A stretch of 33,891 nucleotides of DNA from Candidatus Nanoarchaeia archaeon (lineage in GTDB: Archaea > Nanobdellota > Nanobdellia > Pacearchaeales > GW2011-AR1): NCBI GenBank assembly GCA_035548435.1, contig DASZSY010000001.1, positions 1 through 33,891 of the forward strand, in the 5' to 3' direction. The translations under genes and the position numbers were made by a program. The notes beneath the pieces are model-generated. The model was not told the origin of the DNA. It searched no databases and saw only the letters and a list, made by a program, of their open reading frames with translations. Shown one piece after another: positions 1-33,891 of this stretch. Each line of letters begins with the position of its first letter. Position 1 is the first letter of the stretch.

Positions 1-1
1 T

Positions 2-361
2 CACGGTACTCTAACAGTCGCAGTGGAAGCTATAAGAACATATGGTTTGATTACAAAAGAACAACCTAACTATAAAGCAGCATATGCTTATGTTCAATCA
101 CACGCCACTCACAAAGCTCCAACATATGCGCACTTTAAAGAATATGTAGAAGAGTTAAGAAGTGCAAGATTAAAATCGCAGGAAGAAGTTAAACACGGAC
201 GTCAAAAGCTCTTAACTCCTGTAAAAACTAATCCTTTTGGCAATAGACCTGTTATAAGATCTAACCCTAAACTTGAAGAAAGAATTTCCGAAGGAACTAT
301 AAGAGGAATGGATTTATCAAAATCAAAACCTCCATTTGCATCTAGCAGAGAAAGACATTAA
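2..361 (+). CDS. Hypothetical protein, 5'-truncated by the window edge
   Basis: The frame is open from base 2 (HGTLTVAVEAIR...) to TAA at 359-361; no recognisable motif. Confidence 0.55.
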   Translation, partial: HGTLTVAVEAIRTYGLITKEQPNYKAAYAYVQSHATHKAPTYAHFKEYVEELRSARLKSQEEVKHGRQKLLTPVKTNPFGNRPVIRSNPKLEERISEGTIRGMDLSKSKPPFASSRERH

Positions 362-363
362 TT

Positions 364-1566
364 TTAGACCAAGTCTATTCTATTCTCGTCATCCATTTCC
401 TGTTGTTCTTCAACAAGAATTGCATCGTTGAGCCGCGGCATATCTTCATCTTTTTCTTTTATTGCCCCAGGTCTGTATTCTTCCACCTCAAGTTCCTTTA
501 GTATCTTCTTTTCTATATCTTCAATGTCTTCTTTTTTATCGTTATTTTTCTTAGCACTTTCCATTCTCAAATCCTCAGAACTAATTATGAATATTTCTCC
601 ATTTGATATGCTAAAGTCTACTTTTTGAGATTTTTTCATTTGTTCTTCAAGTTTCATCGCAAACTGAGATACTATCTTTATTTCGTGATTTGTCAAAGTT
701 TGCTGCATTGCTCTTTCTGCAGTCAATTTAACTGTGCAGTTGTTTCCAGAGCTATCTCTAGTTATTGCAAACTCTTTAGTTTCTATCTCATGAGAAAGTA
801 TCTCCATATTTTCCCTATTTACTATATATGTATCTGGGCGAACACCCCAGTTTACTGCAACCCCTAGCCCCCATAATCCTTTTACAACCAAATTATTTGA
901 ATTTTCAACTTTACTCTTAGTGTATACTGTTCCAGATTTATCTGCATTCACCATTTTCTGTATAACTAACGCAACTTCAAAATCAGAATTCTCTATTTTC
1001 TTACTCAGTCTGTCATATATTTCTTCTTCTCCAAACATACTAGCATAAACTTTCTTTATTCTTTGGAGTAAATCTCTAAATCCTTTAACATTTAGATAAT
1101 ACTCTCTTTTACCTTTTCTTATGAATTCATGTTCTTTTCTAACGCTCTTTCTTACAGCAACAAAAACAGGCTCTCTAGAATTTTTCAAGATGCTTAAAGC
1201 TCCAGCACTTGCACTTTTTAGTACTTCTTTATCAACATCAAGTAATTCATATGCTTCTGCAATAGTTTCTTCAACTTCCTTATGAAACTCAGTTTTTTCT
1301 ATTAAATCTATTATTTTTTGACTTGCAGCTTTTAGTGCATTTTTATCTCCAATGTTTAAATCTTCTAAAATAAAATTAATTTTTTCTTTTAGTCCTCCAT
1401 ATCCCATAAAATGTTTGTATGCTGCAAAAGTTACAACAAATCCTGCTGGAATTGGAAACTTGCTTGCTTGCATCTGCCCTATTATTGCTGCCTTGTCTCC
1501 TACAATTTCTCTGTCTTCCTTCTTTATTTCAGAAAACCACTTTATTACTCCCTCTTTTTCAGTCAT
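364..1566 (-). CDS. PEP synthase/PPDK N-terminal (ATP-grasp) domain protein, stand-alone
   Basis: WFSEI..D...VGDKAA, FPIPAGFVVT, VAVRKS, VIQKMVNADKSG, GLWGLG..V....PD resemble the PpsA N-terminus. There is no phospho-His or PEP-binding domain, and the tail is acidic. Confidence 0.8.
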   Translation of the reverse strand: MTEKEGVIKWFSEIKKEDREIVGDKAAIIGQMQASKFPIPAGFVVTFAAYKHFMGYGGLKEKINFILEDLNIGDKNALKAASQKIIDLIEKTEFHKEVEETIAEAYELLDVDKEVLKSASAGALSILKNSREPVFVAVRKSVRKEHEFIRKGKREYYLNVKGFRDLLQRIKKVYASMFGEEEIYDRLSKKIENSDFEVALVIQKMVNADKSGTVYTKSKVENSNNLVVKGLWGLGVAVNWGVRPDTYIVNRENMEILSHEIETKEFAITRDSSGNNCTVKLTAERAMQQTLTNHEIKIVSQFAMKLEEQMKKSQKVDFSISNGEIFIISSEDLRMESAKKNNDKKEDIEDIEKKILKELEVEEYRPGAIKEKDEDMPRLNDAILVEEQQEMDDENRIDLV

Positions 1567-1631
1567 TAATAGAAAAAGCGCTTTGAGTTAATAAAGGTTG
1601 CTTAAAATAAGTTTTATCGACGTTAAAATGT

Positions 1632-2180
1632 TTAACTTCCGTTATGACTCCCATTCTGCCCTTTAGCGCTTTGTTGGCGAGCTAGCATTTTGCTTAAATT
1701 TTCTTTCCAATCTTTGTCGTTACATGCTGCTTTGAATATATTGCATAGTCCTTCAAATTCTCTTGTCATATCAAATGCAGATTCTATATTTATCTCAATA
1801 TTTCTAACAGGATCTCCAAGCAAAGTTCCAAATGGTCCATAAAGAGGAGATTTTGCAAACTCTCTTATCCAAGTAATATTCAAAGGCTGATTTGTTGTTT
1901 TTGTAGTTATCATATAAGGTCTTGTTCCAAATCCTTTCTGAGGTATCCAATGTTGATAGTCTATTCTATCAGGATATGTAGGAAGAGAATGTATTTGTAC
2001 TTTAGAACGTAAATGTGTTCCTTTAAGATATCTAAACATATCTTTTGTTGCAAGTATAAATCTCAAGTGCCTATCAATATCAGTAACTTCCCCTTCAATC
2101 GGCATAAAAAGATATCTGTGAACATCTCTGTCAAATTCTTCAGTCTTGCGAAAATAATGTTCTTTCACTAAATCAAACAA
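1632..2180 (-). CDS. Hypothetical protein
   Basis: 182-aa ORF filling the gap between genes; no motif recognised. Confidence 0.55.
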   Translation of the reverse strand: MFDLVKEHYFRKTEEFDRDVHRYLFMPIEGEVTDIDRHLRFILATKDMFRYLKGTHLRSKVQIHSLPTYPDRIDYQHWIPQKGFGTRPYMITTKTTNQPLNITWIREFAKSPLYGPFGTLLGDPVRNIEINIESAFDMTREFEGLCNIFKAACNDKDWKENLSKMLARQQSAKGQNGSHNGS

Positions 2181-2227
2181 AATAATGTATATTTAACTAT
2201 TATCGTATAAAAAAATCTACTTTAAAA

Positions 2228-2767
2228 TTAGTTCTTTTTTTCGAAAACAACTTGGCCCTTACATGGCAACTTTGGTTTTATTGCGTTAAGTGCTTCACGA
2301 GCAACAGAAATTCCTTTCTCGTTAGCGCAGTATATCTCGAAAACTTCTTTTCCAGCAGGTACTATAGCGCTTCTTCCAATAACTACTCCAAATGCTTGAG
2401 TCATTCCTGTAGAAATTCTGTCCGCTCCAGCCATTCCTCCAGCAGATTTGTTTTCTCTAACTAGGTGGTGTGGGTAAATCTTAACAGCCATGTAATATTG
2501 TCCAGGAGCTCCAGTATCCATCATTTTTACAAGATACATTCTGCATGCTTCAATTGCGTTGTCTCTTATTTGAGTAGCTTCAGAAGTAACATATCTTACA
2601 ACAAATGGTAATTTTCCAGCGTTGAATAATGTTGCATCTCCACTTGTCATTTTTGCAATTTTAACGTGTGGAACTGTTTTGATGTAAGCCTTGTTCTTGT
2701 TCTTACTTGTTCTTGTGTAAGGTCTAACTCTTTTCTTTGAATATGATGATGCTTTTCTTATGGCCAT
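2228..2767 (-). CDS. rpl10e: 50S ribosomal protein L10e/uL16
   Basis: MAIRKASSYS..RPYTR, QIRDNAIEACR, KIYPHHLVRENK, GADRISTGMTQAFG, KPKLPC. Confidence 0.95.
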   Translation of the reverse strand: MAIRKASSYSKKRVRPYTRTSKNKNKAYIKTVPHVKIAKMTSGDATLFNAGKLPFVVRYVTSEATQIRDNAIEACRMYLVKMMDTGAPGQYYMAVKIYPHHLVRENKSAGGMAGADRISTGMTQAFGVVIGRSAIVPAGKEVFEIYCANEKGISVAREALNAIKPKLPCKGQVVFEKKN

Positions 2768-2768
2768 T

Positions 2769-3056
2769 TTACTTCTTTGCCTCTTTCTTTTGTGCCGCTA
2801 CTGCTCCCAGTGTAACGTTTGTAGTTATAGATTGTCCAGGTAATCCAGATTCAAATATTGCTCTAACAAGTCCCTTGTTTCCGTGTGCATCGGATATTTT
2901 TCCAGAGATAACTTTTCCTGAAGAAGATGTCCAAGAAACTGTTTGTCCAATTACTTTCTTTGCTTCGTCTCTGTTCATGAAACCAAGGTCTAACAAGTAA
3001 TGTTTCTCTTTTATTCTGTGTCTGCTTCTTCTAAACTGTACAATTATTCCGTTCAT
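2769..3056 (-). CDS. rpl35ae: 50S ribosomal protein L35Ae/eL33
   Basis: GII..FRRSRH, A...IG..V.WTSSSGKVISGKI...HGNKGLVRA.F..GLPGQ; 1 nt from rpl10e. Confidence 0.92.
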   Translation of the reverse strand: MNGIIVQFRRSRHRIKEKHYLLDLGFMNRDEAKKVIGQTVSWTSSSGKVISGKISDAHGNKGLVRAIFESGLPGQSITTNVTLGAVAAQKKEAKK

Positions 3057-3097
3057 AATTTCCTTTAGAATAGGGGCTTTTTAAACCTTATTCAGGG

Positions 3098-3313
3098 CTA
3101 CTTTACCCTGACAATTAGCCATCTAAGTAATATAATGACGACAAATAAGAGCAATATCCATACAAAAAGCTGTCCCACAATTCGCAGTATCTCTATAACT
3201 GCTATTCTTGTAATTGGAATAATTGTTAAAATTATAAGAATTCCAATGAATATAACCCAATTTCTTATAGTCTGAAGTCTTGTCTTTATCTCAGGCATAC
3301 TATTCTTATTCAA
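3098..3313 (-). CDS. Small two-helix membrane protein
   Basis: Two long hydrophobic segments; lies directly downstream of the ThiF gene on the same strand. Confidence 0.6.
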   Translation of the reverse strand: MNKNSMPEIKTRLQTIRNWVIFIGILIILTIIPITRIAVIEILRIVGQLFVWILLLFVVIILLRWLIVRVK

Positions 3314-3338
3314 ATCACTTATTTAAATATGATTTAAT

Positions 3339-4382
3339 TTATTTACCACATATTTCACAATCAGATCTTTTATCAAAAGTTCTCCATTCTAAGTTCATAT
3401 TAAGTAGGTCAATTTCTGCAAATTTGTTTATATTTAAATTAGGATGTCCTATGAAATATTTCAATATTTCAGTAACATGCATATTACCAATTGTTCCTGC
3501 AATTGGCCCAAGATTTCCAGAATCTTCAACCTGCTTGATAATCTTCATTCCCTTAAATTGATCTTTTTCTTTTTGACGTCTTAGAAAGCAATTAAAACAT
3601 GCTGATTTTCCAGGAATTATTATTGGACCCACCATTCCTAGATGCATGTTATATCCTCCTCCAATCATATAAGGAATATTTCGCGGCCTTGCCCATTTAT
3701 CAACTATCTCAGAAGTATGTGCCACCGAAGGAGAATCTGCACAATTAACTATGAAGTCTAATCCATTTAACATTGGAGATAAATCCTCGCCCTCTCTAAC
3801 AAAGTGATAGTAAGGAATTATATTGAAGTCAACTAATCTTTCTTTTAATACGTCTACTTTTCTTCTTCCAACATCCCGAGAATTGTAAAAAAGTTGTCTG
3901 TTTAGATTTGTTATAGATACAACGTCGGGATCACATACTCTTATTTCCCCGATTCCTATTTGTCCCAATCCATTGACTACCCAACTACCTATTCCGCCCA
4001 CTCCTAAGATTCCTACCTTTGCTTTCTCTATTTTTTCCTGCATTAATTTTGCTTCTTCAGGATTATTAGCAAGTTCTTGAAAGTAAATTTTTTGTTTATG
4101 CATTCTATCGCTATCTTTTTTTTCATAAACTACTCTGGCTAGTCCATTGGATACCAGAGAATTCATACAAGCAGTAACTTCTTCTCGTCCATATCGGCTT
4201 TCCAAGGCCAAGAACATTTCCTCATAGTTTAAAGGGGATGTAAGACGAGAAATTATCTGATCTGTAAGAGAATTAACTCTCCAGGTTTGTACCTTTCTGG
4301 TTGCAGTAAATACTGCGTAGTACAAGCCTTCAGAGTCTTTAGCTAGATAAAGAGATTCTTTAAGTCTTATCTTACTATCCAC
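3339..4382 (-). CDS. ThiF/E1-like adenylyltransferase with N-terminal RRE-like extension (MccB/PaaA-like)
   Basis: GILGVGGIGS, DPDVVSITNLNRQ, CADS, GPIIIPGKSACFNC, C-terminal CEICG, plus a ~95-aa N-terminal domain; GTG start. Confidence 0.85.
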   Translation of the reverse strand: MDSKIRLKESLYLAKDSEGLYYAVFTATRKVQTWRVNSLTDQIISRLTSPLNYEEMFLALESRYGREEVTACMNSLVSNGLARVVYEKKDSDRMHKQKIYFQELANNPEEAKLMQEKIEKAKVGILGVGGIGSWVVNGLGQIGIGEIRVCDPDVVSITNLNRQLFYNSRDVGRRKVDVLKERLVDFNIIPYYHFVREGEDLSPMLNGLDFIVNCADSPSVAHTSEIVDKWARPRNIPYMIGGGYNMHLGMVGPIIIPGKSACFNCFLRRQKEKDQFKGMKIIKQVEDSGNLGPIAGTIGNMHVTEILKYFIGHPNLNINKFAEIDLLNMNLEWRTFDKRSDCEICGK

Positions 4383-4418
4383 GAAAAAGACTTAAAGAGG
4401 TATTATTTAATTATATCT

Positions 4419-5054
4419 ATGGAACAACAAATAGATTTGTCAAACATCTCTATTGAAGATATAAGCAAAAAAGGCACAATTATATTGTTTGGAAATACTC
4501 ACGGTTTTATTGACGACTTATCCATTCAAGAGATGCTTATTGATTTATTTAAGCCCAAATCTTATCTTTTTGAGTTGTTAGAAGATAAAAATTTGTTTAA
4601 TTTAAAAGAAATAACTGATTTTTTGAAGAGAAATAAAGATGAATACTTCTCAATTACCACTAAAAATAGTCAAATTCAAGAAGTAGTTTCAAGACTTATG
4701 AATCATAATCTTCAGTTTATAGGATGTGATTTAAAGAATTTAGGTAGAAAAAACAAGGAAGAACTAATAAGAACTAGCTTAACGAAAGAAGAAGAGGAAT
4801 ATGAAGAGCAATTGTTAAAAAAAAGAGAAACTGTTCAAGCCAAAAAGGTTATTTCAGTTATTAATTCAACAAAAAAGCCAGTTTTTTTATCAGTTGGCGC
4901 TTATCACTTAAGAGAATTTTCTTATCTATTACAAGAATTAAAGGGTCATTCTCTTTTTGTTGCCCAACCTTTTTATGAAGATGAGGCTTTATTCGAACCT
5001 AAAGAAAATATAATAAAGGAAAACATAAAATACAAAATAAAAAAGATTTTTTGA
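4419..5054 (+). CDS. EreA/ChaN/TIKI(TraB)-like fold protein (putative hydrolase)
   Basis: IILFGNTHG, YLFEL, IGCDL, RE, SVGAYHL follow the motif order of this superfamily; family call is tentative. Confidence 0.5.
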   Translation: MEQQIDLSNISIEDISKKGTIILFGNTHGFIDDLSIQEMLIDLFKPKSYLFELLEDKNLFNLKEITDFLKRNKDEYFSITTKNSQIQEVVSRLMNHNLQFIGCDLKNLGRKNKEELIRTSLTKEEEEYEEQLLKKRETVQAKKVISVINSTKKPVFLSVGAYHLREFSYLLQELKGHSLFVAQPFYEDEALFEPKENIIKENIKYKIKKIF

Positions 5055-5231
5055 TTACATCCAGTACTTTATACTTGTACCGTCTTGTAAAGCGCCTTCT
5101 CTAACAAGAGCCATTCCATCGTATCTCCTAGCTTCTTTTACAGCATAGGGACGTGATGTCTCTTCAGAAAAGCGTGCAGAATCCACAAGAGGATCAGCAG
5201 AAGCCGCTCTAGCTTCAAGTTTTTCTGTCAT
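5055..5231 (-). CDS. 58-aa small protein (MTEKLEARAA...KYWM)
   Basis: ATG at 5231 is preceded by a strong SD (AGAGGAGGTAAAAATG); the longer ORF-track start is less likely. Confidence 0.65.
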   Translation of the reverse strand: MTEKLEARAASADPLVDSARFSEETSRPYAVKEARRYDGMALVREGALQDGTSIKYWM

Positions 5232-5309
5232 TTTTACCTCCTCTACTAAATATGCATACATGTTTATAATCCTATTCAAAATAGCAAGCTTTATATATGT
5301 CACTGAATA

Positions 5310-6260
5310 GTGGTTAATATGGAAGAGGACTATAAACTACCTATTGTAACAAGGAAAGCAAAAGCTTCATTTTTAGATAAAATGAAGTCTGCAGTTTCAT
5401 GGGCTGCAAAAAAAGATCTTCTAGATTATGTTCCATTTAGACTAGTCTCAAAAGATAAAACTGAATATATTCCTTTAAATCAATTTGAAAGAAATTATGG
5501 TGTTGGAGACAAGCTAGCAGATATAGAAGATTTTGGAATGAAGCGTACTTCTATTCCATTCTATGAAAGAAGTTGGTTCAAGAATACAATGTTCTGGGGA
5601 AGAAGAGCGGTTTTTCTTTCATCAGCAGCAGCATGTGCAGCTCTTTTAAATTATTCAAATGAAAATAGAGCAGATGCAGCCACACAATTTGCATCTCAAA
5701 AAGCAGGCCTAGAGGAGTATCTTGAAAGCCCTCAATTTGATCTTTTTGCAAAAGAAATAGAAAAGAGAAGTCTTTGGACAATTAATTTTATAGCTAAAGA
5801 GCCTGTAACTGCACATCAAATATTGCCAGAAGTTGCAAAAGCAGAAGAAAAATCTGGAGATCTAGATTGGTCATTATATGTAAGACCAATATCTCAATCT
5901 GATTACTCTCCTGCAAAGATAGTTGAAAAACAAAGAAACATATTCTCTCTTCTTTCAAGTAGAGGATACAAATTAGATGCTGCTTCTAGAATAGAAGGTA
6001 AAAAAATTATTTTCAATCAAGCAATTCCTTCAATGAATGCATATCTTAAAGAAAAGCCATCAAATCAATTCCCTCTTATTGTAAAAAGTCCAGAATTACA
6101 AGAAGTATTTATGAGAGCAGTAGCTAAAAGATTTAACTCAGCAAATCAATACGATGTGGAGAGACTAGGCAAGCTATACGGTTTATTCGGAAGTGCAATG
6201 TACGAAGACCAAAGAGCAATCGCAGCAAAATCAAGAAATACTTTTACAGTATCTAAATAA
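5310..6260 (+). CDS. Hypothetical protein with one central hydrophobic segment
   Basis: 316-aa ORF; AVFLSSAAACAALL segment. Confidence 0.6.
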   Translation: MVNMEEDYKLPIVTRKAKASFLDKMKSAVSWAAKKDLLDYVPFRLVSKDKTEYIPLNQFERNYGVGDKLADIEDFGMKRTSIPFYERSWFKNTMFWGRRAVFLSSAAACAALLNYSNENRADAATQFASQKAGLEEYLESPQFDLFAKEIEKRSLWTINFIAKEPVTAHQILPEVAKAEEKSGDLDWSLYVRPISQSDYSPAKIVEKQRNIFSLLSSRGYKLDAASRIEGKKIIFNQAIPSMNAYLKEKPSNQFPLIVKSPELQEVFMRAVAKRFNSANQYDVERLGKLYGLFGSAMYEDQRAIAAKSRNTFTVSK

Positions 6261-6618
6261 ACTCTTTTCCGTGAGCTATAATATATTCTCTAAATCTATC
6301 GTCGGACATCATTTGTAAATCAACTTTTCCAGTTCTCATTTTTTCATATACTCTCTTATAGTCTTGTGCTTCTTGTTCAAAGTCGCTAGATGCAATAACA
6401 GTTCTTCCATTAAATGAAACATGAGCAGCTATTTCAGGATTATCCAACCATTTAGGCAGCCACAGTGATGCTCTTGCAACTATTTGAGGGAGTGCTGCCC
6501 TCTCTAGTTCTATTTCTCCATTTACATTTACTTTAGAAATCTTCCAATCAGATCTAAATTCAAGTCCAAAAGATCTTCTAACTACTTTGTTTATTGAATA
6601 AGAAGCATATCCAATCAT
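6253..6618 (-). CDS. Hypothetical protein
   Basis: 121-aa ORF convergent with the previous gene. Confidence 0.5.
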   Translation of the reverse strand: MIGYASYSINKVVRRSFGLEFRSDWKISKVNVNGEIELERAALPQIVARASLWLPKWLDNPEIAAHVSFNGRTVIASSDFEQEAQDYKRVYEKMRTGKVDLQMMSDDRFREYIIAHGKEFI

Positions 6619-6673
6619 AAAAATAAAATAAAATTAGTCTTTAAATTAATATGTGAACTAAAATGTAGATAAT

Positions 6674-7402
6674 CTATATGAGTTTTATTGTTGCAATAAC
6701 AGGTTTATGATCTGAGGAAGCAGTTTTGGCACATTCTACTTTATCCATGATAAATTTCTTTTTATTTGCAATAATATAATCTAAAGTTATTGGGACTTTA
6801 TCGTGAGAAAATTCAGTAGGCATAAATGAAAAGTATTTTGTAATTAGGTAAGATATATAGTACTCATTCTGTGCTAATTCTATAACATCTTCAGTTACTT
6901 TCATATTAAAATCTCCTGCAATTATCGGGTGCATATTCCTTTCTTTGCACCATTCTAGCGTTTGTCTAAGGTGTTCTTTTGCACCTTTAGTAGTATTCTC
7001 AAAGTGAACGTTGATGACATCTATATCTCCATCAGGGCAGGCAATTTTAGCATGCATAAAACCAAATTTCTTGTCTTTCTCAACACCGTTTAGCAATATT
7101 ATTTCTTGAGACTTTATTTTCCATTTTGATAATATACCAAATCCATACCACATATCCCAATCTATCGGTTTTCCATGCCATTTTTGCATTTTTTCCATCT
7201 TCTCATACGAACATCCAATATACTTGAGGTCCTTGTTTATTTCATCAGCTTGATTTTTCCAATTACCTGTCTGTCTGGAATCGAGTGCAACCTCTTGTAA
7301 TAAAATTAAATCTGCTTTTTGTTCATTCAAGAATCTAATAAGTTCTTCCTTTCTCTTGTCCCATTCATAGTATCTCCAGACGTTCAGAGTTAAAATCTTC
7401 AT
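6674..7402 (-). CDS. Endonuclease/exonuclease/phosphatase (EEP) family protein
   Basis: MKILTLNV, ADLILLQEV, NVHF, IIAGDFN, LDYI, SSDHKPV; start moved to the ATG at 7402. Confidence 0.9.
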   Translation of the reverse strand: MKILTLNVWRYYEWDKRKEELIRFLNEQKADLILLQEVALDSRQTGNWKNQADEINKDLKYIGCSYEKMEKMQKWHGKPIDWDMWYGFGILSKWKIKSQEIILLNGVEKDKKFGFMHAKIACPDGDIDVINVHFENTTKGAKEHLRQTLEWCKERNMHPIIAGDFNMKVTEDVIELAQNEYYISYLITKYFSFMPTEFSHDKVPITLDYIIANKKKFIMDKVECAKTASSDHKPVIATIKLI

Positions 7403-7508
7403 AAAATTATAAATATAAAAATTATTTAAACTTGATGTCTTTCTTAAGAAAATTATCTCATAGGTTTTATAGAAAATAGTGAATAATTGATTTAGTCTTT
7501 GTCTAAAA

Positions 7509-8303
7509 TTAAATATCAATTGCGCCGTCTTTCTCTACGTAATCTGTCTTTCCAGTTTGTGTTTTAACTCTGTTTCTTCTTCTCCATGCAGCTGCTCCAG
7601 CGAATGCTAGTCCACCAGCAAGTAAACTCCAAGCACTTGGCTCTGGTACTGCTGTTATGTTGAAGTTTAGAGAGTTTGTGTTTCCAAGAAGTTGATAATT
7701 CCCGCCCGCAAACAAATCGGTTGTTGAAGGGCTATTTAATGTCCAGCTAGTTGCACCAGTGTCATAAGTAAAACTTACATTTCCACCTGCAGATCCAGTT
7801 CCAGGTGTAAAGTAAAAGCTAACAACATTTGCTTTCTCACCAAAGTCATCTAGTAGTGGAAGATTGCCTACTGCAGTTCTCTCATAAGAGAAAGTCATAG
7901 TATTTCCTAATGTTGATACAGGGCCATAGGTATTTGTTCTACCAGTTGAACTAGAAAATATATCGTTATTCAAAGGAGTTCCTTCATTGGAAGTAGATGT
8001 TGGATTAACATAGTTAAAATTAACTTCATTTACATCAAAGCCATTTGTAAATGTTGCTTTGAATGCAGATTTTATATCGTTAAAGTCTAATCCAGAATAA
8101 GTTTGGATATTCTCAATGTTTAAATTTATTAAATAAGTATGTCCCTCTTGAAGAGATCCGGAGACCGCCTGATTATTACTTGTGTCTACTACTTCAGCTC
8201 CAAGATTAACCAGAGCTTGTGCTCTCAAATCAGGAGTTCCTGAAAGACCTAGAGCTAATGCTGTTCCAGCCATTATCTTTCCTACTAATCCTTTGTATGC
8301 CAT
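7509..8303 (-). CDS. Secreted protein with PEP-CTERM sorting signal
   Basis: N-terminal signal peptide (MAYKGLVGKIMAGTALALGLSG) and C-terminal VPEPSAWSLLAGGLAFAGAAAWRRR. Confidence 0.85.
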   Translation of the reverse strand: MAYKGLVGKIMAGTALALGLSGTPDLRAQALVNLGAEVVDTSNNQAVSGSLQEGHTYLINLNIENIQTYSGLDFNDIKSAFKATFTNGFDVNEVNFNYVNPTSTSNEGTPLNNDIFSSSTGRTNTYGPVSTLGNTMTFSYERTAVGNLPLLDDFGEKANVVSFYFTPGTGSAGGNVSFTYDTGATSWTLNSPSTTDLFAGGNYQLLGNTNSLNFNITAVPEPSAWSLLAGGLAFAGAAAWRRRNRVKTQTGKTDYVEKDGAIDI

Positions 8304-8386
8304 AATTACTCTGCTCAAAGAGGGTTTATAAATATATATGTTTCGGAGTATATATTTACTATTCAAGAGTTACAACTATTCTATAG

Positions 8387-9469
8387 TTAGCCTTTGTATT
8401 TTCTTCTTATATCGTTAATTTCCGTAGCTGACAATGATCTGTTAAAGAACATAACTTCATCTATGTATCCGTTGAAACCAGGTCCAATATTGAAGTTTTG
8501 TGTTGTTGAAGGAACTGCAGTTATAGTAGGCGATGTGCTTACAGATTGATCATTAAGATATATTGTCATTAAAGTTGAATTGAAGACTGCAGCAATAAAT
8601 TCCCACTGATTTGAAGAAGGAGCACCGCTAATATTAATTTGGTTGGTTACTCCAGAGTTCTTCACAGCAAACTCCCAGTTACCAGTCGCTTGTGAATATC
8701 TTAAAACAAAACCTCCTCCCAAAGCCATTTTATCAACTACTTTACTTTGAGAAGCTAAGTTTAAGTTAATTGGATTAACCCATGCAACCAAGGTAATATT
8801 ATCGCTATTTAACTTTTGATTGTTAGGTACAGATGTATATGTACTAGTAGAAGTGCTGTATATCGCACTTTGACTTCCGAATTTTTTATTCGAGCTGAAA
8901 GTAGCCCCTCCATTAGAAGCACCATTGAATCCATTTTTTTCATCAATCCATGTACCTTCCATCTTCCAACATGATACTTGGCTGTTTTGCACAGCAGCCG
9001 GCAAAGTATACTTCGTCTTATTCTTCACTGGTTGTTGTATTGGAACTCCAAACGTTTCTTTGTCTGTTCCGTTTTGTCTAAAAATAGGAGTAACTGTGAT
9101 AAACAAAACATCATCAATTGTCGGGTCTGAATAATTAAAGTTAAATTTTTTAGCTTCGTATTCTGCAATTGTGAAATTCTGTCTGAATGTTTTAACATTT
9201 CCAGCAGGGTCGGTTAGTCCAACCATAAATCCTGCAATGTTTCCATCTCCTGCATCTCTTGCTAGATTAAGAGAGAAAGAGTCAGTGTTAGGGTCATATG
9301 AAACGCTGTCAGCTGCAACAGAAAGTTTTGTAGTATATGCCTGTGAATCAAGTCCCGAAGATTTTTCCAATAAAGGCAATAAAACGTTCCAAGCTATTAC
9401 AACAGCAGCCATTGCAATCAATATAACTAAAATTGTTGTGACAATATCAGAAAGTCCTCTTCTTGACAT
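8387..9469 (-). CDS. Archaeal type IV pilin-like protein with C-terminal LamG-like jellyroll
   Basis: Class III signal RRG/LSDIVTTILVILI; ITLVAWVNP, WEFIAAVF, FNGYIDEVMFFNRSLSATEI. Confidence 0.85.
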   Translation of the reverse strand: MSRRGLSDIVTTILVILIAMAAVVIAWNVLLPLLEKSSGLDSQAYTTKLSVAADSVSYDPNTDSFSLNLARDAGDGNIAGFMVGLTDPAGNVKTFRQNFTIAEYEAKKFNFNYSDPTIDDVLFITVTPIFRQNGTDKETFGVPIQQPVKNKTKYTLPAAVQNSQVSCWKMEGTWIDEKNGFNGASNGGATFSSNKKFGSQSAIYSTSTSTYTSVPNNQKLNSDNITLVAWVNPINLNLASQSKVVDKMALGGGFVLRYSQATGNWEFAVKNSGVTNQINISGAPSSNQWEFIAAVFNSTLMTIYLNDQSVSTSPTITAVPSTTQNFNIGPGFNGYIDEVMFFNRSLSATEINDIRRKYKG

Positions 9470-9472
9470 ATT

Positions 9473-9497
9473 TTATATTCGAAGAAAGAGAATATAA
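9473..9497. promoter_or_regulatory. Inverted repeat (9-7-9) over the promoter of pilin-LamG gene 1
   Basis: TTATATTCG-aagaaag-AGAATATAA (8/9), overlapping the minus-strand TATA. Confidence 0.5.
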
Positions 9498-9522
9498 AGG
9501 TTATCTTAAGGGGAGTTTATCT

Positions 9523-10593
9523 CTATCTGTACTTGTTACGTATTTTATCTATTTCAGTTGGAGTTAAAACTCTGTTGAAAAACATAACTTCATCAACATT
9601 TCCATCAAAACCAGAACCTATTCTTAGGGGGTTGGTAGGGAAAGTCATCTGAACAAGATTGTTAAAAGAATTTGAACTTGAGTTATAATATATTATAGAT
9701 TTGTCAGAAGAGTAGCTTGCAGCAATAAATTCCCAAGTGTTAAGGTTTTTAGTTGCAGGAATTGAAACTGTATTTTGATTGCCTGTTGTTTTAGTTATAA
9801 GTTGCCATGTTGCTGTAGCTCCATCATAACCTAAAGTAAATCCTGTCGAAGTATCTGACCTATCAACTATCTTACTAAATCCGTTTGTAGGCAAGCTTCT
9901 AGGATTAACCCATGCAACTATTGTAAATAAGTTTGTAGTGAATGCTGCATCGTTTACAGCTTCATAATAATCTGATGTAGTTCCCCCCAATCTTGTAGAT
10001 CCAGCCCCAACTTTCTTTAGGTTTGAATCATATACTACATTTCCATTAGGAGTGCAATTAAGGCCACTGACATAATCTATGCAAAGTGAGTCATCAAATT
10101 TCCAGTGAGCTATAATACTTGAAGGAAATTGGTATGGAGTTTTATTTGCAATTGGCTGTTCTATAGGTATTCCGTATAAGTCTGTAGTTGTTCCATTTTG
10201 TCTAAATATCGGAGTTATTGTTATAAAATACACATCATAAATTAAAGGGTCTGTAAAATTAAGTTGAACTTTTCTTGCTTCATATTCTCCAAGACTAAAG
10301 TTTTGTCTGAATGTTTTAACATTTCCTTCCTGGTCAGTAAGTCCCACCATAAATCCAACCAAATCTCCTTCTCCTGCATCTCTTGCCACATTAAGAGAAA
10401 CAGAGTCAGTGTTAGGATCATATGCAACGCTATCTGCTCTAACTGAAAGCTTTGTGGTATATGCCTGTGAATCAAGCACCGATGCTTTTTGTACAAGAGG
10501 CAAAACATATTTCCATATTATTGCCACAGCAGCCATAACCACGAGTATTATCAAAATTGCCACAACCACATCAGAAAGTCCCCTCTTTGACAT
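9523..10593 (-). CDS. Archaeal type IV pilin-like protein with C-terminal LamG-like jellyroll (paralogue)
   Basis: KRG/LSDVVVAILII; HWKFDD, FTIVAWVNP, FDGNVDEVMFFNRVLTPTEI. Confidence 0.85.
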   Translation of the reverse strand: MSKRGLSDVVVAILIILVVMAAVAIIWKYVLPLVQKASVLDSQAYTTKLSVRADSVAYDPNTDSVSLNVARDAGEGDLVGFMVGLTDQEGNVKTFRQNFSLGEYEARKVQLNFTDPLIYDVYFITITPIFRQNGTTTDLYGIPIEQPIANKTPYQFPSSIIAHWKFDDSLCIDYVSGLNCTPNGNVVYDSNLKKVGAGSTRLGGTTSDYYEAVNDAAFTTNLFTIVAWVNPRSLPTNGFSKIVDRSDTSTGFTLGYDGATATWQLITKTTGNQNTVSIPATKNLNTWEFIAASYSSDKSIIYYNSSSNSFNNLVQMTFPTNPLRIGSGFDGNVDEVMFFNRVLTPTEIDKIRNKYR

Positions 10594-10596
10594 GAG

Positions 10597-10621
10597 TTAT
10601 ATTCGACAAATGCGAATATAA
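10597..10621. promoter_or_regulatory. Inverted repeat (9-7-9) over the promoter of pilin-LamG gene 2
   Basis: TTATATTCG-acaaatg-CGAATATAA, a perfect 9-bp arm pair. Confidence 0.55.
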
Positions 10622-10673
10622 AGGTTATTATTAGCTTACCAACATATATAAAAATAAGAAAACAAAGGTAATT

Positions 10674-12095
10674 ATGAAAATGGAATTTGAAAAGGTTAAG
10701 TTAACAAATACTGCAACAAGAAAGAAGGAAAATTTTGTTTCAATTAAACCCGGGAAAGTTGGACTTTACACATGTGGGCCTACAGTTTACAGCAGAGCAC
10801 ACATAGGAAATATGAGGGCATATATTTTTGCAGACATACTAAGAAGAACTTTAGAATATGCAGGCTATGAAGTAAATCATGTAATGAATATAACTGATGT
10901 AGGTCATTTAACTTCAGATGCTGATGAAGGAGAAGATAAAATGGCTGCAGCCGCAAGAAAAGAAAGAGCCACTGCCTGGCAGGTTGCAGAAAGATATACA
11001 GTTCAATTTTTTGAAGATGAATCTAAGTTAAACATAAAGAAACCTAAGGTAATATGTAAAGCTACAGATCACATAAAAGAGCAGATTGAGTTAATAAAAA
11101 AACTTGAGGCAAAAGGCTATGTCTATAAAACTGCAGATGGAATATATTTCAACACTTCAAAATTCTCTCATTATGGAGATTTGGCAAAGCTTGACATAAA
11201 GGGACTACAAGCAGGAAGTAGAATTGGAATGGGAGATAAGCAAAACAAAACTGACTTCGCTCTCTGGAAATTTTCAACTGCTGGAGAAAAGAGAGATATG
11301 GAATGGGATTCTCCCTGGGGCAAAGGATTTCCAGGATGGCACATTGAATGTAGTGCAATGTCCATGAAATATCTTGGAGACACATTCGATATTCACACCG
11401 GAGGAATAGACCATATTCCAATACACCATACCAATGAGATTGCCCAATCAGAATGTGCAACTGGAAAACATTTTGTTAACTATTGGCTTCATTCAGATTT
11501 TCTTGTAATGACTGACAAAGAAAAAATGAGCAAATCTCTTGGAAATGTAATAAATCTTGGAACACTAGAAGAAAAAAAGATAAATCCTTTGGCCTACAGA
11601 TATCTGTGTTTGAATTCTCACTATAGAAAAAGACTTTTATTTGATGAGAAGATACTAGACAGTGCAGTTAAAGCATATAACAGATTTGTAGAAAAGATTT
11701 CTTCATTTAAAGATCAAAATGTTTCTCCAGCAAATATAGAAGATTTGTCTTCAAAAGGAAAGTCATATCTTAAGGAATTCAAGGCAGCCATATTCGATGA
11801 TTTAAACACTCCAAATGCTCTAGCTTCAATGTGGACAATGCTTAGAGATACTAAACTTGAAGATAGCGAGAAATATGGTCTAGTAAAAGAATTTGACAAA
11901 GTTCTTGCTTTAGGCATAGATTCAATCTCTTCTAATTCTCAAGTTCCTAAAGAAGTTGAAGTTCTTGTAAAGCAAAGAGAAGAATTCAGAAAGTCAAAAG
12001 ATTGGGCTGGAGCAGACGGGGCAAGAAAGAAAATAACTTCTCTAGGTTATGAAGTAAGTGATACTCCTCAAGGTCCTAAAGTAAAAAAGATTTAA
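10674..12095 (+). CDS. cysS: Cysteine--tRNA ligase
   Basis: YTCGPTVYSRAHIGN, DFALWK, GFPGWHIECSAM, DIHTGGIDHIPIHHTNEIAQ, KMSKS. Confidence 0.97.
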   Translation: MKMEFEKVKLTNTATRKKENFVSIKPGKVGLYTCGPTVYSRAHIGNMRAYIFADILRRTLEYAGYEVNHVMNITDVGHLTSDADEGEDKMAAAARKERATAWQVAERYTVQFFEDESKLNIKKPKVICKATDHIKEQIELIKKLEAKGYVYKTADGIYFNTSKFSHYGDLAKLDIKGLQAGSRIGMGDKQNKTDFALWKFSTAGEKRDMEWDSPWGKGFPGWHIECSAMSMKYLGDTFDIHTGGIDHIPIHHTNEIAQSECATGKHFVNYWLHSDFLVMTDKEKMSKSLGNVINLGTLEEKKINPLAYRYLCLNSHYRKRLLFDEKILDSAVKAYNRFVEKISSFKDQNVSPANIEDLSSKGKSYLKEFKAAIFDDLNTPNALASMWTMLRDTKLEDSEKYGLVKEFDKVLALGIDSISSNSQVPKEVEVLVKQREEFRKSKDWAGADGARKKITSLGYEVSDTPQGPKVKKI

Positions 12096-12120
12096 ATACT
12101 ACTAAGTATTACTAGGTAAT

Positions 12121-12348
12121 ATGGAGAGCATAAGTCTGAAATTAGAAGAGAATTTTCTAAAAGCAATTGAGAAAGTTATGAAAGCACATAATTATACAAC
12201 TAAAACTGAATTTATTAGAGAATCAATAAGAGATAAGATAAGTGAACTGGAAGAGAAAGAGATTTTAGGCAACAAAGAGTTGATGAAACAATTGAAAGAA
12301 AGTGAAAAGAATTTTAAGAAAGGCAAAGGCAAGGAATTTAAGTATTAA
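12121..12348 (+). CDS. Ribbon-helix-helix (CopG-like) putative antitoxin
   Basis: ISLKLEENFLKAIEKVMKAHNYTTKTEFIRESIRDKI followed by ELMKQLKESEK. Confidence 0.75.
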   Translation: MESISLKLEENFLKAIEKVMKAHNYTTKTEFIRESIRDKISELEEKEILGNKELMKQLKESEKNFKKGKGKEFKY

Positions 12349-12349
12349 T

Positions 12350-12607
12350 TCAGTATACTTTATGGGTCCCCACAACCAAAACTTCAATAATTTTATTTAA
12401 ATCATCTATTCGATATATCATTCTAATATTTGATCCAAGCCAACAAGCCCATCTTCCAGATAGTTCTCCCTTTAATGGGTGAGCTCCACAATTTCTCCTA
12501 GGATCTTCTCTTAATTTGTCTAGTTTATATTTAACATCGTTTCTCAATACTAAATAAGCATTAAGTTTTCTTTCAACTTTAGGGCTTGCAGTATATATTT
12601 TATACAC
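12350..12607 (-). CDS. RelE/ParE/YoeB-superfamily toxin
   Basis: GAHPLKGELSGRWACWLGSNIRMIYRIDD..IIEVLVVGTHKVY. Confidence 0.8.
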   Translation of the reverse strand: MYKIYTASPKVERKLNAYLVLRNDVKYKLDKLREDPRRNCGAHPLKGELSGRWACWLGSNIRMIYRIDDLNKIIEVLVVGTHKVY

Positions 12608-12641
12608 TTAAACTATAGGTGATTAATTTTAATAAATCTTA

Positions 12642-14507
12642 TTAGAAGCTTAGTTCAAATTCCCCAAGGTGTTTCTTGAGTGTTTCAAATAGTTTTGCTG
12701 ATATTGTTGTTTGTAGTTTTCCTTTTTGCTCTGTTAGTGCTTTCTCAAATGCTTCTTTTGTTGTTGTTTTTAGTTCTCTCTCAGTGATTTCTCTTATTGA
12801 TTGATTTTCAATTATGTAGTTAACATCTCCAAGAATAACAAGTTCAGCTTTTCTATTTCCAGAATAAGTTATTTGCAAGTTTGTTTTCTCTCCCTTTATC
12901 AAATCTGCTCTTTGTCCATATTCAACTAGTGCCTGTATTAATTCAAGAGCATCTCTCTTTACTCTGTCAACTTCCTTAGGAGATAGTTTTCCAGATTTAA
13001 CTTTATTCTTCATTGCAAGAAGCTCTTTTAGAACTCCAGCGAATCTTGGCTGTATCTTTCCTTTCTTTATCATCTTTGTTTGGAAAGAAGTCATTAGTTG
13101 AGATTGAGACTGGTTTCCAAAGAATGTTTTAAGCAAGGTGAAAACATTTCCATATATTTCTTCAGCGCTTTTTTCAGACATTTTCTTTTCCAGTTTCTTT
13201 TGTATTTCTTTTAATGCAATATTATACTTTTTAGCTTGTCCAAGCAGTTCATCAACTTCTTTTCCTGGGAAAGACTTGAGTTTTCCATGTTCATAATCTT
13301 TGTAAAGTGAAACTGTTTTATCAAGAATCTTTAGCAAATCAGCACTCATTACTTTTTCCTGTTCAACAAGAACCTTCTTTACTTCAGCAACAATTACTTT
13401 AGGAACTGGTGGAGCTTCTCCAGCTAACATCATTAAAGCCTGTGTTGGCGTTACAACTCCCCAATATATGTCTACCATGGCATCAAGCAATCTTCTTTTA
13501 ACAAAGTCATCGGTTTGCTCTCCCTGTTTCATATAAAGTTCAATTGCTTCTGGGCTTGGCTTTATCTTACCCATCTTAAGAAGAAGTTTCCAAGGAATGA
13601 ATGTTCCTCTATCATATAACGGAATTCCATCTCTTATGAAAGTGAAGTGAACTGGGTGCGCATCCTTTACAGATTGCCAGAAGTCTGTAAGAAGATATAC
13701 TTGAACGTTTAGTATGTTTGTAACTCCAGCCAAAGCGTTTGCTTCTCTTATGTAATCAAGAATCATTCCTCTTAATTTCTCAAGCAAGTCAATTCTATTC
13801 ATTCTCTTTACATCAGTATCATCAATTACAACAAAAACGTCAACATCAGAATCTTTATCTGCAGTTCCTCTTACAAGACTTCCTGCAATAACATAACTTG
13901 CAACATATTTATCGAACTTTCTTAAAACTAAAGACTTGTGTATGTTTGCAACTCTAAGTGCTCCTAAAAATCCTTTATCATAAAGAGGCAATGAAGCAGA
14001 AACAGCATCAAGCATTTCAAATCTGCTGTCAAGTCCATAATTCCAAAGATCAACCGGTGTTCTAATTACTATCCAAACATTTTCTCCAGTTTCTTTAGCT
14101 AGTTTAACAACTTCAGGTTTTATCTTAGGTATATTTTTGTATTCTTCTTCTGGAATAACCATTGTTAATATTATTGGGTTTGTTTGAGCAACTTCTTTTG
14201 GAATATTATCTTCTTCTTCAAAAAGTCCAAGTGCAGAAGGAGGAGCTATTGAAAGTGCAATAGTAAATGAGTATTTCTTTACAACAGCCTTTTTGAAACC
14301 TTCAAGATTTGATTTGAGTTTTTCAACATCAATTTGTGGAGCTGTAGGTTTTTGTACAGGCATAGGCATGTGAGGCATGTTAGACATTGTCATGTGAGGC
14401 ATTTGAGGAATGTTCATCATAGGATTTGATTGAGCCATTGGGGCAATTGGAGCGGTAGGAGCTTGTGTTTTGTTTTCTTTAGAATTTCTATCTTGTTTCT
14501 TCCCCAT
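12642..14507 (-). CDS. Nucleotidyltransferase (Pol-beta superfamily) domain protein with helical C-terminal domains
   Basis: IAGSLVRGTADKDSDVDVFVVIDD; M/P/Q-rich N-terminus. Confidence 0.75.
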   Translation of the reverse strand: MGKKQDRNSKENKTQAPTAPIAPMAQSNPMMNIPQMPHMTMSNMPHMPMPVQKPTAPQIDVEKLKSNLEGFKKAVVKKYSFTIALSIAPPSALGLFEEEDNIPKEVAQTNPIILTMVIPEEEYKNIPKIKPEVVKLAKETGENVWIVIRTPVDLWNYGLDSRFEMLDAVSASLPLYDKGFLGALRVANIHKSLVLRKFDKYVASYVIAGSLVRGTADKDSDVDVFVVIDDTDVKRMNRIDLLEKLRGMILDYIREANALAGVTNILNVQVYLLTDFWQSVKDAHPVHFTFIRDGIPLYDRGTFIPWKLLLKMGKIKPSPEAIELYMKQGEQTDDFVKRRLLDAMVDIYWGVVTPTQALMMLAGEAPPVPKVIVAEVKKVLVEQEKVMSADLLKILDKTVSLYKDYEHGKLKSFPGKEVDELLGQAKKYNIALKEIQKKLEKKMSEKSAEEIYGNVFTLLKTFFGNQSQSQLMTSFQTKMIKKGKIQPRFAGVLKELLAMKNKVKSGKLSPKEVDRVKRDALELIQALVEYGQRADLIKGEKTNLQITYSGNRKAELVILGDVNYIIENQSIREITERELKTTTKEAFEKALTEQKGKLQTTISAKLFETLKKHLGEFELSF

Positions 14508-14580
14508 ATCGTTATTTAAGGAAAGGGATATATAAAACTATCTTGAAAGGTTTTATATAAAGGAAAAATGTAAAGCTATT

Positions 14581-15123
14581 ATGTTTAGAGATTTTCAAAG
14601 AGGATATCTTCCTGAATTTGTTTATGGAGGTATTGATGGAACAATTACTACTTTTGCAGTTGTTTCAGGAGCTTTGGGAGCATCACTCTCAAGTTCAGTT
14701 GTAATAATAATGGGAGTTGCCAATCTTGTTGCCGATGGTTTTTCAATGGCAGTTGCAAACTATCTTTCAGTAAAATCCATGAAAGATCTTTCAAGGAGCA
14801 AGAAAATGCCTGGAGCTATTGCCCAGGAGTTCAAACACCCTATGAAAGCTGCAAGTGCAACATATATTTCATTTATTCTTCTAGGTTTAATTCCTCTTCT
14901 TCCTTTTATAATAAATGCAGTTCTTGACGGTTCAAATGCAAGCGGATTTTATTATTCCATATTCTTTACAGCCCTAGCTTTTCTTTCAATAGGAGCAATA
15001 AAGGGATTTGTTGTAAGAAAACATTGGTTCCAGTCGGCAATAGAAACTTTGATAATAGGAAGTATCGCTGCTGCGTTTGCTTTTGGAGCAGGATATTACA
15101 TAGAGAGTCTTCTTAATCACTAA
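14581..15123 (+). CDS. VIT1/CCC1 family transporter
   Basis: EFVYGGIDGTITTFAVVSG, GVANLVADGFSMAVANYLS. Confidence 0.9.
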   Translation: MFRDFQRGYLPEFVYGGIDGTITTFAVVSGALGASLSSSVVIIMGVANLVADGFSMAVANYLSVKSMKDLSRSKKMPGAIAQEFKHPMKAASATYISFILLGLIPLLPFIINAVLDGSNASGFYYSIFFTALAFLSIGAIKGFVVRKHWFQSAIETLIIGSIAAAFAFGAGYYIESLLNH

Positions 15124-15164
15124 TTTATAGATAGTCTTAAATATCGCTTCTTTGCAGTGTTTTT

Positions 15165-16181
15165 ATGACATTCAATAGAAAACTTCTAGATGCAGACCTT
15201 TACTATAATAGATCAAGAATAGTCAGAGCAGATCTACAAAATCATTTCAGAGTTGGCAGCGGAGTCAAAGACACTGACCTTGAAAGAGCTGCAGTTCATG
15301 CCACAAAAGCTGATAAATTAGGTATTGGTGGAGTTACATGTTTAGTTAATTGTGAAGATGCAAGATTTGAAGAAACAGTAGAAAAAGCAAAGAAGAGAGG
15401 AAAAACTTTAATTCATTCTTTAGGCGCAAATGCAGTTTATCTTCCAGAAATGAATAGCTTCATGGTTGTGAAAGGACAAGAAATTCAAACTCCACAAGGA
15501 CACGTTTTGCTTATTGGAGTCCAGAGAGACACATATCTTATGCATAATGTTCCATTCAAAGAAAGAAAATTGGTAGACGTGCTAAAAGCAGCAAAACAAG
15601 CAGGAGCAATTGCAGTAATAGATCATCCTTTCTACAGGGGAGGAATATTCCATACAGATTCTCCTGCAGGAATAAATCATAGATTATCAAGACAAGAAAT
15701 GAAAGAACTTGTTTTCGGATACGAAATATACAATGGAGCAGCAAACTTTTCTCTACCTAAGATTGCTCCAAGCTATGCAAATGAAAAAGCGTTTGATGAG
15801 TTCAATAGAATTGGAGGATTAAGAGATACTTTCCCTTCTCTGCATACAATAGTAACTTCAGATGGTCACTCATTTTGGGAGATTGGTTCTTCAAATATGG
15901 ACCTGCCTATGCCAGTTTATTACACTGAAATGGATTCAAGTGAAAAAGTTGTAGATGCATTAAAATATGGAATAGAGCAAGCAAATAGAAGAAGTTTGTC
16001 TGTACAACATTCACATTCTAGTCTTGGAGGAGCTTTAACCTTCAGTTCTCTAGCAGGTTTAAGGTTAACAGGTATTCTAGCAAACAAATTACCTTCTTCT
16101 TTAGCAAAACCGATAAAAGAATTCTACGATGCAAGCCAAGGTAGAAAATATCAAGGTCCTAATTATACTCCCAATCACTAA
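15165..16181 (+). CDS. PHP-family metallophosphoesterase-like protein
   Basis: DLQNH, GQEIQTPQGHVLLIG, IDHPF, EIYNG, SDGHS. Confidence 0.75.
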   Translation: MTFNRKLLDADLYYNRSRIVRADLQNHFRVGSGVKDTDLERAAVHATKADKLGIGGVTCLVNCEDARFEETVEKAKKRGKTLIHSLGANAVYLPEMNSFMVVKGQEIQTPQGHVLLIGVQRDTYLMHNVPFKERKLVDVLKAAKQAGAIAVIDHPFYRGGIFHTDSPAGINHRLSRQEMKELVFGYEIYNGAANFSLPKIAPSYANEKAFDEFNRIGGLRDTFPSLHTIVTSDGHSFWEIGSSNMDLPMPVYYTEMDSSEKVVDALKYGIEQANRRSLSVQHSHSSLGGALTFSSLAGLRLTGILANKLPSSLAKPIKEFYDASQGRKYQGPNYTPNH

Positions 16182-16244
16182 CTATTTTTAATATATATTT
16201 TAGATAACCTAAGTGGTTTTAAAGAGAGCCTTCCAATAAAAATA

Positions 16245-16616
16245 ATGAGTTTTACTCTCACTCAGGTTAGAGACAATCTAAGACAACGTCTTGATTCAAA
16301 CGGTTCTTCTGGTTTATATGATGCTGAAATAACTTCTGCAGGAAGATCAGATTTCATTTCTCTTTATGATGCGGGAACAAGAAAGTCATTTTTAGGAAAG
16401 AGATATGGCGGTGTTTTAAGAGCTAAGGTGGAAGTAGTTTTAAGAGATACACAAAGAAGATATGAAAATGGAACAATCGGAACAGTGCAATCAAGAATAG
16501 ATGGAATTTCAGATTTAGATTTAAGACTCATGGCTGAAGGAAGATATGAAGCTCCCGAGAAAAAGAATGGAAAGTCTGATATAGTGCCTCCTACAACCGG
16601 GGTAGGGCTTCTATAA
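16245..16616 (+). CDS. Hypothetical protein
   Basis: 123-aa ORF ending upstream of the tRNA promoter. Confidence 0.55.
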   Translation: MSFTLTQVRDNLRQRLDSNGSSGLYDAEITSAGRSDFISLYDAGTRKSFLGKRYGGVLRAKVEVVLRDTQRRYENGTIGTVQSRIDGISDLDLRLMAEGRYEAPEKKNGKSDIVPPTTGVGLL

Positions 16617-16660
16617 GCCACCTTAAACATTTAAAAACCCGTTTTAGCTCTGATTTACAA

Positions 16661-16697
16661 GGCCTCATAGTCTAGTGGCAAAACGACTCGTTTACAC
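16661..16697 (+). pseudogene. 5' half of host tRNA-Val(TAC) = attL
   Basis: GGCCTCATAGTCTAGTGGCAAAACGACTCGTTTACAC, identical to 29916-29952; TATA TTTAAAAA at 16630-16637. Confidence 0.93.
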
Positions 16698-16764
16698 ATA
16701 GTGTATCCTATAAGTTATCTTAAGAAATAGCAATGTTTTTATACTAATAGACTATAATATATAC

Positions 16765-18000
16765 ATGTATAAAGAGAGATATATAAAACGTAAACAAGCA
16801 CTATTATCAGACCTAAGTATTAATCCTATTAATCTTGAAGTAATCAACAAGTTTCTAACCTTTGAAGAGTATAAGCTAAAGAGAAAGCAAGGATTAACAG
16901 AGGTAGATGAAAGGTCTTACAAAACTCTGTATGGATATTCTGGCAGACTTAGAACCCTGAATCGTTGGTTTAACAATAAGCCTTGGGCTGAACTAACTAT
17001 TGAGGACATCAAGAAGCTTATAGATGATTTAGAAGATGGAAAAATTATTAATCAATATGGTAAAAGATACATGGACCGAAGTTTATACTACCAAATGCTT
17101 CAGGGGAAATTGTTTAGTTTAGTTGGGAAAAGTCACATTGCAAGAGAGATAATTGAGGAGTTCTCTATAAGAGGCAGAGAGTTTGGGAATGAGGTAAGAT
17201 ACATTGATGAAGAATCATTTAGAAAGATTGTTGATTGTGCTATAACTCCAGAACAGAAATGTTTGTTATGGTTGGCTTTTGATGTTGGAGAAAATATTAA
17301 TTCTTTGTTAGCAATTACAAAGGCAGATATAAGAAAACAAATTAATACAACCACCAATGAACCAGAATATCTTGTTATTCTTAGTAAAGACATACTGAAA
17401 AGAAGCAGAACACCAAGAAGCGAACTAACTAATTACAAAGAGACAGCAAGATACTTAGATATTGTTTTAGCAAATCTAAAACCAGCGCACAAAAGAACAG
17501 CTAACAAGTTTATGTCCAGCACCCATCTTTCACAGGTCCATGAAGATGATAAATTATTCAAGTTTGCTTTCAAATCAGCAGAAAAGTTTCTAAAGAGAGC
17601 AGTAGAACTGGCAGGAATAAGATGTTTACCAGCAGGACAAAGAGTAACTTGGAAAGACTTGAGAAGTAGTATGGCTTGTGATTTATTAAAGAAAGGATGG
17701 AGTAGAGACGAAGTTAATGCTAGGTTAGGACATCGTCCTTCTTCCAGAATAATTGATAGATACATCAATTATTTAGCCTTAGATAAAACAAAACCAAAGA
17801 AAATAGTCTATGAAGGAAACATACATAAATTAGAAATTGAATTGGAAAGACATAAAGAAATGAATAAGCTTTCAGCTTTAAGATTTGAGTCACTAAAGAG
17901 AGAGCAAGACCAACTCAAAGAATCATTTAGACTATTCATGGCTAATGCAAAAGTGGAGCTTAAGGGAATTGTTCAAGAGGTGGATGAATTATATCTCTAA
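16765..18000 (+). CDS. Tyrosine integrase (atypical active site)
   Basis: Adjacent to attL; WKDLRSSMACDLL..GWSRDEVNARLGHRPSSRIIDRY; box I reads DVGENINSLL. Confidence 0.85.
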   Translation: MYKERYIKRKQALLSDLSINPINLEVINKFLTFEEYKLKRKQGLTEVDERSYKTLYGYSGRLRTLNRWFNNKPWAELTIEDIKKLIDDLEDGKIINQYGKRYMDRSLYYQMLQGKLFSLVGKSHIAREIIEEFSIRGREFGNEVRYIDEESFRKIVDCAITPEQKCLLWLAFDVGENINSLLAITKADIRKQINTTTNEPEYLVILSKDILKRSRTPRSELTNYKETARYLDIVLANLKPAHKRTANKFMSSTHLSQVHEDDKLFKFAFKSAEKFLKRAVELAGIRCLPAGQRVTWKDLRSSMACDLLKKGWSRDEVNARLGHRPSSRIIDRYINYLALDKTKPKKIVYEGNIHKLEIELERHKEMNKLSALRFESLKREQDQLKESFRLFMANAKVELKGIVQEVDELYL

Positions 18001-18001
18001 T

Positions 18002-18184
18002 ATGAAAATAGATATTACACTAAGTTATAATGGAAAGAAGATGACTGAGAAGCAAAAGAAAATAGCATTTGACGCAACAAAGCAATTGATAAGTGTAATA
18101 GGAAAGGCATATGAAGATTCTATTACCAAGATAGACATTAAGCCAACAGATAAAAAGGTTTATTGTAAAATTGTGTTAAAATAA
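18002..18184 (+). CDS. Small hypothetical protein
   Basis: ATG 1 nt after the int stop (MKIDITLSY...). Confidence 0.5.
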   Translation: MKIDITLSYNGKKMTEKQKKIAFDATKQLISVIGKAYEDSITKIDIKPTDKKVYCKIVLK

Positions 18185-18192
18185 TATTGTTA

Positions 18193-18462
18193 TTAATAAT
18201 TTTCAAATAGCTTTAGAACTTCTTTTCCTCTAAGAGTAGTCTTCAATACGGCTCTGTTAGTCTTTGGAACTTTGCTTCTTGTTATAAGTTCAAGTTCTAT
18301 AAGTCTTGATAAGTGTATTCTTGTATTCAAAGCTCCCATTTCTAAATGGTCTTTTAGCCACATAACTCCAACATCTTTTTTGTTATCTATAGTCTTAAGA
18401 ATAACCAAATCTAATCCGTTGATGTAGGTTTTACTTCTTACGCCTTTCTCTCTTTGAACCAT
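18193..18462 (-). CDS. Winged-helix transcription regulator (MarR/ArsR-like)
   Basis: LDLVILKTI, WLKDHLEMGALNTRIHLSRLIELELITRSK, LKTTLRGKEVLK. Confidence 0.7.
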   Translation of the reverse strand: MVQREKGVRSKTYINGLDLVILKTIDNKKDVGVMWLKDHLEMGALNTRIHLSRLIELELITRSKVPKTNRAVLKTTLRGKEVLKLFENY

Positions 18463-18552
18463 GACATATGATATTGATTTGGTTATATAAATGTTTAGAT
18501 TATATGTTATAAAATAGTATTATATACTCAGTAGCATAAGTTTAAATATAAG

Positions 18553-18570
18553 TGACTACTGAATAGACAA
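18553..18570 (+). repeat. 18-bp repeat copy 1 (putative operator)
   Basis: TGACTACTGAATAGACAA, identical to 20981-20998, next to TTTAAATA at 18541-18548. Confidence 0.75.
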
Positions 18571-18587
18571 ATACACAATGTAGTACT

Positions 18588-18743
18588 ATGGACAATCAAT
18601 TCAGTATTGAAAAGAGAAAAGAGCTAATAAAGCTTAAGGTAGAGCGATTAATTTCAAAGATAGAAGAGTATTCAGCAATGAATCTGAAAGAAGATAATAA
18701 AGTTCCCTTAGTTTTGTCTAAACCTAATAGTGCTTCCCCTTGA
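18588..18743 (+). CDS. 51-aa small protein divergent from the wHTH gene
   Basis: MDNQFSIEKRKELIKLKVERLISKIEEY...; downstream of TATA at 18541; absent from the ORF track. Confidence 0.4.
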   Translation: MDNQFSIEKRKELIKLKVERLISKIEEYSAMNLKEDNKVPLVLSKPNSASP

Positions 18744-18908
18744 ATGGTCTTTCCAACCAACAACAGAATATCCTCTTTTCTCTAGGAGTTCTTGAATCTC
18801 AGTTGCACACTTTATAGACTTATATTCTGCTAACTCTCTTTTTGTTTTGCTTAACTTCGAAAACGGAATTGCAGAAGACTTAACACTTATTTTAATTGAA
18901 TACGTCAT
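18708..18908 (-). CDS. Small hypothetical protein
   Basis: 66-aa ORF overlapping the end of the Xer-like gene. Confidence 0.4.
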   Translation of the reverse strand: MTYSIKISVKSSAIPFSKLSKTKRELAEYKSIKCATEIQELLEKRGYSVVGWKDHSRGSTIRFRQN

Positions 18909-19461
18909 TTACAGTCTTCTTTTTGTTTTCTACTCCCATATGTTTGTATATTCCAGTTGATGCTAATGATTTATGTCTTAGAAGTTCTTGGACTTTTCCT
19001 AGGTCTCCTGTCTTATCCCAAATAATAGTTCCATATGAATGTCTAAATGTGTGTGGATGAACATTCTTTTTTATTTCAGCTTTCTTCGCATAGTATTTGA
19101 CAATCTGCCACACTCTTTGTTTTGTTAAAGGAATAATATGTTCATCATCTTGTTTATAGTTACACCATTCTTCTAAGAACTTGAATAATGAAGTAGGAAT
19201 TGGTTGGTCTGCTTCCATTCTGGTTTTTGTTATCTCTGCTCTGATTCTGATTGTCTTGGCTTTGAAATTAATATCTTTCTTTTTTATGTTGATGGCTTCA
19301 TTAACTCTCATTCCAGTATAATAAAGAAACTTTAGAATCATCTCATCTCTTGGAGATTCTACGAGGCTAAACATTTTATTTACTTCTTCTTCAGTCAAGT
19401 GTTCTTGTAATTTTCTTTCTTTCACTTTTCCTTTCTTTCTAGTGTGCTGTTGTTCTTCCAT
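18892..19461 (-). CDS. Small Xer-like tyrosine recombinase (catalytic domain only)
   Basis: LYYTGMRVNEA, ITKTR, HPHTFRHSYGT, LLRHKSLASTGIY: full R-K-H-R-H-Y set in 189 aa. Confidence 0.92.
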   Translation of the reverse strand: MEEQQHTRKKGKVKERKLQEHLTEEEVNKMFSLVESPRDEMILKFLYYTGMRVNEAINIKKKDINFKAKTIRIRAEITKTRMEADQPIPTSLFKFLEEWCNYKQDDEHIIPLTKQRVWQIVKYYAKKAEIKKNVHPHTFRHSYGTIIWDKTGDLGKVQELLRHKSLASTGIYKHMGVENKKKTVNDVFN

Positions 19462-19533
19462 TTTAATATTGATTATAGTAACGATACAATGTATTTAAAT
19501 TTTGGTCGTTTTATCGACGATAAATTAAAATCT

Positions 19534-19561
19534 ATTTTAACCTTTATTTAAAAGTTAAAAT
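19534..19561. other. dif/res-like 11-6-11 site
   Basis: ATTTTAACCTT-TATTTA-AAAGTTAAAAT, arms 10/11 complementary, about 70 bp upstream of the Xer-like gene. Confidence 0.5.
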
Positions 19562-19664
19562 GCAGTTATGAATAACATTCCTTAGTGTTTTGTGGTAAAA
19601 TTACATTCTTTATAGATGTTATAATATAGATGAAGAATAAATACTAGTGTTTGGATAATTAATT

Positions 19665-19961
19665 ATGACTGGCAAGAAAGGAATGCACAATATTGGAAGA
19701 CCTACTCTTTCAGATGACGAAAGAACAATCTATCAGCATAAAGCTTTCTATTTTCCACAAAGAAATAGATTAATCTGGCTCGAATTCTACAATTTAGCTT
19801 TACGAAAGTTCAGAGGAAAGAGAACATCTTCAAATGTTATTTCAATAGCAATAAGAAGTTTCATCTACAACTTTGTCAAAGAGAACACAGACAACGCAAC
19901 AACAAGAGAAGCTGTTGAAAGAAAGATTGCGAATGAGATAACTCCTTACATTAATAATTAA
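19665..19961 (+). CDS. Hypothetical protein, possibly RHH-like DNA binding
   Basis: GRPTLS, AFYFP strand, SNVISIAIRSFIYNFV helix. Confidence 0.5.
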   Translation: MTGKKGMHNIGRPTLSDDERTIYQHKAFYFPQRNRLIWLEFYNLALRKFRGKRTSSNVISIAIRSFIYNFVKENTDNATTREAVERKIANEITPYINN

Positions 19962-19966
19962 TTCTA

Positions 19967-20503
19967 ATGCAACAAGCACTTACACTTATCATATATAAGA
20001 AAACGCTAGTCCCAACAAAGCGACAGATAAAGCACCAATACAGAAGTGATTGGAAGCTTGTTGAGAAGCTAGATAATGCTTGGACTGAATCAAATTTAAA
20101 ATGCTTCGGACATGGAAAGATAGAGTGGGATTCTGAACTAATATATCTTATTCATCAAAGATATGGTGATGGAGAATATATGATATCAGCTTTCAGAAAG
20201 GGAAGAAGAGGATTATATTTATTTATGAAATTCATTTGTAATGCTTCAGGCTTCATGAGAAAGAAAAAGAAGCCTAAACTAAAGTTTGTTGGAATGAAGT
20301 TAAATGAAGAAACCAATGAGCTACAAGAACAATATGAAGAAGATGAAAGCAAATCAGGTTGTAATCCTTATCTTCGTTCTAACATTCCAACTTATGATGT
20401 TTGGAATGAGCATCTCACAATAAACGATGCAGAACAAAAGCACGAATCAAACTTAGTCGATATCAAAGAAAATAAAAATCCATCGGGCAATGACTTTTGG
20501 TAA
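19967..20503 (+). CDS. Hypothetical protein
   Basis: 178-aa ORF, 5 nt after the previous gene. Confidence 0.6.
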   Translation: MQQALTLIIYKKTLVPTKRQIKHQYRSDWKLVEKLDNAWTESNLKCFGHGKIEWDSELIYLIHQRYGDGEYMISAFRKGRRGLYLFMKFICNASGFMRKKKKPKLKFVGMKLNEETNELQEQYEEDESKSGCNPYLRSNIPTYDVWNEHLTINDAEQKHESNLVDIKENKNPSGNDFW

Positions 20504-20516
20504 TATATCTTAAGAC

Positions 20517-20804
20517 TTATTCAACAGAATATCCTTTGAAAGAAAAGAAATCTCTAGGAGAAGTAATAACACCTTTATGGAGTATGACTGGTTCCCAAAC
20601 TGATAGCTCTGCTGGGTCAAAGAATTCCATTTCTTGCTTAGATAGTATAGTGGGTCTTAAGAAAGTCTTTCTAACAAGTCCAAAGCAAATACATTCGACC
20701 TTTCGTTCTTGGCCATTGTCAAAGCCGAAAAGAGCATATATTTTGTTCTTTGTTCTAATGCTTTTTATCTTCATTACTTTGAAATAATAATTTTCGTCTA
20801 TCAT
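20517..20804 (-). CDS. Hypothetical protein
   Basis: ATG start; more protein-like than the antisense ORF 20497-20787. Confidence 0.4.
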   Translation of the reverse strand: MIDENYYFKVMKIKSIRTKNKIYALFGFDNGQERKVECICFGLVRKTFLRPTILSKQEMEFFDPAELSVWEPVILHKGVITSPRDFFSFKGYSVE

Positions 20805-20980
20805 ATAATATTATATCAGTGCAAGTATTTAATGGTTCTTTGATAGACTTAATGATATGGAAAACAATATCTCTTTAGATATAGAATAGGACAACCAAAC
20901 TAAAATAAAATTCCGTATCTAGTAAAAAAATAACACATATATGCATAAACGTCTAGTTTTCTATCACTATATTATAGTTA

Positions 20981-20998
20981 TGACTACTGAATAGACAA
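20981..20998 (+). repeat. 18-bp repeat copy 2 (putative operator)
   Basis: TGACTACTGAATAGACAA immediately before TTTAAATA (21001-21008) of the replication operon. Confidence 0.75.
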
Positions 20999-21029
20999 TA
21001 TTTAAATACTAGTATAGGTTTAGTATATC

Positions 21030-21296
21030 ATGGAACAAGATACTACCACCTCAACACCACAGCTGATTTCACCAACAATTGAACAGCCAAAAATCAAAGA
21101 TGTTAGATTTGTAATAAGAATGCCTAAGATATATACTGATGGCCTAGAAAATTTAAAGAGCAACGCAAGATTACAATCCATTCTTGGAGAAAAGATATCT
21201 AGGAATGCACTAATCAAAAGAGCAGTGCAAGAGTTAGTTACAAAGTATAGTCAGTCGAATCAAGTGAAAGGAGGCAATATTTCCACAAATCCTTAG
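21030..21296 (+). CDS. Ribbon-helix-helix (CopG/Arc-like) protein
   Basis: VRFVIRMPKIYTDGLENLK...ISRNALIKRAVQELVTKY. Confidence 0.65.
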   Translation: MEQDTTTSTPQLISPTIEQPKIKDVRFVIRMPKIYTDGLENLKSNARLQSILGEKISRNALIKRAVQELVTKYSQSNQVKGGNISTNP

Positions 21297-21338
21297 TTAT
21301 AATCATTTGATTTGAACTGATTTGAGAAACAAAATTCT

Positions 21339-21761
21339 ATGAGTGACTTATGGGAAGCTAAAAAGATGACACAAGAAGAAGTGTCAGCAATGAGAGAGAA
21401 AGCTAAGGCAGATTGGATAAGACTATTTGGAAAGAGAGACTGGAATAAGTATTGTAAAGAAACAAGTCAAAAATCTGTTAAAGATTATGATAAGAACGGG
21501 AAAGAAAGCGCTCAATGGGGCTTTGAACAAGAAATGACTCTAAAAACATATTTTGAAACAGATGACAGAGTATATATCCAAATAAAGAATCGTTGGCCTA
21601 ATAATCCTGACAAAGTAATGCATGTTAATGGAACCATCTCTGAATGGACCATGGAACAAGACTACATTATGTTCAAAGATGATAAAACCATTCAGCCTAT
21701 GAAGATAAGAAAAGCAGATATCGCCTTCATTAACTATTCTAGAAAGGAGGCTCCGAACTAA
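21339..21761 (+). CDS. Hypothetical protein
   Basis: 140-aa ORF; ends with an AGGAGG SD for the next gene. Confidence 0.6.
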   Translation: MSDLWEAKKMTQEEVSAMREKAKADWIRLFGKRDWNKYCKETSQKSVKDYDKNGKESAQWGFEQEMTLKTYFETDDRVYIQIKNRWPNNPDKVMHVNGTISEWTMEQDYIMFKDDKTIQPMKIRKADIAFINYSRKEAPN

Positions 21762-21763
21762 TT

Positions 21764-24301
21764 ATGGACCACAAGGACTACTTGAGCCGACATGTGGGAA
21801 AACGTTTCAAAAGAGGAGCTACAAAAGAAAACATTGGTTCTACTAAGTGGGAATTGGATTATCAAGATTCCAAATACTCTGAAGACATCAATCAGATTGA
21901 GATAGCTGATAATGAAATTGTTATAGAGTTTGATGAAACAGCCAAAGACGGAAGTGATAAGGTATCAACAATCGCAGAGAGAACAAATTGGATATATCAC
22001 ACAATGAATATGCTGGATACTTTCAACATAAAGTATTATGTATTTGACCACAAAGGAAAATGTCAGCATATTCATATCTTTTCTGAAAGAGACTTAACAC
22101 AGGGCGAAAAAGAAAGAGTGGCCAAATCTTTTGTAAAAGCTGAAGCCGAACCATTCCTTGACACAAGTCTGTTCACTAATGCTCATTTAATCAATGTTCC
22201 ATTTTCAAAACATTGGAGAACAGGAGAAATGAAGAAGTTATTACATGAATATGGAGAGCATCCAATTAGAGACAAAGATATTCCTCCAAAAATTACTTCT
22301 GATAGCGATATGACAACGATTTCTGTCTCTACTGGGCTTACAAAGAAAATAGTTTCAGCAATAAAAATCACAGATATTGCAAAAGAACATGGATTAAAAC
22401 AATCTACAACACAGAAGAATCAATTTCTGTGTCCTTTTCATAAGGATAAAAACCCATCATTAGACTTAAATGATGAAAAAGGATTTTTTCATTGCTTTGG
22501 ATGTCAAGCTAGTGGAAACATAATTGACCTTGTTTCAAGATTGGATAAGATAACACCAGAAGAAGCAAAAGAAAAGTTGATGGGTAAGGCTAAGTTGCTC
22601 GAAATAAGACCAAAAGTTCAATTACCTCAGAGCAAACTAATATCTGATTTCGCAAAAGAGATTCTACCTTTTTTGAGAGACGGAAACGAATTGTTTTACA
22701 ACACCCAAGTTAAATCAATAGTTCAGATAAGAAATAAAGAATTTCATATAGTTACTGCTGGTGAATTTATTACTATTGTCGAGAACTATATTACTCCTGT
22801 TATTCATGAAAAAAAGAAAGTGAAGGTTATGGAGAATGATGTTCTCGTAGAGAAAGACGCAATAATAGAGAAAAGAAAATCTATGACTCGTGAACTATCA
22901 AGCACTTTATTACAAAGTGATATCTTGATGAACGGATTAAGACCAATAAAGCAGATATTTACAATCCCTATTCCAATTTGGTTCAATGGAGAACTTACTT
23001 TTGTAAAGAAAGGATATGATGAAAGATTCTCTTCATGGCTTTCTGAAGATTCACCAGATATATCAAATCCAAATATGAGTTTGAAAGAAGCAAAAGAAAT
23101 AATCAATTATATCTATAAAGAATTTGCATTTAAAACACAACAAGATTTGATTAATGCTATTGCAGGATTACTTACACCATACACAAGAGGGCTTATGAGT
23201 AGCTTTTCTGTAAGAACTCCGTTTTGGTTTTATATGGGGAACAGAGAACGTGTTGGAAAAGACTATTGTGCAGATATCACTGGAATAGTCTATGAAGGGT
23301 ATGCAATTCAAGAGACGCCAATAAGCACGGGGGAAAGCAACAGCAATTCAGAGGAATTAAGAAAAAAAATTGTATCGGCGCTACTTTCAGGCAGAAAAAG
23401 ATTACACTTTGCAAATAATAAGGGATATCTCAATAATGCCGCTCTTGAAATGGTATTGACAGCTCCAAAAGTTTCAGATAGACTACTTGGAAAGAACGTT
23501 GAAGTTGCGTTAGATAACCTTATAGATTACTCTGCTTCTGGAAATGTTGGAATTGGATTCACTCCCGACTTAATGAATAGGAGTTTGTTTGTTAATCTCT
23601 TTTTAGACATTGAAAATGCAAATGCAAGAAATTTTGAAAATCCCAACTTACACGGATGGGTTTTAGAAAACAGAAACAAGGTATTGAGTGCATTATATGC
23701 CTTTATTAGGAATTGGATTGAAAAAGACAGACCGAATGGTAGCGTTCCTTTTGCGAGTTATCCAGAATGGGCAAAGATTGTTGGTGGAATCATGGAAACT
23801 GCTGAATACGAAAATCCATGTAAGGTTCATGAACAGGTTCTGGCAATTGGTGGAGATATCGAAACAGGAGATATGAAAGAATTATTTGAACGATGCTATA
23901 ATGAACATCCAAACATCTGGATTGACAAAAATGACATTAAGAATGTAATTATAAATGCCCAAATGAACGAAGGCAGTTCAATGTTTAGTAATATTGATTT
24001 CGCAAATAGAGCTGACCAAGTGAAATTTGGAAGCAAAATAGTAAGGTTTCAAGGAAGAATTTTGTCTGATATACGTTTAGATAGTGATGGAAACACAAGA
24101 ACAGCACGACAAAAATATAAATTTGAAAAAATAACAAACAAAAATGGTAATCTTGGTAATCTTGGTAATCTAAACCCTTGTGGACAATTAAATGATAAAC
24201 AAAACAATATAATATATAGTAATAGCCAAAAGATTGCCAAAGATTACCAGATTACCAATCCTCTTTCTTTGGAATCATTTAATGGAAACGGAGGATATTA
24301 G
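21764..24301 (+). CDS. Replication protein: AEP-like primase + CHC2 zinc finger + degenerate P-loop helicase-like domain
   Basis: IVIEFDE and DHKGKCQHIHIF (AEP-like motifs I/II); CPFHKDKNPSL...FHCFGCQASGNIIDLV (CHC2); GNRERVGKD and LHFANN (Walker A/B-like). Confidence 0.75.
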   Translation: MDHKDYLSRHVGKRFKRGATKENIGSTKWELDYQDSKYSEDINQIEIADNEIVIEFDETAKDGSDKVSTIAERTNWIYHTMNMLDTFNIKYYVFDHKGKCQHIHIFSERDLTQGEKERVAKSFVKAEAEPFLDTSLFTNAHLINVPFSKHWRTGEMKKLLHEYGEHPIRDKDIPPKITSDSDMTTISVSTGLTKKIVSAIKITDIAKEHGLKQSTTQKNQFLCPFHKDKNPSLDLNDEKGFFHCFGCQASGNIIDLVSRLDKITPEEAKEKLMGKAKLLEIRPKVQLPQSKLISDFAKEILPFLRDGNELFYNTQVKSIVQIRNKEFHIVTAGEFITIVENYITPVIHEKKKVKVMENDVLVEKDAIIEKRKSMTRELSSTLLQSDILMNGLRPIKQIFTIPIPIWFNGELTFVKKGYDERFSSWLSEDSPDISNPNMSLKEAKEIINYIYKEFAFKTQQDLINAIAGLLTPYTRGLMSSFSVRTPFWFYMGNRERVGKDYCADITGIVYEGYAIQETPISTGESNSNSEELRKKIVSALLSGRKRLHFANNKGYLNNAALEMVLTAPKVSDRLLGKNVEVALDNLIDYSASGNVGIGFTPDLMNRSLFVNLFLDIENANARNFENPNLHGWVLENRNKVLSALYAFIRNWIEKDRPNGSVPFASYPEWAKIVGGIMETAEYENPCKVHEQVLAIGGDIETGDMKELFERCYNEHPNIWIDKNDIKNVIINAQMNEGSSMFSNIDFANRADQVKFGSKIVRFQGRILSDIRLDSDGNTRTARQKYKFEKITNKNGNLGNLGNLNPCGQLNDKQNNIIYSNSQKIAKDYQITNPLSLESFNGNGGY
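24145..24257. repeat. Iteron-like origin: 3 direct TGGTAATCT, AT-rich spacer, 3 inverted copies
   Basis: TGGTAATCT x3 at 24145-24171; AGATTGCCA at 24231, AGATTACCA at 24241 and 24249. Confidence 0.75.
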
Positions 24302-24327
24302 TTTAATTTAATTAAACTATCTTAAAA

Positions 24328-24558
24328 ATGAAGAGATACGTTAGAAGATTTGAAGCATTGAGAGATTTTCTTAGAAACTATAATCCTAGAATTCCTCTAA
24401 CTAGACTTTGTCAAAGACTAAGAACGAATTATCCAGACCTTCAACTTTACTTGAAAATTGCTCGAGCTAAAGGCCTGATAGATGAAACCGGCGTGACTAC
24501 AAAGGGCCATGAATTCATAAGATGTGCAAATTTTGTTTATGAAGCTCTCACCCAGTAA
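24328..24558 (+). CDS. Small winged-helix protein
   Basis: PLTRLCQRLRTNYPDLQLYLKIARAKGLIDETGVTTKGHEF. Confidence 0.55.
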   Translation: MKRYVRRFEALRDFLRNYNPRIPLTRLCQRLRTNYPDLQLYLKIARAKGLIDETGVTTKGHEFIRCANFVYEALTQ

Positions 24559-24622
24559 AACTTGGTGACAGAAACTTTGATTTTTGGTCAAAATATATAA
24601 AGAAGAGTTTGGCTTATTTAAT

Positions 24623-25597
24623 ATGTCTATAACAAAACACAAACAGATTCTTCTTGTGTGTAACTATTGCGGACACAAGCAGTATGTTGAAAAAGAACCT
24701 AAGAAATGCCCTCGTTGTCATAACAAATATGGAAATGAACCAGTTTATAAAAAAGTAAAAAAGGAAGTTGGTAATTTTATTGGAAGAAATAAAAATTTCA
24801 TTATGTTCTTTCTTGGAATATTTTTGTTTATGTCAATTGCCTATGCAACCACTATAAGTGATACGACTTCAACTTTTAATGGTAACGTTAATTATGATAG
24901 CAATCTCACTTTAAGCTCAAGCACAATATCTTTAACAAATCCATATGCTACAAACGCTTTGTTCATTGACCAAAATGCAAATGGTGGAACATCTACATCT
25001 ACTGGTGGTGCTTTAAGATTGGACATGACTGGTAGCGATGGTGCTGGTCTTCTTATTTATTCAAATAATGGAGCTAGTGCTTCTGGTAGGTTGCTAAATA
25101 TTAGAGCTGATAATTCTTCTTTCAATCAAGCCGCATTTCATATAGATTATGACGGAACAGCTAACGCCGCAGAAGTTTCTTATGTAAACAACGATAGTTC
25201 AGGTCAAGCTCTAAATGTTGTTAGTTACAATGAATTAGATAGCCCACTTGGAGTAAACGGACAGACAACTGGAAAAGGAGTTGTAAAAATAGTTCATCTT
25301 CAACCATCAAGTTCTGATGCTAATGCCGCCGCAATTTCAATAGATTTGCAGGGAGCAACTACAGCTTCAAAAGGAATATTCATTGATACTACAACAGGAA
25401 ATACTACTGGGCACTTGCTGGATTTAAGAAACGGAGGTAGCCAAAGATTCGTTGTAACAAGTGAAGGTGTAATGCAGTTATTAGCGAATAGAACTGCTAT
25501 AACTTGCGGAACATCACAAGCTGGTTATATCTATTATGATGGAACTCTCTCAAAACACTACGGATGCAATGGCACAACATGGAATGCTCTATACTAA
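24623..25597 (+). CDS. Zn-ribbon + signal anchor + phage hyaluronate-lyase (HylP/Hyaluronidase_1)-like beta-helix protein
   Basis: STGGALRLDMTGSDGAGLLIYSN, FNQAAFHIDYDGTANA, GKGVVKIVH, DANAAAISID, KGIFIDTTTGNTTGHLLDLRN parallel the HylP1 sequence as I recall it; CNYC..CPRC and a hydrophobic segment at the N-terminus. Confidence 0.8.
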   Translation: MSITKHKQILLVCNYCGHKQYVEKEPKKCPRCHNKYGNEPVYKKVKKEVGNFIGRNKNFIMFFLGIFLFMSIAYATTISDTTSTFNGNVNYDSNLTLSSSTISLTNPYATNALFIDQNANGGTSTSTGGALRLDMTGSDGAGLLIYSNNGASASGRLLNIRADNSSFNQAAFHIDYDGTANAAEVSYVNNDSSGQALNVVSYNELDSPLGVNGQTTGKGVVKIVHLQPSSSDANAAAISIDLQGATTASKGIFIDTTTGNTTGHLLDLRNGGSQRFVVTSEGVMQLLANRTAITCGTSQAGYIYYDGTLSKHYGCNGTTWNALY

Positions 25598-26534
25598 AGA
25601 TAAAAAACGTAAGAGCATTTGGAAAATATTATTAATAATTATAGCACTTAGTATTTTCCTTTTTTTGATATCTAACGCATTTGCTCTGTCTATTGAAAAT
25701 CAAACAAGAACTTACTCATCTTTGACAAACTCAACTATTAGATTTGAACAGAATACTACTCTCGCTCAACTTGAAGTAACCAATAATAGAACGAATATAC
25801 ATAATCTAACCACAAATGGTTCTATCTTTAGTAACATTAACGCAAGTTATCCAGCATACATTAGCTTCTATGGCCTAAATTCGTCTTCTACTTATTATTC
25901 AAACAATACTAAGTGTGGATTTACATCTAAGACTGATAATAGTGGAAATATGAACTGCACAATTGGTGTTGGTCAATATGTTATCTTTTACAACTCAACA
26001 ACGCCACCAAATGCAACAATAATTTCACCAAACGGAATTGTCACAAATCAAAATATTAATATTCAATTACATACTGAAAGTTCAGCGTCTTATTGCATGA
26101 TTAATATCTCGCGAGGTTCAGTAATTGATTTCTCGAATGTCTTAGTTCCTAGTTGTGATAGTGTTAGTCTTACTTTGCCACAGGACGGCACTTACGCTAT
26201 TAATTTATTGGTCAATGATTCAGTCGGAGATGCTCAATATATAAGCCAAAACTTTACTTTGCAAATGTTAGTTATTCCATCAACTCAAAGTGGTGGTGGC
26301 TCATCATCAAGTTCGTCTACTAGTTCAACTTTACAAACTTTTATGGTGAATAGACAAAACGGATGGGAATTTATGACTGATAAGAATTTGAAATATTATC
26401 AAATAGATGGGTTGTCTAATAAGAAAGTTGAGAAAGAGCTGTTAATAACTCATCTTGATAATGAGACAAAGCAAATCACTCTTTCGTGTGATGGGTTTAT
26501 GTGTGAGAATGTCAATTTCAAACAAAAAAGTTGA
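25584..26534 (+). CDS. Secreted, heavily N-glycosylation-prone surface protein (N-terminal part of a probable frameshifted gene)
   Basis: Signal peptide ending NAFA; 16 N-x-S/T sequons counted; GGGSSSSS linker. Confidence 0.75.
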   Translation: MLYTKDKKRKSIWKILLIIIALSIFLFLISNAFALSIENQTRTYSSLTNSTIRFEQNTTLAQLEVTNNRTNIHNLTTNGSIFSNINASYPAYISFYGLNSSSTYYSNNTKCGFTSKTDNSGNMNCTIGVGQYVIFYNSTTPPNATIISPNGIVTNQNINIQLHTESSASYCMINISRGSVIDFSNVLVPSCDSVSLTLPQDGTYAINLLVNDSVGDAQYISQNFTLQMLVIPSTQSGGGSSSSSSTSSTLQTFMVNRQNGWEFMTDKNLKYYQIDGLSNKKVEKELLITHLDNETKQITLSCDGFMCENVNFKQKS

Positions 26535-26893
26535 CACTTAATTCAACTCAAAATAGTATTAGAACAGCATTTGAAATAAAATTAACAGGTATTTCTGAAG
26601 ATAGTCAAGAATTTACAATATATGCTACTGACCAATTTGGAATAAAAAAGCAAATTTTGGTTACTATTGAAGCTGATGGAATTATAAATAAAGGTGTTTC
26701 TTCAATTACGAAGCTTGTAAAATTCGGAGAGTTCTCTGGCTTAAAAATTCCTTATATTATCATCTTTTTCTTAGTATTTTTTGGGATTTTCAATTTAATG
26801 AATTATATTGCTCTAAGAAAGTATCAATATAAAGAAATTGTATCTGTGGTGATTGGAATAATTGCAGGATTTGGTGTTTTACTATATCTATAA
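26531..26893 (+). CDS. Membrane-anchor part (two C-terminal TM helices) of the probable frameshifted surface protein
   Basis: Only a TTG start overlapping the previous stop after an A6 run; continues the beta-rich pattern, then 2 TM segments. Confidence 0.6.
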   Translation: MTLNSTQNSIRTAFEIKLTGISEDSQEFTIYATDQFGIKKQILVTIEADGIINKGVSSITKLVKFGEFSGLKIPYIIIFFLVFFGIFNLMNYIALRKYQYKEIVSVVIGIIAGFGVLLYL

Positions 26894-26925
26894 GTTTCCA
26901 TCTTCTTTTGGCTCTATTTTTTTTG

Positions 26926-27165
26926 CTATGCTACGAATACCAAAGCAATTGTGGCTATTGCTAATATTATTGTTGAACCAGCAAGAATCCATGTAGCCTT
27001 TACAAGTGAATTTGTTTTTTTACTACTCTCGTATTGAAGATACCAAAGAAGCAAATCTTTCTCATTTTCATTGTAACTTCCAACGTGTCCCCAAGCTGGA
27101 CCTGACTTAATTGCTTCTCTGCCCTTGTTGAAATCTAACAACCACTTTTCAAATTCTTTATCCAT
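26926..27165 (-). CDS. Small protein with C-terminal TM helix
   Basis: LVKATWILAGSTIILAIATIALVFVA. Confidence 0.6.
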   Translation of the reverse strand: MDKEFEKWLLDFNKGREAIKSGPAWGHVGSYNENEKDLLLWYLQYESSKKTNSLVKATWILAGSTIILAIATIALVFVA

Positions 27166-27703
27166 GATGTTCTGTATGTTCAGGCTTTTGTTCTTTCTCC
27201 TTTTTTCCTCTGATTAAATTTATTATTAATAATATTATTTCGCCTTTAAAGAACAAGAAGCTCAAAATCTCAATTCCAAAAGCAATGTTGAGACCAATAG
27301 ATATCGTGTATCTGTTTGTTATCTTGTTGTAAATTTTGTTATAGTTATTGACTATCTGCTCAAACTTCTGGTCCAAAGAAGTTATTTGTATCTGTGTTAG
27401 ATTATAGTATCCTTTTATTTCTACAAAGTCTTGTTTCGTGATGTTTTCATTTACTAAGCGATTATAATTATTGTTACATTGAATAAGCATTGACGTAGTT
27501 TGATTCAAACTTGCATTTAGAGTGCTTATTGTTATGTCTTTTTGTGATATTGTATCCATATAGGGTCTACACTGAGTTTCAGAAAGCGTAGCAGCCATAA
27601 TTGAGAAAGCTCCAACCATTACAATGCAGATAACACCAAAACCTAGAACACCAAAAACAATCTTTACTGGGTCATCTTCCATTAATTTAGGGGGTGAAAC
27701 CAA
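27158..27703 (-). CDS. Two-TM membrane protein with coiled-coil ectodomain
   Basis: TM at both ends, heptad-like middle with several N-x-S/T sequons. Confidence 0.65.
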   Translation of the reverse strand: MVSPPKLMEDDPVKIVFGVLGFGVICIVMVGAFSIMAATLSETQCRPYMDTISQKDITISTLNASLNQTTSMLIQCNNNYNRLVNENITKQDFVEIKGYYNLTQIQITSLDQKFEQIVNNYNKIYNKITNRYTISIGLNIAFGIEILSFLFFKGEIILLIINLIRGKKEKEQKPEHTEHHG

Positions 27704-27767
27704 TATTTAAAATATGTGGCTTAAAGAGACCGAAAGGTTAATATTGCATTATTTCTTGGTGGTTTGA

Positions 27768-28733
27768 ATGAACATGAAAGGCCAAACTTTACAAGACCTA
27801 CATAAACTACTCGCGTCTTCTATTAGAATACCCCATTCATTCCTTAGAAGAGCAAGAGGTTTCATCAGTGAGTTGAAATTCAAAGAAAAATGTGTGAGTG
27901 ATAAAATCAGATACTTGGATGGTGGCTGGATGTTCTTTAAGGGAGGAAGACTAGCTGAACAAAAACAAGCAGTTTATACAACCACTACGTTTGATAATCC
28001 TGATAAATATGCTGAATTTTACGAAAAGCTATCTGTTTGTCCACTTATCAAAAAAATGTTTTTCTTTAAGATTAACCCTCGAAAACAATGGAAATCTATA
28101 AAGATAAAGGCGAATAATCATGACGAACTTTCTTTACCCGAACCTAGCTTTGAGGTATATGAATTTGTGCAAAATAAGTTTGTTAAATCTAATATAACAA
28201 GCTTTTTGGAATTCTTTCCTACAATAAAACCTGCGTTGTTTTATAGAATTGATACCAAAGATGCAAGTCTACTTGATTATCTTAATGAATTTTCTGACAC
28301 TGCTTTGGATGAACTATATTGCACAAGGTTTATTGTAGACTATTTGATGAAAGGCAGAGATTTGAGTTATGGCATGGACTTTGACGGAATTATAGTTGAA
28401 AAAGGAAAGTATTATGTCGTTGAAACAAAGGAGAAAGACCCAGGGCCAACTTTGAAGGATAAATTACCTAAATCTGAATGGTTCTTTGGTTGGGATACTC
28501 TAAGAATGCTATGGTATCTTTATTTAATCAAAACAACTGACATTAATTGTTATAGTGCAATTCTTGAAATAAATAATCAGAAAGAAAGAAAACCCGTGGC
28601 TTGGAAAAGATGTGAACTAATGGAGCTTTGTCGCTCAATTAATTATAGTTCTGCTATTACTGGTGGTGTTGGAATGGGTCCATCAGCTGGGTCAACAACC
28701 ATTGCACCATATTTAGTCTTTAAAGAATTTTAA
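27768..28733 (+). CDS. Putative PD-(D/E)xK restriction endonuclease
   Basis: DFDGIIVEKGKYYVVETKEK motif; overlaps the C5-MTase stop. Confidence 0.65.
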   Translation: MNMKGQTLQDLHKLLASSIRIPHSFLRRARGFISELKFKEKCVSDKIRYLDGGWMFFKGGRLAEQKQAVYTTTTFDNPDKYAEFYEKLSVCPLIKKMFFFKINPRKQWKSIKIKANNHDELSLPEPSFEVYEFVQNKFVKSNITSFLEFFPTIKPALFYRIDTKDASLLDYLNEFSDTALDELYCTRFIVDYLMKGRDLSYGMDFDGIIVEKGKYYVVETKEKDPGPTLKDKLPKSEWFFGWDTLRMLWYLYLIKTTDINCYSAILEINNQKERKPVAWKRCELMELCRSINYSSAITGGVGMGPSAGSTTIAPYLVFKEF

Positions 28734-29692
28734 AGATTCTTTTTAATTTCTTCTGCAACGGCTTTAGCAAGAAGACATGGAACTGCGTTTCCTATCTGCA
28801 TATAAATCTCTTTTTTTGAGCCAACCCATTTATAATCGATTGGAAATGTTTGAATTGCCGCTGCTTCTTCTGGAGTAAGCATTCTAACTTCGTCTTCTGC
28901 ATATTTCACAAGAGCATCAGCACCATCCTTCCAATATCTTGCAGATATGGTATACGAAGGCTCATTTAGTTTCAGGTATTGTGCACCAAATCCTTTTCCG
29001 TTTTCTGCGTTAATTTTCTTTCTACGATTGAATCCATCAATCATTTTTGGAGTATGAAAGAATTTTTTATCAACTTTATCTTTTGGAATCAAAACAGATG
29101 ACACTGGGACATAACTATTAGTGTGGGTCGGTTCTGGAAACTTTATTTGCTTATTTGTTTTTGTTCCTATAAATACTACTCTTTTTCTTTTTTGAGGAAC
29201 ACCATACTCTGCAGCATGAAGCTTTCTATACTCCACTTCATATCCAATTTTCTTGAACTCTGCTAAAATTATTTTGTGAACAAGTTCACCATTTGCAGTT
29301 TTCATTGTTAATATGCCTGGAACATTTTCCATAACAAAGAATTTAGGCTTTAGACCATTTACAATTCTGACAAATTCCATGAATAAAGAATTTCTTGGGT
29401 CTTTCGTATCTCTTCTACCAGCCATACTAAATCCTTGACAAGGTGGTCCTCCCGCGACTATATCTACTTCTTTATTACCAATTGCTTCTTTTATTTCGTC
29501 TACACTAACTTTTGTAATATCTTTGCAAATAGATTTATGGTCGTTTTTTTCAAATGTTTGACAAAATACAGGTATATGGTCTACTCCAAGAAGAACATCA
29601 AACCCAGCCATTTTGAAACCAGTGCTAAGCCCTCCAGCACCACAAAATAAGTCGACTACCGTTGGTTTTCTTTCTTGTTTCACCTTATTCAC
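28730..29692 (-). CDS. DNA (cytosine-5)-methyltransferase
   Basis: DLFCGAGG, GGPPCQGFS, MENVPG, QKRKRV, QIGNAVP. Confidence 0.96.
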   Translation of the reverse strand: MNKVKQERKPTVVDLFCGAGGLSTGFKMAGFDVLLGVDHIPVFCQTFEKNDHKSICKDITKVSVDEIKEAIGNKEVDIVAGGPPCQGFSMAGRRDTKDPRNSLFMEFVRIVNGLKPKFFVMENVPGILTMKTANGELVHKIILAEFKKIGYEVEYRKLHAAEYGVPQKRKRVVFIGTKTNKQIKFPEPTHTNSYVPVSSVLIPKDKVDKKFFHTPKMIDGFNRRKKINAENGKGFGAQYLKLNEPSYTISARYWKDGADALVKYAEDEVRMLTPEEAAAIQTFPIDYKWVGSKKEIYMQIGNAVPCLLAKAVAEEIKKNL

Positions 29693-29915
29693 CAGTTTTT
29701 ATTATAATTTGTATTCATTTATGTTATATAAACTTAGATATTGTATAATCTATAGTTATTCCGTCAATTGACAGCAATAAAATGCACATGTTAAACATCA
29801 TTGGTAGTCGTAAAATAGCTCATTTGCGACAGCAATAAAGGCTTATTTTGAGGCATTTTTAGGTAACTTTTGACAAGAACAAGGTTTAAAACATATTATT
29901 TGTTAAGAAAAACAA

Positions 29916-29986
29916 GGCCTCATAGTCTAGTGGCAAAACGACTCGTTTACACCGAGTAGTCGGGAGTTCGATTCTCTCTGGGGCCA
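29916..29986 (+). tRNA. tRNA-Val(TAC), intact, inside the element
   Basis: Cloverleaf: GGCCTCA/TGGGGCC acceptor, ACTCG-TTTACAC-CGAGT anticodon arm, GGGAG-TTCGATT-CTCTC T arm; TATA TTTAAAAC at 29885-29892. Confidence 0.95.
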
Positions 29987-29990
29987 TCTC

Positions 29991-30773
29991 ATGAGTTATA
30001 TTATGTACGTGGACGAGTGTTATGAGAAAAGTTCTAATTGTTCAATTATGGCAGGTTTCATAATTCCTTTGACAAAGTGGAGTGTTCTTAACAAAGAGAT
30101 AAAAGACTTGAAGGAAAAATATTTCAAGAATGAATATATGAATCTTAAAGATATTAGAAGAAATAAGTATGATGAGAATCAGTATTGGAACTCTCTAACT
30201 TCAGAACAGAAAGAAGAATTCAATAAAGAATTTTATGAAATCATATCAAGAAAGGATTATACAATACTAGCAGGAATTATCAATAAAGAGGGTATGGAAG
30301 ACAAGTCCAAAGAGTTACAATTTTACCTTTCTTACAGCTTTATTTTGCAAAGGTTTGAGTATTTTTTAGATGAAAATGACTCTCAAGGTATTATTATAAT
30401 GGATAGTGCAGAGGCTAGTAAAGAAATTAATGAATTATATGATAAACATAAGAGGTTTCTGAGAGAAGGTGTGCCAACTAAAAGAAAAGACTTAACGTTG
30501 AAAGTAGGCGGTAATGAATTTAGTTTCAAAGATTACGAAAGGAGAAAAATAACCAGAGTGTGTGAAAATCTACTATTTCTGAATGATGACGATACTAATA
30601 TGCTACAAATAGTGGATATGATTTCTTCTGCCATGTTTGCTAAATTTAATCGTAAAATTGATGTTTGGTTTAACAAGATAAAGTCAAATATAAGAGCAAG
30701 AAAGAGTGATGGTTTGATGTTAGGTTATGGTTTAAAGTTCTTCCCAGAGCTTCCTAAAGACATTAGTATCTAG
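29991..30773 (+). CDS. DUF3800-like (RNase H-fold) protein
   Basis: N-terminal MYVDEC, IIIMD, C-terminal LQIVDMIS match the D-E...D...QxxD pattern. Confidence 0.7.
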   Translation: MSYIMYVDECYEKSSNCSIMAGFIIPLTKWSVLNKEIKDLKEKYFKNEYMNLKDIRRNKYDENQYWNSLTSEQKEEFNKEFYEIISRKDYTILAGIINKEGMEDKSKELQFYLSYSFILQRFEYFLDENDSQGIIIMDSAEASKEINELYDKHKRFLREGVPTKRKDLTLKVGGNEFSFKDYERRKITRVCENLLFLNDDDTNMLQIVDMISSAMFAKFNRKIDVWFNKIKSNIRARKSDGLMLGYGLKFFPELPKDISI

Positions 30774-30857
30774 TTTATGCTCTATGATGTAGGATTCAAG
30801 CCAAAACACATGGTTTAAATAAGACTATCGCTAAAAGTAACTTAAAGGATAGAATCG

Positions 30858-30898
30858 TTTACACCGAGTAGTCGGGAGTTCGATTCTCTCTGGGGCCA
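30858..30898 (+). pseudogene. 3' half of host tRNA-Val(TAC) = attR
   Basis: 30855-30899 is identical to 29943-29987 (45 bp); followed by a T-rich terminator-like tract. Confidence 0.93.
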
Positions 30899-30930
30899 TT
30901 CTTTTTATATTCCAAAAAGCTAATTAACTG

Positions 30931-31278
30931 ATGGTTTCAAAGTCAGTTATAGATGAATACATTGGTAGATATCCTTCAGAAGTTCAACGCATCTTGAAGA
31001 AAATTAAAAAGTTGATTAAATCTTTAATTCCAGAAGCTGAAGAAAAAATTAGTTATGGAATTCCAACATTTGATTTAGAAGGTAAACACATAGTGCATTT
31101 TGCAGCATTCAAGAATCATATAAGTTTATTTCCAACTTCAGCACCTATAGAACTGTTAAAAGATGAGCTTAAAGGTTATAAAATATCGAAAGGAACAATA
31201 CAATTTCCGCTGGACAAGCCAATTCCCTATGATCTCATAGAAAGAATTGTTAAATTTAGAATAGAAAATACGATTTAA
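30931..31278 (+). CDS. DUF1801/YdhG-like protein
   Basis: IDEYI, IPEAEEKISYGIPTF, VHFAAFKNHISLFP, SKGTIQFPLDKPIPYDLIERIVKFR. Confidence 0.88.
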   Translation: MVSKSVIDEYIGRYPSEVQRILKKIKKLIKSLIPEAEEKISYGIPTFDLEGKHIVHFAAFKNHISLFPTSAPIELLKDELKGYKISKGTIQFPLDKPIPYDLIERIVKFRIENTI

Positions 31279-31319
31279 AGCAAGACTATGTTTTTATACT
31301 ATCAAATATTATTTAGTCT

Positions 31320-31640
31320 ATGAAAAAAGGTAAAGGTGAAAGTTTTGCTAGTAAATATATAGAATATCTAAAAGACAATCCTCAAGGATATTGGTTTAAA
31401 AGAAAAATATATGGCTGGGGATGGACTCCAGTAACTTGGCAAGGATGGATTGTGATTATATTGTTTATATCTGTTTTAATTATAAATGGATTATACTTTG
31501 AAAATAAGGTAATATCTAATGGAAACCCTTCAGAATTTGATTTAGGTTTATTTTTTGGTTCAATAATCCTTTCAGTCTTCCTTGTTATAGCAATATGTTA
31601 TGCAAAATGTGAAAAACCAAAATGGAGTTGGGGACTATGA
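31320..31640 (+). CDS. Small two-TM membrane protein
   Basis: WFKRKIYGWGWTPVTWQGW followed by two TM helices. Confidence 0.75.
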   Translation: MKKGKGESFASKYIEYLKDNPQGYWFKRKIYGWGWTPVTWQGWIVIILFISVLIINGLYFENKVISNGNPSEFDLGLFFGSIILSVFLVIAICYAKCEKPKWSWGL

Positions 31641-32221
31641 AGAAAACAATTTCCTTTGATCTTGATGATACTTTGTTTGATGTTGTGGAACTTTTCATCA
31701 AGTACAGCAACAAAAATTGGAAAACAAATTTAGATTTCAAGAATCTGCAAGATTCAGACAGAATATTCCAAGGACTTACAGATGAGCAGGAAAATGCTCT
31801 TTGGGTGAAATTTCTTGAGAATAAAGAAACGATGGAGATAAAACCAAAGCCTGCAGTGAAAGCAGCAGTTGATGCACTTTCAAAGAAATATCGTCTTATA
31901 ACAATATCTGCCCGCGACCCTATTTTGCAACCTTCGGGCAGAGCATGGATAAAAAAACATTTTCCAGGTAAATTTGATAAGATAATATTCAAGAAGAGTA
32001 AATCTGGGAATAAAAAGAAATCAAAGATTTGTAAGAAAGAAAAAGCCATTCTTCACATAGATGATAATGTAAAGCATATTCATGACTGTTTGAAACACGA
32101 AATTCCCTCTATCCTAATAAATAGGCCCTGGAACAAGAAAGTTAAAGTAAATACAAAAAGAATAAATGAAGTTTCACTTAAGGAAATAGAATCTTTTATT
32201 TCCGAATTGAATTTATCTTAA
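31637..32221 (+). CDS. HAD-superfamily 5'(3')-deoxyribonucleotidase-like protein
   Basis: ISFDLDDTL, ITISAR, KSKIC, HIDDN; ATGA overlap with the previous stop. Confidence 0.8.
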   Translation: MKKTISFDLDDTLFDVVELFIKYSNKNWKTNLDFKNLQDSDRIFQGLTDEQENALWVKFLENKETMEIKPKPAVKAAVDALSKKYRLITISARDPILQPSGRAWIKKHFPGKFDKIIFKKSKSGNKKKSKICKKEKAILHIDDNVKHIHDCLKHEIPSILINRPWNKKVKVNTKRINEVSLKEIESFISELNLS

Positions 32222-32458
32222 CTCAAGACCCTTAGAGTGTGCTTGCATTTTTATTGAATAGGGGCATTTCTTACCTGAAAATGCACAAACAATACAACAT
32301 TGTGTTATTGGGGTTCTTATCAATTGTTTACACTCTTTACATGTAAAAGAAGATATTGTGCTTTCAGGGTTTACTAAAGATCTTTGTTTTGTTAAGCAAT
32401 TAGGGCAAGTGATAGTAACTACCTTAGGAACCTTTATTGTTGTTTTTTTTCTACCCAT
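32213..32458 (-). CDS. Cys-rich Zn-binding protein, GDCCVxC-like
   Basis: ITCPNC..FTCKEC..QCCIVCAFSGKKCP. Confidence 0.7.
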   Translation of the reverse strand: MGRKKTTIKVPKVVTITCPNCLTKQRSLVNPESTISSFTCKECKQLIRTPITQCCIVCAFSGKKCPYSIKMQAHSKGLELR

Positions 32459-32468
32459 TTTTAAGAAA

Positions 32469-32539
32469 TGCAGTCACCGGGAATCGGACCCGGACTTACT
32501 GATTGGCAACCAGTCGTTCTACCACTAAACTATGACTGC
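32469..32539 (-). tRNA. tRNA-Gly(GCC)
   Basis: GCAGTCA...ACTGG-TTGCCAA-TCAGT...CCGGG-TCCGATT-CCCGG-TGACTGC-A. Confidence 0.92.
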
Positions 32540-32586
32540 ATAATTAAAAGTAAAGTTTAGGGTTTTTATAGTTAATTAGTCAAGAT

Positions 32587-32676
32587 TTAGTCTTCTTCGT
32601 CCCACTGCTCTTCTTCCTCTTCGTCGTCTTCTTCTATTGCATCCATCTTATCCATATCTTCTTCTTCGTTTGCCAT
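32587..32676 (-). CDS. 29-aa hyperacidic peptide
   Basis: MANEEEDMDKMDAIEEDDEEEEEQWDEED; TTTTAAAT box about 25 nt upstream of the ATG. Confidence 0.55.
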   Translation of the reverse strand: MANEEEDMDKMDAIEEDDEEEEEQWDEED

Positions 32677-32713
32677 AGCTTAATTTATGTGTTTGAATTA
32701 TTTAAAAGTTTCT

Positions 32714-33322
32714 TTATTTTCTAGATAACTGTCTTTTAAATCTTCTTTTCATTTCATGAACTGCATCTTTAGTTCTAACAGTATTTCCCTCGTGAAATAT
32801 TTCATTAATGTAGTTTGCAGTTTCGCTAATAGAATTATTTACCATATATCCGAGAGCTACAAGTCTTTCCCTATCACTCCAAGGTAATTCTCCTCTAGAT
32901 ATTGCTCCCTTAATGGCATTACCTACCAAATCATCATGTTTTAGTCCATATATTCCAGTCTTCTTTATTTTACAATCTATTCCTCTATTTCTTCCATAAT
33001 CTTCTTTGTGTTTTTTTGTAAGCTTTCTATATTCTTCAGGATCTAAAGAACCTTCGTAGACTTCTCCTCTTAAAGAAGAATCGTTGCCACGCAAGTGATA
33101 TCTAACTGCATGTTCAAGTACATTTAAGCTTGTAACTTTTCCAGAACCGTTGTAGCTTAACTCACTCGATAAAAGAGTTCTAGCTATATCTCTAGCGCTT
33201 TCATTTTGAAATCTGTCTGCGATCTCTGGATTAGTTTGTTGAAGACTTCTTCCAAGAGAGATAGAAAATTTTATTGCAAGTCCAAAGTCGCTTACTTTTC
33301 TTGTTTTCATATCTTTCATCAA
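32714..33322 (-). CDS. Hypothetical protein, possible C-terminal Myb/SANT-like helix-turn-helix
   Basis: GELPWSDRER motif near the C-terminus. Confidence 0.55.
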   Translation of the reverse strand: MMKDMKTRKVSDFGLAIKFSISLGRSLQQTNPEIADRFQNESARDIARTLLSSELSYNGSGKVTSLNVLEHAVRYHLRGNDSSLRGEVYEGSLDPEEYRKLTKKHKEDYGRNRGIDCKIKKTGIYGLKHDDLVGNAIKGAISRGELPWSDRERLVALGYMVNNSISETANYINEIFHEGNTVRTKDAVHEMKRRFKRQLSRK

Positions 33323-33397
33323 AAAATATGCTTTTTAAGTCTTTACAATGCTATTTTTTACAATAATAGTTAAAAAGCCAAAGAGAATAAAACCAAT

Positions 33398-33763
33398 ATG
33401 ACTGAGGTGAGAAATGAAGTTTATTTGTTTAAGAGAAAGCTTCCTCAATTAAATGTAAGAAGAAAAAATGGCTACCAGTTTCTATTATATCAGCACAATG
33501 GAACTCCGCAATCAAGAAGAACTGTTTCAAGCAATAGCCTAGACGGACTTGCTGCTTTTCTAGCCCTTGAGATTTTTGATGCGCAATATGAAAAAACTCA
33601 AATTACAGGATTTCAATTTCATTACTCTGTTCCAAAAAAACAAGATGACTCCGCACACGAACTTAACTCTGGAGAAATATTTTATCTTAGCTCTCTATTA
33701 GGTGCTGCAACAAACTCAAGAAGAATGCGTACAAGAAGAGACAAGGGAAAATACAGACGCTAA
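33398..33763 (+). CDS. Hypothetical protein
   Basis: 121-aa ORF with ATG start. Confidence 0.5.
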   Translation: MTEVRNEVYLFKRKLPQLNVRRKNGYQFLLYQHNGTPQSRRTVSSNSLDGLAAFLALEIFDAQYEKTQITGFQFHYSVPKKQDDSAHELNSGEIFYLSSLLGAATNSRRMRTRRDKGKYRR

Positions 33764-33891
33764 TTTATTTCATTAGTTCTTTTTGATTGATAAAAATTAT
33801 TATTGCTATGGGCAATAGAAACCAAAAACTAATTCTATATGATAAGTAAAGAAAAATTAGTGCAAGTATAGAAAGTAAAGTTACTTTTGTG

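Follow-up and report, generated by a model that had tools for sequence, protein, structure and literature searches.

The segment at 16698-30857 of the DNA studied here is probably one integrated mobile element (we put the probability at about 0.7), with an attachment site (attP) that contains only the anticodon loop of tRNA-Val and with a complete tRNA-Val of its own. The strategy, "break it and replace it", is common to related elements and unlike the usual repair of the target gene. As a model it holds for the integrase family concerned: besides the window, two integrated relatives covered in full and a third in attP form show the sequence architecture. The window is the whole stretch analysed, 33,891 nt long (DASZSY010000001.1, positions 1 to 33,891), from a metagenome-type assembly of a DPANN archaeon.

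Table 1. Features of the window around and within the candidate element.
Feature	Position	Strand	Remarks
TATA-like box TTTAAAA of the chromosomal tRNA-Val gene	16630..16636	+	24 nt 5' of the 5' half; sequence reading
Host tRNA-Val(TAC) 5' half, displaced	16661..16697	+	tRNA positions 1-38; attL side
armL and integrase promoter region (TTTTTATAC)	16698..16764	+	inverted repeat of 30825-30857 in the first 20-33 nt
Tyrosine recombinase (integrase), 411 aa	16765..18000	+	Pfam PF00589 E = 1.1e-6; PHROG 1
Second tyrosine recombinase, XerA-like, 189 aa	18892..19461	-	catalytic domain only; PF00589 E = 2e-32
Primase-helicase (replication module)	21764..24301	+	CHC2 zinc finger and D5/DUF5906-like C-terminal part
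HylP/hyaluronidase-like (tail-fibre-like) protein	24584..25597	+	cargo; PF07212 E = 1e-30; PHROG 2332
Restriction-modification cassette	27768..29692		321-aa partner and C5 cytosine methyltransferase
Restriction-modification 321-aa partner	27768-28733	+	
C5 cytosine methyltransferase	28730-29692	-	PF00145 E = 5e-74
TATA-like box TTTAAAA of the internal tRNA gene	29885..29891	+	24 nt upstream
Complete tRNA-Val(TAC), intron-less, inside the element	29916..29986	+	probable cargo/replacement copy; ARAGORN
DUF3800 protein gene	29991..30773	+	between cargo tRNA and right arm; PF12686 E = 2e-13
armR (far arm)	30825..30857	+	inverted-repeat partner of armL
Host tRNA-Val(TAC) 3' half, displaced	30858..30898	+	loop and tRNA positions 39-73; attR side

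As the first-pass annotation had described, tRNA-Val is present as a 5' half, a full gene and a 3' half (Table 1), the full gene being the single complete tRNA-Val(TAC) that ARAGORN finds in the window. The loop sequence TTTACAC occurs three times, starting at 16691 (to 16697), 29946 (to 29952) and 30858 (to 30864). Joining 16661-16697 to 30865-30898 yields a tRNA-Val(TAC) by ARAGORN and exactly the sequence of the internal gene, so the annotated identity of internal and host genes stands; it covers 71 nt together with 4 nt upstream (ACAA) and 1 nt downstream. In the window this identity appears as two exact direct repeats, one of 41 bp (16657-16697 = 29912-29952; the 4 upstream nucleotides and tRNA positions 1-38) and one of 45 bp (29943-29987 = 30855-30899; TCG, loop, 3' half and 1 nt). 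The TATA-like boxes that had been reported at equal spacing before the host and internal copies are also in place. Because the 12.6-14.4 kb window flank is syntenic with the region upstream of the 5' half in related loci (L005, L008, L029 and L060-62), the locus at 16630-16697 is the native host locus.

The roughly 14.2 kb between the halves would make up a plasmid-like element carrying an integrase, a primase-helicase, a restriction-modification cassette and cargo genes. The integrase gene adjoins the 5' half, 67 nt from the core, with an intact reading frame that lies outside the repeat, and tblastn found no integrase fragments elsewhere in the window. Residues R218, K297-D-L-R300, H323 and Y333 are invariant, and R218, K297/R300, H323 and Y333 presumably serve in catalysis. 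An AF2 model (pLDDT 82) has Foldseek matches to XerA, IntI, lambda Int and Cre and aligns over about 330 columns to XerA, Cre and the lambda Int core, which predicts a two-domain recombinase closest to XerA, IntI, the lambda Int core and Cre. The protein, a divergent tyrosine integrase, belongs to a large family in Woese-/Pacearchaeota-like DPANN archaea (654 homologues, those with names coming from Pace-/Nano-/Woesearchaeota MAGs). The second recombinase matches NCBIfam XerA_Arch with 147.7 bits over profile positions 87-261 only. Genes homologous to the primase-helicase are present in L060/61, the restriction-modification pair recurs with Vsr in unrelated DPANN contexts, and DUF3800 homologues are generic island cargo with no linkage to tRNA-Val.

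Two inverted arms, TAACTTAAAGGATAGAATCG (30838-30857) and ATAGTGTATCCTATAAGTTA (16698-16717), abut copies of TTTACAC at the ends of the segment. Recomputing their match gave the annotated scores of 15/20 and 13/14 for the outer block around the 7-nt anticodon loop, with 15/21 over one further position and 23/33 when the reverse complement of armR is extended along armL; symmetry is lacking at the six positions adjoining the core (2/6). When segments of the window were paired at random in fixed register, scores of at least 15/20 came up at a frequency of 1.75e-5 and 0 of 400,000 pairs reached 23/33, so that the chance of the arm match is about 2e-5 or less. Arms beside the integrase share a family consensus, N7-ATCC...AAATAGCAA...TTTATATAC. 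Compared with 25 family arms, armR is closest to its own partner whether 21 or 33 nt are scored (23/33, next best 20). In each of the four cases (the window, L029, L074 and L036) the integrase-proximal arm of the element itself is the best of the 25 matches to its far arm, jointly with another in L029.

The break after TTTACAC is invariant in 16 distinct loci (the window and 15 further), where a 5' half ending in ...CTCG-TTTACAC is followed by an arm and the integrase gene; the loci represent more than 10 different host tRNA-Val sequences. The search for relatives with the half/full/half pattern that the first-pass annotation proposed led to two fully covered integrated elements, L029 and L074. 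In L029, the host halves (GGACCTA.../...TAGGTCCA) flank 10,837 bp, join into a valid tRNA-Val and share only TTTACAC, and arms inverted at 20/21 positions abut the loops. This element carries another tRNA-Val(TAC), which stops 58 nt short of the right core. It agrees with the host gene at 51/71 positions, has compensatory changes in the acceptor stem and contains a 35-nt intron. L074 has the same design over 10,461 bp (arms inverted at 18/21, halves sharing 7 nt only), and its cargo tRNA-Val(TAC) is intron-less and identical to the host gene at 52/71 positions. A third relative, L036, reads cargo tRNA-Val with intron, 12 nt, arm, TTTACAC, arm and integrase; this is the joined attP junction lacking a tRNA half that had been predicted for the window. 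The arms around TTTACAC agree at 16/21 positions there (19/25 by hand), compared with 20/21 in L029, 18/21 in L074 and 15/21 in the window. The cargo gene of L029, L036 and L074 corresponds in relative position to the internal gene of the window, and in L029 and L074 it sits close inside the far arm. Furthermore, L033 is 89.9% identical to L006/L030/L031 over 1392 bp beginning exactly at G-TTTACAC; left of this point, the tRNA 5' half stands in one and an arm-like sequence in the other. None of the five elements of the window's orientation with a visible far side or attP (L029, L074, L036, L033 and L018) has a 5' half in its attP.

These observations suggest how a break-and-replace element would work. 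A Xer/Cre-like recombinase would use a simple, nearly symmetric attP of inverted arms around the 7-bp asymmetric overlap TTTACAC, which is identical to the anticodon loop of tRNA-Val(UAC), while the chromosomal anticodon stem would provide the inverted half-sites of attB. Strand exchange, with cleavage probably at the loop edges, would insert the element and divide the gene into a 3' half and a 5' half that keeps the host promoter, one loop copy each. As the attP lacks a tRNA half, the chromosomal gene would not be regenerated; the element would instead supply a complete tRNA-Val(UAC) with its own TATA box near its far end, and precise excision would rebuild the host gene. The cargo tRNA would then be expressed and functional and the halves non-functional, and the host may come to depend on the element, as in the addiction idea of the first-pass annotation.

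The reading of one element with a symmetric attP and a replacement tRNA under its own promoter is supported by L029, L074 and L036, which are independent relatives. In the window itself the internal gene is identical to the host gene, the DUF3800 gene separates it from the right end, and the arms keep 2/6 symmetry next to the core, so that the structure formally equals a tandem pair of independent islands at a single tRNA gene, the first flanked by the 41-bp and the second by the 45-bp repeat. Island A, about 13.2 kb long (16698-29952), would be a 5'-half integrator whose attP carried the promoter and tRNA 5' half, displacing the host 5' half and rebuilding the gene; the full gene would then be the regenerated target and not cargo. 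Island B (29988-30857) would be a decayed remnant with DUF3800 and no integrase, left by a related, oppositely inserted parent whose attP carried the tRNA 3' half, and the arms would be alike only through the common family of both islands. We regard this as unlikely. The exact 41-bp and 45-bp repeats overrun the tRNA by 4 nt on its upstream and 1 nt on its downstream side, which is the identity that direct repeats of two islands would give, while the cargo of L029 and L074 differs from the host gene at 19-20 positions and that of the window at 0. The window arms are weaker than in the clear cases (15/21 versus 18-20/21), and the cargo gene lies 871 nt from the far arm instead of the 36-78 nt of the relatives. 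A cargo copy that has no intron and keeps TTTACAC intact would also offer the integrase a target, which counts against a single element. Relatives in the opposite orientation, with the integrase beside the 3' half, do exist (L020, L021, L023/24, L025 and L078), and armR matches their arms at 14/21, nearly the 15/21 of its own partner. The L023 element is bounded by identical 3' halves, its attP carrying a tRNA segment with the target regenerated, and on its far side stand arrays of arm-TTTACAC-3' half remnants without integrase genes that resemble the right end of the window. Archaeal 5'-half integration is also known (pTN3, PMC8371274; Caldiarchaeum, PMC3293823; CalSub-E1, PMC6563490). Against two islands stand the ranking of armR with its own partner and the 0/5 count for a 5' half in attP, which would make the window element the sole known member of its type; moreover, an outward-reading cargo tRNA near the far end is the layout of the single-element relatives.

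A very improbable alternative is that the halves form a functional split tRNA gene of the Nanoarchaeum type, trans-spliced through the paired arms, with armL as trailer of the 5' half transcript and armR as leader of the 3' half transcript, so that the host gene stays functional. As with the split tRNAs of Nanoarchaeum equitans, the host is a DPANN archaeon, the break is in the anticodon loop, and the trailer is complementary to the leader (13/14 in the window, 20/21 in L029). For L029, RNAcofold pairs the two halves in trans at the acceptor and anticodon stems, followed by an internal loop of 7x7 nt and a helix of 21 bp. Worked out by hand, this geometry has the spacing of a bulge-helix-bulge (4+3 nt per strand), and a cut behind the second nucleotide of the bulge would give back UUUACAC at 37/38. 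In L074, the host also has a gene for a tRNA-splicing endonuclease near the site. Unlike in N. equitans, however, the halves overlap by 7-10 nt and no canonical bulge-helix-bulge is predicted. That motif was rejected for the annealed halves: the central helix would be UUUA/UUUA with 2/4 Watson-Crick pairs, as opposed to the perfect UUUA/UAAA of the cargo introns, and in the window the arms are unpaired for 6 nt next to the loop, with a cofold lacking the anticodon stem in trans. No promoter was identified for the 3' half. Nor is an intact gene for the same tRNA missing: all three loci covered in full (the window, L029 and L074) contain a complete tRNA-Val(TAC), which makes the halves dispensable, and L036 has one beside its attP. 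Least probable of all is a mis-join of contigs at the 41/45-bp tRNA repeats. The assembly is of the metagenome type, and repeats of 41-45 bp break 31-mer graphs, so the Logan unitigs of run SRR12170511, which end at 16686 and begin at 30870, are neutral on misassembly. The repeats are, however, shorter than normal reads, and the order of half, element, cargo and half was assembled independently in L029 and L074, which come from other samples, have no long repeat and differ between cargo and host sequences.

A break-and-replace element shares with classical tRNA-targeting elements of the anticodon-loop crossover type (Campbell 1992/2003, the Williams 2002 sublocation class and SSV1 Int, reviewed in PMC8371274) the tyrosine recombinase, its gene beside the att site, a tRNA gene as target and a 7-bp overlap equal to the anticodon loop with the stem as inverted core sites. 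The attP of classical elements contains the 3' part of the tRNA, and the gene is regenerated from the host promoter (PMC8371274), whereas in L029, L074 and L036 the inverted arms of the attP, which are specific to the element, enclose only the loop and 0-7 nucleotides of the stem; the target gene is left in two parts, and the element brings a complete tRNA gene of its own. The 7 nt shared in L029 and L074 differ from the 41/45 bp of the window, which are equally readable as cargo against host halves. The known 5'-half integrators, namely the pTN3-like elements of Thermococcus (Cossu 2017, as cited in PMC8371274), the Caldiarchaeum tRNA-Thr element (Sugahara 2012, PMC3293823) and CalSub-E1 (PMC6563490), similarly have a displaced 5' fragment upstream and an intact gene downstream whose promoter must come from the element, and the 41-bp repeat of the window, absent in L029 and L074, formally fits them. 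Yet pTN3 encodes an SSV-type integrase whose gene contains the att site and is split when the element integrates, whereas the window integrase gene is intact. In L029 and L074 the intact tRNA gene, moreover, is no host/element recombinant: it differs from the host gene, and behind it come an arm and the 3' half of the host tRNA.

The attP also resembles the sites of loxP/Cre, dif/Xer and archaeal XerA, where inverted half-sites flank a short asymmetric spacer that sets orientation. A spacer of 6-8 bp between inverted half-sites is the substrate pattern of XerA, IntI, the lambda Int core and Cre, and XerA, IntI and Cre have the folds closest to the modelled integrase. The occurrence of the family in both orientations relative to the tRNA is expected if the spacer alone sets direction. 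Cre and Xer, however, resolve dimers or act on identical sites, whereas the target of the window family is a tRNA gene, into which it integrates a replicon although the half-sites there bear no relation to the arms of the element.

The first-pass annotation makes no mention of an intron in the crossover sequence of cargo genes. Two relatives (L029 and L036) have canonical cargo introns at 37/38, exactly in the integrase crossover sequence, which by hand form the canonical hBHBh' motif with a 4-bp central helix. Such an intron interrupts the 7-bp overlap and therefore should stop the cargo gene from serving as a target. This position accords with the hypothesis of Randau and Soll that tRNA introns protect against integration, discussed in PMC3293823 and PMC4390854, and an element-borne intron was proposed by Sugahara et al. 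to block further invasion (PMC3293823).

Integration into tRNA genes is the commonest route by which islands, plasmids and viruses enter prokaryotic chromosomes, and the textbook rule is that the element carries the missing tRNA segment and thereby repairs the gene that it cuts. The element in the window carries an integrase of a widespread, undescribed DPANN family that appears to break this rule. Instead of the textbook repair, the family attP (the joined element ends) consists of inverted arms around the 7-nt anticodon loop alone; the chromosomal gene stays in halves, and a whole tRNA gene travels along with the element.

The half/full/half arrangement of tRNA-Val reported by the first-pass annotation was borne out in the window. 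ARAGORN calls one complete tRNA-Val(TAC) (29916-29986), and two exact repeats relate it to the outer halves: one of 41 bp (16657-16697 and 29912-29952), comprising 4 nt of upstream sequence and tRNA positions 1-38, and one of 45 bp (29943-29987 and 30855-30899), comprising TCG, the loop, the 3′ half and one further nucleotide, with an overlap of TCGTTTACAC between them. When joined, the outer halves are identical to the internal gene and are likewise called as tRNA-Val(TAC) by ARAGORN. The arms abutting the outer copies of the loop, TTTACAC, are inverted at 15/20 positions, at 13/14 in the outer block and at 23/33 when extended; among random pairs of window segments, 15/20 arises at a frequency of 1.75e-5 and 23/33 in none of 400,000 trials. 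The annotated TATA boxes at equal spacing were also present, as TTTAAAA precedes the 5′ half by 24 nt and the internal gene by the same distance, and this element-borne tRNA-Val with its own TATA box is the sole intact copy visible at the locus. Synteny between the left flank and the sequence preceding the tRNA-Val 5′ half of several related contigs places the 5′ half at its native chromosomal locus.

A tRNA-Gly(GCC) gene neighbours tRNA-Val(TAC) in many of these genomes, with varying side and strand: it is downstream and convergent in the window (32468-32540, minus strand), upstream and divergent in three related loci (L006, 9146-9219; L030; L031) and upstream on the same strand in two others (L034 and L035), which suggests rearrangements around the integration site.

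Homologues of the integrase are numerous (n = 654 at E ≤ 1e-5; best matches 60-72% identical), and the named ones come from MAGs of Pace-, Nano- and Woesearchaeota. Among loci drawn from species genomes, metagenomes and exact-protein look-ups, 16 distinct ones share the order of a tRNA-Val(TAC) 5′ half ending ...CTCG-TTTACAC, an arm of one of a few recurrent types and the integrase gene. The host halves of these loci comprise more than 10 different sequences and thus represent independent host lineages in which the break point is invariant. The integrase lies beside a reverse-complemented 3′ half, again broken at the loop, in five further loci (L020, L021, L023/24, L025 and L078/79), where the element is therefore inverted. 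More distant integrase homologues (44-48% identical) adjoin the 3′ ends of other tRNAs. One family member with a 61% identical integrase (L026, 2455-2540) adjoins a tRNA 3′ half whose loop reads TGTATAA on the integrase strand, compared with GTGTAAA, which suggests that the target specificity can shift to a different tRNA. The elements of the closest integrases (P0005, P0006 and P0022) exceed the 10-kb flank limit, placing their far ends beyond view. Exact-protein look-ups with the window integrase and the DUF3800 protein matched no record, and scans of IMG/VR viral contigs with the integrase and with a 24-sequence alignment found no relatives, the family being unrepresented among the predicted viruses there.

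Relatives with half/full/half patterns were sought, and two loci show both ends of the element. In L029, host halves GGACCTA...CCTCG-TTTACAC and TTTACAC-CGAGG...TAGGTCCA flank 10,837 bp, share only the loop and join into a valid tRNA-Val; its arms abut the loops, are inverted at 20/21 positions and include a second conserved block. Its cargo is a complete tRNA-Val(TAC) (Rfam, ARAGORN) with a 35-nt intron at 37/38, ending 58 nt before the right core. This gene is identical to the host gene at only 51/71 positions, with compensatory changes in the acceptor stem, and is therefore an independent gene and not a recombinant. The second locus, L074, has the same design over 10,461 bp, with arms inverted at 18/21 positions (about 30/39 by hand count) and an intron-less cargo tRNA-Val(TAC) that is identical to the host gene at 52/71 positions and ends 79 nt before the right core. 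The cargo gene of L029 matches the host 5′ half of another locus, L035, at 28/30 positions, and that of L074 matches the host 5′ half of L029 at 27/30; this likeness to chromosomal tRNA-Val genes of other lineages suggests capture from or exchange with host genes. In L074 (6481-6546), as in L075-L077, the 14 nt with which the host tRNA-Val begins, GGCCCCATAAGCTA, are present twice: once at the normal TATA distance and again 66 nt on, where the second copy opens the actual 5′ half. This amounts to a small duplication or insertion within that displaced half.

The symmetric attP without a tRNA half, predicted by the first-pass annotation, is realized at the family level in a 2.4-kb contig (L036), where a cargo tRNA-Val(TAC) interrupted by a 42-nt intron is followed after 12 nt by an arm, TTTACAC, a second arm and the integrase. 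This junction is the attP predicted from circularized L029 or L074. Non-tRNA sequence also stands to the left of TTTACAC in L033 and L018, and L033 is 89.9% identical over 1392 bp, beginning exactly at G-TTTACAC, to L006, L030 and L031, which, unlike L033, carry a tRNA 5′ half at that position.

Whether the 14-kb structure in the window is itself one such element is less certain, and we favour a single element with a probability of roughly 0.7. From the host 5′ half, the window runs through an arm, the integrase, further genes, an outward-reading cargo tRNA and a second arm to the host 3′ half, as do L029 and L074, and it shares its arm type with L074 and L018. The best match of its far arm is its own integrase-proximal arm (15/21 and 23/33, the next best among 24 other family arms reaching 14 and 20). 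Unlike L029 and L074, the window has an internal gene identical to the host halves, together with 4 nt upstream, a DUF3800 gene between the internal tRNA and the far arm, mirroring at only 2/6 of the core-adjacent arm positions, and an overall arm similarity just slightly above the between-element background. The identical internal gene fits equally well with two tandem islands, one of 13.2 kb whose attP includes a 5′ half and, behind it, a remnant of 0.9 kb. The right end of the window indeed resembles the integrase-less arrays of arm, TTTACAC and 3′ half that build up in opposite-orientation relatives, whose flanking 3′ halves are identical (L023). However, none of the five members whose far side or attP is visible has a 5′ half in attP, and we consider the tandem arrangement unlikely, though a serious competitor. 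A tblastn search around the right arm for another integrase copy, or pieces of one, found none. As the cargo gene is intron-less and identical to attB (the intact host site), what separates the two readings is solely the choice of pairs that the integrase makes among the three TTTACAC copies. Misassembly at the 41- and 45-bp repeats, raised at the outset as a possible refutation, is unlikely because the same order was assembled independently in relatives (L029 and L074) without a long repeat. Look-ups of the two flanking host proteins returned only short Logan unitigs ending at the repeats, with neither an empty site nor a circle among them.

The arrays on the far side of the opposite-orientation elements contain 2-4 units of arm, TTTACAC and tRNA-Val 3′ half (L023, 18950-19448, and L024, 10250-10900, both on the minus strand), with differing 3′ half sequences and without integrase genes. 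Although L023 and L024 share 99.7% identity over 10 kb, their arrays are different, as though the core had served as a point of module exchange.

XerA, integron integrase, lambda Int and Cre bind inverted half-sites around a 6-8-bp spacer, the asymmetry of which sets orientation. The predicted structure of the window integrase (pLDDT 82) is nearest to XerA, integron integrase, the core and catalytic domains of lambda Int, and Cre; a PDB sequence search with the integrase gave no match. Residues 350-410 form a long single C-terminal helix of about 60 residues, predicted at moderate confidence and absent from the Xer/Cre structures otherwise resembled, which could be an oligomerization element. 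The family attP matches the Xer/Cre pattern through the inverted arms around TTTACAC, and attB through the anticodon stem. Both orientations relative to the tRNA occur, as would be expected if the 7-bp spacer alone decided direction. An attP without a tRNA half means that integration leaves the chromosomal gene split, and because the two halves need no compatibility, the element can enter hosts with differing tRNA-Val genes. Host decoding of GUA/GUG would thereby come to depend on a mobile gene, which may drive tRNA gene turnover. The addiction effect suggested by the first-pass annotation is a reasonable but speculative corollary that requires the genome to have no other tRNA-Val(UAC) gene.

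The cargo introns at 37/38 (L029, 13595-13700, 35 nt; L036, 175-287, 42 nt) cut the crossover sequence as TTTACA|C. By hand analysis, their bulge-helix-bulge is canonical, its central helix being 4 bp long (UUUA/UAAA). As the intron splits the crossover sequence, the cargo copy should be unusable as an integrase target, and from its sequence it appears protected from integration. This agrees with the intron protection against integration discussed by Sugahara et al. (PMC3293823), and the two cargo copies provide a concrete test case for that old idea.

Classical tRNA integrators cross over in the anticodon loop (reviewed in PMC8371274), and in this the window family resembles them. Integration that displaces the 5′ half is known and rare, as in pTN3, the Caldiarchaeum tRNA-Thr and CalSub-E1, in all of which a tRNA segment carried by attP restores the target (PMC8371274, PMC3293823, PMC6563490). 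The present family differs from these in its symmetric attP without a tRNA half and its complete replacement gene, sometimes intron-protected. In the open-access literature we found no described element that disrupts a tRNA gene while carrying a replacement, and no such symmetric-attP design.

Split tRNA genes were discovered in the same superphylum, DPANN, and displaced halves with complementary flanks look like raw material for them. That the halves are themselves trans-spliced into functional tRNA-Val is, in our estimate, very improbable. Trailer and leader are complementary, and in RNAcofold the L029 halves form a 21-bp helix separated from the anticodon stem by a 7x7 internal loop, the spacing of a bulge-helix-bulge; however, the central helix of the annealed halves would have two Watson-Crick pairs only, the window arms are unpaired beside the loop, and every fully covered case (window, L029 and L074) has a full tRNA-Val gene. 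With no canonical bulge-helix-bulge and a full gene present, we rejected trans-splicing as the main explanation. A distinctly speculative extension is that the elements are a natural generator of disrupted tRNA genes, a source of split genes and anticodon-loop introns. In the halves, exactly 7 nt on each strand separate the anticodon stem from the terminal-inverted-repeat helix. Were this so, integration would make halves whose complementary trailer and leader are the terminal inverted repeats, a broad-specificity DPANN splicing endonuclease could trans-splice them, and internal deletion of the insertion would yield a hairpin intron at 37/38. This integrase family would then be linked directly to the origin of both split tRNA genes and anticodon-loop introns, and intron-bearing cargo copies would be the element's own immunized target. 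A tRNA-splicing endonuclease gene (PF01974; L074, 5629-6153, minus strand) lies about 0.4 kb from the split tRNA-Val, beside tRNA-Gln, which is probably a coincidence, though one that bears on trans-splicing.

Genes between the tRNA-Val halves in the window
Feature	Position	Strand	Remark
Tyrosine recombinase (integrase), 411 aa	16765-18000		Starts 67 nt past the 5′ half
Short XerA-like tyrosine recombinase, 189 aa	18892-19461	-	Catalytic domain only; XerA profile positions 87-261
Primase-helicase	21764-24301
HylP-like protein	24584-25597
Restriction-modification pair	27768-29692		C5 methyltransferase last
DUF3800 gene	29991-30773		Past the internal tRNA, before the far arm

The G+C content of the element (about 33%) shows no difference from its flanks. 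The pair of a 321-aa protein and a C5 methyltransferase recurs at 67-72% identity after a Vsr gene (window 26531-29692; L068-L073), and the 120-aa ORF at the position expected for Vsr in the window (26531-26893) has no Pfam match. In the contexts of the partner-protein homologues, homologous pairs occur in unrelated DPANN settings without linkage to tRNA-Val, and the pair looks like a mobile restriction-modification cassette acquired by the element. Contexts of DUF3800 homologues also revealed no linkage to tRNA-Val; this gene and the restriction-modification pair are generic island cargo and are uninformative on one element versus two. Other elements of the family encode a serine resolvase in place of the second, XerA-like recombinase of the window.

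Follow-up and report, generated by a model that had tools for sequence, protein, structure and literature searches.

The gene at positions 24623 to 25597 of the window (the whole 33,891-nucleotide stretch analysed here) encodes a 324-amino-acid protein whose shaft is, by its sequence and predicted fold, a true member of the hyaluronidase family PF07212, and which is carried on an integrated mobile element in what is read from the surrounding genes as the genome of a DPANN-type archaeon. To judge from its sequence and model, the protein is very probably an extracellular trimeric fibre. The overall explanation that we favour, with moderate confidence, is that this fibre belongs to the element and has as its ligand a surface glycan that is not hyaluronan and that it perhaps also cleaves. 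Characterised enzymes of the HylP/PL16 type come only from streptococcal phages and from one Streptomyces (PMC11669647). The fold itself is known; as far as our searches reach, what is new is the architecture, with its zinc ribbon, anchor, shaft and knob, and the archaeal host domain. The gene thus offers a clean case of the HylP fold on an integrated element of DPANN type, in which a membrane anchor replaces the tail adaptor. If the protein were active, it would extend the lyase family into Archaea and provide a handle on the passage of DPANN elements or cells through glycan coats; if inactive, it would represent a 'catalytic' beta-helix reused as a shaft. The features of the gene are as follows.

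24590 to 24602, + strand: A/T-rich, TATA-like box, aaaatatataaag, from by-eye reading of the sequence
24623 (ATG) to 25597, + strand: gene of the HylP-like fibre protein, 324 aa, stop included
24659 to 24718, + strand: zinc ribbon, CxxC-x12-CxxC (C13, C16, C29, C32), from the sequence and weak Pfam matches
24797 to 24847, + strand: hydrophobic segment, aa 59–75, ending AYA↓TTISDT, from the hydropathy maximum and a model helix at aa 57–74
25004 to 25477, + strand: HylP (PF07212) triple-stranded beta-helix domain, aa 128–285
25022 to 25024, + strand: codon of D134, aligned with Asp137 of HylP1
25058 to 25060, + strand: codon of Y146, aligned with Tyr149 of HylP1
25478 to 25594, + strand: 39-aa C-terminal module containing two Cys, N-x-T...C...YYD...KHYGCN-x-T-W-NALY, from its conservation in relatives

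Residues 128–285 of the protein align with positions 2–160 of the 161-position Pfam profile PF07212, Hyaluronidase_1 (E = 9.7e-31), with a score of 107.3 bits against the family's curated cut-off of 27 bits. A search against Hyaluronidase_1/PL16 had been proposed as a check in the preliminary description of this DNA, which recognised a HylP1-like region of about 160 residues, and its outcome bears that recognition out, in that the match extends over the whole profile and the HylP1 and HylP2 sequences of the PDB are found with E-values near 1e-28. The individual phmmer values against the PDB were 5e-28 for HylP1 (2c3f), about 4e-28 for HylP2 (2dp5, 3eka and 2yvv), about 1e-25 (to 3e-25) for the HylP of phage H4489A (6wv2 and 6x3m) and 1.9e-14 for the Streptomyces enzyme Hyal_Sk (4ufq), while PHROG 2332, 'hyaluronidase', matched with E = 3.8e-30. 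HylP1 and the archaeal domain are identical at 69 of the 170 positions aligned by hmmalign. Similarity of this degree to the HylP family is far above chance, and all of the Pfam and PDB alignments are restricted to residues 97–292.

An AlphaFold2 model built from a 33-sequence alignment has a pLDDT of 85–90 over residues 130–290, a region in which intrachain secondary structure is nearly absent, as expected for a single strand of an intertwined helix. Foldseek comparison with the PDB gave HylP-family chains as all of the best 22 matches, with E-values down to 5e-10, about 205 aligned columns and TM scores of 0.5–0.6, or 0.46–0.51 when normalised to the length of the query. The preliminary description had allowed for there being no significant profile or structural match; PF07212, the PDB and Foldseek each supplied one. 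The model is of a single chain, three of which would intertwine into a homotrimer.

The program-made list of open reading frames begins this gene at TTG 24584. That codon lies upstream of the TATA-like box, which makes ATG 24623 the likelier start, and the position of the box, centred about 27 nt 5' of the ATG, agrees with the gene limits of 24623 to 25597 that had been given beforehand. The spacing suggests a leaderless archaeal transcript. A later start, which would yield a plain signal peptide without the zinc ribbon, was considered and rejected, as a start-codon scan from M1 to M61 found no in-frame ATG, GTG or TTG between the two.

The N-terminal region sets the protein apart within its family, since the zinc ribbon was found in no other of the 175 closest family representatives. 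Several Pfam zinc-ribbon models match it weakly (E = 0.13–0.9), and the model places strands at residues 9–13 and 19–22 with a pLDDT of about 75. Residues 1–57 are basic (pI 9.7, 14 Lys plus Arg) and the ectodomain that follows the hydrophobic segment is acidic (pI 4.66). By the positive-inside rule, the N-terminus would be cytoplasmic and the HylP-like part would lie outside. The hydrophobic segment may remain in place as a signal anchor or be removed as a signal peptide. An A-x-A↓TTTI(S/T)D junction is kept in four relatives (P0002, P0029, P0030 and P0035), where it stands behind ordinary short signal peptides, and the archaeal segment may therefore be cleaved at AYA↓TT. The zinc ribbon and the membrane or signal segment were both part of the preliminary description and both hold; the N-glycosylation sequons that it listed beside them are present but are not enriched, with six N-x-S/T sequons observed and 5.7 expected from composition, and sequon enrichment was dropped as a feature of the protein. 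Two of the six, N289 and N316 in the C-terminal module, do not vary among the relatives.

That module probably forms a distal knob. The model gives it three short strands with a pLDDT of 71–82, and it is common to P0002, P0035, P0029 and P0030; a profile search with the 50-residue C-terminal knob returned three short fragments and nothing else. P0035 (279 aa) and P0002 (267 aa), both metagenomic, have the same ectodomain layout as the archaeal protein, running from the mature N-terminus A↓TTTI(S/T)D through a HylP-type shaft to the two-Cys knob, and are 45–47% identical to it over about 83% of the query. They differ from it in lacking the zinc ribbon and in starting with a short signal peptide of ordinary type. 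The contig that encodes P0002 is only 1.4 kb long. In P0029 and P0030, the same signal/N-terminal and C-terminal modules enclose a middle part that has no match to PF07212. The occurrence of such shafts in the same frame suggests that the shaft is an exchangeable scaffold, and it speaks for a purely structural fibre or adhesin, in which the HylP-type beta-helix would do no more than hold up the knob on a rigid trimeric shaft, without lyase activity. We regard a structural role of this kind as a serious contender, though not the expected one, and much of the evidence on either side of it lies in the residues of the shaft, which are best considered against the known members of the family.

HylP1, a tail fibre of a Streptococcus pyogenes SF370 prophage (2C3F; PL16, PF07212), aligns with the archaeal protein end to end along the beta-helix, and the two proteins have no match outside it. 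PMC11669647 describes three further elements, a cap at the N-terminus, a coiled coil and a helical bundle at the C-terminus. None of them has a match in the archaeal protein, which has instead the zinc ribbon, the hydrophobic segment, a Ser/Thr stalk and the two-Cys knob; it thus lacks the layout of a phage tail-fibre hyaluronidase, with a tail-attachment cap or coiled coil at one end and a helical bundle at the other. The carriers differ as well, that of HylP1 being a tailed phage whose bacterial host has a hyaluronan capsule and that of the archaeal protein an integrated archaeal element. Hyal_Sk of Streptomyces koganeiensis (4UFQ), whose alignment spans residues 165–291 of the archaeal protein, is like it a stand-alone protein, exported by an N-terminal signal and without a phage-tail mount, but it comes from a bacterial chromosome, ends in a different C-terminal region and has neither the zinc ribbon nor the segment with the Asp/Tyr pair discussed below. 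The best match among 50,697 phage genomes was the tailspike gp84 of Streptomyces phage LuckySocke (OR725497.1), at 47.9% identity over query residues 119–286; LuckySocke is a tailed bacteriophage of 114 kb, and the beta-helix domain is all that gp84 and the archaeal protein have in common.

The preliminary description had equated a D-x11-Y pair in the shaft with Asp137 and Tyr149 of HylP1 and had placed an Arg at the position of Asn135. The phmmer and hmmalign alignments reproduce this assignment (D134, Y146 and R132), with a codon check for the first two; the numbering of the 2c3f chain includes 21 additional N-terminal residues, and the mapping was offset accordingly. In the account given in PMC11669647, Smith et al. 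(2005) put forward Asp137 and Tyr149 of HylP1 as catalytic, the candidate in HylP2 is Tyr264, the actual catalytic residues of PL16 are unsettled and in need of further work, and no substrate complex has been published. Within the family, 87% of 172 aligned domains have Tyr in the Tyr149 column; the Asp137 column is more varied (D 60, E 36, N 33, T 23), a variability that is easier to reconcile with a structural fibre, although the position is acidic (Asp or Glu) in all nine relatives of the nearest subfamily and the archaeal protein has kept both members of the pair, which points the other way. The mature form of Hyal_Sk begins after the Asp/Tyr segment, and thus lacks the whole of it, yet the enzyme is reported to be an active lyase (PMC11669647), so the pair cannot be the common catalytic machinery of the family. 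The pair noted beforehand is therefore retained, but it is weak evidence of catalysis, given the variable Asp column, the active enzyme without the segment and the unsettled state of the PL16 residues.

Other positions divide in a similar way. Relative to HylP1, Glu219 (Glu in 86% of the family) is replaced by Thr, Gln261 (Gln in 89%) by Lys and Tyr264, the proposed proton donor of HylP2, by Phe253, the last in a column that is Phe in 126 and Tyr in 49 of 183 sequences. These three substitutions favour a structural fibre, as does the absence of the Glu from five of the nine members of the nearest subfamily. Against it, hmmalign shows that other highly conserved polar residues, namely K222, H225, D232, N203, R269 and N270, are retained, and all PL16 enzymes so far characterised are lyases, each specific for hyaluronan (PMC11669647). 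On balance, we think it somewhat less likely than not that the fibre protein is an active lyase.

The charge of the domain bears on the structural reading and on the nature of any substrate. The archaeal domain has a pI of 4.7 (8 Lys plus Arg, 14 Asp plus Glu), as compared with a pI of 9.1 for that of HylP1 (18 Lys plus Arg, 15 Asp plus Glu); the family median is 5.0. The net charge, which is the measure used here, does not fit a positively charged substrate groove. An acidic surface is a further point in favour of a structural fibre. The contrast with the basic domain of HylP1 also speaks against a polyanion containing uronic acid, for example hyaluronan or methanochondroitin, as the substrate. 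The suggestion in the preliminary description that the target is a uronic-acid glycan, for instance methanochondroitin, is weakened by this difference, and hyaluronan itself is a very improbable substrate. That the fibre binds a glycan at all, and any catalysis, are proposed from the sequence.

The fibre gene lies between two exact copies of a 41-bp repeat that enclose an element of 13.2 kb, the main features of which are listed here.

16657 to 16697, + strand: attL, exact 41-bp repeat, a copy of the sequence from 4 nt upstream of tRNA-Val through the anticodon loop
16765 to 18000, + strand: tyrosine recombinase/integrase adjoining attL (Pfam Phage_integrase, 1.1e-6; PHROG 1, 1.3e-10)
21764 to 24301, + strand: primase-helicase replication protein, 845 aa, with a CHC2 zinc finger and a C-terminal match to phage primase/helicase families
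24328 to 24558, + strand: winged-helix protein, 76 aa, directly 5' of the fibre gene (Pfam wHTH-PRTase_assc, 5e-4, below the cut-off)
25536 to 26893, + strand: two downstream membrane protein ORFs, 332 aa and 120 aa, from sequence reading
27768 to 29692, no single strand: two convergent ORFs at the element's right end, one of 321 aa and one for a C5 cytosine methyltransferase (DNA_methylase, 4.8e-74)
29912 to 29952, + strand: attR, exact 41-bp repeat inside the intact tRNA-Val gene (29916 to 29986)

A second, short tyrosine recombinase and small ORFs without matches are also found within these limits. The exact tRNA-Val repeat, the integrases and the primase-helicase together place the fibre gene on an integrated mobile element, and direct repeats derived from a tRNA gene, with an integrase at one end, are what define elements that integrate into tRNA genes. 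The contig also encodes the ribosomal proteins L35Ae and L10e (2228 to 3056), and the named best matches of its CysRS are to Nanoarchaeota and Woesearchaeota MAGs at 59–64%, together with one match labelled Patescibacteria and one labelled Micavibrio; such genes are the basis on which the host is taken to be an archaeon of DPANN type. The setting in an archaeal mobile element, which had been proposed before these searches, is upheld by the archaeal ribosomal proteins on the contig, the att repeats and the integrases.

This context also bears on the idea that a HylP-like fragment from a bacterium or phage was joined to an archaeal contig during assembly. Such an artefact would accord with the distribution of related loci, in that all 17 found in a motif-based scan of GTDB species representatives are bacterial (a scan that relies on two exact motifs, is no census and missed even Streptococcus), and all 73 matching genomes among the 50,697 deposited phage genomes belong to phages that infect Streptococcus (71) or Streptomyces (2). 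It is nevertheless scarcely credible, because the 41 bp repeated at the ends of the element match the tRNA-Val of this very contig exactly, archaeal or housekeeping genes flank the element on either side, the GC content stays at 30–36% across the whole window, and a TATA box of archaeal type stands 5' of the gene.

The remaining genes of the element bear on what the fibre is for. Immediately downstream of it lie the two membrane protein ORFs, of which the 332-aa one is glycoprotein-like, with 16 sequons observed against 8.3 expected (P = 0.002), and the 120-aa one has transmembrane segments at its C-terminus; family and PDB searches found no match for either. Together with four further small genes for membrane proteins or glycoproteins, the fibre gene makes up a block of five. 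At the right end, the 321-aa ORF contains a D...E-x-K-like motif in our reading of its sequence and is a probable nuclease, and with the methyltransferase it would probably make up restriction-modification cargo. Searches of the element's ORFs against Pfam, PHROGs, NCBIfam and PDB sequences found no capsid, terminase, packaging or other virion hallmark gene; archaeal virion proteins are often unrecognisable, and their absence is therefore weak negative evidence.

This gene set leaves two homes for the fibre to be weighed. It may be cell-surface or secreted cargo that serves the carrier archaeon, for instance by giving an episymbiotic DPANN cell a hold on its partner's glycan coat or a means of feeding on it, a role that we consider about as plausible as a purely structural one. 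Cargo is favoured by the lack of recognised virion genes and by a gene set (integrases, primase-helicase and restriction-modification genes) that resembles a cryptic integrated plasmid, as well as by the DPANN-like host and the precedent of Hyal_Sk, a secreted cellular enzyme. In the wider family, a signal-like segment opens 54 of the 175 closest representatives, which tail fibres would not need, and the homologue P0007 lies in cellular-looking surroundings beside a UDP-sugar dehydrogenase gene. Two points speak for a particle instead. The block of five small genes could encode envelope proteins, and the closest relatives of the domain, which are 50–62% identical to it within proteins of 1283–1759 aa, are found on contigs of tailed viruses, one with terminase and major head protein genes (L031), one with a terminase gene beside the domain match (L033) and one with primase and methylase genes (L034).

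On the explanation that we prefer, that of an element-borne extracellular fibre, the chain would insert into the membrane with its basic zinc-ribbon N-terminus left in the cytoplasm. Its single hydrophobic segment would carry the rest of the chain across and would then either be retained as an anchor or be cleaved at the AYA↓TT junction. Outside, a Ser/Thr-rich stalk would be followed by the triple-stranded beta-helix shaft of HylP/PL16 type and then by the small two-Cys knob. Three chains would intertwine to form the beta-helix, with the knob at the tip, glycosylated and probably disulfide-bonded. The fibre would stand on a membrane, either that of the carrier cell or that of particles or vesicles produced from the element, and would recognise a surface glycan, unlikely to be hyaluronan, with possible cleavage by beta-elimination as in HylP. 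A stronger version of this scheme would make the protein the first archaeal lyase of PL16 type, a membrane-anchored depolymerase spike on enveloped particles or vesicles of a small DPANN element that cuts a uronic-acid glycan on an archaeal or bacterial surface and so opens access to the cell; we think this unlikely.

The HylP fold is a common module of environmental proteins. A HMMER scan of 1.84 billion cluster representatives found 666 metagenomic clusters (at 50% identity) with E ≤ 1e-3, of which 340 reached E ≤ 1e-10, in proteins of 150 to 4018 aa. Relatives of the whole arrangement were sought in several ways. No relative was found in a scan of genome contigs with an alignment of the close subfamily, nor in scans of viral contigs with the whole fibre protein, the downstream glycoprotein and the integrase, and the corresponding scan with the primase matched its generic CHC2 finger only. 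When all ORFs of the window were compared by tblastn with 44 loci, the HylP domain alone was held in common, without synteny, and no paper in the literature searched connected the HylP family or hyaluronidase with DPANN archaea. The number of clusters gives the question of activity a bearing on annotation, since most of these at least 666 metagenomic clusters would receive an automatic 'hyaluronidase' label. In another relative, P0008, whose contig of 14.6 kb is unidirectional, the HylP-type domain is fused with a C-terminal domain of the K1-lyase kind.

Sequence comparisons within the family bear on the dyad proposed for HylP1, the streptococcal phage hyaluronate lyase, whose Asp137 and Tyr149 align with D134 and Y146 of the fibre protein. 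In an ORF of Streptomyces sp. (locus L020, 9836-10579), residues 31-247 correspond to mature Hyal_Sk (PDB 4ufq), which begins past the segment bearing this pair. Judged from sequence, the proposed dyad is not common to all active family members, because Hyal_Sk, which starts after the dyad segment, is listed among the active hyaluronan lyases (PMC11669647). HylP2 and HylP3 are said to be without the dyad (PMC11669647). In the PDB alignment, the HylP2 chains 3eka, 2yvv, and 2dp5 share the NIDLSSTRGAGVVVYS segment with HylP1, and on this reading of the chains the published statement can apply only to truncated SF370 constructs.

The homologue P0007 and a further relative, P0008, are found in the following contexts.

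L001, 4002-6294: P0007 and the dehydrogenase downstream of it
L023, 4593-5612: fusion protein P0008, combining a HylP-type domain with a K1 capsule lyase C-terminal domain

P0007 is 44% identical and carries a plain signal peptide; directly downstream of it in this one locus lies a UDP-glucose/GDP-mannose dehydrogenase. Enzymes of this type function in uronic-acid sugar synthesis, and the juxtaposition, seen at a single locus, offers only a hint of such a context. The capsule lyase domain of P0008 (PF24146, 2.8e-13) is encoded on a 14.6-kb contig in which nearly all genes run in one direction, and a neighbouring gene product carries a precomputed PF27228 (MTBMA_p00010_2nd) match that was not reproduced in our own Pfam search.

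Several other genes of the integrated element stand out.

25536-26893: 332-aa protein and following ORF, 3' of the HylP-like gene
18892-19461, minus strand: second tyrosine recombinase (Pfam, 2.2e-32)
27768-29692: 321-aa ORF and C5 cytosine methyltransferase, convergent

The 332-aa protein is enriched in N-x-S/T sequons (16 vs 8.3 expected), is hydrophobic near its N terminus and includes a poly-Ser linker; C-terminal TM segments come from the following ORF, the start of which overlaps its stop codon in another frame. The two might represent a single spike-like gene, split or frameshifted. The recombinase, just 189 aa in length and consisting of the catalytic domain only, could be a nested-element remnant or serve a resolvase-like function. 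The 321-aa ORF, for which a family match was sought and none was found, contains a D...E-x-K-like motif (DFDGIIVEKGKYYVVETKEKD); it is probably paired with the methyltransferase as type II restriction-modification cargo of the element.

Beside the element, the tRNA-Val gene borders a further insertion.

29940-30899: second, tiny insertion on the 3' side of tRNA-Val, recognized by the repeated tRNA 3' part
29991-30773: DUF3800 gene, the sole gene enclosed

The 3' part of tRNA-Val is duplicated at 30852-30899 (48 nt, 47/48 identical), and this copy encloses the DUF3800 gene; therefore, each half of one tRNA gene has been used as an attachment site.

Elsewhere, this archaeal contig encodes a PEP-CTERM-like sorting signal.

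7509-10593, minus strand: protein with PEP-CTERM-like sorting signal and two Laminin_G_3 neighbours

The signal was detected with Pfam (3.1e-6), and several NCBIfam PEP-CTERM models match the protein, all below their cut-offs. It adjoins two paralogous Laminin_G_3 (concanavalin-like) proteins.
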